Below, piece by piece: positions 1-42,249 of a stretch of DNA of 42,249 nucleotides (position 1 is its first letter; each line of letters starts with the position of its first letter). The notes below the pieces were generated by a model. That model searched no databases. It was not told where the DNA came from and worked only from the letters and a program-made list of their open reading frames with translations. The stretch is from contig DAIUFO010000001.1 in the NCBI GenBank assembly GCA_036844545.1, forward strand, positions 25,559 through 67,807, given 5' to 3'. The position numbers were made by a program, and so were the translations under genes. This DNA is from Chloroflexota bacterium. GTDB taxonomy: Bacteria; Chloroflexota; JAJPGV01.

Positions 1-16
1 CTCGTGAATCTGCCTG

Positions 17-45
17 TTGACAACTGCTCATCTGAGCAGTATCCT
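17..45 (+). promoter_or_regulatory. candidate sigma-70-type promoter of recA: TTGACA (17-22), 17-nt spacer, TATCCT (40-45)
   Basis: Perfect -35 hexamer, canonical 17-nt spacing and a 4/6 match to TATAAT. It lies about 55 nt upstream of the recA ATG, and an SD (TTAGGAGAG, 83-91) follows. Confidence 0.5.
23..40. promoter_or_regulatory. operator-like palindrome ACTGCTCA-TC-TGAGCAGT (CTG-N10-CAG) filling the recA promoter spacer; candidate LexA/SOS box
   Basis: 8+8 bp perfect inverted repeat lying exactly between the -35 and -10 hexamers. It has the same CTG-N10-CAG geometry as the E. coli-type SOS box CTGT-N8-ACAG. Confidence 0.4.
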
Positions 46-51
46 GACGCC

Positions 52-82
52 AACTCAGAACACTGAACTCTAAACTCAGAAC
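52..82 (+). repeat. direct repeats AACTCAGAAC (52-61 and 73-82) with a partial copy ACTGAAC (62-68) in the recA 5' leader
   Basis: Read directly from the sequence. There are three GAAC cores (58-61, 65-68, 79-82), and the full copies are 21 nt apart. Confidence 0.6.
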
Positions 83-98
83 TTAGGAGAGCAAGACC

Positions 99-1139
<1,041 letters not shown>

Positions 1140-1160
1140 CCGATCTAGTACCCTTTGCGG

Positions 1161-1274
1161 GTGATTGCGGTGGGCGAGCTCCTCGGCCGGCTGCTCGCGC
1201 CGGTCGAGGATCGTTACTACCTGATGGCCACCATCATGTTGGGCTTTGCCGCTGCCCTGGTCATCATCCGTTAA
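1161..1274 (+). CDS. possible 37-aa single-pass membrane peptide (GTG start)
   Basis: Hand translation gives VIAVGELLGRLLAPVEDRYYLMATIMLGFAAALVIIR, ending at TAA 1272-1274, directly ahead of the membrane genes. No clear SD, and too short to verify. Confidence 0.25.
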   Translation: MIAVGELLGRLLAPVEDRYYLMATIMLGFAAALVIIR

Positions 1275-1280
1275 GCCATC

Positions 1281-1994
1281 GTGCTGACACTCGCCGCCAT
1301 TTTGCTGGTGCCCGCCGCCGCGTTCGTGGGCGTGCTCCGGCAGTGGCGGCTGTGTTTATACGGCCTTGGCCTGCTGCTCCTGCTGGTGGCCATCATCGAT
1401 GGGCTGGCGATCAGTCCGCTCATCGCCGGCTGCCAGATCGTCGGCGGCGCCACCGCCCTGGCGGTCATGTACCTGTGCGGCGGCCAAATCTTCTCCGAGA
1501 CCCAGCAACCGCTGGTCGTTCATGGCCGGCTGCCCGCTTGGGAGTACTTGTTCGAGACGATCGTCGCCGCGGTCGGTGCCGTGGGCGCGGCGCTCTTTTC
1601 ACGGGCCCATCCGCTGTTTGGGCTGCCGGGACCGGTGACCTTCGCCTGGGCCTGGCTGGGGCTGGCCGGGCTGTTCATGATCGTGCTGGCCGGCAACATC
1701 CTGGAGGTCGGGCTGGGGTTGTTGGTGTTCGCCACCGGGCTCAACCTGCTGATCGTCGCCACTTCGCTGGCTGATTGGTGGCCCGCACTGCTCGTGGTGC
1801 AGCTGCTGCCCATCGCCGTGTCGCTGCTCGTTTCAGTGGCCGGCATGCGGCTGTCCCACTTTGGCCACGGCGTCGGGCTGGACCTCCTGCTGGACAAAGC
1901 GCCCTTTGTCATGGCCGGGGCCAAGCCGGTGCGCATCCGAGTGCGCCGCGGGTCGACCTCGATGGAGGCGCTCCGCCGGACGGCTCGGATCTAG
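1281..1994 (+). CDS. polytopic membrane protein with a NuoK/MrpC-like (chain 4L-like) C-terminal half
   Basis: 237 aa and very hydrophobic. The segment FMIVLAGNILEVGLGLLVFATGLNLLIVATS resembles the NuoK/MnhC core (rrN..LiGiEl.lNa.nL..va). Confidence 0.55.
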   Translation: MLTLAAILLVPAAAFVGVLRQWRLCLYGLGLLLLLVAIIDGLAISPLIAGCQIVGGATALAVMYLCGGQIFSETQQPLVVHGRLPAWEYLFETIVAAVGAVGAALFSRAHPLFGLPGPVTFAWAWLGLAGLFMIVLAGNILEVGLGLLVFATGLNLLIVATSLADWWPALLVVQLLPIAVSLLVSVAGMRLSHFGHGVGLDLLLDKAPFVMAGAKPVRIRVRRGSTSMEALRRTARI

Positions 1995-1998
1995 GGGC

Positions 1999-3393
1999 GT
2001 GCCTCTCGGTCCGATCGGGCTGTGGCTCGTCCTCAGCCTGGCGCTTGTCGCCTGTTCGGCGGTCCCCAGCAGTCTGCAGCGCGGGCGCTGGGCGCTGCTG
2101 GCGGCGGTGGTGCTGGTGCTGGCGGCCTCGGTGGCGCTCGCCGGGCTTGCTCAGCCCGAGCCCCTGCCCCGTTTTCATGGCGGGCTGACATTTGACGAGG
2201 TAGCCCACCTATTACTGCCGCCGCTGTGGATCGGCGCGGCCATTGCCATTGCCACGGCCCTGTTCCTGCCCAGCGGCCGCTACGAGCCAGCCATTGGGGC
2301 ACTCACCACCGCTGCCGCCACCGCTGGTGTCCTGTCGGCCAATGCCCTCCTAACTATCGCCTTGCTGCAGGCCGGCGCCCTCATCGTGCTGGCCGGATTG
2401 CTGGTCCACGATGAAGGGCTGTCGGGCCACCCCTTGCTGAACGTCGCCACCAGCCTCAAGTTCCTGACGCTGACGGTCCTGTCAGGCGCCTGCCTGGTGA
2501 TGGCGCTGCTGCTGTCCACGTTCTACGCCCTCAATCAGGACCGCGTGGAACTCACGCGCATCATAGCGGCGGTATTCGTCGTCGGCTTCGGGCTGGCCGC
2601 CGGAGCTATGCCGTTCTACTTCCACGTCCCGGACATCTTCGACGCCGCGCCAACTTTGGCCACTGTGTCGCTGGTCGGGCCGATGCAGTGCCTGGCCTTC
2701 GTGTATCTCATACGCACCATCGGCAACGGCCCTTCGCTGTTGACCGATCAGCACGTATCGAATGTATTGGTCGCCGGGGCGCTGGCCGGGGCGCTGCTGG
2801 CCTCAGTGCTGGCCTTTGGTCAGCGCAGGCTCAACCGCATCCTGGCCTTCAACGCCATGCGCGAGGTAAGCTGGGTGGCTTTCGGCCTCGCTTCTGTGAG
2901 CCGCGGCGGCTGGACCGGGGCACTCGTCCTGCTGACCGTCCGATGTGTCAGTCAGCCGGTCCTGCTCGTGGCCTCGCGGGCAGCGCAGCAGCGAGCGGGT
3001 GAAATCGAGTTGGACAAGCTCGGGGAGCTCGCCAAGGTGCTGCCGTTGGCCGCCTTCGCCTGGTCAGCCGCCGCGTTCGCCAGCCTGGGATTACCTCCGG
3101 CGGGCAGCTTCTGGGGCCTCGCGGCATTGCTTCGGGCCGCTATGGCCGCTGGCGGGTTGGCCACGGCAACCCTGCTCGCGTCAGGCATGTTCGGACTGTG
3201 GCGTCTGGGCCAGGTGACGTACGCGGTGTTCTGGCGCCGGGCACGAGGTTTTGTGGACCCGGCAGCAGAGCCGGCCGCGCCGAAGTGGATCCTTGCCACT
3301 GCCGGCGTCGGCCTGATCGCCGTCGGATGTGTCCCGCGGCTGGTTCAGGCGCCCATCGATCAAGTGCTGGCCAGCCTTCCCTTCCTCCGCTAA
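1999..3393 (+). CDS. NuoN/MrpD-like antiporter-type membrane subunit (proton-conducting membrane transporter family), divergent
   Basis: GFGLAAGAMPFYFHVPDIFDAAPTLATVSLVG matches the family core (..K..PFH.W.PD.YeGAPT.vsa.l). The track ORF starts at 1861, but that overlaps the previous gene. GTG 1999 lies 5 nt after the previous gene's stop. Confidence 0.7.
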   Translation: MPLGPIGLWLVLSLALVACSAVPSSLQRGRWALLAAVVLVLAASVALAGLAQPEPLPRFHGGLTFDEVAHLLLPPLWIGAAIAIATALFLPSGRYEPAIGALTTAAATAGVLSANALLTIALLQAGALIVLAGLLVHDEGLSGHPLLNVATSLKFLTLTVLSGACLVMALLLSTFYALNQDRVELTRIIAAVFVVGFGLAAGAMPFYFHVPDIFDAAPTLATVSLVGPMQCLAFVYLIRTIGNGPSLLTDQHVSNVLVAGALAGALLASVLAFGQRRLNRILAFNAMREVSWVAFGLASVSRGGWTGALVLLTVRCVSQPVLLVASRAAQQRAGEIELDKLGELAKVLPLAAFAWSAAAFASLGLPPAGSFWGLAALLRAAMAAGGLATATLLASGMFGLWRLGQVTYAVFWRRARGFVDPAAEPAAPKWILATAGVGLIAVGCVPRLVQAPIDQVLASLPFLR

Positions 3394-3400
3394 ACTGGCA

Positions 3401-3420
3401 CGTACTTGCGCAAACGTACG
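3401..3420. terminator. hairpin after the antiporter-like gene (CGTACTT-GCGC-AA(AC)GTACG), no T-tract
   Basis: Imperfect inverted repeat starting 8 nt after the TAA stop (3391-3393). Function as a terminator or operator is unproven. Confidence 0.25.
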
Positions 3421-3474
3421 ATCCAACGAGGGCACACCGAGCACACGCGGCTGCCGCTGGGCCGGGCGTAGAAT

Positions 3475-4923
3475 ATGGAACTCGAGCAGTCTCTTCTTCC
3501 TCAGCTCAGCGTCAACATCAGCGCCAAGCTGATCACCTCGCTGAAAATCCTTCAGCTTTCGGCCGAGGAGCTGTCACAGACGATCCGCCAAGAAATGACG
3601 GACAATCCGGCGCTCGAGATTGATGAAGCCGCCCTTTGTCCCATCTGCGGTGCGCCATTAGAGGATGGCCGTTGCGCGGACTGCTACCCCGGCCAGGCTG
3701 AGAACGACACGCCAACCGCCGATGCCGACTATGATGCCGCCGCCTACGTCGAAACGCGGGAGCGGCAGCGCAACAACATGGACGGCGAAGAGGAATACGA
3801 CCCCATCTCCTTCGTCGCCTCCGACGTCAGCCTGTCGGACTACCTCACGTCGGCGCTGTACAACGTCCTGCCGCGCGAAGACTTCCCCATCGCCGACTAC
3901 CTTGTTGGCAGCCTGGACGAGTTCGGTTATCTGACAGTCAGCGATGACGAAGTCGCCGCGGCCTGCGGCGTCGACATCGGGCAAGTAAGAGAGGTCGTAG
4001 CGGCGCTGCAGCGCCAGGACCCGGTGGGAGTCGGGGCCAGATCGGCCCAAGAGTGTCTCCTGATCCAGCTGCGGCAGCTCGAAGAGGACGGCAAAGGTGA
4101 TCAGACGGTTAAGCGCATCCTGACCGGCTGTTTCGAGGAGCTGGGCGAGCACAAGTTCGACCAGATCGGTTCACGGCTGCACCTCAAGCTCGACCAGGTG
4201 ATCGCCGCCTGGGACTTCATCAAGAACAACCTGACGCCTTTCCCGGCCTGGAGCTTCTGGCGCGATGGCCAGCGAGTGACCGTGAGCCGCGCCGGTTACA
4301 TCCGGCCGGACGTGGCCATTCGGCCAACGGAGAGCGACTACGTCGTAGACGTGCTGGAGGCCGAACGCTACCAGCTGCGGATCAACGAGTTCTACCCCCA
4401 GCTCATCCGGGACGGAACCGATCTCTCGTCGGACGACCGCGACTTCGTAAGGAAATGCGCCAGCCGAGCAAAGTTCTTCATCGACTGCATCCAGCAGCGC
4501 TGGAGCACGCTGCGACAAATCACCGAATGCCTGGTCGATTGTCAGCGCGAGTTCCTGGACCAGGGGGTTCGCCACCTCAAGCCACTCACACGATCGGAGG
4601 TCGCCTTTCGGGTTGACCTGCACGAGTCCACAGTCAGCCGCGCCACCGCCAATAAATTCATCCTGCTGCCGAACCGCCGGGTCATCAGCTTCGACGACCT
4701 GTTTGACGGCTCGCTCGCTATCAAGGACGCGATCCGGGAGATAATTGAGCATGAGGATCACCTCCATCCGCTGAGTGACCAGGAGATCGCGCAGCGCCTG
4801 CAGGAAAATGGTGTCTTCTTGGCCCGGCGGACCGTGGCAAAATATCGCGATGCCATGCACGTCCTACCATCCAACCTACGCACCCGCATGGCCCTCCATC
4901 ATTACGCCGGAGCCACGGGTTGA
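3475..4923 (+). CDS. rpoN: RNA polymerase sigma-54 factor
   Basis: 482 aa. Region I (LKILQLSAEELSQTIRQEMTDNPALE), an HTH region and the C-terminal RpoN box ARRTVAKYR. Confidence 0.93.
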   Translation: MELEQSLLPQLSVNISAKLITSLKILQLSAEELSQTIRQEMTDNPALEIDEAALCPICGAPLEDGRCADCYPGQAENDTPTADADYDAAAYVETRERQRNNMDGEEEYDPISFVASDVSLSDYLTSALYNVLPREDFPIADYLVGSLDEFGYLTVSDDEVAAACGVDIGQVREVVAALQRQDPVGVGARSAQECLLIQLRQLEEDGKGDQTVKRILTGCFEELGEHKFDQIGSRLHLKLDQVIAAWDFIKNNLTPFPAWSFWRDGQRVTVSRAGYIRPDVAIRPTESDYVVDVLEAERYQLRINEFYPQLIRDGTDLSSDDRDFVRKCASRAKFFIDCIQQRWSTLRQITECLVDCQREFLDQGVRHLKPLTRSEVAFRVDLHESTVSRATANKFILLPNRRVISFDDLFDGSLAIKDAIREIIEHEDHLHPLSDQEIAQRLQENGVFLARRTVAKYRDAMHVLPSNLRTRMALHHYAGATG

Positions 4924-4931
4924 CGTGATGC

Positions 4932-5495
4932 ATGCCTGAGGGCCGGCTGTTCATCTTGTCGGGCCCCTCAGGCGTGGGCAAAGACGCGGTCATCAAGTCG
5001 CTGAAAGCTCGCGGCTTTCCGATGCACTACGCGGTCACAGCCACCACCAGACCCATCCGCGACGAGGAAGTGGCCGGTGTCGACTACATTTTCCTGTCGC
5101 ATCCCGAGTTCGACCGCCTCCTGGCGGAGGACGGCTTCCTGGAGCACGCCGACGTCTACGGCGAGCGCTACGGCACCCCCAAGGAGCAGGTGCTGCCACA
5201 TCTGACGCACGGCGATGACGTGCTCCTCAAGGTAGATGTCCAGGGTGCCGATACGGTCAAGGCCAAGATGCCGCGAACTATCCGCATTTTCCTGGCGCCC
5301 CCCTCATACCAGGTCCTGGAACGGCGGTTGAGAGAGCGGGAGCGCCTGCGCGTCTCGGAGGAGAAGCTCTTAGACCGCCTGCACAAGGTCGAATCGGAGA
5401 TGGCTCACGCGGGTGAGTACGACTGCGTGGTCTATAACCGCGACGCGGAACTCGAGGCGGCGGTCGACGACATCGAGAGGATCCTCCGGAGCTAA
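4932..5495 (+). CDS. gmk: guanylate kinase
   Basis: 187 aa. P-loop LSGPSGVGKD and the TTR motif (YAVTATTRPIRDEEVAGVDYIF). Confidence 0.93.
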   Translation: MPEGRLFILSGPSGVGKDAVIKSLKARGFPMHYAVTATTRPIRDEEVAGVDYIFLSHPEFDRLLAEDGFLEHADVYGERYGTPKEQVLPHLTHGDDVLLKVDVQGADTVKAKMPRTIRIFLAPPSYQVLERRLRERERLRVSEEKLLDRLHKVESEMAHAGEYDCVVYNRDAELEAAVDDIERILRS

Positions 5496-6172
5496 CGCGC
5501 GCCCACCGGCAGCGCTTGGTGCTGGCCGGCTTGGAACTTCTCCCAGTCCTCGAGGAAGCTGTCGATGCCCTTGTCCGTCAGCGGATGTTTGGCCGCGGCC
5601 TGGAGCACCTTGATGGGCACAGTGGCGATGTCCGCGCCGGCCTTAGCCGCGTCGATGAGATGCAGCGGGTGGCGGATGCTGGCTGCCAGCACCAACGTCG
5701 GCAGGTTGTGCTTGCGGTAAATCTCGACAGTGTCGCGGACGACCTGCATGCCATCCTCGGACACGTCGTCCAGCCGGCCCACGAAGGGGCTGATGATGTA
5801 CGCGCCAGCCAGCGCCGCGAACAGCGCCTGGTTGGCCGAGAAGCAGAGCGTCACGTTGCAGCGGATGCCTTCCTGCTTGAAGCGGCTGACCGCCTCCCAG
5901 CCGGCCGGGGTCGACGGCACTTTGATGACCACATTCGGATGCCACTTGGCGAAGCGCCGGCCCTCGTCCAGCATGCCGTTGGCGTCGAGACTAATCGTCT
6001 CCGCCGAGATCGGCCCGTCGACGATGCCGGCGATGTGCTTGATCACGTCCTCGTGGCTCATGCCCGAGGTCTTGCTCATCAATGTGGGGTTGGTGGTGAC
6101 GCCCGAGAGGATGCCCCAGCGCGCAACCTCGCGAATCTCGTCGATGTCGGCCGTATCCAGGAAAATGCGCAT
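5492..6172 (-). CDS. transaldolase / fructose-6-phosphate aldolase family (short TalC/Fsa type)
   Basis: 226 aa. MRIFLDTADIDEIREVARWGILSGVTTNPTL, the catalytic-lysine region VVIKVPST and CNVTLCFS. Confidence 0.9.
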   Translation of the reverse strand: MRIFLDTADIDEIREVARWGILSGVTTNPTLMSKTSGMSHEDVIKHIAGIVDGPISAETISLDANGMLDEGRRFAKWHPNVVIKVPSTPAGWEAVSRFKQEGIRCNVTLCFSANQALFAALAGAYIISPFVGRLDDVSEDGMQVVRDTVEIYRKHNLPTLVLAASIRHPLHLIDAAKAGADIATVPIKVLQAAAKHPLTDKGIDSFLEDWEKFQAGQHQALPVGAR

Positions 6173-6181
6173 ATCGAAAGA

Positions 6182-6817
6182 ATGGCACGCTCACTGATTC
6201 GATGGGTCCACCAGCGCTTGGTCGAGGCCTACGGCAGACCGGCCTGGGAAGTTCGCGGGGGACCGCTCGACGAGCTCATCGCCACGGTCCTGTCGCAACA
6301 CACGTCAGACATCAACTGCGACCGGGCCTTCGCCAGCCTGAAAGCAGCATTCGACACCTGGGAGGCGGTACGGGATGCCCCCCAAGCTGAAGTCTTCGAA
6401 GCAATCAAATGCGGCGGCCTGGCTGCCGTAAAGGCGCCACGCATCCAGGCCATCTTGCGCGCTCTGACGGACGGCACGGATCGGGTGGTGCTGCCGGAGC
6501 CGGTCGAGCGCGAGTTCCTGCTGACGCTGCCTGGCGTAGGCAAGAAGACGGCCTCCTGCGTGCTGCTGTTCGGCGCCCACCTGCCGGCGATCCCGGTGGA
6601 CACCCACGTCCATCGCGTGGCGCTGCGGACCGGCATGGTGGCGGCCAAGACGTCGCCTGACCAGACCTGCGACATCCTCGAATCCTCACTTTCAGAGGAC
6701 GACTACTACGCCTTCCACATGAACCTGATTCGGCACGGACGTGAGGTCTGCAAGGCGCAGCGCCCTCGATGCGACGCATGTGTGCTGCGAACGCGCTGCC
6801 TATATGCTCATCAGTAG
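6182..6817 (+). CDS. nth: endonuclease III family DNA glycosylase
   Basis: HhH LPGVGKKTASCVLLFG and a 4Fe-4S cluster loop C-x6-C-x2-C-x5-C (CKAQRPRCDACVLRTRC). The upstream part of track ORF 5516..6817 is antisense to the transaldolase gene, so the start is placed at ATG 6182. Confidence 0.88.
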   Translation: MARSLIRWVHQRLVEAYGRPAWEVRGGPLDELIATVLSQHTSDINCDRAFASLKAAFDTWEAVRDAPQAEVFEAIKCGGLAAVKAPRIQAILRALTDGTDRVVLPEPVEREFLLTLPGVGKKTASCVLLFGAHLPAIPVDTHVHRVALRTGMVAAKTSPDQTCDILESSLSEDDYYAFHMNLIRHGREVCKAQRPRCDACVLRTRCLYAHQ

Positions 6818-8053
6818 ATGATCAGCTCGATACCGCGCCACCAGGCCGTCGAAGGGATCGTGCCGGCGCCTGAGCAGCTGATCGGCGCTGGCATCGACCG
6901 CCGGCTTATCGGCGTGTTGACCGCCGGGCACCTGTTCGACGACATCAACCAGGGCGCCATCGCCGCCATGGTTCCCTTCTTTCTGACCGAGCGCCATCTG
7001 TCGTACGCAGCAGTTTCGGCATTAGTTCTCGCCGGCACCATCGCCTCCTCGGTGGTCCAACCGCTGTTCGGTCATCTGGCCGATCGGCGGGCAGCAGCCT
7101 GGCTGGCAGGGGCCGGCGTGTTCGTAGCCGGACTAGGTATCGCCCTGGCTGGCATCGCCCCCACGTATCTGTTGTCGCTGCTGGCGGTCGGCCTGAGCGG
7201 CATCGGCGTGGCGGCCTTCCATCCGGAAGCCACGCGCCTGGCAAACTACGCCTCCGGTAACCGCCGCGCCACCGGTATCAGCTTCTTCTCGGTGGGCGGG
7301 AACATCGGCTTCGCTATCGGCCCGCTGCTGGCCACGCCGCTGCTGCTGGCCTTCGGGCTGCGCGGTACGGTCCTGCTCATCATTCCCTCCAGCCTGGCTG
7401 CCGTGACGCTGCTGTGGCACGCGCCGCGCTTCGCCAGTCTGCGGCGGACCGTGACCGCGCGGCGCGCCGCGGGGCGCGAAACGGCAGTCGACCAGTGGCG
7501 CCCATTCGCCAGGCTGACGGCCACAGTCGTGTGCCGATCAATCGTCTTTTTCGGCCTCAATACCTTTATACCCATCTACTGGATCGCCGTGCTGCACCAA
7601 TCCAAAGCTCAAGCAGGCCTGGCCCTGACGCTGTTCGGCGTAGCCGGCGCAACGGGGACGCTTGCCGGCGGCCGCCTGGCGGATCGATTTGGCCGCGGCA
7701 ACGTCGTGCGCGTCAGCCTGGGCTTGCTGTGCCCGGCGATGCTGCTGCTGCTGCTGGCGGGCTCGGGGCCGCTGGCCCTCATCCTGCTGGTTCCCGTAGC
7801 GCTGACCCTGTACGCATCCAACAGTGTGATGGTGGTCATGGGGCAGGAATACCTGCCCAACCACCTGGGCACCGCCTCCGGTGTGACCCTGGGATTGGCC
7901 ATGACCATCGGCGGCTTGATGGTGCCGCTGCTTGGCCTCGCTGCCGACAGCTACGGCGTCCACACCGCGCTCACCGGGTTGGCCCTGTTGCCGCTCCTGG
8001 CCGCCGGCTTGGCGTTGACGCTGCCGGTAACGCGGCACAGACTCTCCACATAG
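6818..8053 (+). CDS. MFS transporter
   Basis: 411 aa, about 12 hydrophobic segments and an MFS loop motif (GHLADRR.., [10 protein letters not shown]). Confidence 0.85.
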
Positions 8054-8087
8054 ACTTGACACACCAGCAAGACTTGACACACCAGCA
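8052..8087 (+). repeat. perfect tandem duplication of an 18-bp unit AGACTTGACACACCAGCA (x2)
   Basis: Read directly: 8052-8069 equals 8070-8087. Each unit carries a TTGACA hexamer (8056-8061, 8074-8079). Confidence 0.9.
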
Positions 8088-8102
8088 CTCAACTTTCATA
8101 CT
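8074..8102 (+). promoter_or_regulatory. candidate clpB promoter: TTGACA (8074-8079), 17-nt spacer, CATACT (8097-8102)
   Basis: The hexamers have canonical spacing. The -10 ends 6 nt before the clpB ATG (8109) and there is no SD, which suggests a leaderless or near-leaderless mRNA. Confidence 0.4.
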
Positions 8103-8108
8103 AGTTCA

Positions 8109-10736
<2,628 letters not shown>

Positions 10737-10766
<30 letters not shown>

Positions 10767-10853
10767 GGTGAGGGAGCCCAGCTCAGCCGTGAGCGCGCGC
10801 TGAGGGAGCGGGTGAGCGCCCTCACCTAGCCTCTCCCACCGCGGTAGGAGAGG
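10737..10853. repeat. composite palindromic element, two inverted copies: 10737-10775 (26-nt perfect palindrome plus CTAGGGTGAGGGA) and 10818-10853 (GCCCTCACCTAG plus 24-nt palindrome)
   Basis: Read directly. It sits between the convergent clpB and GT2 genes and contains both stop codons (TAG 10764-10766; TGA on the minus strand at 10822-10824). An inner hairpin CTCAGC..GCTGAG lies in the spacer. Confidence 0.85.
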
Positions 10854-11559
10854 AACAAGTGGGGGCTTGCGGATGGACGCGCAGGTCCTTCCATAGGAGC
10901 AGCAGCTCTTTGAAGGCTCGCAGGATCACCTTCAGCTTGGCGCCCGACGGCGAGCCTTTGGTGCGCGGCAGATGGGTCACGCCCACCTCCCGGAACACGA
11001 AGCCTGCGCGCCGCGCCCGGACCAACAGCTCGGCGCTGAAGGTCGCCCCGCGTGACTGGACCGGCAGCGACTCGATGACCTCCCGGCGCATCAACTTGAA
11101 GGCGCAATCCACGTCGCGCGCCGCGTAGCCAAACAGCAGGTTCACCAGCGAGGTCCAGCCCCAGCCGTTCAGCTTGCGCATCAGCGGGTCCTGCCGCACC
11201 TTGCGGTAGCCGGCGACGAAGTCGGCCGGCATCTCGGCCAGCAGCAGCCGCAGCTCGTCCAGCTTGAACTGCCCGTCGGAGTCGGTGAACATGCGTCGCT
11301 CGCCGGTGGAGGACGTAAGCCCGGTCCACACCGCCGCGCCGTAGCCCTGGTTGACCAGGTGGCGCACCAGGCGCACCCGCTCGTGCGTTTCGGCGAACTC
11401 GTGTACCAGGTCAGCCGTGTTGTCCTTGCTGCCGTCGTCCACCACGACGATCTCATAGTCGGGCTCGATACTCTCGAGCACGGCCACTGCCTCGTTGAGG
11501 ACGTCGACGATGTTCTCGGCCTCATTGTGGGCTGGCATAGCGAGCGAGAGCGCTGGCAT
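10822..11559 (-). CDS. family 2 glycosyltransferase (polyprenyl-phosphate sugar synthase-like)
   Basis: LSLAMPAHNEAENI.., VVVDDGSKDNT and FTDSDGQF (DxD). The 89-aa Arg/Pro-rich extension in the track ORF was rejected, and the start is placed at ATG 11559. The C-terminal SSPTAVGEAR comes from a repeat. Confidence 0.85.
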   Translation of the reverse strand: MPALSLAMPAHNEAENIVDVLNEAVAVLESIEPDYEIVVVDDGSKDNTADLVHEFAETHERVRLVRHLVNQGYGAAVWTGLTSSTGERRMFTDSDGQFKLDELRLLLAEMPADFVAGYRKVRQDPLMRKLNGWGWTSLVNLLFGYAARDVDCAFKLMRREVIESLPVQSRGATFSAELLVRARRAGFVFREVGVTHLPRTKGSPSGAKLKVILRAFKELLLLWKDLRVHPQAPTCSSPTAVGEAR

Positions 11560-11669
11560 GAGCGTAATCTGGACATTAGCACGCCACCGGGCAGGCGGCA
11601 GAGGGTGCTGACCCTCCAGTTCGCGGACACTGCCTGCTAGGATGCGGAGTGAGGTAAACGGCGAACAAC

Positions 11670-12668
11670 GTGGACCTGGCTCACATGGGCGAGTTCGGCG
11701 CGATTGAGCTGTTCCGGCAGGTTTTGGCGGCTCATACGGCCGAAGGCTCGCCGCGGCCGGAGATCGGCATCGGCGACGACGCCGCGGTGTGGCGCCCGAC
11801 CAAAGGCCGCTCGGCCATCGAAACAACTGACCTCCTCATCGAAGAAGTGCACTTCTCCTTGCGCTGGTGCAGCTGGTACGAGGTGGGCTGGAAGGCGATG
11901 GCCGTCAACGTCAGCGACGTGGCCGCCATGGGCGGCCAGCCCAGAGCGGCATTCGTTTCCGCCGGGCTGTCACCGGAAATGGGCACGGACCAGGTGCTCG
12001 AGCTCTATGGCGGCCTGGCTGACTGCGCGGCCGAGTACGGCCTCGCCATCCTGGGCGGCGACACCGTCGCCTCGCCTCGAGCGGCAGTGGTCAACGTCGC
12101 CCTCTACGGGGAGACCTTAGACGAGACCGGAGAGGTGCTGCGCCGCGATCGCGCCCGGCCCGGCGACGCGGTCGGCGTCAGCGGCCCGCTCGGCGCCTCG
12201 GGCGCCTATTTGCGGCGCCAGGAGGCGGCCTTTCGCGCCGCCCACCTCCACCCCCAGCCGCGGGTGACTCTTGGCCAACAGCTGCTGCGAGCCGGCGTCC
12301 ACTGCGCCATGGACGTCAGCGACGGCCTGCTCGCCGACCTGGCCAAGCTGTGCGCCGCCAGCTCCGCGGGCGCTCGCCTTGCCGCCGAGCGCATCCCCAT
12401 TGCTCCAGCCGTCCGGCAATTGCTGCCGGACGATGCCTTGGAGCTGGCCCTCACAGGCGGCGAGGACTACGAATTGCTGGTCTGCGGCCCAAAGGACGTG
12501 CTGGAGCAGCTGGGTTTAACGGTGATCGGCGAGATCGTCGAAGGCAGCGGCGTGCACGTGCTGGACAGCACCGGCGCCAAGCTCGACTACGCCAGCCGCG
12601 GCTACGATGCCTTTGCTCCCTCTCCCGCCGCGGCGGACGAGGGCTGGGGTGAGGGAACCAATGCGTAG
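11670..12668 (+). CDS. thiL: thiamine-monophosphate kinase
   Basis: GEFGAIELF.., IGIGDDAAV and the AIR-synthase-like fold motif (AMAVNVSDVAAMGG, DVSDGLLADL). GTG start. The C-terminal PSPAAADEGWGEGTNA comes from a repeat. Confidence 0.9.
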   Translation: MDLAHMGEFGAIELFRQVLAAHTAEGSPRPEIGIGDDAAVWRPTKGRSAIETTDLLIEEVHFSLRWCSWYEVGWKAMAVNVSDVAAMGGQPRAAFVSAGLSPEMGTDQVLELYGGLADCAAEYGLAILGGDTVASPRAAVVNVALYGETLDETGEVLRRDRARPGDAVGVSGPLGASGAYLRRQEAAFRAAHLHPQPRVTLGQQLLRAGVHCAMDVSDGLLADLAKLCAASSAGARLAAERIPIAPAVRQLLPDDALELALTGGEDYELLVCGPKDVLEQLGLTVIGEIVEGSGVHVLDSTGAKLDYASRGYDAFAPSPAAADEGWGEGTNA

Positions 12669-12717
12669 CACGGACAGCCACTCTCACCCTCACCCTCTCC
12701 CGGCAGCGGGAGAGGGG
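12618..12717. repeat. composite palindromic element, two inverted copies (12618-12656 and 12681-12717), spanning the thiL/tsaE junction
   Basis: Same family as 10737-10853. The thiL stop (TAG 12666-12668) and the only usable tsaE start (ATG 12661) both lie in the 24-nt spacer. Confidence 0.85.
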
Positions 12718-13176
12718 ACAGTAGTCTGCCACACCAGATCGCCCGAGGAAACCCGAGCTATCGGCCGGAAGATCGGCGCCGTTGCGCAGGCGGGCGACGT
12801 ACTCCTGCTGGTGGGCGAACTGGGGGCGGGCAAAACCGTCTTCAGCCAAGGTCTGGGCGACGGCTTGAGCGTCGAGGAGACCGTCAACAGTCCCACGTTT
12901 GTGCTGCTGCACGAGTACCACGGCCGGCTGACGCTGTACCACTACGACCTCTACCGCCTGGGCAACATCGAGGAGACAGTCTCGCATGAGTGGCAGGAGT
13001 TCCTGTACGGCACAGGCGTATCAGTGGTCGAGTGGGCCAACCGAGCGAGCGAGTTCCTGCCCACGGAGCACCTGTTGCTAGAATTCAGCATCGAATCCGA
13101 GACCAGGCGCGTCCTCCAATTGACCGCCGCCGGACGGCGCCACCTCGAGCTTCTGAGCGCTGTCCGATGCTCCTAG
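12661..13176 (+). CDS. tsaE: tRNA t6A37 biosynthesis ATPase TsaE
   Basis: P-loop GELGAGKTVFSQGL and SPTFVLLHEY. ATG 12661 overlaps the thiL stop (ATGCGTAG). The N-terminal roughly 19 aa come from a repeat. Confidence 0.85.
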   Translation: MRSTDSHSHPHPLPAAGEGTVVCHTRSPEETRAIGRKIGAVAQAGDVLLLVGELGAGKTVFSQGLGDGLSVEETVNSPTFVLLHEYHGRLTLYHYDLYRLGNIEETVSHEWQEFLYGTGVSVVEWANRASEFLPTEHLLLEFSIESETRRVLQLTAAGRRHLELLSAVRCS

Positions 13177-13796
13177 CTCTCGACACCGCTACCCACTACG
13201 CCAGCGTCGCCCTGCACGACGGGCAGCGCCTGTTGGGAGAGCACACCTGGCTGGCGTACCAGGACCACACCCGCACTCTTCTGCCTCATGTGCAGGCTCT
13301 GCTTGCCGGCGCGCAGGCCACCATCGACAGCCTGACTGGTATCGCGGTAGCCCTCGGCCCGGGTTCCTTTAATGGCCTGCGTGTCGGCTTGAGCACGGCC
13401 AAAGGCCTGGCCATCGCCCGCGGCCTGCCGCTGCTCGGCGCATCCACCCTGGAGCTGCTGGCCGCCGAATACGGCCTCGACGAGGTGACCATGAACGCCG
13501 GCCAAGGCCACATCTACCGCTGGAAACTCCCCTCTCCCGCCGCTTTCGCCGTCCGCGTAGGACCGGGAGAGGGCCAGGGTGAGGGAACCTGGAGCGGGGC
13601 GGGGTCAGCCTCCGAGATCGAGCTCGTGGACGGCGCCGCCCCCGACCGTGTACGGCATGCCGGCGTGCTGGCGGAGCTCGGCTGGCAGCGTCTGCGGGAA
13701 GGGCGCACACTGGACGTGGCCAAGATCGAGCCCATCTACGTCCGGCCGCCGCACATCACCGAGAGCCGCAAGAAAGCCCACATGCAGGCCGCCTAA
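13167..13796 (+). CDS. tsaB: tRNA t6A37 biosynthesis protein TsaB
   Basis: MLLALDTATHYASVAL.., GIAVALGPGSFNGLRVGLSTAKGLA and a C-terminal PIYVRPP. The start is placed at ATG 13167, overlapping the tsaE end by 10 nt. Confidence 0.85.
   Translation: MLLALDTATHYASVALHDGQRLLGEHTWLAYQDHTRTLLPHVQALLAGAQATIDSLTGIAVALGPGSFNGLRVGLSTAKGLAIARGLPLLGASTLELLAAEYGLDEVTMNAGQGHIYRWKLPSPAAFAVRVGPGEGQGEGTWSGAGSASEIELVDGAAPDRVRHAGVLAELGWQRLREGRTLDVAKIEPIYVRPPHITESRKKAHMQAA
13530..13586 (+). repeat. repeat copy inside tsaB: arms CCCTCTCCCG / CGGGAGAGGG with a 24-nt loop, plus CCAGGGTGAGGGA
   Basis: Read directly. Translated in frame as PSPAAFAVRVGPGEGQGEGT. Confidence 0.8.
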
Positions 13797-13797
13797 G

Positions 13798-14436
13798 ATG
13801 GCCACCACCTCGTCCACCTTCTACGTCGACCGCATGAGCGTGGCCGACATCCAGGAGGTGATCGAGATCGAGCGGCAGAGCTTCAGCCTGCCCTGGCCGC
13901 CGAACGCCTACAAGCGCGAATTGCAGGACAACCGCACCGCGCACTACATCGTGGTCCGGCGGCAGGAACCGGGCAGGCCGCCTCCTGCCCCAGCGCCCAA
14001 ACAGGACGAGCACCGAGGCCTGCTCGGGTTCCTGAAGTCGCTAAGCTCGTCGCCGTCGCTCGCGCCTCGGCAGGGCCCACCCACCCTCTACGGCTACGCC
14101 GGCCTGTGGCTCATGGTCGACGAGGCCCACATCACCACCATCGCGGTCCGGCCTGAGTCTCGCGGCAAAGGGCTGGGCGAGCTGGTCTTGTGCGGCCTGG
14201 TGGATACCGCGCTGGAGGTCAGCGCCCGCATCATAACCCTGGAAGTGCGCGTCTCCAATACCGTTGCCCAGAACCTGTACCTCAAGTACGGCTTCAAGCA
14301 GTCCGGCTTGCGCCGCCGCTATTACAGCGACAACAACGAGGACGCGCTGATAATGACCGCCGAGAACATCCATGCGCCGGTGTTCCTGAACAACTACAAG
14401 CTGCTGAAGAACAGCCTCCTGCGCAAGCTGGAGTAG
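13798..14436 (+). CDS. rimI: ribosomal-protein-alanine N-acetyltransferase (GNAT)
   Basis: GNAT core IAVRPESRGKGLGELVL.., YLKYGF, and the conserved position between tsaB and tsaD. It carries an insertion of about 40 aa of low complexity. Confidence 0.85.
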   Translation: MATTSSTFYVDRMSVADIQEVIEIERQSFSLPWPPNAYKRELQDNRTAHYIVVRRQEPGRPPPAPAPKQDEHRGLLGFLKSLSSSPSLAPRQGPPTLYGYAGLWLMVDEAHITTIAVRPESRGKGLGELVLCGLVDTALEVSARIITLEVRVSNTVAQNLYLKYGFKQSGLRRRYYSDNNEDALIMTAENIHAPVFLNNYKLLKNSLLRKLE

Positions 14437-14445
14437 GCAGCCTCT

Positions 14446-14518
14446 GTCATTTTGAGCGAAGCGAAGGACCCGCTCCGACGGCTGGCCCACGGATGCTTCG
14501 CTCGACGCTCGGCATGAC
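14446..14518. repeat. 73-nt imperfect palindromic intergenic element (GTCATTTTGAGCGAAGC...GCTTCGCTCGACGCTCGGCATGAC)
   Basis: The ends GTCAT/ATGAC and the inner arms GAGCGAAGC (14454-14462) / GCTTCGCTC (14495-14503) pair. This is the type of repeat that yields 'ILSEAKD / RFAQNDR'-like pseudo-peptides. Only one copy is in the window. Confidence 0.7.
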
Positions 14519-14529
14519 AAACTTGCGTC

Positions 14530-15564
14530 GTGCCAAACATCGTGGCCGTCGAGACGTCCTGCGACGAGACTTCGGCCGCGGTCGTCCGCGATGGCCGCTT
14601 TGTCGTCAGCAACGTCACCTCCACACAGGAGGCGATCCATCGCCGCTACGGCGGGATCGTGCCCGAGGTGGCCTCGCGCGAGCACCTGCTGACGATTGTG
14701 CCGGTGGTCAAGGAAGCCGTCGAGCAGGCTGGCGGTTGGTCCGCCATCGACGCCATCGCCAGCGTCCACGGCCCAGGTTTGGCTGGCTCGCTGCTGGTGG
14801 GCGTCAACATCTGCAAGGCGCTGGCGCTGGGGCGCGACTTGCCCTTGCTTGGCATCAACCACCTCGAGGGGCACATCTACGCCAACTGGGTGTACGACGA
14901 GGCAAACCCCGGCGAGCCGCCGGAGTTTCCGCTGCTGGCGCTCATCGTTTCCGGCGGGCACTCCGAGCTGGTGTTGATGCACGACCATGGCGACTACCAA
15001 CTGATCGGCCAAACGCGCGACGACGCCGCCGGCGAGGCGTTCGACAAGACCGCGCGCCTACTCGGCTTGGGCTACCCCGGCGGGCCGGCCATCCAGAAAG
15101 CGGCCGAGGGGTGCCATCACCCAGCCTCGCCCACCGCGGTGGGCGAGGAACAGATACGCCTGCCCCGGGCCTGGCTGCCGGGCACGCATGACTTCAGCTT
15201 CAGCGGCCTGAAGACGGCCGTGCTCCGGCTGGTCAGCTCGCCACACGAGGAAAGTGACGCATGGACCGCGGCGGTGGCGGCCGAGTTCCAACGCTCGGTG
15301 GTCGAGGTGCTGGTGGGCAAGACTGTGGCCGCGGCCGAGGAGCTGGGCGTCCGGTCGGTAGCCTTGGCCGGCGGCGTCGCCGCCAACAAGCCGCTGCGCG
15401 AGGCGCTGCAGCGGGTGGTCAGCTTGCCGTTCCACTGTCCCCGACTGTGGCTGTGTACCGACAACGCCGCTATGTCCGCCGCGGCCGGTTACTTCCACCT
15501 GATGCGCGGCGACGTCGCCGGGTTCGACCTGGACGTCGTGCCTGGGCTTCGGCTCGCCTCCTGA
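14530..15564 (+). CDS. tsaD: tRNA N6-adenosine threonylcarbamoyltransferase TsaD
   Basis: 344 aa. VAVETSCDETSAAV, INHLEGHI, SGGHSEL and FSFSGLKTAV. GTG start. Confidence 0.95.
   Translation: MPNIVAVETSCDETSAAVVRDGRFVVSNVTSTQEAIHRRYGGIVPEVASREHLLTIVPVVKEAVEQAGGWSAIDAIASVHGPGLAGSLLVGVNICKALALGRDLPLLGINHLEGHIYANWVYDEANPGEPPEFPLLALIVSGGHSELVLMHDHGDYQLIGQTRDDAAGEAFDKTARLLGLGYPGGPAIQKAAEGCHHPASPTAVGEEQIRLPRAWLPGTHDFSFSGLKTAVLRLVSSPHEESDAWTAAVAAEFQRSVVEVLVGKTVAAAEELGVRSVALAGGVAANKPLREALQRVVSLPFHCPRLWLCTDNAAMSAAAGYFHLMRGDVAGFDLDVVPGLRLAS
15114..15148. repeat. repeat copy inside tsaD: degenerate CCATCACCCAG flank plus a perfect 24-nt palindrome CCTCGCCCACCGCGGTGGGCGAGG (15125-15148)
   Basis: Read directly. 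Translated in frame as ASPTAVGEE. Confidence 0.85.
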
Positions 15565-15668
15565 GCGGGCGCATTTGGCAAAGGAGCGGTTCGGAAGAAA
15601 GTCCCAACCACCTGGCAAGCAGAAGCCCAACCGGGTAAGCTCATCGCAACTTAAATTCGGAGGACAAC

Positions 15669-16031
15669 GTGGACTTTTACCTGGAAGTGTTGAAGAGATA
15701 CGCCGACTTCAACGGCCGCGCCGGCCGCAAAGAGCTCTGGATGTTCGTACTCTTCAACATCATCGTCACAATCGTTTTGAATATTGTCGGGGGACTCATC
15801 CACTTAGCGTTCCTGGGCACTCTCTACTCACTTGCGGTTCTCTTGCCAAACCTGGCGGTGGGGGCTCGACGGCTGCACGATCGCGACATGAGCGGCTGGA
15901 TGTTGCTCATCGGGCTGATTCCCGTCTTCGGCGGGATCGCGTTGATCGTGATCTTCTGCCTCGATGGCACGCCTGGCGACAATCGCTTCGGCCCCAAACC
16001 CAACGGCGCCGTCTCCGTCGCCACGTCGTAG
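15669..16031 (+). CDS. DUF805 family inner-membrane protein
   Basis: 120 aa. YADFNGRAGRKELWMF.., RRLHDRDMSGW and a C-terminal GDNRFGPKP. Strong SD (GGAGGA) 4 nt before GTG 15669. Confidence 0.8.
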   Translation: MDFYLEVLKRYADFNGRAGRKELWMFVLFNIIVTIVLNIVGGLIHLAFLGTLYSLAVLLPNLAVGARRLHDRDMSGWMLLIGLIPVFGGIALIVIFCLDGTPGDNRFGPKPNGAVSVATS

Positions 16032-16058
16032 ATAGAGCGAATAGTCCCGCTCTATCTA
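16029..16058. terminator. 11-bp-stem hairpin TAGATAGAGCG-(8 nt)-CGCTCTATCTA between convergent genes
   Basis: Perfect inverted repeat. The two arms contain the stop codons of both convergent genes (TAG 16029-16031 and, on the minus strand, TAG 16056-16058). No U-tract. Confidence 0.5.
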
Positions 16059-17597
16059 GATCTTCGGCGTTAGGACGTACAGCTCTACGTTGGCAAAGCT
16101 CTGGCCTTCCGGCACGGGCTGCCAGGGCACGTCCCTGCGCTTGGCGTAGAACTCGTCCTGAGCGTGGATGAAAAGCCAGTAGGCGTCGTCGTGGACGTAG
16201 CGGCCCAGCTGCTGCAGCACCTTCACCCGCTCCTGGGGGTCGACGGTCCGGCGGCTGTCGTCGATCAGGCTGTTGAGCTTCCCATCGGGCGCATGCCCTT
16301 TGCGCTGGTACAGCGACCAAGCCAGCATCGCGTCCGGGTCGGCCGTGGCGCCCCAGGCGACTGACGTCATGCCCTCGAACGTGCCCGCCAGCCAGTCCGA
16401 TTGCAGCTTGGCGCGCTCGGTCGGCTGCAGCCGCACCTTGATGCCCACGTCGTTCAGCTCGCTGGCTACGGCCTCGGCGATCTCGCGGTCCTTGAGGAAG
16501 GTGCCGCTGGTGATGGTCCAGGTCGTCTCGAAGCCGCCGCTGTAGCCAGCGTCGGCCAGCAGCTGCTTGGCCTTGGCCGGATCGTAGGCGTAGGGCTTCA
16601 GGTTGGGGTCATACCCCGGCCAGGTCGAGCCGAATGCGCCGTGCAGCAGCTCGCCGTGGCCCTCGAGCACGTCTTTGAGGATGGCGTCACGGTTGACGGC
16701 GTAGTTGACCGCCTGCCGCACCTTCACGTCCGAGAATGGCTTCTTGGTGGTGTTGAAGGCGTAGATGATGGTCCGGGCGCCCTTCAACGAGGCCACTTCG
16801 GTATTGCCCGTCGATAGCTCCGGCAGCTGCGGCAATGGCGGCGCCTCGACGATCTGCGCCCCTCCGCTCTTGAGCTCGGCCACGCGCGTAGCCGGATCGC
16901 CGATCTGGCGAATGGTCAGCCGCTGGGGCTGCACCGTGCCGCGCCAGTAGGTCGGGTTCGCGTCCAGCACAATGCGCTGTCCCCGCGTGAACTCCGTCAG
17001 CTTGTACGGGCCGGTGCCGATCGGTTTGGCCGCGAACGCCTCCAGTCCGGCCTTGTCTCGCGCACTCTTCGGCAGGATGTAGAGCTGCGCCAGGTTGGCC
17101 GCCAGCCCTGGGCGAGGCCCGTCGGTGGTAATGCGCAGGGTCAGAGGGTCCACCGCCTGCACGTTGGTGATGCCCTGTGTGTAGATGTTGTGGGCCGACT
17201 TGGCATCCAGGTCCAGCTTGAGCGAGTACTCGGCGTCGGCTGAGGTGAAGTCGTCGCCGTTCTGGAACTTGACACCGCTGCGCAGCTTGAAGTCCCATAC
17301 GTTGCCGTTGGTCGTCCAAGACTCGGCCAGGCGCGGCGTGAGCTTGAACGGCTGGCCCTCGTAGGTAACGAGCGCCTCGAAGATGTGCCGCTGGACCTCG
17401 TTCGTGCCATTGGTCGTGTCGCTCGTGCCGGGGTCGAGGCTGGTGGCCTCCTCGGTCAGGGCCACTGTCCATTGGCTGCCGGCCGGCTTCGAGGCGGGGC
17501 TGGCCGAACCACCGCTGGCTGCTGGCTGGGCGCCGCCACACGCCGCCAGCAGGACGGCGGTCAGGGCAAGCGTTGGCAGTCGACGAAATGACGGCAT
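16056..17597 (-). CDS. ABC transporter substrate-binding lipoprotein, family 5 (peptide/nickel/opine type)
   Basis: Lipobox LLAAC, then family-5 SBP-like sequence throughout. The start is placed at ATG 17597 (SD GGAG 9 nt upstream) rather than the track's TTG 17612. Confidence 0.9.
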   Translation of the reverse strand: MPSFRRLPTLALTAVLLAACGGAQPAASGGSASPASKPAGSQWTVALTEEATSLDPGTSDTTNGTNEVQRHIFEALVTYEGQPFKLTPRLAESWTTNGNVWDFKLRSGVKFQNGDDFTSADAEYSLKLDLDAKSAHNIYTQGITNVQAVDPLTLRITTDGPRPGLAANLAQLYILPKSARDKAGLEAFAAKPIGTGPYKLTEFTRGQRIVLDANPTYWRGTVQPQRLTIRQIGDPATRVAELKSGGAQIVEAPPLPQLPELSTGNTEVASLKGARTIIYAFNTTKKPFSDVKVRQAVNYAVNRDAILKDVLEGHGELLHGAFGSTWPGYDPNLKPYAYDPAKAKQLLADAGYSGGFETTWTITSGTFLKDREIAEAVASELNDVGIKVRLQPTERAKLQSDWLAGTFEGMTSVAWGATADPDAMLAWSLYQRKGHAPDGKLNSLIDDSRRTVDPQERVKVLQQLGRYVHDDAYWLFIHAQDEFYAKRRDVPWQPVPEGQSFANVELYVLTPKI

Positions 17598-17608
17598 AGT
17601 TCTTCTCC

Positions 17609-18913
17609 TCAATCCAGAATCGTTGGGCCGGTCACGGGGGTGGCCAGCGCGTTCAGCGCCTTGGCCACCAGAGCCTTGCGGAAGGCGCGCTCGTCATCCC
17701 GGCGCAGACTTGGGTCGCCGGTGACGTTGACGATGGCCTTGCCGCGGATGATGCGATTGGCGCCGACGGCCAGCGCCACGTTGTCCAGCGCGGTGATGTA
17801 GGCGACTGGTATCCCGCTGGACTCCAGCTCCTTGGCGAGCGCGGCGCCGCCGCGACTGCACGACCCTCAGGCCCCGGTCAGGATCACGCCTTCGACGCCC
17901 GCGCCGTGCAGCTCGCGCGACATCTCCCGCGCGAAGCGGCGCATGGTGGGAATCGCTGAGGTATTGCCGACGGTCGTGTACAGCTCGTCGTGAAGCTGGC
18001 GAAAAGCTCCCTGCTGCTCCAGCTCCCGCAAGCTGTCCAGGGGAGCCATGCGGTCGGGGTCCTCGTTCACGTTGGTCGTGTCGAAGCCACCGTGCACGGA
18101 CTGCCAGTCCGCCGGCTGAAAGCGCTCCAACCCGGCAATGGAATAGCGCAGCCACTTGCTGGCGTAAGCCGATTCCAACCGGTCGGGATTACCGCGGGGC
18201 ACGACGCCGCCGGTGGTAATCATCGCGATCTTGGCCTGGGCCACATCCGGAATGGGCGGCGCCGGCTCGATCAGGCTGTACGTTGGCACCGTCCATTCGG
18301 TGGCGTACGGCTGTCCCGCCACCTTCCGCAGCAGCATGTCCACCGCCCGCTCCGCAGCCGTCCGCTCCGAAACCTGGTGGACGCGCCGGCCGGTGGGGAT
18401 GTATCCCTCCTCTGCCGGTGGGCCAAGCTCCTCGCCCGCGTGCAGCCTCAACGCCAGAGACGCCATCCGCTCCAGCGCGTCGCGCATGCCCAGCGCCGTG
18501 TCCCGCGTGCTGGCCAGGTACACCTTGGTCCGGTACATGTCGGCGCCAGGGTTCCCCGGGTGCATGCCCGATACAGCCGTGATGCCCAACGTCTCCTGGG
18601 CGTGGGCGCACACGGCGCCGCAGGCTAAGCCGTAACGGCCAGCTGCGAATGCCGGCCCCGCAATCAAGATGTCGGGAGCCTCGCTGGCGACCAACGGCAT
18701 GACCTCGTCCATGGCGCCGGAGGATTCGTTGGCGTAGTTGTCGCCGCAGTAAACGGTCGAGACCACTTGGGCGCGGTCGCCGAGTGCCTGCTGTAGCGCC
18801 AAGCCCGGGCCGGCTGGGCCGGACTTCCGGCCGGGCGGCAGCCCCGCCCGCGTCTCGCCGCCGATGCCCGCGAAGAACTGGTTGAGGTAATGGACCACTC
18901 GAAGGGCGCTCAT
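17609..18913 (-). CDS. grdB: GrdB-like selenoprotein (glycine/sarcosine/betaine reductase protein B selenoprotein-subunit family), 434 aa with Sec at residue 349 encoded by UGA 17867-17869
   Basis: The N-terminus is LRVVHYLNQFFAGIGGE. The ORF stops at TGA, but the same frame continues for 85 codons: U-GSCSRGGAALAKELESSGIPVAYITALDNVALAVGANRIIRG.., ending at TGA 17609-17611. The length and the Sec context match GrdB. Confidence 0.85.
17867..17869 (-). other. in-frame UGA, predicted selenocysteine codon
   Basis: The plus strand reads tca at 17867-17869. Family-conserved sequence lies on both sides of it in one frame. Confidence 0.8.
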
Positions 18914-18929
18914 CCCAAATCTCCTTCCG

Positions 18930-20207
18930 TCAATGGAAACGCGTGGTCTGCCGGCTGAAGCCCTGATTGCTGGAGGATGTATGAATGTACCGCATCTGCA
19001 GCGTCAGCTCTCCGTGCGGATCGACATCGGTGGTGATGAGCCGGCCACCGATGACCTCGTCCACGGGCGGCAAGGTCACCTGCCGGTCACGGGTGCCGAC
19101 GCAAACGATGGCGTCGGCTTCGGGCACGGCGTGGATGAAGCCGGGGTCGTCGTTACCCAGCCCCACGTCGAGGTACACCATGGTCGTCTTGATTCCGGCC
19201 TTTTCGCATTCCTGCACGGCAATCATGGTATCGATGGCCATGTTGCTGCCGTTGATGCCCAGCACGATCGCGGCCTCGGCGCCGAGCAGCTTGGCCAGCT
19301 TGGCGGCGCCCGTGCCGATGCGCTCCTTCTCCACACGCGTGGGCGACTCGTCGCCGAAAAGGATGGAGCCCAGGAAGTTCAGATCGCGTCCATGGCGGCG
19401 ACAGAGCTCCTGGAGCACCGCGTGGTTCTGGTCCCAATAGGTGCAGCGGTAGGCTTGCCGCCAACCGACCAGCGCGCCGTCGAACAGCTCGTTGGGGTGG
19501 ATCACCGTCCCAAATGGCAGTGGCGCGCGAAGCCCATACAGGAACGGGTGTTGGGTGTGGTGCAGGCACACCGTCCGCGGCAAGTCCGGATGGCATTTCG
19601 CCAGCTCGAACGTCTCCACCTCGTCCGGCTCCAGGCTGATTGAGACGCGCCCCAAATGCGCAGCCACTTTGAGGCTCGCGGCGGTGATGGCCCGGTTGTA
19701 GTCGATGGCCGCCGCGCCGCCGCCCAGCACGTCTTTGACGTTCTCCGAGCCGGCGGGGAAAAAGGCCGGGTTCGGCTCGAACTCCAGCACCACGTTGTGT
19801 GTACGGCCAAACGGACTGAAGTCGGCGCCTGGGCCGGACATATCCAGCACTTGCTCGCGGAAATGGGTCTGCTCGCCTGGCACCGGAGAGCTGACCTCGA
19901 CCACGGCCACGCCAGCCAGCCGGTGTGTCCTGCCGCTGCCCACCAGTGTCACATCTGAGACGAAGCCGGGGAACACTCCACCCGGGCCAGCTACCTTCCA
20001 GCGCGGCTCCACGACGTCCAGGCCGTTGACGATGCGCACCGAGTCGCCGGGCTGCGCCAGGTGTACTTGCACAGCGGCAAAATGGGAATCCTCCAGCACC
20101 AGCTGGCGGATCTCGTCGCGGTCGACCGTCAGCGTGTGCCCGTCGAGCGCTGTTCGCGAGCCAAAGGCAACCTCCCGGACCTGGAAAGAGCCGATATCGA
20201 GCCGCAT
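18930..20207 (-). CDS. grdE: GrdE-like proprotein (glycine/sarcosine/betaine reductase protein B alpha/beta precursor family, pyruvoyl-type)
   Basis: 425 aa. MRLDIGSFQVREVAFGSRT.., IHPNELFDGALVG, TYWDQNH.., LNFLGSI and GINGSNMAIDTM resemble GrdE/PrdA-family proproteins. It lies immediately upstream of the grdB-like gene. Confidence 0.8.
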   Translation of the reverse strand: MRLDIGSFQVREVAFGSRTALDGHTLTVDRDEIRQLVLEDSHFAAVQVHLAQPGDSVRIVNGLDVVEPRWKVAGPGGVFPGFVSDVTLVGSGRTHRLAGVAVVEVSSPVPGEQTHFREQVLDMSGPGADFSPFGRTHNVVLEFEPNPAFFPAGSENVKDVLGGGAAAIDYNRAITAASLKVAAHLGRVSISLEPDEVETFELAKCHPDLPRTVCLHHTQHPFLYGLRAPLPFGTVIHPNELFDGALVGWRQAYRCTYWDQNHAVLQELCRRHGRDLNFLGSILFGDESPTRVEKERIGTGAAKLAKLLGAEAAIVLGINGSNMAIDTMIAVQECEKAGIKTTMVYLDVGLGNDDPGFIHAVPEADAIVCVGTRDRQVTLPPVDEVIGGRLITTDVDPHGELTLQMRYIHTSSSNQGFSRQTTRFH

Positions 20208-20210
20208 CGC

Positions 20211-21131
20211 TTACACCTGCAACCTGGGGTCGAGCGCATCTCGCAGCCCGTCGCCGAACAAATTCGTGGCTAACACGGTGATGACCAGCGCAATGCCCGG
20301 GAACAGGCCCAGCCACCAGGCCGTGGACAGGTACTCGCGACCTTGGCTGAGCATGGCGCCCCAGCTGGGCGTGGGTGGCTGCACACCCAACCCGAGGAAG
20401 CTGAGCGAGGACTCGGCGATGATCAGCTCGGCGAACTGGAAGCTGCTGATGACGAAGATCGGCGCCATTACGTTCGGCGCCAGGTGGTGGACGATGATGC
20501 GAGCGTTCCGCGCGCCCAGCGAGCGCGCCGCCTCGACGAACTCGCGCGCTTTGAGGCTGAGCACCGCGCCGCGCACCGTCCTGGCGTAGACCACCCAGCT
20601 GCGCAGCGCCAGCACGATCACCAGGTTCAGCAGGCTCGGCTTGAGCAGCGCCATGACGGCGATGGCCAGCAGCAAGTACGGAAACGACAGCTGGATGTCC
20701 ACGATACGCATCAGCGCTGCGTCCAAGCCGCCGCCATAGTAGCCGGAGATCAGTCCCACCGCCACGCCCACTACCAGCGCGACCAGGACACTGACGCCGG
20801 CAATGGCCAGCGAGGTCCTAGCCGCCCAAATGACTCGCGTGAGCGTGTCGCGCCCCAGCGAGTCGGTACCGATGGGGTGGACTGTGCTCCCACCCACGAT
20901 CCAGGCTGGCGGCTTCAAGCCGTCGCCAAGATGCTGCGCATCAGGCCCGGCCGGCGCAAGGATGGGGGCGGCTAAGGCGACCAGCACCACCAGCGCCAGC
21001 AAGGCGAACCCCACGGCTCCGCTGCTGGTCCGCGCCAGCCGCCGCAGCGTCTCAAAGCGCCGCGGCTCCGCTTCCTTAGAGTCCCCTCGCCCGCTTCGGC
21101 GGGCGAGGGTTAGGGTGAGGGCACTCATCAT
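20211..21131 (-). CDS. ABC transporter permease (DppC/OppC type)
   Basis: 306 aa, with the binding-protein-dependent transport signature region (..SLSFLGLGVQPPTPSWG..). ATGA start/stop overlap with the upstream permease. N-terminal residues 3-17 come from a repeat. Confidence 0.9.
   Translation of the reverse strand: MMSALTLTLARRSGRGDSKEAEPRRFETLRRLARTSSGAVGFALLALVVLVALAAPILAPAGPDAQHLGDGLKPPAWIVGGSTVHPIGTDSLGRDTLTRVIWAARTSLAIAGVSVLVALVVGVAVGLISGYYGGGLDAALMRIVDIQLSFPYLLLAIAVMALLKPSLLNLVIVLALRSWVVYARTVRGAVLSLKAREFVEAARSLGARNARIIVHHLAPNVMAPIFVISSFQFAELIIAESSLSFLGLGVQPPTPSWGAMLSQGREYLSTAWWLGLFPGIALVITVLATNLFGDGLRDALDPRLQV
21084..21121. repeat. repeat copy: CCCTCGCCCGC-TTCG-GCGGGCGAGGG plus TTAGGGTGAGGG
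   Basis: Read directly. It lies inside the 5' end of the permease CDS and is translated on the minus strand as SALTLTLARRSGRGD. Confidence 0.85.
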
Positions 21132-22069
21132 GCCAGCTCCACCCGCTTGTCGAGGTAGCGGTACAGCACGTCAATCGTCAGATTGATGAGCACGAAGCCA
21201 ACCGCCACCACGACCAGCCCAGCCAGCACCACCGGGTAGTCACGTTTGAGGATCGAGTCCAGCATCAGCGTGCCCACACCCGGCCAGGCGAATACGGTCT
21301 CGGTCAGGATGGCCCCCCCCAGGAGTCCGCCGAGCTGCAAGCCGAGGACGGTGACGATGGGATTGAGCGCATTGCGGAAGGCGTGCCTTGCCACCACGGT
21401 GCGGCCTGCCAGGCCCTTGGCGCGAGCCGTCCGGACATAGTCTTGCGACAGCACGTCGAGCATGCCGGACCTCGTGAGCCGCGCCAGAAGCGCCAACAGG
21501 AACATGGCCAGCGAAACGCTCGGCAGGATCAACTGTGCGACGCTGCCTCGCCCCGATACGGGCAGCAGCCGGAAGTGCACCGCGAACACGAGGATCAGCA
21601 GCATGCCCAACCAAAACGTCGGCACTGACTGCCCCAGCAGCACGAAGCCCATGGCCAGGCGATCGAAGGCTGAGCCCCGCTTGACCGCCGACAGCATGCC
21701 GGCCGGGATCGCCACGGCCACCGCGATCGAGATCGCTGCCGCCGACAGCTCCAACGTCGCCGGCAGGCGTTCCAGCACGACCAGCATTGCTGGCTGGGCA
21801 TAGGCGAACGAGCGCCCAAAATCCCCCTGCACGAGGCGCGACAGGTAATGGCCGTATTGGAGGAGGATGGGCTGGTCCAGGCCATACGCCTGCTTGAAGG
21901 CCAGCCGCACCTGGTCGTCCGCCTGCGGTGGCAGCAGGATTTGGGTGACGTCTCCACTGAGCTGCAGCAGCACGAACGCCGCGATCGTCACACCCAAGAG
22001 TGACGGGATCGCCTGCACCAGCCGAGCCAGGGCAAACCGGACCACGCGCCTATTAGGCCATAGCGCCAA
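21128..22069 (-). CDS. ABC transporter permease (DppB/OppB type)
   Basis: 313 aa. The N-terminal RFALARLVQAIPSLLGVTIAAFVLL is typical of DppB. The start is uncertain (TTG 22069 or GTG 22045). Confidence 0.9.
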   Translation of the reverse strand: MALWPNRRVVRFALARLVQAIPSLLGVTIAAFVLLQLSGDVTQILLPPQADDQVRLAFKQAYGLDQPILLQYGHYLSRLVQGDFGRSFAYAQPAMLVVLERLPATLELSAAAISIAVAVAIPAGMLSAVKRGSAFDRLAMGFVLLGQSVPTFWLGMLLILVFAVHFRLLPVSGRGSVAQLILPSVSLAMFLLALLARLTRSGMLDVLSQDYVRTARAKGLAGRTVVARHAFRNALNPIVTVLGLQLGGLLGGAILTETVFAWPGVGTLMLDSILKRDYPVVLAGLVVVAVGFVLINLTIDVLYRYLDKRVELA

Positions 22070-22070
22070 A

Positions 22071-22086
22071 TGGCCTGTTACTTGCT
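22071..22086 (+). promoter_or_regulatory. candidate sigma-54 -24/-12 promoter TGGCCT-GTTAC-TTGCT
   Basis: Exact GG-N10-GC spacing with TGGC and TTGCT cores. It is intergenic and points toward the small ORF at 22098 and the gene at 22332. Confidence 0.3.
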
Positions 22087-22097
22087 ATCGGCAGGGC

Positions 22098-22295
22098 ATG
22101 GTAGTCAACACTTCTCATCCTCCGTATGCAATGGCGGCGCGGAACACTCCGGGCCTCATTTACGCCTTGGGATTCTTCATCTGCATGGCGGCCATCGCCA
22201 TCGCGTTCATGTACTTCCTGCGTCACGGCTTTTTTCTAGTCCACGTCCCCACGATTAACTTCAAGCTTCCCGACCTGCACCTCACCTCGCCATAG
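22098..22295 (+). CDS. possible 65-aa single-pass membrane protein
   Basis: MVVNTSHPPYAMAARNTPGLIYALGFFICMAAIAIAFMYFLRHGFF.. has one clear TM segment. It lies in a less GC-rich intergenic stretch. No homology was recognised. Confidence 0.3.
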   Translation: MVVNTSHPPYAMAARNTPGLIYALGFFICMAAIAIAFMYFLRHGFFLVHVPTINFKLPDLHLTSP

Positions 22296-22331
22296 CGCCG
22301 CCTCCGGGCGATCTGGGACAATCCGGGAGCC

Positions 22332-23087
22332 ATGGAACGACTCCCGATTCAGACCCGGCTCGCCCGGGTCGAACACGACCGCGTGCTTATCCGCGGCCTC
22401 GACCTGTGCCAAGAGCTGCTCGGCAACATCACCTTTGCCGATATGGCGGGCCTCACGCTTATCGGCCGGCTGCCAACCCCAAACGAGCGCCGCATGCTGG
22501 ACGCGGTCCTAGTCGTGCTCGTCGAGCACGGCATGGTCTCCAGCGTCATCACCGCCCGGCTGACGTACGCCACGGCGCCGGAGTCCATCCAAGCTGCCGT
22601 CGCCGCGTCCCTGCTGGGCGCCGGCAGCGTCCATCTCGGCTCATCCGACATCTGCGCCCGCATCCTGTCCGAGGGACTCACCGCGCAGCCGGACCCCAAG
22701 GCCGCCGCCGAAGCCATCGTCCAGCGCTTTGCCAGGGCTCACGAGCGCATCCCGGGCATCGGCCATCGCACCCACTCGGCGGGCGACCCACGCGCCGTTC
22801 GCCTGTTCGCCATCGCCCGCGAAACGGAGGTTTACGGCAAGTACTGTGAGCTCCTGGAGCTGGTGGTCGACGCCACCGAGCGCCACATGAGCCGCCGCCT
22901 GCCCGTCAACGTCACCGGCGCCATCGCCGCCATCTCTCTGGACCTCGGCCTGCCGTGGCAGATCGCCAAGGCCTTTGCCCTCATCGGCCGCACCCTCGGC
23001 ACCATGGCCCACATCCGCGAGGAGATCGAGATGCCCGCCGCCGACGCCATCAGCGCCGCCATCAAAGCCGCGCTGCAAACCGACTAA
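22332..23087 (+). CDS. citrate synthase-like / citryl-CoA lyase family protein (short form)
   Basis: 251 aa. LIGRLPTPNERRMLDAVLVVLVEHGMVSS.., GIGHRTH and the VTGAIAAI pattern resemble the small citrate-synthase-fold proteins. Confidence 0.55.
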   Translation: MERLPIQTRLARVEHDRVLIRGLDLCQELLGNITFADMAGLTLIGRLPTPNERRMLDAVLVVLVEHGMVSSVITARLTYATAPESIQAAVAASLLGAGSVHLGSSDICARILSEGLTAQPDPKAAAEAIVQRFARAHERIPGIGHRTHSAGDPRAVRLFAIARETEVYGKYCELLELVVDATERHMSRRLPVNVTGAIAAISLDLGLPWQIAKAFALIGRTLGTMAHIREEIEMPAADAISAAIKAALQTD

Positions 23088-23135
23088 GCGCTAAGGGGCG
23101 CCAGCGACCAGCCTACACCCTCCCCAAGCAGTCGA

Positions 23136-25529
23136 TTACGGCGCTGAAGCTGCATCCGAAACCGCAAGCGTGAAGTGATCGGCCGGCGCGGACCGGCCGG
23201 GCAGCTTGACCTGGATCCGGCCGACATCGGGTTGGGTGTACATGCCAATCTGCAAGCGTAGGCTTGAGTCGGGCTGTACGCCAATGGGGTACACGTCGTG
23301 GACCACGTCGCCTGCATGCCATAGAGCCGTCGGATAGCTGCCGCCACGCGGCAGCCCGTCCCACTGCCGGACGAGCTTGCCAGCCCCGTCCACGGCATGG
23401 ACGAAAACGGTGTAACTCGCCTGAGGCTTGCGCACAGCCTCCCAATCCACCGTGACGTCCTGCCCTTGCCAGCCGGCGCGCAGCAGGCCGATTTCTCCAT
23501 TGCCGAGCGTGGCCAGCGGCGCCTCCGAGGAGGCACCTTGACTAGCGCCGGCCACCCTGAGGGGGCCGATGCGAATGGCCGTACCGGCCGGCGTGGCGTC
23601 CCCGACCATCGGCAGCCGCTGCTGGCTGAACGTGTCGTAGAAACCCAGCTCGAGCCAGTAGCCAGCAGTGGGCGCCTCTGGTTTGACGTTCAAGTCAAAG
23701 CCGCTGGCCACGAAGTCGCCGGCGCGCCACGGCTCGCCGACGTCCCATAAGTCCGGCGCCGTGGAGACCATCGTGCCCTGCTGGTCGACAAGGTGCAGGA
23801 ACTGGCTGAGATGGTTGGGTAGACGGGCGGGATCGAGGATACGCCACAACAGCGACACTCGGGAAGGCTGCCCCGCGGCGAGCGGCTCGGCCAGGTAGCC
23901 CTGCACCTGGATGGCGTTGTCGACATTGAGGTTCAGCGGCACGTACGACGATCCGCTGAACACCTGAGCCTCGGCATGCTCAGGCAGCTGAAACAGGCCC
24001 AGTTCTGGCTCGCCCGCGTCATTCCGAACTGTGGTGGCTGCCGGCCCGAAGTGCTGCGACAGGAATCGATAGCCGAACGTATCGTTCTGCGCGAGGTATG
24101 AGGCGCGCGCATTCGGGAATACGAACACCGACTGGTCCAGGTACCAGCGGTAATCCGGCCGGCCAGCCAGAGCCGGAACCGTCTTGTTGTAGAGGAAGGG
24201 CACGGCGAGATAGAGCTCCTGATTGGCCGCGTCCGAGCGCACAGCATCCGCGGCCGCCAGCGAGTAACGCAGCGGCAGGCCGTAGGCCACCTGGCGAATG
24301 TTCGTGCCAGCGGCTCTCTGAAACGACAGGTAGCCGGCGACGAGGGGGGTCAGCAAGGCGGCCAGCAACGCCGCCGCGCCCACGGTCAAGCCGAGCCGTT
24401 CCACCTTGGGGAAACACCGCACGGCCAACTTGCCGGCGAAGGTCCATAGGTCATGGAGCGCCACGGCTTGTAGGACGGCGATGGCAGGCAGAATTGCCAG
24501 CAGATAGTGCGCGGCGACCCCGTCAGCCGGGCTGAGCACGTCGGAGCTGTGGCGGACGGCGGCGAGGATGGGAATCGCGAACCAGGCGGCTACCACGGTC
24601 CGGCCGGAAGCTCGCCGCCGCCACGTCAAGGCCAGTCCCAATATCAACAGACCGATAAGCAGCCAGCTCAACGGATCGTATGCAAACGAGTTGGGCACAT
24701 CGGGCCCGGGGATCAGCGAGCGGTACATGGCTGGGCCGGCCAGGTGGGCGGCCGTGTCAAGCACGGCCAGGTCGGCAACCTTGTGCAAGCCTAGATAGCC
24801 CGCCAGCTTTGTGACGTCGCTCCAGCCGGTTTGCATTTGGAGATACAGATATGGAGCCAGCGGAACCAGCGACAGCAGCCCGGCGGCGGCAGCCGGCCTC
24901 AGGCCCACCTTCTTGCGGCCAACAATGGCCACAATCACCCACAGCGGCGCCAGGACCGCATTCACGACGTGCAACTGCACGTCCCAACTGAGCGCAAACA
25001 GACTGACCGCCAGGGATAGGGACCGGCCGCGCACGGCAAAGTCAACCAGACCGAGCAACGTCAGGGCCGCGAAGAACGTCCCGAGGTCGGGATTCCAGAT
25101 CATTCGCCCCGAGGTGATGGCCGTTGCGTTGACGGCGTACAGCGCGCCGGCGGCCACGCCCGCGAAGGTGCTGCCGCTGATTCGCTTGGCGATCAGGTAC
25201 ACGATCGGCGCCGCCAGAGCATCCAGCACTGCCACCCAACCGGAGACCCAAACCGGGTTGCGATTCATCGACATCGGCAGGGCCAGCAGATAGGTGACCA
25301 GCGGCGGATGCCTCGCGCCCGTCACCGCGAAGGTGAAGCCACTCGTCAGCGGCAACTGGCCGGTGTCAAGCCACTGGGCCGCGGATTGCAGCAGCTCGAC
25401 CTGATCGTTGAAGAAGCGGGTAAGGTCGATCTGCCACAGCCGCGGCAGGAGCGCCAGAACGAGCACGCCAGTCGGAGCCAGCACACGCCTTATCGTGGGC
25501 CACGCGACCCCACCACCGGGGTCCCTCAC
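23136..25529 (-). CDS. GT-C fold membrane glycosyltransferase (GT39/ArnT/PMT-like) with a large C-terminal extracytoplasmic domain
   Basis: More than 10 TM segments and an N-terminal ArnT/PMT-like loop (LTRFFNDQVELLQSA..GQLPLTSG). The start is uncertain: GTG 25529 (inside the repeat, preceded by GGGAGAGGG) or the track's TTG 25586. Confidence 0.75.
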   Translation of the reverse strand: MRDPGGGVAWPTIRRVLAPTGVLVLALLPRLWQIDLTRFFNDQVELLQSAAQWLDTGQLPLTSGFTFAVTGARHPPLVTYLLALPMSMNRNPVWVSGWVAVLDALAAPIVYLIAKRISGSTFAGVAAGALYAVNATAITSGRMIWNPDLGTFFAALTLLGLVDFAVRGRSLSLAVSLFALSWDVQLHVVNAVLAPLWVIVAIVGRKKVGLRPAAAAGLLSLVPLAPYLYLQMQTGWSDVTKLAGYLGLHKVADLAVLDTAAHLAGPAMYRSLIPGPDVPNSFAYDPLSWLLIGLLILGLALTWRRRASGRTVVAAWFAIPILAAVRHSSDVLSPADGVAAHYLLAILPAIAVLQAVALHDLWTFAGKLAVRCFPKVERLGLTVGAAALLAALLTPLVAGYLSFQRAAGTNIRQVAYGLPLRYSLAAADAVRSDAANQELYLAVPFLYNKTVPALAGRPDYRWYLDQSVFVFPNARASYLAQNDTFGYRFLSQHFGPAATTVRNDAGEPELGLFQLPEHAEAQVFSGSSYVPLNLNVDNAIQVQGYLAEPLAAGQPSRVSLLWRILDPARLPNHLSQFLHLVDQQGTMVSTAPDLWDVGEPWRAGDFVASGFDLNVKPEAPTAGYWLELGFYDTFSQQRLPMVGDATPAGTAIRIGPLRVAGASQGASSEAPLATLGNGEIGLLRAGWQGQDVTVDWEAVRKPQASYTVFVHAVDGAGKLVRQWDGLPRGGSYPTALWHAGDVVHDVYPIGVQPDSSLRLQIGMYTQPDVGRIQVKLPGRSAPADHFTLAVSDAASAP

Positions 25530-25561
25530 CCTAGCCCTCTCCCGCTGCGGCGGGCGAGGGG
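25523..25561. repeat. repeat copy: CCCTCACCCTAG plus CCCTCTCCCGC-TGCG-GCGGGCGAGGG
   Basis: Read directly. It lies between the amidohydrolase stop (25576) and the body of the GT39-like gene. Confidence 0.85.
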
Positions 25562-25575
25562 ATGATTTTGGAAGG

Positions 25576-26427
25576 CTAAATCCCAAGTAGCTTCTTGGCG
25601 TTGTCCAACATGATCTTCTGGCGGACTTCGGGGCCGAAGGGCAGCTCGGCGAACTCCTTCAGGTAGCGGTCGACGTCGATCATCGGCCAGTCGGTGCCGA
25701 ACAGCACCCGGTCCTGGAGCATGGTGTTGGCGTAGTGGACGAGCTGCGGCGGGAAATACTGGGGCGCCCAGCCGGACAGGTCGATGTAGTAGTTGGTCTT
25801 GTGGCGGCACACGGCCAGCGCCTCGTCCTGCCAAGGCCATGAAGGGTGGGCGCCGATGATGGTCATATCCGGAAAGTCGGCTGCGATGTCGTCAAGGTCG
25901 GGTACCGGGCGGGTGTACTGCAGCTTGTAGCCCATGCCGCCGCGCGTGCCCGCCCCGGCGCCCATCATGCCAGTGTGGAACAGGACCACCATTTTGCGCT
26001 TGGCGATTTCCTCCCACACCGGGTAGAAGCGCTTGTCGTTGGCGTGAAACAGCTGCCGGCCGGGATTGATCTCGCCGATGCCCTTCATACCCAGCTCTTC
26101 ATGGCAGCGCTTTACCTCGTCCACGGCCTTCTGGCCGAACCAGGGCTCGATCACCCCGAAAGCAATGAACGTGTCGGGGAACAGCCGCTGAGCCTCAGCC
26201 AGGTGGTCGTTGGGTGCGCCGGGGTTGCCGCTGGACCACTCATCGGTGGAGTTCATGAGCACGGCCATCATGTGCCGCTCGCGGTACATGTCGGCCATGA
26301 CCTCCCAGGGCACCTCTTTGCGCTCGCGGCCGAAGTAGCGCGCCATCTGCGCGGCCCTGGGCCCGGCCGCGGCGTTGGCCACGGCCGTTTGGGGATGGAC
26401 ATGGATGTCGATCGCTTTTAGGTCCAC
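25576..26427 (-). CDS. amidohydrolase-2 family metal-dependent hydrolase (TIM barrel)
   Basis: 283 aa. The N-terminal AIDIHVHP metal-binding motif, then LFHTG.. and LFGTDWP. Confidence 0.8.
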   Translation of the reverse strand: MDLKAIDIHVHPQTAVANAAAGPRAAQMARYFGRERKEVPWEVMADMYRERHMMAVLMNSTDEWSSGNPGAPNDHLAEAQRLFPDTFIAFGVIEPWFGQKAVDEVKRCHEELGMKGIGEINPGRQLFHANDKRFYPVWEEIAKRKMVVLFHTGMMGAGAGTRGGMGYKLQYTRPVPDLDDIAADFPDMTIIGAHPSWPWQDEALAVCRHKTNYYIDLSGWAPQYFPPQLVHYANTMLQDRVLFGTDWPMIDVDRYLKEFAELPFGPEVRQKIMLDNAKKLLGI

Positions 26428-26440
26428 GTCCAGAATGCTA

Positions 26441-27244
26441 CTACTGGCTTACCTGCACAAAGTCGACGTGGAACTCGCCCGCCTGCCTACAGTCGGTGTA
26501 GTTCAGGTGATCGATGTAGGAAGACAGCGCGAAGCCACCGTCAACCAGGTACAGGTCGATCGGGATCGGCCCGGCAGGGCAGTTGGTCGCGAACGGGATG
26601 CTGAACAATCCGTTACTGTCAGTGGTGCCGTAGAGCAGGTTGATGCCCGCCACACGCGCCTGCACGATCATTCCCGGTGCAGGAGTACCGTCCTTGTTGA
26701 TGACGTGGCCGGCCACGTACTGCGTACCCTCGTTCGGGGCTGTGTCGATGCAGGCGAAAGCCTGACCAGCGCCACACATTTGCACCGGCGGATCGCTGAC
26801 CTTCTTGAAGTACCAGGCGTAAATCGGCTTGGGCGTAGGAGTCGGCGGTGGCGGAGGCCCCGGAGTTGGCGTGGGCGCCGCCGGCGGGGCCGGAGCCTCC
26901 CACGGGAAGCGGTCGATATTCAACCGCCGCGCAAGGCCAGCGGGGCCATTGATCCAGGTCTCGTAGCCATTGGTGAAGGCTGTCCAATTGTCCGCTTTGC
27001 GCCACGCCAGCAAGCCTTTGGTGGTATGTTGTTGGGCGTCGCCATTACCGACGAATCCCTGGTTCTCGAGGCAGTCGCCAACGTCGCCGGGCGTCAGGTC
27101 GTGCAGGGTCTTGAAACCGAGGATGAACTGGCAGCCGGGAGCCTGCTGCGCCGCCAGGTCGCCGGCCGATCCCAGCAGGGCGGCGACTACGGCCAGCAAC
27201 GGCAGGACACGGGCTACCCCGCGGATGCGTATAAGAGCAATCAA
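26441..27244 (-). CDS. secreted hypothetical protein with a Pro-rich linker and a carboxypeptidase-regulatory-like beta domain
   Basis: A signal-like N-terminus, a PAPPAAPTPTPGPPPPPTPTP linker and GHVINKDGTPAPGMIVQARV..TTDSNGLFSIPF. Confidence 0.65.
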   Translation of the reverse strand: MIALIRIRGVARVLPLLAVVAALLGSAGDLAAQQAPGCQFILGFKTLHDLTPGDVGDCLENQGFVGNGDAQQHTTKGLLAWRKADNWTAFTNGYETWINGPAGLARRLNIDRFPWEAPAPPAAPTPTPGPPPPPTPTPKPIYAWYFKKVSDPPVQMCGAGQAFACIDTAPNEGTQYVAGHVINKDGTPAPGMIVQARVAGINLLYGTTDSNGLFSIPFATNCPAGPIPIDLYLVDGGFALSSYIDHLNYTDCRQAGEFHVDFVQVSQ

Positions 27245-27395
27245 GGTGTCGCGTAGCTTACACGATAGTGGGCTGCCTCTGAAGATTTATCCCCCAGCTG
27301 TCACATCCGGAGACGATACGAAAACTTAACCACGGGCTTAACCCGGGGCTAATCACTCCGGCTTAGCTTGGAACCAGCACCACAGGAGTACAGGA

Positions 27396-28733
27396 ATGGC
27401 AGCCGCTAACGACACGATCCGCAAAGTGGGGCACCTGCTGCGCAGGGCTGGTTTCGGCGCGACACCCGACGACCTCCAGGCCTATGCCGCCAAGGGCGTC
27501 GCCGCCACCGTGGAAGAGCTGGTCAACGACGACCAGAAGACGGACGAGCTGGGGACCACGCTGGATAAGGTCCAGGGCGACCTGGTGGACCTCCACAACC
27601 TGGAGGACATCCAGACGTGGTGGCTGTACCGCATGCTGCACACCAGCCGGCCACTGCAGGAAAAGATGACCCTGTTCTGGCACGGCCACTTCGCCACTTC
27701 CCAGTACAAGGTCAACAACGCCCTGTTCATGCACCAGCAGAACGAGACGTTGCGCAAGTACGCCCTGGGCAACTTCAAGGACCTTGCCACGGGCATGGCC
27801 AAAGACCCGGCCATGCTCATTTGGCTGGACGGCAACACCAACCGCAAGGGCGCCCCCAACGAGAACTTCGCCCGGGAGCTCATGGAGTTGTTCACGCTGG
27901 GCATCGGCAACTACAGCGAGGACGACGTGAAGGCCGGCGCCCGCGCCTTCAGCGGCTGGAACCTGAACGTCGCCCAGGGACGGTTCGTGTTCAACAAGAA
28001 CCAGCACGACGATGGTGAGAAGGCCTTCCGCGGGCTGAACGGGAACCTCAACGGCGACGACGTCATCGCCAATGTCGCGGCCGATCCCGCCACGGCCAAA
28101 CGCCTGGCCAGCAAGCTGTTCGCCTTCTTCGCCTACGACAACCCCGGGCCGCAAGTCGTACAGCCCTTCGCCGACCTCTACTTGAAGAGCAACTTCGAGA
28201 TCAAGCCGGTGGTCAAAGCCATCCTGCTGTCGGACGCGTTCTACTCCGACAAGGCATACACCGACCATGTGAAGAGCCCAGTGGAATACGTAGTCGGGAC
28301 CGTGAAGCAGCTGGGCGGCCAGGTACGCGAGCGAGCGCTGGCCCCGGCCCTGCGGCAGCTGGGGCAGGAGCTCTTCAACCCGCCGAATGTCGCCGGCTGG
28401 CCAGGCGGGCCGGCCTGGCTGGACGCCTCCACGGTAGCCAACCGCTTTAACTTCGGCGGTCTCTTGGCCGCGGCGGTCAAGAATGCGCCGAGCCCCAACG
28501 GCGGCGGCTACATCGACCCCGAGTCCTTCGTCCAGAAGCTGGGCAGCAAGAGCTGGGACGCCGTCATCGACTTCTTCGGTGGCAGCTTGACCTCGGGCCT
28601 GACCGACACGACGCGCTCGGCCCTTCTTGACTATGCCGGCAAAGCGCAGGACCCGCGCCCGCAAACCCTCGACACAAAACTCCGGGGCCTCATCCATCTG
28701 TTAATGGTCAGCCCCGAATACCAGGTGGCTTGA
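27396..28733 (+). CDS. DUF1800 family protein
   Basis: 445 aa. HLLRRAGFGATPDDL.., the WF.HFA-like MTLFWHGHFATS and RELMELFTLG. Confidence 0.85.
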   Translation: MAAANDTIRKVGHLLRRAGFGATPDDLQAYAAKGVAATVEELVNDDQKTDELGTTLDKVQGDLVDLHNLEDIQTWWLYRMLHTSRPLQEKMTLFWHGHFATSQYKVNNALFMHQQNETLRKYALGNFKDLATGMAKDPAMLIWLDGNTNRKGAPNENFARELMELFTLGIGNYSEDDVKAGARAFSGWNLNVAQGRFVFNKNQHDDGEKAFRGLNGNLNGDDVIANVAADPATAKRLASKLFAFFAYDNPGPQVVQPFADLYLKSNFEIKPVVKAILLSDAFYSDKAYTDHVKSPVEYVVGTVKQLGGQVRERALAPALRQLGQELFNPPNVAGWPGGPAWLDASTVANRFNFGGLLAAAVKNAPSPNGGGYIDPESFVQKLGSKSWDAVIDFFGGSLTSGLTDTTRSALLDYAGKAQDPRPQTLDTKLRGLIHLLMVSPEYQVA

Positions 28734-28734
28734 C

Positions 28735-30060
28735 ATGAACGCATCTCGTCGCAACTTCCTCAAAGGCATCGCGGCCGCCGCCGGGCTGGGTATCGCTGCC
28801 CCGTTGGCGTACCTGAAAACGAAGGAGATCAGGTCGGGAACGGCATTCCTGCCGTCGCCGAGCCCGGAGTCCCGAGCCCCGAGTCCGGCATCGTCTTCCG
28901 CTCCTGCCTTGGCATCGGCCTCGCCGAGCGCGCCAGCCAAGACGCAGCCGCGGTCGCTGGTGGTCATCCAGCTGGCCGGCGGCAACGACGGTCTGGCTAC
29001 GGTGCTGCCCTATGCCGACGGCGCGCTGCACGACAACCGCGGCACGCTCGCCTTCCCGGACGATCAGCTGCTGAAGCTGGACGGTAAAGTGGCGCTGCAT
29101 CCCAACCTGAAGGGCCTGAAGACGCTGTGGGACGACAAGAAGCTTGCGGTCGTCCAGGGCGTGGGCTATCCCAACCCCAATCGCTCGCACTTCGCCTCCA
29201 TGGACATCTGGGCCAGCGCCACGCCTGGCAAACCATCACAGAGCGGCTGGCTCGGCCGCTACCTCGATGCCGCCCAACTCCCCGCCGACAATCCCTTCAA
29301 CGCTGCCAGCGTCGGCGGCGCGCTGCCGTTCGCCCTCAAGTCGCAGAAGACGGTGGTGGCCAGCGTGCAGGATGCCAGCACCTTCCAGCTCCGCACCGAT
29401 CCGCGCCATCCCCAGGACCACGACGAGCTGATGGCTGCCTTCAAGCGCATCTACAGCCGCGGCCTCGGCGGCGCGACCTATTCCGAGCTGGTCGGCAAGG
29501 CGGAGTCGACGGCCGTCAGCGCCGCCGCCGAGCTGAAGGACCTGGCTACCAAATACCATTCCGCGGTCTCGTACCCGCAAACGCCATTGGGCCGCGGCCT
29601 CCAGAACGTCGCCCAGCTGATGAGTGGCGGCTTCGGCACGCGCGTCTACTACGTCCAGACCGGCGGCTTCGACACCCATGCCAACGAGAAGACCGGCCAC
29701 GACCGGCTCATGTCGCAGCTATCGGACGCTATCGCCGCCTTCTACCAGGACATCAAGGCGCAGGGCCTCTCCCAGAACGTGGCCATGATGACCTGGTCGG
29801 AGTTCGGCCGGCGCGTCAAAGAAAACGGCTCCGGCGGCACCGATCACGGCACCGCCGCGCCCCTGTTCGTCATCGGCGACGCCGTCAAAGGCGGCTTGGT
29901 GGGCGATCACCCATCTCTCACCAAGCTCGACACCAATGGCGACCTTGTGTTCGGCATCGACTTCCGCTCCGTCTACAACACCATCCTCACCAAATGGCTC
30001 GGCCTCGACGGCCAAGAAGTCCTCGGCCAGAAATTCGACGTGCTGCCGCTGTTTGGTTAG
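28735..30060 (+). CDS. DUF1501 family protein (sulfatase-like fold) with a Tat signal
   Basis: SRRNFLKGIAAAAGLG twin-arginine signal, then GGNDGL.., GGFDTH and GTDHG motifs. This is the usual partner of DUF1800. Confidence 0.85.
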   Translation: MNASRRNFLKGIAAAAGLGIAAPLAYLKTKEIRSGTAFLPSPSPESRAPSPASSSAPALASASPSAPAKTQPRSLVVIQLAGGNDGLATVLPYADGALHDNRGTLAFPDDQLLKLDGKVALHPNLKGLKTLWDDKKLAVVQGVGYPNPNRSHFASMDIWASATPGKPSQSGWLGRYLDAAQLPADNPFNAASVGGALPFALKSQKTVVASVQDASTFQLRTDPRHPQDHDELMAAFKRIYSRGLGGATYSELVGKAESTAVSAAAELKDLATKYHSAVSYPQTPLGRGLQNVAQLMSGGFGTRVYYVQTGGFDTHANEKTGHDRLMSQLSDAIAAFYQDIKAQGLSQNVAMMTWSEFGRRVKENGSGGTDHGTAAPLFVIGDAVKGGLVGDHPSLTKLDTNGDLVFGIDFRSVYNTILTKWLGLDGQEVLGQKFDVLPLFG

Positions 30061-30602
30061 AGGAACAGATCGGACACTGGCATCGAGATGCCAGGCAGCA
30101 GTGGACACGTGAGTTCGTCCTCGGTTGTCAGCAAGCGCTCGGGACGGTACACGCCCTCAACCAACTCGTAGGGCTGGACCGTCTGCGCCTTGGCGTCGAC
30201 GATGTAATAGAACGGGACCCCAAATCGCGCGTACAGCTGCATCTTGACGCCGAGATCCCGGCGCCGCGTGCTCGGCGAGAGAACCTCGACCAGGATATCG
30301 GGGGCGCCTTGGATGTTGACCTCGGTGATGATGTTCGCCCGCTCATTGGTGATGAAGACCACGTCCGGCACGACGACATTGAACCGATCAAAGGCGACAT
30401 CAATGGGCGCTGAGAAACCGATGCCGAGGCCCGCCCGCTCGGCGTGCATAAAGTAGCCGGAGAAGTTCCAGGACGCACGCTGGTGCGGCGGGAACGGCGA
30501 CGCGCTCACGAGGAGTTCGCCGTCGATGATCTCGTAGCGCTTCCCATCATCGGGCGTTTCGAGTAGGTCCTCATAGGTGAGCTTGGGTGAAATCACTGCC
30601 AT
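30057..30602 (-). CDS. Uma2 family (DUF820) PD-(D/E)xK endonuclease-like protein
   Basis: YEIIDGELLVSASP.., APDILVEVLSPSTRRRDLGVKMQLYARFGVPFYYIVD. The start is probably ATG 30602 (MAVISPKL..). Confidence 0.8.
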   Translation of the reverse strand: MAVISPKLTYEDLLETPDDGKRYEIIDGELLVSASPFPPHQRASWNFSGYFMHAERAGLGIGFSAPIDVAFDRFNVVVPDVVFITNERANIITEVNIQGAPDILVEVLSPSTRRRDLGVKMQLYARFGVPFYYIVDAKAQTVQPYELVEGVYRPERLLTTEDELTCPLLPGISMPVSDLFL

Positions 30603-30745
30603 GGGCGACTCGCCTGTAAGTATCACACGCCTAACCGGTCCCTATACTGTCCCTAATGAGTTCCCCCCAGGCCGGGCTGGCCGAGGGCGTTCCTGTCGAG
30701 TTCCAACCCATCGCCGAGACCCGCGCGGAGCTGCTGCGGGAAGAG

Positions 30746-31987
30746 ATGAGCGTGCCTTCGGGCCGCGTCGTCATCACCGGCCTGGGGAGTGTCAGCCCGC
30801 TGGGGCCGGATGTGGCCAGCACCTGGGCAGCGGCCGTGGCCGGTAAGTCCGGCGCCGGACCGATCACCCTGTTCGATGCCGCCGAGTACGACACGCGCAT
30901 TGCCTGCGAAGTGACGGACTGGGATCCCAGCCTGTATCTCGATCGCAAGGAGGTTCGCCGCACGGACCGCGTGGTCCAGTTCGCCATCGGCGCCGCCGTG
31001 CAGGCCTTGAAGGACGGCTGCCTGGAGATTACGCCGGACAACGCCCAGGACATCGGCGTGATAATCGCCACCGGCGTCGGGGGCATCGGTACCCTGAGCG
31101 AGCAGTTCAAGGTGCTCATGGAACGCGGGCCCAGCCGCGTCAGCCCCTTCCTGATCCCCATGTTCATCAGCAACATGACCGCTGGCCAGGTGTCCATCGT
31201 CACTGGCGCGCGCGGCCCGAATTTCACGATTACCAGCGCCTGCGCCAGCAGCGGCCACTCTATCGGCGAGTCAGCCGAGATCATCCGCCGCGGCGACGCG
31301 ATGATGATGCTGGCCGGCGGCGCCGAGGCGGCCATCGTGCCCATCGGCGTGAGCGGCTTCTGCGCCGAGAAGGCGATGTCCACCCGCAATGACGACCCAC
31401 AACGGGCCTCCCGCCCCTTCGACGCCGGCCGCGACGGCTTCGTGATCGGCGAGGGTGGCACCGTTCTGCTCCTCGAGGACCTCGACCATGCGCTGGCTCG
31501 CGGCGCGCGCATCTATGCCGAGGTGGCGGGGTACGCCGCCAATGCCGACGCCTACCATTTCACCGCCCCGCTCACCGATGGCGCCGTCCAGGCTATGCGA
31601 CGGGCTATGCACAAAGCCCACCTCAGTCCGGAGCACATCGACTACATCAACGCCCATGGCACGTCCACCGACATCGGCGACAAGAGCGAAACCGTGGCCA
31701 TCCACGAGGTCTTTGGCGATCGCGCCAAGGTCCTGCCGGTCAGCTCCACCAAGTCGATGCACGGCCATTTGCTGGGCGGCGCGGGCGCGCTCGAGACCCT
31801 GATGTGCGTGATGGCCATCCAGGATCAGGTGCTGCCGCCCACCATCAATTACGAGCAGCCGGACCCGGAATGCGACCTCGACTACGTGCCCAACGTCGCC
31901 CGCTCAGCCAAGGTCGATGTGGCCCTCAACAACACCTTCGGCTTCGGCGGCCACAACGCCTCGGTCATCGTCAAGCGCTACGTCTGA
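30746..31987 (+). CDS. fabF: beta-ketoacyl-ACP synthase II
   Basis: RVVITGLGSVSPLG, the active-site Cys ITSACASSGH and HGTST../GHLLGGAG. ATG 30746 (SD GGGAAGAG) gives 413 aa, the same as canonical FabF. Confidence 0.93.
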   Translation: MSVPSGRVVITGLGSVSPLGPDVASTWAAAVAGKSGAGPITLFDAAEYDTRIACEVTDWDPSLYLDRKEVRRTDRVVQFAIGAAVQALKDGCLEITPDNAQDIGVIIATGVGGIGTLSEQFKVLMERGPSRVSPFLIPMFISNMTAGQVSIVTGARGPNFTITSACASSGHSIGESAEIIRRGDAMMMLAGGAEAAIVPIGVSGFCAEKAMSTRNDDPQRASRPFDAGRDGFVIGEGGTVLLLEDLDHALARGARIYAEVAGYAANADAYHFTAPLTDGAVQAMRRAMHKAHLSPEHIDYINAHGTSTDIGDKSETVAIHEVFGDRAKVLPVSSTKSMHGHLLGGAGALETLMCVMAIQDQVLPPTINYEQPDPECDLDYVPNVARSAKVDVALNNTFGFGGHNASVIVKRYV

Positions 31988-32672
31988 CCTCAGCAAGCTC
32001 GAGCAAGCCTGCGGCGTCGCCTTCCACGATCGCGATCTGCTGCGGCAAGCCATGGCCCACCGCTCGTACCTCTACGAGCACCCGGACGCCGGCCTCGACT
32101 CCAATGAGCGGCTGGAGTATCTCGGCGACGCCGTCCTGACCTACATCAGCAGCGTCTACTTGTACCGCCTCTTTCCCGCCTTTCAGGAAGGCCAGCTCAC
32201 ATCGGTGCGGGCCGCGGCCGTGCGCGCCGAGACCCTTGCCAAGTTCGCCCGCGAGATCGATCTCGGCGAGTACCTGCTGCTGGGCCGCGGCGAGGAGAAG
32301 AGCGGCGGCCGTTCCCGCCCGCTGCTGCTGTCCAGCGGCTTCGAGGCGCTCACCGGCGCCATCCTGCTGGACCAGGGTCTCGATGCCGTGACCACCTTCC
32401 TGCACCGCTTCCTCACTCCGGAGGTCGAAGAGATCGTCGCCGAGAAGCGCCACGAGAACTTCAAGTCGCGCCTCCAGGAGCTGACCCAGGGCAGCATGCA
32501 GGCGACTCCCATCTACCGCACCACGCGCACCTCCGGCCCCAGCCACGCCCGCACCTTCGACGTCGAGGTGCTGGTCAACGACGAAGTCGCCGGCCAAGGT
32601 TCCGGCCACAGCAAACGCGAAGCCCAACAAGCCGCCGCCCGCGCCGCGCTGGGGCGGCTGGAGGGGGACTGA
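31917..32672 (+). CDS. rnc: ribonuclease III
   Basis: Signature NERLEYLGDAVL, followed by a C-terminal dsRBD (GPSHARTF.V.V...GQGSGHSKREAQQAAA). The only canonical start upstream of the conserved N-terminus is ATG 31917, which overlaps fabF by 71 nt. Confidence 0.85.
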   Translation: MWPSTTPSASAATTPRSSSSATSDLSKLEQACGVAFHDRDLLRQAMAHRSYLYEHPDAGLDSNERLEYLGDAVLTYISSVYLYRLFPAFQEGQLTSVRAAAVRAETLAKFAREIDLGEYLLLGRGEEKSGGRSRPLLLSSGFEALTGAILLDQGLDAVTTFLHRFLTPEVEEIVAEKRHENFKSRLQELTQGSMQATPIYRTTRTSGPSHARTFDVEVLVNDEVAGQGSGHSKREAQQAAARAALGRLEGD

Positions 32673-32680
32673 GGAGCGAG

Positions 32681-33349
32681 ATGTCCAGCGTCCATGTCAT
32701 TCCGCTCGACTTATTGGGTCATCCGCATGGGGATGGACTGTATGAGGTCCACGAATGGCGGAACGCCGCCGCCATCCTGCAGGAGGTGTATCCCGAAGCA
32801 TGGCGAGACGTGCTCGAGGTACTCCGGGCGTTCCGGCTCTCACGGAACGACATCCTCACCCCTGGCGGTGGCAAATCGCCGATTGCTTCAAAGCTGGACA
32901 GCGCCTTCTATGCACGCGGTTGGCAAGAAAAGCGCTTCGAGACTCACATTACGGTGGACCAGACCAGCTACGACTCACCGACCCATCAAGTGGACTGCCT
33001 GAAGGCGAAGGTCGCGCTCGAAGTCGAATGGTCGAATAAGGACACCTTCTTCGACCGGGACCTCAACAACTTCCGGCTGCTCTTCGATTTGCGGGCGATT
33101 GACGTTGGCGTCATCGTCACCCGCAGCGATGATCTACAAGCCCTCTTCAATGAGGTCGGCAAGGGCAAAAGCTACGGACAATCCACGACGCACATGAGCA
33201 AGTTGCTACCTCGCCTCGAAGGCGGCGGCGGTGGCGGCTGTCCCGTCCTGGTCTTCGGTATCAACCGCAAGCTCTACGTCGATGACGGCCTCACGGCGGA
33301 GCCTGCGGTCACATCCGCGGGACCAAAGGATGAAAATCCCCAGCCGTAG
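32681..33349 (+). CDS. type II restriction endonuclease, BglII/BamHI-like fold
   Basis: 222 aa. VDCLKAKVALEVEWSNKDTFFDRDLNNFRLLF aligns with the BglII core IDFGKRDTLVEVQFSNYPFLLNN (D-x8-E-x-[QE]). It lies next to a DNA methyltransferase. Confidence 0.7.
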   Translation: MSSVHVIPLDLLGHPHGDGLYEVHEWRNAAAILQEVYPEAWRDVLEVLRAFRLSRNDILTPGGGKSPIASKLDSAFYARGWQEKRFETHITVDQTSYDSPTHQVDCLKAKVALEVEWSNKDTFFDRDLNNFRLLFDLRAIDVGVIVTRSDDLQALFNEVGKGKSYGQSTTHMSKLLPRLEGGGGGGCPVLVFGINRKLYVDDGLTAEPAVTSAGPKDENPQP

Positions 33350-33367
33350 TAGGATCCCGGCCAACTC

Positions 33368-34072
33368 ATGACCGAAGCACTGGCCTACGCCGACTCCCAA
33401 CCCAACCTCGAAGAATCCCTGCTGGACTTCGCCGCCGGGCGTCGATGGTCCACTCTCTACGCCGATCCCCCGTGGCAATTCGCCAACAAGACCGGGAAGG
33501 TGGGTCCCGAACACCGCCGGCTATTCCGGTACGAGACCATGACGAACGAAGGGATCATGGCCCTACCAGTGGCGGAAGTCGTCACGGCTCCATCCCACCT
33601 CTATTTGTGGGTGCCGACCGCGCTCATTCCCACAGGAATCGCAACGATGGAAAGTTGGGGCTTTCGCTATATCTCGGCCCTTTACTGGCACAAGCTTCGC
33701 AAAGACGGCTGCTCGGACGGTCGCGGAGTAGGCTTTTACTTCCGCAACGTCGTTGAACCCTGCCTGTTTGGAGTCCGCGGCAACATGCGTACGCTGGCCC
33801 CTGGTCGCAGCCAAGTGAATTATTTGGGAACGAGAAAGCGCGAGCACAGCCGCAAACCCGACGAGTTCTACTCCATCTTCATCGAGCGCTGCTCACCTGG
33901 ACCGTACTTGGAGCTGTTCGCTCGTGGCCCGGCACGAGCAGGCTGGGACGCCTGGGGCAACCAAGCAGGATTACCGCTGGCAAACGGCCACCCCATGTAT
34001 CGAGGTGAGCCCGCACAACCACGCCTGCTTGCCGAGAGGCGTGCCCCTATCCCGGCGACGGCGACCGAATGA
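33368..34072 (+). CDS. MT-A70 family DNA N6-adenine methyltransferase
   Basis: Catalytic motif YADPPWQF, then HLYLWVP and EHSRKPDEFY, all typical of MT-A70. Confidence 0.85.
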   Translation: MTEALAYADSQPNLEESLLDFAAGRRWSTLYADPPWQFANKTGKVGPEHRRLFRYETMTNEGIMALPVAEVVTAPSHLYLWVPTALIPTGIATMESWGFRYISALYWHKLRKDGCSDGRGVGFYFRNVVEPCLFGVRGNMRTLAPGRSQVNYLGTRKREHSRKPDEFYSIFIERCSPGPYLELFARGPARAGWDAWGNQAGLPLANGHPMYRGEPAQPRLLAERRAPIPATATE

Positions 34073-34290
34073 AACCGACCCTTGTGATTCGCTTGGAAAG
34101 CGGCATCCCCAGCGTCTATCTTGACTCGCCACTCGACCTGGACATCGTTATCGACGACAGCGATGACTACCGACAAGGCCTGGCCTGTATACCGGCTTTT
34201 TTCCTGGAACCTGAAGTTAATCCGGAGGAGGTTTCCGCGAGTATCGCGTTGGCCTTAACCCAAGAAATCCCCGGCGCCGAACTTCCGTAA
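34069..34290 (+). CDS. small acidic hypothetical protein (73 aa), start overlaps the methyltransferase stop (ATGA)
   Basis: ORF with ATGA coupling. It is Asp/Glu-rich (DLDIVIDDSDDY, EPEVNPEE). No homology was recognised. Its 3' end overlaps the convergent HAD gene by 36 nt. Confidence 0.35.
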   Translation: MKPTLVIRLESGIPSVYLDSPLDLDIVIDDSDDYRQGLACIPAFFLEPEVNPEEVSASIALALTQEIPGAELP

Positions 34291-34911
34291 ATCGCCAATT
34301 GCCCCGACCTCGATATCGGGGTTCGGCTTCAGCTCGGGGTCGGCTTGGGCGTAGTGGCCTTGCAGGACGTGGACGGTGGCGAAGCGGTCCGGGTAGGAGG
34401 ACTTGAGGGCGGCGAGGATGCGGCGCTTGTCGTCAACCATCACGTAGCGGTCGGCTGGGACGCGCTCGACCACCTCGGAGATGCTTTTTTCCTTGTGGGT
34501 GTAGATGAACACCTGCCCGCCAACGGCTTCGGTAATGCCAGCCTCGGCGATCTTGCGCGGCTGGAAGACGGTGTCGCCGTCGGACACGACCACTGTCGTG
34601 CCGAACGTGCGCAGGTGATGGATGGTCTCCAGCGTGTGGGGGTAGAGGTGCTTGTCGAAACGGTAGTCGTTCAGCAGGTGGCACAGCTTGTTGAACGTCG
34701 GCTCGTCTTTGAAGCCATCGTGGAATCGCTCCAGCGTGCCCAAGAAATCGACCACGTCCCGCTCGTGGCGGACGGCCTCGTACAGGTCCCAGAAGCGCTG
34801 CTCGTCCGCAGGCTCGAGGAAGCCGTGCATGCCCCGCGCGAGATCGTCCTTCACGAAGTCGTTGTCCAGCAGCGTGTTGTCGACGTCCAGCAGGAAAACG
34901 AGCTCAGCCAT
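34255..34911 (-). CDS. HAD superfamily hydrolase
   Basis: Motif I LLDVDNTLLDN, and later VVVSDGD and MVDDK. The start is placed at ATG 34911 (MAELVFLL..). Confidence 0.8.
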   Translation of the reverse strand: MAELVFLLDVDNTLLDNDFVKDDLARGMHGFLEPADEQRFWDLYEAVRHERDVVDFLGTLERFHDGFKDEPTFNKLCHLLNDYRFDKHLYPHTLETIHHLRTFGTTVVVSDGDTVFQPRKIAEAGITEAVGGQVFIYTHKEKSISEVVERVPADRYVMVDDKRRILAALKSSYPDRFATVHVLQGHYAQADPELKPNPDIEVGAIGDLRKFGAGDFLG

Positions 34912-35776
34912 TGGCTGGCTTCTGGACCGGCGGCGGCGCAATCGTCACCGGCCGGTTGATGTTAACAAGGTCCATGTGGCTCACGATCGGGGACACCCCT
35001 GCTCCGTTGTTCACGCGCATGGTAAAGGCCGCTTTCACGATGGCGCCGCTGGCCGCGTCCAGCCAGACGTCGCCAGTCGTCGGATCATACGTGGTGGACG
35101 AGATCGCGCCGAAGCTCACTGCCCGGCCGGCTTTCCAGGTGAGCACGAAGTGGTTGGCCCGCACGCCGTTGGCCGTTTCCGTGCCCTTGAACACCGCCGC
35201 GTCGGGATGGTCAAACCAATCGCGGGCGAATGCCTCAGCCACCTCGAGCACACCTGCCTGGGGAGGCGGCGTCGAGCCGCTGTCGACGATCGGGGAGCCG
35301 CCCACGCTGGAGAAGTAGCGGCCGTTCACGAAGTACAGCTCCAGTGGCGGGCTCAGCGGCACCGCCAGGCTGGCGTGGTAATTGGGTGTGGCCTCATCCA
35401 CCATCACGTTGTAGTCAAAGCCGTCGGCGTTGACGTCGAACTGGAGCCGGTAGTAGCGGATGGAAGACAGCCGCTCGTAGGCATTGGGTGGATAGGTCGG
35501 GGTGGGCGTCCGGGTGGGCGTTGGCAGCGGCGTGTTGGTCGGCGCCGGCGTGGGCGTGTCCGGAGGAGGCGTCGGCGTGGGCGGCACGGTATTCGTGGGC
35601 ACCGGCGTATCGGTCGGCTGAGGCGTTTGGGTCGGCACATCCGTTGGCGCCGGCGGCGGTCCGGCCGACTGCGTGGGCGCCTGAACCTGGGGTGGCGCGG
35701 CCTGGGCGCCGCAAGCCGAAAGCAACGCTGTCGCCAGCAGACAGCTTCCGAAAGAGAATCCTGACGTTCGTATCAT
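34904..35776 (-). CDS. hypothetical lipoprotein with a long Pro/Thr-rich linker
   Basis: Lipobox LLSAC, about 70 aa of PT-rich linker, then a roughly 190-aa globular domain. It overlaps the HAD start by 8 nt (ATGGCTGA). Confidence 0.7.
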   Translation of the reverse strand: MIRTSGFSFGSCLLATALLSACGAQAAPPQVQAPTQSAGPPPAPTDVPTQTPQPTDTPVPTNTVPPTPTPPPDTPTPAPTNTPLPTPTRTPTPTYPPNAYERLSSIRYYRLQFDVNADGFDYNVMVDEATPNYHASLAVPLSPPLELYFVNGRYFSSVGGSPIVDSGSTPPPQAGVLEVAEAFARDWFDHPDAAVFKGTETANGVRANHFVLTWKAGRAVSFGAISSTTYDPTTGDVWLDAASGAIVKAAFTMRVNNGAGVSPIVSHMDLVNINRPVTIAPPPVQKPANG

Positions 35777-35819
35777 GCTCGAACGGCCCCCGCCTCAAGT
35801 GTAGGCACGCGCCTGGGTC

Positions 35820-35834
35820 TGGCAGCGGGATTGC
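35820..35834 (+). promoter_or_regulatory. candidate sigma-54 -24/-12 promoter TGGCAG-CGGGA-TTGC
   Basis: Exact GG-N10-GC spacing with TGGCA and TTGC cores. It is intergenic and lies about 40 nt upstream of ATG 35875. Confidence 0.3.
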
Positions 35835-35874
35835 GAGCCAGCGGGCCATTCCTTGCTGCCGTACCCTTAAGGGC

Positions 35875-38022
35875 ATGAGCTCAGCCCTTACCGTCGTCGG
35901 CACGTCCGGCCCGCGCGTCGACGGCCTGGCCAAAGTCACCGGCCAAGCCACCTACGGCGCCGACGTTCTCATCGACGGCATGCTGTGGTGCAAGTACGTT
36001 CGCAGCACCGTCCCGCACGCCCGTCTGGTCCGGGTAGACGCCACCAAGGCCAGGCAAATGCCGGGCGTCCACGCCGTCATCACCGCCCACGACATTCCCG
36101 ACATCCTGTGGGGTCGCATGATGATGGACATGCCGGTGCTGGCGCGCGGCAAGGTGCGCTTCATCGGCGAGCCCATCGCCGCCGTCGCGGCCGAAGACCC
36201 CGACCTGGCCGAGGCAGCGGCCCTGGCGGTCGAGGTCGAGTACGAGGAGCTGCCGGCGCTGTTCGACCCACGCGAGGCCATGAAGCCGGACGCTGTGCGC
36301 ATCCACGACGACGTTTCGAAGTACACGGGCGTGCCGGAACCGGTAGCCAGCGAGCCGAACACGATGTCGCACATCATCTGGGCCAAGGGCAACGTCAACG
36401 ACGGCTTCAAGCAGGCCGAAGTCGTCGTCGAGCACGAGTTCACCACACCGTCGGTCCACCAGGGCCACCTGGAGCCGCACGCCTGCATAGCCAACGTGAA
36501 CGAGCACGGCCAGCTGCAGGTGTGGGACGCCAACAAGATGCCCTTCCGCCAGCAGAACCAGCTGGCGCCGCTGCTGGACATGCCGGTCGAGGGCATCGAC
36601 TTCCACGCTACTGCCATTGGCGGCGACTTCGGCGGCAAGGGCTCGCTCATGAACATTGTGCCCGTCTGCTACCTGGCGCAGAAGACCGGCCGGCCGGTGA
36701 AGTACGTCATGAGCTACATCGAGGAGCTGCAGGCGGCCAACCCGCGCCACACCGGCTTCATCCGCATCAAGACCGGCCTCAAGAAGGACGGCGCCATCGT
36801 CGCCCGCCACGCCGTGGCCATTTGGGACTCCGGCGGCTACGGCGCCTTCAAGCCCACGCCGATCGTGAACCTGCACGGCGCCGACTCACTGGGCGGCAGC
36901 TACAACATCCCGCACGTGCGCATCGACAGCTACGCCGTGTACACCAACTCCGTGCCGCGCGGCCACGTCCGCGCCCCCGGCGAGCCACAGGCGCTGTTTG
37001 CCGTCGAATCGGACATGGACATGATCGCCGCCGAGATGAGCCTCGATCCGCTGGAGCTGCGGCTCAAGAACGCCCTGCACGACGGCGACATGGTTGCCGC
37101 CGGCCTGCACCCAATGGAGGATGTGCGTGAGGAGGAGGTCATCCGCGCCGCCGCCAAGCGCGCCGGCTGGGGCTCTCCCAAGCAGAAGTGGCACGGCCGC
37201 GGCATGTCGGTGGGCGACCGCCACGTGGGCAACGGCTTCGCCAACGTGCGCTTAACGCTCGATCCTGACGGGTCCGTCACCCTGCTGACGACGATGCCCG
37301 ACACGGGGACCGGCCTGCACACCGTTATGCGCCAGGTCATCGCCGAGGAGCTGGGCATCGCCCCGCTCGACGTGCGCGTCGGGACTGTCGGCACGCTGGA
37401 GAACCTCAAGGACAGCGGCGTTGGCGGCAGCCGCGCCACGCACGTGGGCGGGCAGGCGGCGCTGGGCGCGGCCAAGACGTTGAAGGAAGAGCTGCGCAGC
37501 CGCGGCCAGTCCATCGGCAACACCAGCCAGGCGATCGCCGTGCAGTTCAACTACCCTGGCGCGGAGGCGCCGGTCAGCAGCTTCACCTGCCAGATCGCCG
37601 AGGTGTCGGTCGATCCGGATACGGGCCAGGTGACGGTCGAGCGCATCGTCAGCTGCCACGACGTGGGCACCATCATCCATCCCATCCTGCACCAGGGCCA
37701 GATCGATGGCGGCGTGGCCCAAGGCTTCGGCTTCGCCGTCATGGAGGACCTCCAGATCCAGGACGGACGCGTCGGCGCGCTGCACCTGGGCGAGTACAAG
37801 CTGCCGACCATCGCCGACATGCCCGAGCTGGAAACACTGCTGGTCCACGCCGTGGAAGGGCCCGGCCCGCACCACTCCAAATCCATCGGCGAGTCCTCCA
37901 ACACGCCACTTGCCGGAGCGATCGTCAACGCCGTATACGACGCCTGTGGCGTGCGGATCACCGACCTGCCGATCACGGCCGAAAAAGTGTTCGCGGGGTT
38001 AGGCGCTCAGCGCGGCAAGTAA
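35875..38022 (+). CDS. xanthine dehydrogenase / aldehyde oxidase / CoxL family molybdopterin-binding large subunit
   Basis: 715 aa. RVDGLAKVTGQATYGAD.., GGDFGGKG, and the catalytic-Glu region (KSIGESSNTPLAGAIVNAV). The part of the track ORF upstream of 35875 is antisense to the lipoprotein gene. Confidence 0.9.
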   Translation: MSSALTVVGTSGPRVDGLAKVTGQATYGADVLIDGMLWCKYVRSTVPHARLVRVDATKARQMPGVHAVITAHDIPDILWGRMMMDMPVLARGKVRFIGEPIAAVAAEDPDLAEAAALAVEVEYEELPALFDPREAMKPDAVRIHDDVSKYTGVPEPVASEPNTMSHIIWAKGNVNDGFKQAEVVVEHEFTTPSVHQGHLEPHACIANVNEHGQLQVWDANKMPFRQQNQLAPLLDMPVEGIDFHATAIGGDFGGKGSLMNIVPVCYLAQKTGRPVKYVMSYIEELQAANPRHTGFIRIKTGLKKDGAIVARHAVAIWDSGGYGAFKPTPIVNLHGADSLGGSYNIPHVRIDSYAVYTNSVPRGHVRAPGEPQALFAVESDMDMIAAEMSLDPLELRLKNALHDGDMVAAGLHPMEDVREEEVIRAAAKRAGWGSPKQKWHGRGMSVGDRHVGNGFANVRLTLDPDGSVTLLTTMPDTGTGLHTVMRQVIAEELGIAPLDVRVGTVGTLENLKDSGVGGSRATHVGGQAALGAAKTLKEELRSRGQSIGNTSQAIAVQFNYPGAEAPVSSFTCQIAEVSVDPDTGQVTVERIVSCHDVGTIIHPILHQGQIDGGVAQGFGFAVMEDLQIQDGRVGALHLGEYKLPTIADMPELETLLVHAVEGPGPHHSKSIGESSNTPLAGAIVNAVYDACGVRITDLPITAEKVFAGLGAQRGK

Positions 38023-38288
38023 GGCAGGGAGCAGTGGTGCTCGGGCCGATGGGCGCTGCAGTTCTTCTGCCGGCAGGTGGGGCAGGACCAGCTGGCTTTG
38101 CCCCAGCAGCCCTTCTCTTGGCAGCGCTCATAGCTGGGCGCGCCAATCGCCGGCAGGCTCTTCAGGTGTCGCTCGGCCACCCAACGGGTGAGCGCCGAGC
38201 GAGTGCCGCCGCGCGTATCGCGGACAGGCTCGACCGCCTCAGGGCTCTCGATGTCCTGGCGGATTTCCTCCGGCGGATCCTGATCCAT
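38007..38288 (-). CDS. small Cys/His-rich (zinc-finger-like) hypothetical protein, 93 aa
   Basis: CQEKGCWGKASWSCPTCRQKNCSAHRPEHHC. Codon third positions are strongly GC-biased like neighbouring genes, and an SD-like GAGGGA lies upstream. It overlaps the convergent oxidoreductase gene by 16 nt. Confidence 0.5.
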   Translation of the reverse strand: MDQDPPEEIRQDIESPEAVEPVRDTRGGTRSALTRWVAERHLKSLPAIGAPSYERCQEKGCWGKASWSCPTCRQKNCSAHRPEHHCSLPYLPR

Positions 38289-38332
38289 GGCTCGTTGCGT
38301 CCCTCTCCCGCGCTAATCATAGCCAGCTTTTG

Positions 38333-38746
38333 CTAAGACGAATGACCTAAGGGCTGCACTTCAAAATGGCCGGTCATCCCACCCTCGCGGTCGCCCGGTT
38401 GGGCCGACCAGAACTCGTACGAGCCGGGCTTGGCCGGCAGCTCGACGCTGATGATCTCGACCGCCGCGGGCGGCACGTCAAGGTTGACGTTGAGGCCCGG
38501 CGAGGTGAAGTCGTGCTTCTGCTTGTCGCCTACCAGCACCAGCTTGACCAGCTGGCCAGGCTCTCCCCGCAGCTCCGCCGGCTCGAAACGGCGGCTGTCC
38601 AGGAGATGGATGAAGTGGATGGTGGCGGGCTTGGGGGCGTACACCGGCGCGGGCGTGGCCGGGACCGCCGGCGGTTTGGCACCGCAGGCAGTCAGCGCGA
38701 GGCAAGACGCAAGGGGCAAGAGGCAGGACAGCGTCGCGCGGATCAT
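38333..38746 (-). CDS. cupredoxin-fold-like lipoprotein lacking the canonical Cu ligands
   Basis: 137 aa. Lipobox LALTAC, then LVLVGDKQKHDFTSPGLNV.. and PGSYEFWSAQPGDREGGMTGHFEV, where Ser replaces the expected Cys. The ATG overlaps the MFS stop (ATGA). Confidence 0.6.
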   Translation of the reverse strand: MIRATLSCLLPLASCLALTACGAKPPAVPATPAPVYAPKPATIHFIHLLDSRRFEPAELRGEPGQLVKLVLVGDKQKHDFTSPGLNVNLDVPPAAVEIISVELPAKPGSYEFWSAQPGDREGGMTGHFEVQPLGHSS

Positions 38747-39945
38747 CGATGGCGAGGGGAGGTCTCCGGCATGATCAGCGTGAGCCACAGCTGGCCGGCG
38801 GCAATCGCCAGCATGACCAGCAAGCCATACAGATGGGAGCCCGTGGCATCCCGGAGAAAGCCGACCAGCGGCGGACCAACCACGACGCCGCCAAAGCCCA
38901 CCGTCAGCATCAGCCCGGTAAAGGCGCCCACTTCGTCGGCTCGAGCCACATCGACAGGAATCACGAAGCCGGTGGTAAACAGCACGGAAGTGGCGCTCCC
39001 GATCAGCAGCGGCCACAGCCAATAGACCCGCGGCCACAGGATCAGCCCCACAACGCCGAGGACGCTGCCCACGCCGGCGAGGATTAACGGCGGCCGGCGG
39101 CCGGCCCGGTCTGAGAGGGCGGGCCCGGCGAAGCCGAACACGATGGCCGCGGCGCTCAGCAACGCCACCGTCGAGGCCGCGGTGGCGAGCGAAAACCCGA
39201 GGCTCTGGTAGTAGCTGGTGAGCCACGAGTTGAGGATGTAGAACAGCAGGCTCTGGGTCAGAAAGATGCCGCTCGCCAGCCAGCAGATACGGCTGCGGAA
39301 GATGCGGGCAAACGGCGCCAGGCTCTCCCCGCCGCGCGATTGCCCGCTGGGCACGAACAGCCAGGCCAGCGCCGTCAGCCCTACGATGCCCGCCCAGATG
39401 ATGAACGGGCCACGCCAGGTGAGCGCGCCCGAGAACGGCACCAGCACCGGCACCGCCAGCGCGGCGGCGGTCGTCGCGCCCACCGCGAAGCCATTGGAGT
39501 AGATGCCCGTCATCACTCCGGTGTTGTGCGTGAAACGGTCCTTTATCAGCCGCGGCAGCGCCGGCTGCACCAGACCGATGCCAGCTCCGAGCAGCCCTGT
39601 GAACACGAACAGCGCCGCGCCGTTGCCAGCCAGCGCTCGCAGGCCGCCGCCCAGAGCAAGCAGCGTCAGGCTCATGAGCAGCACCGGCTTCACCCCCAGT
39701 CGCGCGATGATGAGCCCGCTCGGTATTGAGAACAGGCCCATCATCAGCGCCGGGATCGAGAAGAGGAAGCCCGCCTGCGCATAGCTCAGCCCGAGATCTG
39801 TTTGGATGAGCGGCAGCACCGGCCCAACCGAAATGGTGTTGGAACGCGACGAGAAGGCGGTCAGCCAGGCCAGCGCCAGGACGGCATAAGGGAAGCCCGC
39901 GGCCGCGGCCGGCGCTGCAGGCCGAGCCGCGGCGTTGGCGGACAC
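38743..39945 (-). CDS. MFS transporter
   Basis: About 12 TM segments. The start is uncertain. GTG 39945 is preferred because ATG 40062 and ATG 40041 would overlap the divergent gene. Confidence 0.8.
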   Translation of the reverse strand: MSANAAARPAAPAAAAGFPYAVLALAWLTAFSSRSNTISVGPVLPLIQTDLGLSYAQAGFLFSIPALMMGLFSIPSGLIIARLGVKPVLLMSLTLLALGGGLRALAGNGAALFVFTGLLGAGIGLVQPALPRLIKDRFTHNTGVMTGIYSNGFAVGATTAAALAVPVLVPFSGALTWRGPFIIWAGIVGLTALAWLFVPSGQSRGGESLAPFARIFRSRICWLASGIFLTQSLLFYILNSWLTSYYQSLGFSLATAASTVALLSAAAIVFGFAGPALSDRAGRRPPLILAGVGSVLGVVGLILWPRVYWLWPLLIGSATSVLFTTGFVIPVDVARADEVGAFTGLMLTVGFGGVVVGPPLVGFLRDATGSHLYGLLVMLAIAAGQLWLTLIMPETSPRHR

Positions 39946-40039
39946 CGCACCAACTATACGCAAGTTTTCTGGTTTCGGGTTGGGTTCACGACATCCCTGC
40001 TCAGCGCGCGCGGCACTACACTTTGCCCGTGCGCGGCGC

Positions 40040-40738
40040 ATGTATCTGAAGATCACCGCCACCGGCCCTCAAGCCGAGCAAATCGGCCAACTCATGGGCC
40101 GCTTTCCCGAGAGGCTCACCATCCGCGAGCCGCCCAACGCCCGCTTGCGGCTCATCGTCGAGGCTTCCATTCCCGGCAGCATCTCCTTCACCATGCTGGC
40201 CTACCCCGAGCCGGCGACCGGCTGGGACATCTCGCCCGACCAGCTCCACATCGGCGACTACGTCAGGTCGCGCGTGGTCGCGCTGTCACCCCTATTTCGA
40301 TCCTTCCTCGATGGCGCCTTCGGCTCCGCCCTGCTGCCGATAGCTCGGCACGAGCTGGTGCAGCGTAAGTTCGAGCTGCAGGCTGAGATCGCACCTCTGG
40401 CTGTCAATTTTCGGAACCCCCACCTGCGCAGCCTGTTCGAGCCGCTGGGCTACCGGGTTGAGCTGGAGTCGCCCGTGCTGGGCCTGCCCGCCATCCTGCT
40501 GCGCCTGCTCGGCCGGCAGTCGCTCACGGACGTCATCCGCCACCTGTTCGTGCTGATCCCCGCCCTGGACGAAGGTAAGCAAACGCCGCTCAGCGCTGAG
40601 GAGGCCAAGCGGCTGAGCACCCTCAGCCTGCCCTGGCTGATCACCCACCCCAAACGCTCCTTCATCGCCCGCGGCTACCACCTCAAGCTGGCGCAGCTCG
40701 TTGGTTCCTCTCCCACCGCGGTGGGAAAAGCTCGGTGA
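40040..40738 (+). CDS. Hen1 N-terminal (Hen1_L-like, Pnkp-ligase-activating) domain protein without the methyltransferase domain; possibly a truncated remnant
   Basis: MYLKITATGPQAEQIGQLMGRFPERL.., LFEPLGYRVELES and HLFVLIPALDEGKQ.. resemble the N-terminal half of bacterial Hen1. The ORF ends in the repeat-derived tail SSPTAVGKAR. Confidence 0.45.
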   Translation: MYLKITATGPQAEQIGQLMGRFPERLTIREPPNARLRLIVEASIPGSISFTMLAYPEPATGWDISPDQLHIGDYVRSRVVALSPLFRSFLDGAFGSALLPIARHELVQRKFELQAEIAPLAVNFRNPHLRSLFEPLGYRVELESPVLGLPAILLRLLGRQSLTDVIRHLFVLIPALDEGKQTPLSAEEAKRLSTLSLPWLITHPKRSFIARGYHLKLAQLVGSSPTAVGKAR

Positions 40739-40809
40739 CGGCGACCGTGCCCTGGGGCCGCCTACCGGCGGCGACACCCTCACCTAGCCTCTCCCGCAAG
40801 CGGGAGAGG
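40707..40809. repeat. composite palindromic element, two inverted copies (a degenerate one at 40707-40730 and 40777-40809)
   Basis: Read directly. The upstream gene's stop (TGA 40736-40738) and in-frame GTG candidates for the downstream gene (40735, 40747) lie in the spacer. Confidence 0.8.
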
Positions 40810-40812
40810 AAC

Positions 40813-42249
40813 TTGTGGGTTCCGGCCGCGGTCGCCCTGACCTTTTTCATCCTCTACTGGCGCACCCTCGCACCGGACCTGGTGGGCCACGATGCCGGCG
40901 AGCTCCAGTTCGTGCCGTACGTGTTCGGCATTCCCCACTACACCGGCTATCCGCTGTACCTGTTGCTCGGCAAAGCCTGGACCTTCCTGCCGCTGGCAAG
41001 CGTGGCCTGGCGCATGAACCTGCTGTCCGCGGTCTTCGGCGGGTTGGCGGCAGCGCTGGCGTATCTGTGCGGCGTCGAGCTGACGGCCTCCCGGGCAGCC
41101 GGCCTGCTGGCCGCCGCCGCCACCGGCTTGGCCCCGCTGGAATGGACCTGGTCGACCATCGCCGGCGTGCGCTCGCTGGCCGTGGCGTTCACAGCCGCGG
41201 CTTTGCTGGCGGCGCTGCGCTGGGAGCGCGCCGTCCAAGCCGGCGACGCCAAGCTGGCCGAACGACGTTTGCTGCTGCTGGCACTCGTCGCCGGGCTGGG
41301 CGTGGACCACCACCGCACCTTCGTGCTGCTGCTGCCCTTCCTCGCCCTGTACATCCTTCTGGTGCGCTGGCAGGTGCTTCGCCAAGGCCGCCTGCTGGCT
41401 CAAGCCGGCGGGCTGTTCCTGCTGCCGCTGCTGCTGTACGGCATCCTGCCCCTCCGAGCCGCCTTCGGAGCCCCCTGGGACCAGTGGAACACCGCCACCT
41501 GGCAGGGTTTCGTCAACGTCGCGATCGCCGGTACTGAGTCGTCGGCCCACCTCGACCTCACGGCGGCGCAGGCCATCGCCCGCATGCCCGCGCTGGTCCC
41601 GGCCCTGCTCGGCACCTTCTCACCCGTTATCCTTGTGCTGGCCGCGATCGGATTGGTTTGCCTGGGCATGCGACGATCGCCGCTGGCGCTGCTGCTGGCT
41701 GGCTATACGGCGGTGCTGGCCTGGCTCACGGTGATCTGGAACATCAGCGGCCAGCTCAACCTGGTGTACCTGATGCCGGCCTATGTGCCCATCGCGCTTA
41801 TGGCTGCCGCCGGCGCGGCGGCGCTGCTGGCTCGAGTCCGGCGCTTCAAGGCGGACCTCGCGGGCAGCGCGGCTCTCGTGGCAGCAGTGGCCGCCGGGGG
41901 CTTGTACCTCGGCCGGCCGCATTTCCAGCCTGCCCCCGAGGCGCTGGACGACTTCCGCCAGAACCTGTTCCAGGGCCACCAGGCCCGCCGCCTGGCCAAT
42001 GGCCTGGCCGCGCTGCCGCCGAATGCGACCGTCGTGGCCGATTGGGACCAGGCCACCCCCCTGTGGTACGCCCAGCTCGTGGACGGCATCAACCGCGGCG
42101 CCGGCATTTCCTACCCTGCCAGCACGTTGCCAAACGTGCTGGCCCGCGGCCAAGGGCCGGTATTCCTGGCCACCGCCACCTTTCGGCCGGCGACCACCAC
42201 CGTCAGCGCCGTCGGGCCATTCGTGGAAGTCCTTCGCCAGCCGCTCACC
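40813..42249 (+). CDS. DUF2723 / GT-C type membrane glycosyltransferase-like protein, 3'-truncated by the window edge
   Basis: Hand-translated frame, absent from the track because it stays open to the window end: WVPAAVALTFFILYWRTLAPDLVGHDAGELQFVPYVFGIPHYTGYPLYLLLGKAW.. The start could be TTG 40813, GTG 40747 or GTG 40735. Confidence 0.8.
   Translation, partial: MWVPAAVALTFFILYWRTLAPDLVGHDAGELQFVPYVFGIPHYTGYPLYLLLGKAWTFLPLASVAWRMNLLSAVFGGLAAALAYLCGVELTASRAAGLLAAAATGLAPLEWTWSTIAGVRSLAVAFTAAALLAALRWERAVQAGDAKLAERRLLLLALVAGLGVDHHRTFVLLLPFLALYILLVRWQVLRQGRLLAQAGGLFLLPLLLYGILPLRAAFGAPWDQWNTATWQGFVNVAIAGTESSAHLDLTAAQAIARMPALVPALLGTFSPVILVLAAIGLVCLGMRRSPLALLLAGYTAVLAWLTVIWNISGQLNLVYLMPAYVPIALMAAAGAAALLARVRRFKADLAGSAALVAAVAAGGLYLGRPHFQPAPEALDDFRQNLFQGHQARRLANGLAALPPNATVVADWDQATPLWYAQLVDGINRGAGISYPASTLPNVLARGQGPVFLATATFRPATTTVSAVGPFVEVLRQPLT

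Follow-up and report, generated by a model that had tools for sequence, protein, structure and literature searches.

Does a palindromic repeat that lies mostly within genes persist as DNA, as a regulatory signal or for the peptide it encodes? This question is raised by a 42,249-nucleotide stretch of a Chloroflexota genome (the window), for which a first-pass annotation had proposed a dispersed family of ten GC-rich palindromes. A covariance model built on nine of the copies and run on the 42-kb window returned all ten where they had been placed and no others (40.7-68.9 bits, E 1.5e-8 to 5e-16), also catching the long-loop copy at 13526-13588 (Table 1). The remaining model matches were only opposite-strand echoes of the palindromic cores. 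The tail motif YWRGGTGAGGG, at ≤1 mismatch, was observed 14 times vs 4.5 expected, a count reached by 0 of 100 shuffles. Chance or artefact as the source of the repeats was ruled out by the E-values together with the agreement of four independent assemblies of the same population (99.2-99.9% identity). A scan of the window at the Rfam gathering threshold gave no match.

Table 1. Repeat copies in the window and their gene context (CM, covariance model).
Position	Strand	Copy type	Location	CM score (bits)	Further evidence
10733..10777	+	A-type	final nine codons of ClpB (8109-10766) and ClpB TAG stop (10764-10766)	68.9	translation
10816..10858	-	B-type, tail-to-tail with 10733..10777	GT2 tail SSPTAVGEAR and TGA stop (10822-10824)	59.9	translation
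12614..12658	+	A-type, TAG changed to TGG	16-residue ThiL extension (PSPAAADEGWGEGTNA)	59.5	translation
12678..12720	-	A-type, short loop, paired with 12614..12658	TsaE N-terminal extension (MRSTDSHSHPHPLPAAGEGT...)	50.6	
13526..13588	+	A-type, expanded loop, TAG changed to CAG	internal in-frame insertion in TsaB (LPSPAAFAVRVGPGEGQGEGT)	40.7	
15111..15153	-	B-type	internal in-frame insertion in TsaD (HHPASPTAVGEEQ, ~residues 196-208)	59	
21080..21124	+	A-type	within first 17 codons of DppC-like permease (20211-21131, minus strand; MMSALTLTLARRSGRGDS...)	63.3	
25520..25564	-	A-type	between amidohydrolase stop (25576) and PMT_2-like glycosyltransferase gene	59.9	
40702..40744	+	degenerate B-type	tail SSPTAVGKAR and TGA stop of Hen1_L-like ORF (39935-40738)	52.9	translation
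40774..40814	-	B-type, paired with 40702..40744	directly upstream of TMEM260-like gene (TTG 40813)	50.1	GC-frame analysis; Pfam TMEM260-like

The forward consensus of the unit, ~38-45 nt in length, reads R-Y-Y, CCCTCTCCCGC, a loop of 2-4 nt, GCGGGAGAGGG, CTA and GGGTGAGGG. The C-rich block and its G-rich complement form a hairpin of 10-12 bp, followed on its 3' side by CTA(G) and the second G-block, GGGTGAGGG. Two subtypes were seen, A-type with 9-nt blocks and B-type with 8-nt blocks (GTTCCTCTCCC..GGGAGAGG CTA GGTGAGGG). Stem cells pair at 90.8%, vs 44-66% after displacement of the 3' partner by 1-3 columns, and compensatory changes are found at two stem positions. Folded as single-stranded DNA, six of the ten copies outperform their shuffles (z -2.3 to -5.4); four degraded ones (10818, 12618, 13530, and 40707) give z values of 0 to -1. 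Across 306 copies, R-Y-Y precedes the C-block and CTA, CTG or TTG follows the hairpin, and neither GTAG nor CGTC was found at the hairpin foot in this flank profile. Tail and G-arm together make up the canonical motif G3N3G3N3G3N3G3. All four G3 tracts, with a complementary C-rich 5' flank, are kept in four copies (10754-10774, 13565-13585, 21101-21121, and 25523-25543), the G-tract being broken or shortened in the other six.

Six copies are arranged in three inverted pairs of 117, 100, and 103 nt with their G-rich tails pointing inward, and one further pair lies upstream of the window, in locus L253. The pairs had been described as MITE-like composites. As pairs they are real, but the MITE reading was rejected: the spacers (42, 24, and 46 nt) are mutually unrelated (best local alignment score 5-7), so that there is no conserved core, and no target-site duplication was seen. 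They are tail-to-tail dimers of the kind known from BoxC in E. coli and from REPs.

Judged by its sequence, the repeat is the known BoxC/PIT/TMECO triplex motif, for which HPGQ G-quadruplex-hairpin switch is another name. At least 119 loci from many phyla contain the 21-mer GGGAGAGGGCTAGGGTGAGGG without a mismatch, including Pseudomonas, Serratia, and Klebsiella, and many of these loci are preceded by CCCTCTCCC and a 3-6 nt loop. The TMECO layout consists of CCCTCNCCC, a loop, GGGNGAGGG, N3, and GGGNGAGGG, with a first loop of 3-6 nt in the published pattern (PMC4666352). The strict published regular expression matched 0 of the 10 copies, because the stem is lengthened by GC..GC and the 9-nt blocks are consequently 8 nt apart. 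With the loop allowed to 8 nt, three copies have the three-block layout exactly and five at ≤1 mismatch per block; the four B-type copies keep it with 8-nt blocks. Literature under the BoxC/TMECO names yielded nothing beyond the TMECO survey (Holder et al. 2015; PMC4666352), which reported proteobacteria and in which the earlier BoxC/PIT work of Hoyne/Maher and Bachellier is cited.

Eight of the ten copies lie inside reading frames for which no earlier stop or later start is available, as had been proposed at the outset. The uninterrupted ORFs, the inventories of start codons and the alignments with orthologues are in agreement. Within these frames the copies form C-terminal tails (ClpB, GT2, ThiL, and the Hen1_L-like protein), N-terminal extensions (TsaE and the DppC-like permease) and loops (TsaB and TsaD). 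The element's own TAG or TGA terminates three of the four tail-bearing hosts (ClpB, GT2, and Hen1_L-like), and the tail peptide and stop of ClpB recur on an unrelated protein (Fer4/CCG) encoded a short way upstream of the window. In forward orientation, one frame of the element is open, one meets TAG and one meets TGA; in reverse, two are open and one meets TAG. Consequently, some genes stop on its TAG or TGA and others read through or into it. Several reading frames and both orientations are used across hosts, the translations confirming that one peptide core results from the palindrome whichever way it is oriented, as well as the peptides quoted earlier, including the near-identical GT2 and Hen1_L-like tails. 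From the continuity of the ORFs only, we infer that the host proteins are made with the element-encoded segments.

The ThiL stop (12666-12668) and the TsaE start (ATG 12661) both fall in the spacer of their inverted pair. No in-frame ATG, GTG or TTG is found from the copy to the TsaE domain, whose Pfam match begins 43 residues into the long ORF, at residue 44. The ATG of the DppC-like gene at 21131 overlaps the preceding DppB-like stop as ATGA, and its following in-frame start (GTG 21014) is already inside the OppC_N domain. In the Hen1_L-like ORF, the Pfam Hen1_L match covers profile positions 1-234 of 242 and is followed by no methyltransferase domain in Pfam. The two remaining copies overlap genes only via longer starts, as had been noted. 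GTG 25529 lies in the tail of copy 25520..25564, with GGGAGAGGG as a possible ribosome-binding site 5 nt upstream, and the public gene call of the PMT_2-like glycosyltransferase begins at its equivalent; GTG 40735 or 40747 would place copy 40774..40814 inside the TMEM260-like gene.

In the presence/absence comparison of orthologues suggested by the first-pass annotation, there are zero copies at the syntenic loci of three relatives (L125, L127, and L128), and the host genes are longer than, or different from, their orthologues exactly at the element. For TsaD, TsaB, ClpB, ThiL, TsaE, and GT2, in-frame presence here stands against absence in the orthologues (compared in these three relatives, L129 and L130). 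ClpB of relatives ends in ...ELAATGA or ...ELAPA, the element being absent; their GT2 tails are of similar length and unrelated sequence, and their ClpB and GT2 gene ends overlap by 4-14 nt. ThiL of relatives terminates in GYDAFR or GYDAFAK, the insertion being visible in the DNA alignment, and their TsaE is 13-15 residues shorter. TsaB is ~23-26 residues longer here than in L125, L127, and L130, and its insertion is missing in a relative with a 90% identical TsaD.

The TsaD alignment (overall identity 84-88%) has an 8-9 residue gap in relatives at the insert. At the DNA level, relatives of 84-90% protein identity have this site in filled, decayed, partly deleted or empty form, and L130 carries a copy without hairpin in which the reading frame is retained. 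The insert aligns to a gap in PDB 6n9a and is predicted to be disordered, being the sole internal segment of the AlphaFold model with pLDDT below 50 and modeled as coil. A TsaD search of genome contigs returned one relative only, at 49% identity, the source species thus being absent from the representative genomes. Variation was also found within the population itself: a 1-nt indel in the C-run at 10736 in two assemblies (L120 and L121) shifts the frame of the ClpB tail, leading to a protein of 897 aa.

We therefore favor, with a probability of roughly 80%, a recent multiplication of the pan-bacterial BoxC/PIT/TMECO family in this Chloroflexota lineage, with copies at gene junctions and permissive loops and with the encoded peptides as by-products. 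This reading builds on direct observations: the family is identified, ORFs continue through the copies, close relatives lack them, and copies have decayed or changed frame. Multiplication would have led to the present density of ~1 copy per 4 kb (ten in 42 kb and three in the 10 kb upstream), surviving copies presumably ending up at junctions and permissive loops because neighboring genes in this genome abut or overlap. With elements at gene ends and in surface loops, host frames consequently run through them. Some genes would thus end on the element's stop (ClpB and GT2, and Hen1_L-like on the TGA of a degenerate copy), others would read through copies with TAG changed to TGG or CAG (ThiL and TsaB) or start upstream and read into the element (TsaE and DppC-like), TsaD carrying it in a loop. 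The peptides (PSPAAAGEG and kin) look like by-products that the host proteins tolerate, their residues being small and flexible and placed at termini or in surface loops, because frames vary by host, the ClpB tail frame switches within one population, and the insert in TsaD is disordered by prediction and decays in relatives. They would not be what the element exists for.

The element probably spread as non-autonomous, REP/REPIN-like mobile DNA via some enzyme. The proposed search for a RAYT or other transposase gene found none among the window's genes by Pfam, and no target-site duplication was seen at filled vs empty sites, which are too diverged to exclude short ones; mobility is therefore read from presence/absence patterns only. 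To our knowledge, no function or means of spread has been known for this family since the 1990s, and we know of no RAYT for it. Likewise, no mobile-element gene is known to associate with it according to PMC4666352.

A different explanation would see the copies as selected cis-acting nucleic-acid elements placed deliberately at gene ends, e.g., as terminator or mRNA-stabilising 3' hairpins, G4/triplex switches or portable ribosome-binding sites, the ORF overlap being a side effect of tight spacing. Five of the 13 copies of the extended region indeed lie at the 3' ends of genes, oriented so that the hairpin is proximal and the tail distal, six copies have stable hairpins, Shine-Dalgarno-like G-blocks stand 3-6 nt upstream of the candidate starts ATG 12661, GTG 25529 and TTG 40813, and the elements hold four of the five canonical G4 motifs of the window. 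We nevertheless regard this explanation as unlikely. Relative to transcription, copies are oriented either way, those in the TsaB and TsaD loops are far from gene ends, and close relatives dispense with them; the TsaD copy of L130 has lost its hairpin yet kept the frame. Furthermore, the hairpin lacks a following T-tract, and neither promoter nor terminator activity was found for PIT elements in E. coli by the earlier work that PMC4666352 summarizes.

Translated copies are not restricted to this lineage. Those confirmed by Pfam in other phyla concern PrmC, a DEAD helicase, a PSD1 protein, and RNase R, and those from metagenomes E2 linkers, MetRS, ValRS, HutI, and HemF. In E2 acyltransferases, tandem in-frame arrays form the linker from the lipoyl to the E3-binding domain (3.9 units of 45 nt in locus L197), and in MetRS the copies sit ahead of the tRNA-binding domain. 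Both cases, together with a strong bias to the uncharged register (SP..GEG in 33 ORF-embedded copies vs 8 and 4 in the two Arg-rich ones, a statistic weakened because the units of a tandem array cannot be counted as independent), would suit an element kept for its peptide, i.e., a Pro/Ser/Ala/Gly-rich linker or tag module spreading between proteins. Such a role appears quite improbable as the general explanation, since the conserved object is the DNA palindrome, which is present between genes too (e.g., the L253 pair), all three registers and both orientations are in use, the ClpB tail frame is not constant within one population, and the TsaD insert is disordered by prediction. In some hosts, selection at the protein level is still conceivable in view of the tandem E2-linker arrays and the frame bias. 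When a linker peptide of three units was searched against proteins, there was one marginal match, probably owing to low-complexity correction. The GC-frame coding classifier used for the metagenome loci is crude, missing the TsaB copy and calling 32% of random positions non-coding, so that the comparison of 40% vs 68% is only semi-quantitative.

That the gene overlap is an artefact of mis-assigned gene ends or mis-assembly, the repeats really being all intergenic, is barely credible, for although copies 25523 and 40777 overlap a gene only under particular start codons and N-terminal extensions are often annotation errors (a caution also found in PMC3733652), no stop lies ahead of the element in the four C-terminal-tail genes, TsaE and DppC have no start between element and conserved domain, conserved sequence continues on either side of the copy in TsaB and TsaD, and the gene ends stand as first assigned because four independent assemblies of one population carry the same copies.

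Returning to recent multiplication with peptides as by-products, one direct consequence concerns annotation: gene ends, starts and low-complexity tails in such MAGs hinge on these copies, ClpB being called with 885 or 897 aa. G4/triplex-capable sequences inside tsaD, tsaB, and clpB make the genome-instability claims for this motif testable there. The contrast of ~1 copy per 4 kb here vs none in sister lineages offers a comparative route to whatever mobilizes the element. More tentatively, BoxC/TMECO-type elements may widely serve free-living bacteria as raw material from which proteins evolve and gene boundaries are remodelled, a generalization that we still hold to be doubtful. If true, elements would provide genes with stop codons and possibly with start codons and ribosome-binding sites, some hosts would have co-opted them as flexible Pro/Ser/Ala/Gly linkers, e.g., in the E2 arrays, and recent-burst lineages compared with element-free sisters could reveal the mobilizing enzyme.

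The closest known system is BoxC/PIT/TMECO of E. coli, described as "always intergenic", with 23 copies in the whole K-12 genome, inverted pairs of two subtypes and a copy number sharply different between close relatives (PMC4666352). The repeats investigated here share the three-block layout, a G-part that recurs unchanged in more than 100 other genomes, inverted pairs, one of the three combining A and B, and the sharp difference in copy number between close relatives. They differ in a stem extended to ~11-12 bp, a B subtype with 8-nt blocks, the Chloroflexota host, the density of ~1 copy per 4 kb and the location of 8 of 10 copies in ORFs. The HPGQ switch flanks ORFs in E. coli, none of its copies lying within one, and occurs in opposite-strand pairs (Kaplan et al. 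2016; PMC5100583). Its G3N3G3N3G3N3G3 motif behind a complementary C-rich block and its opposite-strand pairs are found here as well, whereas the four G3 tracts are kept in only 4 of 10 copies.

Precedents for palindromes within genes come from two further systems. REPs with a GTAG/CGTC tag often give the flanking ORF its TAG stop through their termini, and some lie wholly in-frame within genes, probably as linkers or loops (Di Nocera et al. 2013; PMC3733652). Common to REP/REPIN-RAYT systems and the present element are short GC-rich hairpin repeats, head-to-head or tail-to-tail dimers and a location at 3' gene ends. In contrast to REPs, the element has no GTAG/CGTC at the hairpin foot, carries CTAG between hairpin and third G-block, and this third block is without REP counterpart. 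RPEs are Rickettsia-restricted palindromes of ~100-150 bp that sit in-frame in many unrelated housekeeping genes without destroying them (PMC10969869). They resemble the present case in the in-frame palindromic insertion into conserved housekeeping genes, absent from orthologues, whereas the unit here is ~40 nt, unrelated in sequence, spread over many phyla and often located at gene termini, supplying stop codons. The picture of selfish DNA turning into protein, drawn from Rickettsia RPEs and intragenic REPs, would thereby extend to a family of many phyla, including its E2 linker arrays.

All ten palindromic copies placed in the window by the first-pass annotation are present, and a covariance model trained on nine of them and run over the 42,249 nt matched exactly these ten (40.7-68.9 bits, E 1.5e-8 to 5e-16), its remaining matches in the window being only echoes of the palindromic cores on the opposite strand. 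Taken alone, the tail motif is seen 14 times in the window versus 4.5 times expected, a number reached in none of 100 shuffles. In a common orientation, the unit consists of R-Y-Y, CCCTCTCCCGC, a short loop, GCGGGAGAGGG, CTA, and GGGTGAGGG. The hairpin is supported by the pairing of 90.8% of stem cells, compared with 44-66% in slid controls, and by compensatory change at two stem positions. Folded as single-stranded DNA, six copies are clearly more stable than shuffles, while the hairpins of copies 10818, 12618, 13530, and 40707 (named by their start) are degraded; four G3 tracts are intact in only four of the ten copies. Blocks are 9 nt long in A-type copies and 8 nt long in the four B-type copies, which also have the lead GTTCCTCTCCC in common. 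The three inverted pairs previously described as MITE-like composites are real (117, 100, and 103 nt, tail-to-tail), but their spacers are unrelated. A matching family was not found in Rfam. As follows directly from its sequence, the element offers in forward direction one frame leading to TAG, one leading to TGA, and one open frame, and in reverse one frame leading to TAG; in read-through copies, the TAG is replaced by TGG or CAG.

Pfam-supported hosts of the copies are ClpB, a GT2 enzyme, ThiL, TsaE, TsaB, RimI, TsaD, a DppC-like permease, a PMT_2-like transferase, and a Hen1_L-like ORF. Based on reading frames, start inventories, and Pfam domains, the initial count of eight copies within ORFs and two depending on the choice of start is correct (Table), and conceptual translation bore out the nearly identical tails noted for two of the hosts. 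The same copies recur in L120-L123, four assemblies made independently from the window's population and 99.2-99.9% identical.

Table. Host genes of the element and further features, with the corresponding state in relatives.
Feature	Position	Observation	Relatives
ClpB		C-terminal tail; element TAG is the first stop met	Finish ...ELAATGA / ...ELAPA; element-coded tail added in window
GT2 enzyme		C-terminal tail SSPTAVGEAR-stop; stop is TGA of a B-type copy	C-terminal tail unrelated; final ~12 residues replaced in window
ThiL		C-terminal tail; copy with TAG changed to TGG read through, stop 11 codons further	Finish GYDAFR / GYDAFAK; +16 residues in window
TsaE		N-terminal extension; no in-frame ATG/GTG/TTG from copy to conserved domain	No extension; +13-15 N-terminal residues in window
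TsaB		Internal insertion; conserved sequence on both sides	MPGAPG..D; 23-26 residues inserted in window
TsaD		Internal insertion, segment HHPASPTAVGEEQ; conserved sequence on both sides	Intact in L131 (short-loop copy), as in window; decayed with frame kept in L130; partly deleted in L132; empty in L129 and L125
DppC-like gene	ATG 21131; GTG 21014	N-terminal extension; ATG overlaps upstream stop as ATGA; GTG, the first start past the copy, falls within OppC_N domain	
Copy 25523	GTG 25529	Includes this GTG, the start in the public gene call; GGGAGAGGG 5 nt upstream	
Hen1_L-like ORF	39935-40738	C-terminal tail SSPTAVGKAR-stop; stop is TGA of a degenerate B-type copy	
Copy 40777	TTG 40813	Directly upstream of this TTG, of a TMEM260-like gene extending past window end	
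GrdB-like glycine reductase gene	17609-18913 (minus)	Interrupted by in-frame TGA 17867-17869	
Uma2-family putative endonuclease gene	30057-30626	Between DUF1501 and ketoacyl synthase gene	No gene at this position in L127 and L128
BglII-like restriction endonuclease and MT-A70 methyltransferase genes	32681-34072	Adjacent to each other	Nothing between RNase III and HAD hydrolase in L125 and L127
Canonical G4 motif	35499-35518	5' end of xanthine-dehydrogenase-like gene	
G-rich imperfect direct repeats	35517-35655	~34 nt, four copies; same 5' end	
Inverted pair, same genome	L253:1033-1169	Intergenic, between convergent NicO and acyl-CoA dehydrogenase genes	
Copy in Fer4/CCG protein gene, same genome	L253:3721-3762	Tail and stop identical to those of ClpB	
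E2 linker array, metagenome	L197:1408-1582	3.9 units (Tandem Repeats Finder)	

Candidate starts at 12661, 25529, and 40813 lie 3-6 nt 3' of element G-blocks (GGGTGAGGG or GGGAGAGG) resembling Shine-Dalgarno sequences. Ribosome-binding sites, and in the case of 25529 the start codon as well, may be provided by the element. The Hen1_L-like ORF, which ends in a degenerate copy, has a complete Hen1_L domain without a methyltransferase domain or a Pnkp neighbor and could be what remains of a truncated Hen1.

The comparison with orthologues, which had been proposed in the first-pass annotation, separates the window from its relatives: neither the regular expression nor the covariance model detects a copy in the syntenic loci L125, L127, and L128, with TsaD proteins 84%, 75%, and 76% identical to that of the window. 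In these relatives, ClpB and GT2 share 4-14 nt at their 3' ends; for ThiL and TsaE, the overlap is 17 nt in L125 and L127, whereas a gap of 8 nt separates them in L128. There was thus no free space between the genes, and the termini of both genes now lie in the inserted pairs. At the TsaD site, compared among relatives of 84-90% protein identity, intact, decayed, partly deleted, and empty states are found; together with the absence of the TsaB insertion from L130, this shows that the copies differ in age.

The encoded peptides are probably by-products that the hosts tolerate. They are read in several registers (PSP..GEG, LTLTLARRSGRG, and HPHPLPAAGEG), and the C-run at 10736 differs by 1 nt in L120 and L121, which shifts the frame of their ClpB tail and gives 897 aa versus 885 aa. 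At this 5' edge of the ClpB copy (10733-10736) the window has one C more than both assemblies, reflecting either genuine microdiversity or an error in assembling the homopolymer. In the AlphaFold model of TsaD (mean pLDDT 85), residues 198-206 are the only internal stretch below 50; this coil is the element and aligns to nothing in the solved structure of Thermotoga TsaD (PDB 6n9a). Furthermore, the ClpB tail recurs, including its stop, on an unrelated protein 6 kb upstream of the window (Fer4/CCG, Table). In total, three more copies of the same genome are located ~6-9 kb upstream.

Predicted translation of the element is not peculiar to this genome, but the fraction of copies predicted to be translated is high here. 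Among the matches listed from representative genomes (125 copies), the longest hairpin-spanning ORF has a median of 140 aa compared with 418 aa at random positions of the same loci, indicating that most copies lie between genes or at gene ends. Pfam-identified exceptions from other phyla are PrmC of a Comamonadaceae MAG, with a copy pair between its two domains, a DEAD helicase (Lysobacteraceae) and a PSCyt2/PSD1 protein (Schlesneria) with internal copies, and RNase R (Nitrospirota), which terminates on the element TAG. Scanned for the form with the extended stem, metagenomes yielded 120 loci with ~187 copies; by a crude GC-frame classifier, coding-like ORFs hold 40% of the 145 assessable copies versus 68% of random positions. 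Pfam-assigned hosts comprise MetRS (copy directly before the tRNA-binding domain), ValRS (between catalytic and anticodon-binding domains), a HutI-like amidohydrolase, HemF, and E2 acyltransferases, whose linker between lipoyl and E3-binding domains consists of 2-5 tandem in-frame units of 45 nt, each encoding PSPQPSPAxAGEGxx. Besides L197, such arrays are found in L188, L172, L234, L238, L157, L144, and L210, all GC-rich metagenomic contigs; carriers of E2 linker arrays include Burkholderiales-like contigs. ORF-embedded copies favor the uncharged SP..GEG register (33 versus 8 and 4 in two Arg-rich registers), a bias overstated because the units of tandem arrays are not independent. The dominance of this register would be compatible with a selective survival of insertions.

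At the level of DNA, the family is a hairpin repeat that has subfamilies and also occurs as inverted pairs and tandem arrays; one lineage acquired it recently and at high density. Its copies sit where genes adjoin or within linkers and loops, with host frames using the element stop codons. By analogy with REP/REPIN elements, the copies would have spread as non-autonomous mobile DNA, and in a genome of abutting genes, selection would leave only those copies preserving both neighboring ORFs. The window contains no transposase gene, ~52 kb of the source genome having been examined in total. A flank profile of 306 copies gave R-Y-Y ahead of the C-block as sole signal and no target-site duplication.

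Further features of the window are collected in the Table. The TGA within the GrdB-like gene is probably a selenocysteine codon, since one public annotation calls a single 434-aa product, and the BglII-like and MT-A70 genes probably form a type II restriction-modification pair. The G-rich direct repeats and the separate G4 motif are unrelated to the element.

The element family itself is already known. Exact matches to its G-rich 21-mer GGGAGAGGGCTAGGGTGAGGG are present at 119 or more loci in representative genomes, the matches listed including Pseudomonas, Rhizobiales, Burkholderiales, enterobacteria, Cyanobacteria, Dehalococcoidia, Anaerolineales, Planctomycetota, Verrucomicrobiota, Acidobacteriota, Myxococcota, Nitrospirota, and Bacteroidota; in ~118 of the 125 copies among these matches, a C-rich block (CCCTCTCCC or a similar sequence) and a loop precede it. 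This architecture is that of the BoxC/PIT/TMECO "triplex motif", CCCTCNCCC N3-6 GGGNGAGGG N3 GGGNGAGGG (Holder et al. 2015, PMC4666352), although the window copies fall outside the strict loop bound because their stems are extended. The same study reports 3610 copies in 262 proteobacterial genomes, with great differences between close relatives, and 23 "always intergenic" copies in E. coli K-12, including five inverted pairs of type A and type B; no link to mobile elements was found, and earlier studies cited therein saw no promoter or terminator activity (PMC4666352). In the interpretation of Kaplan et al. (2016, PMC5100583), the element is a G4-hairpin-duplex switch, none of whose copies lies within an ORF.

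The behavior of the window copies likewise has precedents. GTAG/CGTC REPs often provide the TAG stop of the neighboring ORF and in some cases lie in-frame within genes (PMC3733652), resembling the window copies in stop supply and in-frame location, and Rickettsia RPEs resemble them by in-frame insertion in many housekeeping genes (PMC10969869). Within the literature searched, four points are new: the embedding of BoxC/PIT/TMECO copies in ORFs, which contradicts the published account; variants with an extended stem or with 8-nt blocks; the very high copy density in this probable Chloroflexota lineage; and E2 linkers made of tandem element arrays.

Follow-up and report, generated by a model that had tools for sequence, protein, structure and literature searches.

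A conserved module of a predicted Grd protein B-type selenoenzyme and a Dpp/Nik-type ABC importer in Chloroflexota and other uncultured soil and groundwater bacteria

It was found that a GrdE/GrdB-like gene pair of a Chloroflexota bacterium and the ABC importer genes around it form a real, conserved uptake-plus-reduction module. Within the Grd protein B family, the pair falls into an uncharacterised clade of its own. As read from the sequences, this clade keeps the selenocysteine codon of GrdB, without the GrdE cysteine that becomes the pyruvoyl cofactor. Since the usual activating cofactor site is missing, the clade probably degrades some imported compound. Selenoenzymes of the Grd type are known almost exclusively in anaerobes that ferment amino acids, and the family has five known substrates: glycine, sarcosine, betaine, D-proline, and fluoroacetate.

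The window analysed here is the whole stretch of 42,249 nucleotides of this bacterium's DNA. Five tightly packed genes on the minus strand span positions 16056-22069. The first encodes a DppB/NikB-like ABC permease (permB, 21128-22069; PF00528, 2.8e-45, and PF19300); the TTG at 22069 is the earliest start that the frame allows, and the real one may be a few codons further downstream. The second encodes a DppC/NikC-like ABC permease (permC, 20211-21131; PF00528, 4e-30, and OppC_N, PF12911), and its ATG overlaps with the stop codon of permB (ATGA). A 3-nt gap (gcg) lies between the permC stop codon and the ATG of the gene for the GrdE-like subunit (18930-20207; 425 aa, cytoplasmic; PF09338, 1.7e-84), and a 16-nt gap holding GGAAGGAGA precedes the gene for the GrdB-like protein (17609-18913; PF07355, 2.3e-132 for the read-through translation). 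The last gene encodes a family-5 substrate-binding lipoprotein, SBP (16056-17597; PF00496, 3.9e-94; signal peptide and lipobox LLAAC), whose ATG follows the GrdB-like gene after 11 nt (ggagaagaact), provided that a TGA in the latter is read as selenocysteine. The five-gene set is probably translationally coupled. The first-pass annotation had described this packing and had placed the pair within a peptide/nickel-type ABC importer operon; all five genes and every junction were confirmed, and the family matches and the gene order agree with the placement. It was silent on the selenocysteine codon, the loss of the GrdE pyruvoyl cysteine, and the missing ATPase genes.

Is the linkage kept in other genomes, a check that the first-pass annotation had proposed? 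The SBP gene and both permease genes adjoin the pair in 12 of the 16 clade loci, in several phyla and in three gene orders. The loci come from Chloroflexota, Methylomirabilota/Rokubacteria, and other metagenome-assembled genomes (MAGs) of soil and groundwater, and the identities of all five proteins to their window counterparts co-vary across the loci. Since the linkage is conserved to this extent, it is reasonable to relate the transporter to the substrate of the reductase. To that extent the earlier idea of an imported substrate holds, while the small peptide proposed with it is only one candidate and nickel-type models score highest.

An intact GrdB-like gene requires that its codon 349, an in-frame TGA (17867-17869), is decoded as selenocysteine (Sec). 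Read-through then yields a 434-aa protein that has Sec as residue 349, whereas a simple ORF search breaks off at 348 aa and leaves a gap of 269 nt to the SBP gene. It was revealed that each of the 56 extracted homologues has a TGA at the corresponding codon, and that the in-frame tail of 85 codons past it is conserved among them. The gene product is thus a predicted selenoprotein. The window motif, LTGA-U-GSCSRGG, contains the conserved T-x-x-U-G site, with U the predicted residue. The clade has UGSC[SN]RGG where canonical sequences have UGTCTRCG; accordingly, the UxxCxxC redox motif is incomplete in the window protein (UGSCSRG versus canonical UGTCTRC), which keeps the cysteine at U+3 and has Gly at U+6. 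In every database copy looked up, the gene calls break the product at the TGA into 348 aa and an ORF of 57-81 aa, and thus the family is systematically mis-annotated.

A GC-rich hairpin (CGCGGC-GGC-GCCGCG, 17840-17854, minus strand) begins 12 nt past the TGA and is a candidate SECIS core. All 9 clade sequences are predicted to form it; among these nine there are two G-U variants, and compensatory changes are absent. The hairpin is inseparable from the constraint to encode R-G-G-A-A, and folding the single sequence around it gave nothing better than shuffles. May the reductase genes then be decaying or non-functional passengers, with the GrdB-like gene truncated at the TGA and joined to the transporter by an accidental insertion? 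The 348-aa ORF and the hairpin's lack of covariation and of a favourable local fold would fit. However, the TGA and the tail behind it are conserved, GC3 is coding-like (0.83) up to the TGA, the tail lying outside this score, the SBP gene starts 11 nt beyond the extended stop, and the arrangement is kept across phyla and gene orders as described above. I regard the passenger explanation as very improbable.

The membership of the GrdB-like protein in the superfamily is clear from PF07355 (441.9 bits, cut-off 22) and TIGR01918 (474.1 bits over residues 5-433, cut-off 65.45). For the subtype, the curated NCBIfam equivalog cut-offs and published motifs (PMC9751293) were used. On the glycine reductase GrdB model TIGR01917, the GrdB-like protein scored 449.6 bits where 602.2 are required; the GrdB of a canonical cluster (L034) reaches 676 bits. 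The published GrdB motif, ...GPxF[NF]AGRYG...AHGGxD[QTAP]x8RV[IL]PxD...TxGNxTxV (PMC9751293), is satisfied by six canonical loci and unmatched in the window, which has GPAFAAGRYG, VHGGFDT, RMAPLD, and TVGNTSAI. Canonical loci satisfy the published GrdB/GrdF motifs or fall one residue short. Sarcosine reductase GrdF/GrdG was rejected on NF040794 (471 bits versus 800), NF040793 (224 bits versus 780), and the unmatched GrdF motif IHGGYDR...TTGTGT (PMC9751293). Betaine reductase GrdH (NF040795, 399.8 bits versus 775), fluoroacetate reductase FarE (NF053623, 151.6 bits versus 675), and D-proline reductase (PrdB, TIGR04483, 76.6 bits versus 300; PrdA, TIGR04480, no match to the window protein) were rejected likewise. 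In a neighbour-joining tree of GrdB-like sequences, the clade is monophyletic. The scores, the motifs, and the tree all set the pair apart from bona fide glycine reductase B; therefore the clustering inside that group, which the first-pass annotation had named as an outcome against its reading, was not found.

In the alignment, the window GrdE-like protein has Gln at the position of the canonical Cys242, and a 4-aa deletion takes out the second Cys. The canonical SGN-C-VSAC is replaced by GWRQA---- or RWNRG---- in the clade, and no conserved Cys, Ser, or Thr was seen in the alignment at or near the cleavage site of the clade GrdE-like proteins. Lacking both cysteines, the subunit therefore has no predicted pyruvoyl proprotein site. 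The pyruvoyl group at Cys242 of GrdE has been demonstrated experimentally (PMC9908766), and the same cysteine loss has been reported for GrdI and FarE (PMC10838667). The AF2 model of the GrdE-like subunit has a pLDDT of 92, and no PDB neighbour was found for it.

The importer was compared with curated models. The best NCBIfam match of permB is the Opp2B nickel permease (313 bits, under the cut-off of 350), and permC scored 293 bits on Opp4C and 284 bits on Opp2C (cut-off 300), both under the cut-off. The best matches of the SBP are Opp5A/NikA (184 bits), GsiB (149), and DppA (139), all far under the cut-off. The permeases and the SBP score top against nickel-type models. The best PDB relatives of the SBP, namely an uncharacterised SBP, HbpA, GsiB, AgaA, DppA, and NikA, are about equally distant (E 1e-47 to 1e-36), and its PDB relatives include NikA, CntA-like, and agropinic-acid binders. 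Being roughly equidistant from peptide, glutathione, nickel, and opine binders, the SBP does not pinpoint the substrate. Both permeases have EAA-type coupling motifs (YVRTARAKGL in permB and FVEAARSLGA in permC), and the family-5 SBP together with two such permeases identifies the importer as a PepT-family member.

The nickel-type scores and the NikA, CntA-like, and agropinic-acid relatives would suit the import of a metal chelate, either a nickel/cobalt complex or an opine-type metallophore, whose N-C(alpha) bond the selenoenzyme would cut to free the metal or recycle the ligand. Opine metallophores would offer N-substituted alpha-amino-acid linkages, the bond type cut by sarcosine-type reductases. 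However, the oligopeptide, glutathione, and dipeptide models score nearly as high, all scores are under the curated cut-offs, and the clade loci examined have neither a metal-dependent regulator nor genes for metallophore synthesis or a nickel enzyme beside them. Secondary amines normally require a carbonyl cofactor, which the clade has lost (PMC10838667). Metal-chelate import is thus improbable in my judgement.

No ABC ATPase gene (PF00005) was seen in the annotation of the large ORFs of the window, and no DppD/DppF-type ATPase was found in the operon or the related loci when ORFs with Walker A and LSGGQ were inspected in 15 clade loci. Such ORFs apparently form part of other transporters, judging from a Liv-like gene order or a MacB/FtsX neighbour. 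Because the ATPase genes are missing, the transporter is presumed rather than observed to function in its present form.

The first-pass annotation was right that grdA, grdC, grdD, trxA, and trxB are absent from the window; its term orphan is supported at the scale of these 42 kb rather than of the genome. With the canonical L034 cluster as the query, tblastn gave no match at E<=1e-5 in the window for these genes or grdX, nor were they seen in the Pfam/NCBIfam annotation of its large ORFs. The ~10 kb around each of the 16 clade loci likewise contain no grdA, grdC, grdD, grdX, or trx gene. In the 7 MAGs with the clade no second GrdE locus with GrdA/GrdC was found among the best 80 genome matches listed, a result that carries little weight. 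The host lineages are not known as Stickland fermenters. Neighbouring uncharacterised clades directly adjoin GrdC-GrdA (L012, L017, and L078), and several other environmental clades always have GrdC-GrdA next door. Characterised organisms often keep extra substrate-specific protein-B pairs by a transporter and away from grdA/grdCD; in Cloacibacillus, such pairs lie beside the transporter of their substrate (PMC10838667). Since unlinked protein-B pairs are common and the neighbouring clades adjoin GrdC-GrdA, GrdA-independent chemistry in this clade is graded here as possible.

The explanation that I prefer, with about as much doubt as confidence, is that the importer and the selenoenzyme form an uptake-and-reduction module that works without a Schiff base and whose adduct is resolved by partners in trans. 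The binding lipoprotein and the two permeases of this Dpp/Nik/Gsi-type importer would take up a specific solute. Because both permeases retain the EAA coupling motifs, the ATPase subunits would come from another locus. The GrdB-like selenol would attack the carbon adjacent to a carboxyl or carbonyl group and expel a leaving group, without Schiff-base activation, as supposed for GrdH/GrdI and FarB/FarE. The seleno-adduct would then be resolved by partners outside the operon, most likely a GrdA/GrdC-type acceptor and a thioredoxin system encoded elsewhere, in the way known from additional substrate-specific protein-B modules in characterised bacteria. Candidate substrates are betaine-like or N-substituted amino-acid derivatives, opine/metallophore-type compounds, and glycyl peptides. 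Counting against this explanation are the absence of grd and trx genes near the 16 loci, where several other environmental clades always have GrdC-GrdA, the result for the 7 MAGs, the non-Stickland hosts, the SBP's similar distance from several types of binder, and the missing ATPases.

Alternatively, the enzyme may be a self-contained, GrdA-independent selenoreductase, in which the cysteine of U-G-S-C resolves the adduct by forming a selenenylsulfide, so that the reduced product is set free. A general thioredoxin or another thiol would reduce the Se-S bond, following the logic of D-proline reductase; neither acetyl-phosphate nor substrate-level ATP would be formed, and the role would be catabolism or detoxification of the imported solute. 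The lack of GrdA/GrdC near all 16 loci, the movement of the five-gene unit between phyla, the retention of the U+3 but not the U+6 cysteine, and hosts that are not known for Grd-type fermentation (Chloroflexota, Methylomirabilota/Rokubacteria, and soil/groundwater MAGs) are consistent with such an enzyme. A Dpp-type importer also suggests a substrate larger than glycine, whose adduct would not be the carboxymethyl group of GrdA/GrdC. On the other hand, a GrdB-type enzyme that dispenses with protein A is not known, the motif with the U+3 cysteine only also occurs in the L078 clade, which has GrdC-GrdA next door, and what is missing from a 20-kb neighbourhood is a poor guide to the whole genome. 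Unlinked protein-B modules are, moreover, normal where GrdA exists (PMC10838667). I consider a self-contained enzyme conceivable but rather doubtful. The same tentative standing applies to the wider proposal that it reductively cleaves a peptide-, opine-, or betaine-like import without proteins A and C and recycles through a U-x-x-C selenenylsulfide of its own, in non-Stickland soil/groundwater Chloroflexota and Methylomirabilota.

The module is a well-conserved further branch of the Grd family, with a different importer class and no pyruvoyl site, and it has spread, as one unit, through Chloroflexota, Methylomirabilota/Rokubacteria, and further uncultured soil/groundwater lineages. Identification of its substrate would give the family another reaction, and experiments to that end could start directly from the binding protein. 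The module could also show whether protein-B-type enzymes operate without proteins A and C. If the enzyme is indeed self-sufficient, it would bring the family a new class of catabolic reaction and would show selenocysteine in a new role beyond strict anaerobes.

Compared with known systems, the importer resembles the Dpp/Opp/Nik/Gsi (PepT-family) importers in its SBP, its two BPD_transp_1 permeases with OppC_N and BPD_transp_1_N extensions, and its EAA motifs. It differs from them in having two cytoplasmic enzyme genes between the permease and SBP genes and no DppD/DppF genes, and each component scores under every equivalog cut-off. The enzyme resembles protein B of the glycine reductases of Peptoclostridium acidaminophilum, Acetoanaerobium sticklandii, and Clostridioides difficile in its PF07355 and PF09338 domains, subunit sizes, Sec position (T-x-x-U-G), and gene order (E then B), and the window pair is 36-48% identical to canonical pairs such as L034. 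In contrast to glycine reductase, the clade pair has no grdA between E and B and no grdX, trxB, trxA, or grdCD nearby, is embedded in an ABC importer operon, and has UxxC instead of UxxCxxC. Like betaine reductase GrdI, taken from its description (PMC10838667) and unaligned here, the E-type subunit lacks the processing cysteines. As with GrdH/GrdI, a Schiff base would be unneeded for the substrate, and the pair lies beside a transporter and apart from grdA/grdCD, which is usual for GrdH/GrdI; the transporter is, however, of the Dpp/Nik ABC type rather than a BCCT/OpuD carrier, and the Sec motif differs. FarB/FarE of Cloacibacillus porcorum, which acts on alpha-substituted acetate with a good leaving group, likewise has an E-type subunit without the processing cysteines and a B-type subunit lacking part of CxxC (PMC10838667). 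In contrast to the clade, an antiporter and an oxidoreductase are encoded within the far operon itself, GrdA is used, and the system occurs in other phyla and another habitat. D-proline reductase PrdA/PrdB is also a two-component selenoenzyme homologous to GrdE/GrdB, and it can finish its reduction in the absence of GrdA and GrdC, with no ATP formed. Unlike the GrdE-like subunit as predicted here, PrdA has a pyruvoyl group, and PrdB is ~240 aa in length compared with the 434 aa of the GrdB-like selenoprotein predicted in the window.

It was found that the five genes at 16056-22069, all on the minus strand, have a strong third-position GC bias (the G+C content of the window is about 65%) and encode a DppB/NikB-like permease (permB, 21128-22069), a DppC/NikC-like permease (permC, 20211-21131), a GrdE-like subunit (18930-20207), a GrdB-like subunit (17609-18913), and a family-5 substrate-binding lipoprotein (16056-17597). 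The permB and permC genes share an ATGA overlap, and the start codons of the next three genes are preceded by gaps of 3 nt, 16 nt (with GGAAGGAGA), and 11 nt (ggagaagaact), respectively. All five proteins have a Pfam match, with E-values from 4e-30 to 2e-132. The junctions agree exactly with those described in the first-pass annotation, whose gene anatomy also holds. Added to it here are a selenocysteine codon, the loss of the pyruvoyl site, and the lack of ATPase genes. The binding protein starts with MPSFRRLPTLALTAVLLAAC, a lipoprotein signal. A signal peptide is absent from both reductase subunits; thus, the enzyme is cytoplasmic. Both permeases retain EAA-type coupling motifs (RTARAKG and EAARSLG), and no ABC ATPase gene was found in the window. 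Thus, the ATPases are probably supplied from elsewhere. A promoter and terminator scan gave chance-level matches only, and no regulator gene adjoins the operon. A citryl-CoA-lyase-like gene (22332-23087, plus strand; NF004868, 281 bits, above the cut-off) diverges from the operon, and a 262-nt upstream region is common to both.

In a plain ORF finder, the GrdB-like gene stops after 348 codons at a TGA codon (17867-17869). Read-through of this TGA gives a 434-residue GrdB-like protein with the motif LTGA-U-GSCSRGGAALAKELE, which ends 11 nt 5′ of the binding-protein start and matches TIGR01918, the selenoprotein-B subfamily, from end to end (474 bits). All 56 homologues extracted from related loci have a TGA at the corresponding codon, and a conserved tail continues in frame after it. 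Wherever the database gene calls that were looked up covered the whole gene, they split it into a 348-residue product (372 residues at one locus) and a fragment of 57 to 81 residues. In an alignment fold, a GC-rich hairpin (CGCGGC-GGY-GCCGCG, 17840-17854) begins 12 nt 3′ of the TGA; it is conserved across the clade of the closest relatives, and compensatory changes are absent. A single-sequence fold of this region was no better than the folds of shuffled sequences. The hairpin fits a bacterial SECIS element and is a candidate for one, not an independent proof. Scanning the window for tRNAs and Rfam families gave no match at all, hence neither a tRNASec nor a SECIS family, and sel genes were not found in the window.

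Canonical GrdE proteins have the cleavage segment HPNE-x-x-DGAIVSGN-C-VSAC, and it was shown by mass spectrometry that Cys242 of Clostridioides difficile GrdE becomes the pyruvoyl cofactor (PMC9908766). The GrdE-like proteins of the window and its clade read HPNELFDGALVGWRQA----YR in place of this segment. The Cys242 column is occupied by Gln, Arg, or Leu, the four-residue deletion takes out the second cysteine, and no conserved Cys, Ser, or Thr was found near the former site in the clade alignment. Betaine GrdI and fluoroacetate FarE, whose substrates have no need of a Schiff base, are reported to lack the processing cysteine as well (PMC10838667). A confident AF2 model (pLDDT 92) was obtained for the GrdE-like protein and is continuous across the former cleavage region. 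Foldseek of this model against the PDB gave no significant match (best E-value 0.011, TM 0.21), and no relative emerged when the PDB was searched by sequence with the GrdE-like protein, with its profile, or with the GrdB-like protein. The selenocysteine motif also differs, being UGTCTRCG in canonical proteins and UGSC[SN]RGG in the window clade; the cysteine at U+3 is retained, while that at U+6 is gone. Taken together, the sequences show a predicted selenocysteine-containing enzyme of the protein-B type (GrdE plus GrdB) without a pyruvoyl site.

Is this pair one of the known reductases? This was ruled out, since the scores are below all of the following curated cut-offs and the published motifs are not matched. 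The GrdB-like protein scores 450 bits with the glycine model TIGR01917 (cut-off 602), 471 bits with sarcosine GrdF (800), 400 bits with betaine GrdH (775), and 77 bits with PrdB (300), and the GrdE-like protein scores 224 bits with sarcosine GrdG (780) and 152 bits with FarE (675). Neither the GrdB nor the GrdF sequence motif of Nobu et al. (PMC9751293) is matched by the window pair; the canonical loci of the set either match or deviate at a single residue. Among eight representative GrdB-like proteins of other clades, only that of L034, a canonical glycine reductase cluster, passes the glycine cut-off. Thus, the environmental diversity of the family is largely unclassified. Relatives whose GrdE identity is at least 56% form one monophyletic group in a neighbor-joining tree built from GrdB-like sequences, at a clear distance from the canonical SGNCV/UGTCTRCG clade; the first-pass annotation had proposed a phylogeny to test for such a distinct clade. 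The name "beta-aspartyl-peptidase" given to one homologue (P0011) in NCBI is an isolated submitter name that family models do not support.

A profile scan with one genome per species gave at least 80 loci, to which metagenome homologue look-ups added more. Among the matches listed and the look-ups, the clade comprises 16 distinct loci. They come from Chloroflexota, from Methylomirabilota and Rokubacteria, from a bin of Lacipirellulaceae, from soil MAGs labeled "delta proteobacterium", and from unbinned metagenome contigs. Both permease genes directly adjoin the pair in 12 of the 16 loci, so that the transporter context, which the first-pass annotation had proposed to check in other genomes, is conserved, and 11 of these 12 also have the family-5 binding protein (the exception, L008, is frameshifted). 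Among the remaining loci, one has the binding protein only and one lies on a contig too short to judge. Three gene orders were found: permB-permC-E-B-SBP, SBP-permB-permC-E-B, and E-B-SBP-permB-permC, where SBP is the binding protein. The identities of the five proteins to those of the window co-vary (74/73/71/73/66% for L001 and 60/64/61/62/45% for L004). Thus, the module has been inherited, and apparently transferred, as a unit. There is thus genetic coupling between the enzyme and a Dpp/Nik-type importer, represented by its permeases and binding protein. A Dpp-type ATPase is absent from all clade loci. Two Methylomirabilota loci, L004 (about 12650-20200) and L005 (6681-11306), have a run of ORFs 3′ of the module that, in size and order, would suit an ABC transporter of the Liv type with a binding protein, two permeases, and two ATPases; judged by gene size and order, the Walker-A/LSGGQ ORFs there look more like parts of this separate downstream transporter than the missing DppD/F.

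What might the importer carry? The permeases and the binding protein score highest with nickel-type models, all under the cut-off, and the closest solved structures and NCBIfam families of the binding protein, which include binders of peptides, glutathione, opines, and nickel, are all at about the same distance from it. The importer would supply the substrate of the enzyme; this earlier suggestion holds as such, given the conserved linkage of the pair and the importer. With no imine activation, the selenol may then attack the alpha carbon of a carboxyl or carbonyl compound and expel a leaving group there, as has been proposed for betaine and fluoroacetate reductases too.

How would the seleno-adduct be resolved? 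The canonical cluster of L034 (grdX-trxB-trxA-grdE-grdA-grdB-grdC-grdD) was used as the tblastn query against the window, and no GrdA, GrdC, GrdD, GrdX, TrxA, or TrxB was found; neither GrdA nor GrdC lies within about 10 kb in any of the 16 clade loci. Thus, the pair is an orphan in its neighborhood, both here and in its relatives, and the reported absence of grdA, grdC, grdD, trxA, and trxB from the window was borne out. These missing genes in all 16 neighborhoods, the host lineages, which are not known as Stickland fermenters, and the retained U+3 cysteine would fit a GrdA-independent cycle resembling that of D-proline reductase, which I regard as a real but less likely possibility. Resolution by GrdA/GrdC-type partners in trans has about an even chance and is favored because of precedent: characterized bacteria have several substrate-specific protein-B gene pairs, each adjoining the transporter of its substrate (opuD, putP, SLC6, or MFS), and all feeding one GrdA/GrdCD set encoded elsewhere (PMC10838667). 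Such partners in trans are further supported by members of neighboring uncharacterized clades (L012, L017, and L078) that adjoin GrdC-GrdA.

Other relatives have diverse arrangements. Uncharacterized GrdE/GrdB pairs of Acidimicrobiia, Nitrospinota, Tectomicrobia, and others adjoin GrdC and GrdA (L045, L047, L051, L054, L057, L060, L061, L063, L067, L075, and others). No GrdD was detected at these loci, where GrdE has Tyr instead of the pyruvoyl Cys (SGN-Y-V or GAN-Y-K) and GrdB has the motif UGTGTR[CS]G. In Dehalococcoidia MAGs with closed chromosomes, three diverged GrdE-like genes stand in tandem arrays (L013-L015, L038, L040, and L043 at about 10001-14700; L032, L044, and L059 at about 7370-11300), with several array loci per genome and no GrdB-like gene detected within 10 kb. 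L087 (10001-12596) and L090 (6377-10865) also have GrdE-like genes without any GrdB; one, whose product is 49% identical to the window protein, is flanked by the genes for an MFS transporter and a 421-residue Rieske protein, and the other lies directly 3′ of a family-5 binding protein in a Mo-hydroxylase (xanthine-dehydrogenase-type) cluster. The homologues P0101 and P0097 (about 49% identity, long contigs) were weighed as test cases at the genome scale, but P0101 is uninformative, as its arrangement differs (MFS, GrdE-like, Rieske protein, and no GrdB). In L003, a second locus of the Chloroflexi MAG of L001, a 343-residue ORF (1615-2646) between the GrdE-like and GrdB-like genes looks, by eye, like a DsbA/thioredoxin fold with a ferritin-like tail and could be a redox partner. 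In L026 (Ardenticatenaceae), a 448-residue protein (11286-12632) that by eye resembles an FAD-dependent amine oxidase takes the place of grdA in canonical clusters, between GrdE and GrdB; L035 (Caldilineaceae) and L053 (Anaerolineae) have a similar-sized gap of about 1.5 kb.

Elsewhere in the window, most genes have housekeeping roles (recA, rpoN, gmk, clpB, thiL-tsaE-tsaB-rimI-tsaD, fabF, and rnc), and there is a Mo-hydroxylase as well. At 32681-34072 (plus strand), a BglII-family restriction endonuclease (PF09195, 1.8e-44) followed by an MT-A70 methyltransferase (PF05063, 3.4e-26) look like a type II restriction-modification pair, and its position in the lowest-G+C part of the window (0.628) suggests recent acquisition. 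A DUF1800/DUF1501 gene pair (27342-30060, plus strand) is followed by a Uma2-family putative endonuclease gene (30060-30641, minus strand). An ORF at 39890-40738 (plus strand) matches only Hen1_L (3.9e-24), the part of Hen1, a bacterial RNA-repair protein, that associates with Pnkp. Neither Pnkp nor the methyltransferase part was found for this ORF, which overlaps adjacent ORFs and may be a remnant.

In the literature searched, neither the clade nor the placement of Grd-type genes within an operon of the Dpp type was described, and reviews of prokaryotic selenoproteomes handle GrdB only as a glycine reductase component. A protein-B pair beside a transporter has known precedent. The protein families and the overall type of chemistry are well known; what is unfamiliar is the clade itself, with its altered active site, importer partner, and host range.

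Follow-up and report, generated by a model that had tools for sequence, protein, structure and literature searches.

A predicted selenocysteine codon in an importer-linked GrdB-family gene of a Chloroflexota bacterium

Introduction

The classical glycine reductase GrdB proteins of Eubacterium acidaminophilum, Clostridium sticklandii, and C. difficile are about 435 amino acids (aa) long and carry a UGA-encoded selenocysteine (Sec, U) near residue 350. The motif published for this site is UxxCxxC (PMC13188914), and few or no homologues of GrdB with Cys have been reported (PMC1794560). Many protein B modules of different substrate specificity can be present in one bacterium, as is often the case; they feed a common reductase system and are often encoded beside a transporter for their own substrate (PMC10838667). 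Betaine reductase (GrdH/GrdI) and sarcosine reductase (GrdF/GrdG) are substrate-specific modules of the same family and are often transporter-adjacent, while FarB/FarE of the Synergistota is a divergent GrdB/GrdE pair with an adjoining dedicated transporter (PMC10838667; NF053623). FarB departs from the Cys motif that follows Sec, and neither GrdI nor FarE, both of them without the two cysteines, is a proprotein (PMC10838667). In C. difficile GrdE, the pyruvoyl peptide comprises residues 242-266 (PMC9908766).

Here, we examine a related gene in a 42,249-nt (42-kb) stretch of DNA from a Chloroflexota bacterium (hereafter, the window), a chromosomal segment of 65.7% GC that carries recA, rpoN, gmk, clpB, thiL, tsaE, rimI, tsaD, fabF, and rnc. 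We conclude, with a probability of about 0.93, that the UGA at positions 17867-17869 encodes Sec in a reductase subunit of the GrdB (selenoprotein B) family. The recoding, the family, the motif, and the full-length form of this gene are already known or annotated, and to that extent the finding is an ordinary, textbook case. The remaining novelty would lie at the level of the clade, in an importer-linked UxxCxxG branch with a putatively non-processed partner.

Results and Discussion

The reading frame continues past an in-frame UGA

Translation of the minus strand gives a 348-aa open reading frame (ORF) that runs from an ATG at 18913-18911 to a TGA at 17869-17867, begins with MSALRVVHYLNQFFAGIGGE, and ends in GVEGVILTGA. 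The ATG is preceded by GGAAGGAG, and the N-terminal segment LRVVHYLNQFFAGIGGE was found as the initial annotation had described it. Beyond the TGA, the frame stays open for 85 sense codons (beginning GSCSRGGAALAKELESSGIPVAYITALDNV) until a second TGA at 17611-17609, and 11 nt (GGAGAAGAACT, with a GGAG Shine-Dalgarno inside) separate this stop from the next ATG at 17597-17595. Translation therefore confirms what the initial annotation had read from the sequence, namely, 85 further codons in the same frame, a Sec at residue 349 of 434, and a long form that ends 11 nt before the next start codon with a Shine-Dalgarno in between; its coordinates for the ORF, the UGA, the final stop, and the hairpin were all correct on recheck (Table 1). 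In a scan of the whole window, the TGA at 17867-17869 was the only in-frame TGA with coding-type GC3 on either side. Because no second TGA in the window is flanked by coding signal in this way, TGA is not generally reassigned there and serves elsewhere as a stop.

Table 1. Features of the GrdB-like locus and of the neighboring candidate selenoprotein gene. Coordinates are those of the window unless a contig is named.
Feature	Coordinates	Strand	Details
Predicted full-length GrdB-family selenoprotein B gene	17609..18913	-	434 codons and final TGA stop, Sec as codon 349; translation, TIGR01918, Pfam GRDB, NCBI record L171
In-frame UGA, predicted Sec codon (residue 349)	17867..17869	-	Context ILTGA-U-GSCSRGG; TGA in 171/171 related loci and three assemblies
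C-terminal extension	17612..17866	-	85 codons; dropped by ORF callers or called as a separate small ORF; covered by TIGR01918, GrdF, GrdB, and GrdH models
SECIS core hairpin	17840..17854	-	Stem CGCGGC/GCCGCG, loop GGC at 17846-17848; nt +16 to +30 from U of UGA; 6 bp, -9.5 kcal/mol
Extended minimum-free-energy hairpin	17835..17861	-	Pairs G9-C35, U10-G34, G11-C33, A13-U32, G14-C31; U15 bulged
Spacer	17598..17608	-	GGAGAAGAACT, 11 nt; carries Shine-Dalgarno of binding-protein gene
DppB/OppB-type ABC permease	21128..22069	-	Profile match; 305 aa (about 21128-22045) with the start chosen by gene callers
DppC/OppC-type ABC permease	20211..21131	-	Profile match
GrdE/GrdG-like partner	18930..20207	-	425 aa, PF09338; 16 nt upstream of GrdB-like gene; identical to HEY8691701.1
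Family-5 (peptide/nickel/opine type) substrate-binding lipoprotein	16056..17597	-	513 aa; lipobox LAAC; last gene of cassette
Candidate selenoprotein, ArsC/Spx family	L168:3374-3715		About 6 kb upstream of window; in-frame TGA at codon 11, MATQFLWKPS-U-TSC... (UxxC)

The read-through product matches selenoprotein B from end to end

For profile searches, the UGA was replaced by Cys in the 434-aa product. The product matches TIGR01918, the model of the [quoted passage not shown] at 474.1 bits (cut-off 65.45), with residues 5-433 aligned to model positions 1-430 of 431. The GrdF, GrdB, and GrdH models also align nearly end to end with the product, while the Pfam GRDB model spans residues 4-347, i.e., only the part that precedes the UGA. 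Over about 84 residues, the 85-aa extension shares 42-71% identity with its counterpart in 158 other GrdB-family genes, a range that equals that of the N-terminal part. Because the TIGR01918 match extends across the full length, we regard the extension as a genuine GrdB C terminus. The proposal that read-through restores a full-length GrdB-type protein is thus upheld, as is the resemblance of its extension to GrdB C termini.

The TGA recurs in three assemblies (ENA, NCBI, and JGI) that are independent and 99.83-99.92% identical to the window. In the NCBI record (GCA_036565165.1, DATCNQ010000131.1; L171, a Chloroflexota MAG), the gene is annotated as a single 434-aa product with one residue different from the window's protein; the full-length form is therefore already in GenBank. 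On the near-identical ENA and JGI contigs, the gene is called as 348 aa plus 56 aa, and the second part ranges from 56 to 76 aa among ENA and JGI assemblies, in agreement with the earlier statement that ORF callers truncate it. Prodigal-type callers thus split this gene into a 348-aa protein and a small orphan ORF, while the NCBI pipeline handles it correctly. Because of such splitting, metagenome protein catalogues contain many truncated GrdB entries. The 120 best database homologues listed are all about 348 aa long and give a query coverage of 80%, and they therefore end at the same point.

The UGA is conserved in all 171 related loci

To this comparison we added the DNA of 171 gene copies taken from genome and metagenome collections. 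These loci include Chloroflexota, Methylomirabilota, Binatia, Thermodesulfobacteriota, Synergistota, Actinomycetota, Firmicutes, and others. Each of the 171 loci has TGA at the aligned position, followed by 78-106 conserved in-frame codons; neither TGC, TGT, any other sense codon, nor a frameshift was found at this position in any of them. In the classical loci, which have grdA about 470 nt upstream, the TGA is followed by G-T-C-T-R-C. Since these loci show the published UxxCxxC there, the aligned column is the Sec column of the family. The alignment of the window's U with the family's Sec, as first proposed, is borne out, and the sense codon or frameshift in relatives that would have spoken against it is seen in none of the 171 loci.

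The uniform TGA also accords with the published scarcity of Cys homologues of GrdB (PMC1794560).

A covarying hairpin follows the UGA

The initial annotation had placed a hairpin of the form CGCGG-CGGCG-CCGCG 12 nt after the UGA and considered it a possible SECIS element. The location was right, and the form is better described as a 6-bp CGCGGC/GCCGCG stem with a GGC triloop. Compared to the bacterial SECIS consensus of the bSECISearch model (PMC13188914, Fig. 2A), the hairpin has the small apical loop starting with GG (GGC, 3 nt), the 6-bp upper stem, the 18-nt spacing, and an energy below -7.5 kcal/mol (-9.5 kcal/mol); it differs from the consensus in having only a triloop, a very GC-rich stem, and no Rfam match. 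An Rfam scan of the window returned 0 matches, and no Rfam model detects the hairpin. The lower stem of the extended structure is weakly supported, as pair 15-31 covaries in the family (UA in 61, GC in 53, AU in 9, and CG in 2 sequences) but is unpaired in the window.

For the window sequence alone, folding energy does not set the hairpin apart from dinucleotide shuffles (z = -0.09) or from synonymous recodings (z = +0.71). Across the family, the synonymous-recoding null gives a mean z of -0.63 versus -0.13 for control windows (Mann-Whitney test, P = 1.6e-9), a modest shift. Because the energy is not significant in the window and the family-wide shift is only modest, we set the minimum free energy aside in favor of covariation and synonymous-site conservation. 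Hairpins of the consensus type also follow 4-26% of arbitrary codons in the neighboring GC-rich genes. A SECIS match in a single sequence is therefore weak, and the support comes from comparison with relatives.

In this comparison, 126 of the 158 distinct family sequences have a consensus-type hairpin at exactly the 18-nt spacing with a GGN loop, which is formed by the codon for the conserved Gly at +7. Covariation was assessed in 150 distinct sequences over a 7-bp helix (columns 15-21 with 25-31) against 500 shuffles. We found that 96.1% of the cells are paired, versus 81.1% in the shuffles, and that 150 cells are doubly changed, versus 51 expected; the covariation score is 0.380, versus 0.120 in the shuffles and 0.011-0.116 in slid registers. 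None of the 500 shuffles reached the observed pairing or the observed score. The covarying pairs join synonymous third positions with first positions of other codons. Pair 19-27, for example, is UA in 104 sequences (Cys UGC/Ala GCA), AU in 24 (Ser AGC/GCU), and GC in 22 (Gly GGC/GCC), with 0 mismatches, and pair 18-28 is UA in 109 (Arg CGU/Thr ACG) and CG in 39 (CGC/Ala GCG). The window has G-C at pair 19-27 and C-G at pair 18-28.

Codon usage points in the same direction in the close clade, which comprises 22 distinct genes of at least 62% identity. Of the 90 columns where the amino acid is invariant and could be encoded by at least four synonymous codons, only 4 keep to one codon throughout, and the stem codons +5, +6, and +8 after the UGA (CGC, GGC, and GCC) account for 3 of these frozen columns. 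Codon +7, in the loop, is either GGC or GGT. Together, the conserved position, the covariation, and the frozen synonymous sites of the stem indicate that the hairpin is a selected RNA element, ancestral to the GrdB family. The earlier suggestion of a SECIS element is thus strengthened by the fit to the published consensus and by positional conservation and covariation across the family.

Alternative readings of the UGA

The UGA could be a true stop, in which case the product would be a 348-aa truncated protein, with its C terminus perhaps encoded by a separate small ORF (a split gene), or the gene would be a pseudogene. This is exactly the arrangement of 348 aa plus 56-76 aa that standard gene callers give, and Sec machinery was not seen in the window. 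However, the nine codons that separate the UGA from the first possible internal start keep their protein sequence (GSC[SN]RGGA), with codons +1 and +2 free to change synonymously, and they are therefore translated in this frame. The window has Leu where relatives have the Met that is used as a start, the hairpin covaries, and the TGA and the extension are kept in all 171 loci across phyla, unlike in a pseudogene. We therefore regard termination at this codon as very improbable, and we give a similarly small chance to the possibility that the UGA is read without selenium, either by near-cognate insertion of Trp, Cys, or Arg or by Cys on tRNA(Sec), to yield a protein that is full-length and not a selenoprotein. 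Such decoding does not account for a SECIS hairpin under purifying selection in the clade or for a family in which no member, among 171 loci, has replaced TGA by TGC or TGT. It is also opposed by the second UxxC candidate with a SECIS-like hairpin in the same population (described below) and by the use of TGA in the window, where it is not generally reassigned.

A sequencing or assembly error that turned TGC or TGG into TGA is the least probable of the alternatives. Nothing favors it except that the source is a metagenome-assembled genome, and it is already refuted by the ENA, NCBI, and JGI assemblies, which share the TGA with one another and with every relative. The reading of the UGA as a Sec codon is the one that we carry forward.

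A second candidate selenoprotein suggests a Sec-decoding host

Profile searches of the 42-kb window detected no selA, selB, or selD, and the window holds no tRNA-Sec and no tRNA of any kind. Among the relatives fetched, tRNA-Sec was found in only three distant loci. An AIR-synthase-family gene at 11670-12668 was considered as selD and rejected, as it scores 261 bits against thiL (cut-off 184) and 70 bits against selD (cut-off 125).

The first 9,018 nt of the window are shared, at 99.73% identity, with a contig that extends 9.9 kb upstream. In the upstream region lies a gene with an in-frame TGA whose read-through product aligns with positions 2-113 of the 117-position TIGR01617 model at 75.7 bits (cut-off 75.05) and also matches the Pfam ArsC model (Table 1). 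A GCGCG-GUC-CGCGC hairpin begins 20 nt after its UGA. ArsC-like selenoproteins are a known family (PMC1088965, PMC1794560). Because this second UxxC candidate comes from the same population, the Sec-decoding trait is likely to be present in the host population.

The gene belongs to a conserved importer-linked cassette

The GrdB-like gene is the fourth of five genes in a minus-strand cassette, in the order DppB, DppC, GrdE-like, GrdB-like, and binding protein. No genes for an ABC ATPase or thioredoxin were found in the 42-kb window, and grdC and grdD are absent from its annotated genes. A tblastn search of the window detected no grdA-like sequence; the GrdA query was validated by the 55 grdA genes that it recovered in other loci, nearly all of which show the expected CFV-TGA-T site. 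These 55 more distant loci have grdA nearby, while none was found within about 8 kb in close-clade loci with long flanks (e.g., L001, L002, L006, L008, L011, L012, and L086). In one relative of 72% identity, a glutaredoxin gene and a grdA gene, the latter split at its own Sec codon, directly follow the cassette, which suggests that the module is able to function together with protein A.

In loci at least 62% identical to the window gene and with enough flanking sequence, the GrdB-like gene is always linked to GrdE-like and family-5 binding-protein genes, and two DppBC-type permeases are also present in most of them. The binding-protein gene comes first in a Methylomirabilota subgroup, and in two loci (L086 and L091) the gene order is rearranged and no permease was detected. 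A literature search for a cassette of GrdE-like, GrdB-like, and ABC-importer genes found nothing specific to it. In a search of PDB sequences, no solved GrdB or PrdB was found, and the binding protein retrieved only generic binders of peptides, glutathione, nickel, and opines, with matches at 1e-47 or weaker. Because its solved relatives are such generic binders, the substrate is not narrowed by this comparison.

Comparison with described selenoprotein B types

The window gene and classical GrdB have in common the 18-nt hairpin with a GGN loop, a PF09338 gene immediately upstream, and a homologous C-terminal segment. In contrast, they are only about 43-50% identical, and the motif is UxxCxxG in the window versus UxxCxxC in classical GrdB. 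The window gene is situated among ABC importer genes, without grdA in 42 kb, while in classical loci grdA is close by; its clade occurs in soil and groundwater Chloroflexota and not, as classical GrdB does, in Stickland fermenters. All loci at least 62% identical share U-G-S-C-[S/N]-R-G-G, i.e., UxxCxxG. The window and its clade do not have UxxCxxC; they retain its first Cys and carry Gly in place of the second. Other variants (UxxGxxC, UxxGxxS, and UxxDxxC) occur elsewhere in the family, and UxxCxxC is therefore not a strict family requirement.

The protein also scores below the equivalog cut-offs of GrdB (TIGR01917, 449.6 versus 602.2), GrdF (NF040794, 471 versus 800), and GrdH (NF040795, 399.8 versus 775), and it reaches 76.6 bits against the D-proline reductase PrdB (TIGR04483, cut-off 300). 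PrdB is homologous to it over the Sec-containing C-terminal half (residues 224-401), with UxxC common to both, but PrdB is only about 240 aa long and pairs with PrdA. Judged by these scores, the window gene is not one of the characterized selenoprotein B types.

The GrdE-like partner matches Pfam PF09338 at 284 bits and falls below the cut-offs of GrdG (224 versus 780) and FarE (151.6 versus 675). In a MAFFT alignment, the classical processing site ...SGN-C-VSA-C... corresponds to GW-RQAY----R[C/A/S]T in the clade, and neither Cys nor Ser is conserved there. The alignment has a gap of 3-4 residues at the site, so the absence of the processing cysteines is suggestive and not final. The partner would then lack the pyruvoyl-forming cysteines and resemble GrdI, which likewise is not a cysteine-processed proprotein (PMC10838667). 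The transporter associated with the window's module is a family-5 ABC system and not OpuD. FarB/FarE offers a further parallel, in that the Cys motif after Sec is altered and the E-type subunit is without the two processing cysteines. Unlike FarB/FarE, however, the window has neither an antiporter nor a radical-SAM gene, retains the first Cys (UxxC), and belongs to other host phyla.

A proposed protein B module for an imported substrate

Drawing on these comparisons of sequence and gene order, we propose that the mRNA hairpin 18 nt downstream of the UGA (6-bp GC stem, GGC loop) would recruit SelB-GTP-Sec-tRNA(Sec) at this codon. Sec would be inserted as residue 349, and translation would continue for 85 more codons to the stop at 17609-17611, yielding a 434-aa protein centered on U349-x-x-C352. 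This protein would pair with the GrdE-like subunit encoded 16 nt upstream, and the pair would form a "protein B" module for the reductive cleavage of a carbon-heteroatom bond alpha to a carboxylate. The co-encoded ABC importer, consisting of two permeases and the family-5 binding lipoprotein, may bring in the substrate. The most economical reading of the cassette is a substrate-specific protein B module for an imported substrate.

We consider it about an even bet that the locus represents a distinct selenoprotein-B clade in soil and groundwater Chloroflexota, Methylomirabilota, Binatia, and related MAGs. Such a clade would be defined by UxxCxxG, by a partner that, like GrdI and FarE, is not a pyruvoyl proprotein, and by a co-inherited family-5 binding protein, mostly with two DppBC permeases and with no ATPase gene. 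It would reduce an imported compound other than glycine, sarcosine, betaine, or proline, probably without Schiff-base activation.

On this reading, Chloroflexota of soil and groundwater possess a reductase module of the Stickland type that depends on selenium, and the conserved importer-linked cassette could be a target for enzyme discovery, as the fluoroacetate reductase FarB/FarE was.

Composition of the importer cassette and its GrdE-like partner

The cassette surrounding the GrdB-family selenoprotein gene encodes two permeases and a binding protein of an importer, and a gene for an ABC ATPase was found neither in this cassette, nor in the rest of the window, nor in the relatives inspected (including loci L001 and L002). 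The ATPases must have their genes at another location, or the importer must share those of a different system. Gene order also varies within the close clade, which comprises loci at least 62% identical to the GrdB-like gene of the window. In the variant loci L086 and L091, a divergent second family-5 binding protein gene is followed by grdB, a binding protein gene and grdE, and no permeases were detected.

In the GrdE-like partner, the two cysteines found at the classical self-cleavage (pyruvoyl) site both appear to be missing, a feature in which it resembles the non-processed proteins GrdI and FarE. In the alignment, GrdE-like proteins of the clade carry R[C/A/S]T at this site, preceded by a gap of 3 to 4 residues.

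Variation around selenocysteine and the neighborhood of grd genes

Across all fetched loci, the seven residues that follow selenocysteine differ by subgroup (GTCTRCG, GTGTRCG, GTGTRSG, GTDTRCG, GTSTRCG, GTCNRCG and GSCSRGG), and cysteine is universal in the family at neither U+3 nor U+6. The P0009 contig (JGI 3300056388), from a 72%-identical relative, is the only close-clade locus with protein A seen nearby: glutaredoxin and grdA genes follow the cassette on the opposite strand, and grdA is split into 42 and 109 aa at its own selenocysteine codon. In three distant loci of the family, a tRNA-Sec gene lies within a few kilobases of the grd genes.

Coordinates of features in the window and in related loci
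Feature	Locus	Position	Strand
Importer cassette	window	16056-22069	-
GrdE-like partner gene	window	18930-20207	-
Variant cassette	L086	8172-14459	
Glutaredoxin and grdA	P0009 contig	10192-10955	opposite to cassette
tRNA-Sec	L101	2899-2995	
tRNA-Sec	L104	18436-18530	
tRNA-Sec	L150	1736-1830	
BglII-like endonuclease (222 aa) and adjoining MT-A70 family adenine methylase (234 aa)	window	32681-34072	+
Hen1-like frame	window	39890-40738	+
Long open frame	window	40600-42249	+
63-nt element, copy 1	window	10723-10784	
63-nt element, copy 2	L168	3712-3773	opposite to copy 1
ArsC/Spx-family gene (~6.2-6.5 kb upstream of the window start)	L168	3374-3715	+

Other features of the window

The BglII-like and MT-A70 genes, assigned through Pfam annotations already available for identical proteins, probably form a restriction-modification pair. 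Near the window end, a frame that gives a weak match (75 bits versus a cut-off of 340) to the N-terminal region of the bacterial Hen1 protein overlaps a long open frame that has no family match, lies in a different frame and extends past the window end; the overlap may reflect a frameshift or a mis-set start.

A 63-nt element occurs in two inverted copies (92% identical), both at convergent gene ends, 3′ of clpB in the window and 3′ of the ArsC-like gene in L168. This element could represent either a terminator common to both sites or a small repeat.

A likely second selenoprotein

L168, a contig 99.73% identical to window positions 1-9018, carries an ArsC/Spx-family gene whose codon 11 is an in-frame TGA (MATQFLWKPS-U-TSC); read as selenocysteine, this codon gives a UxxC motif. 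Gene callers retain only the 70-aa tail, and the read-through product matches the TIGR01617 profile over positions 2-113 of 117. A GCGCG-GUC-CGCGC hairpin is located 20 nt 3′ of the UGA. The ArsC/Spx-family product is likely a second selenoprotein of the organism represented by the window.
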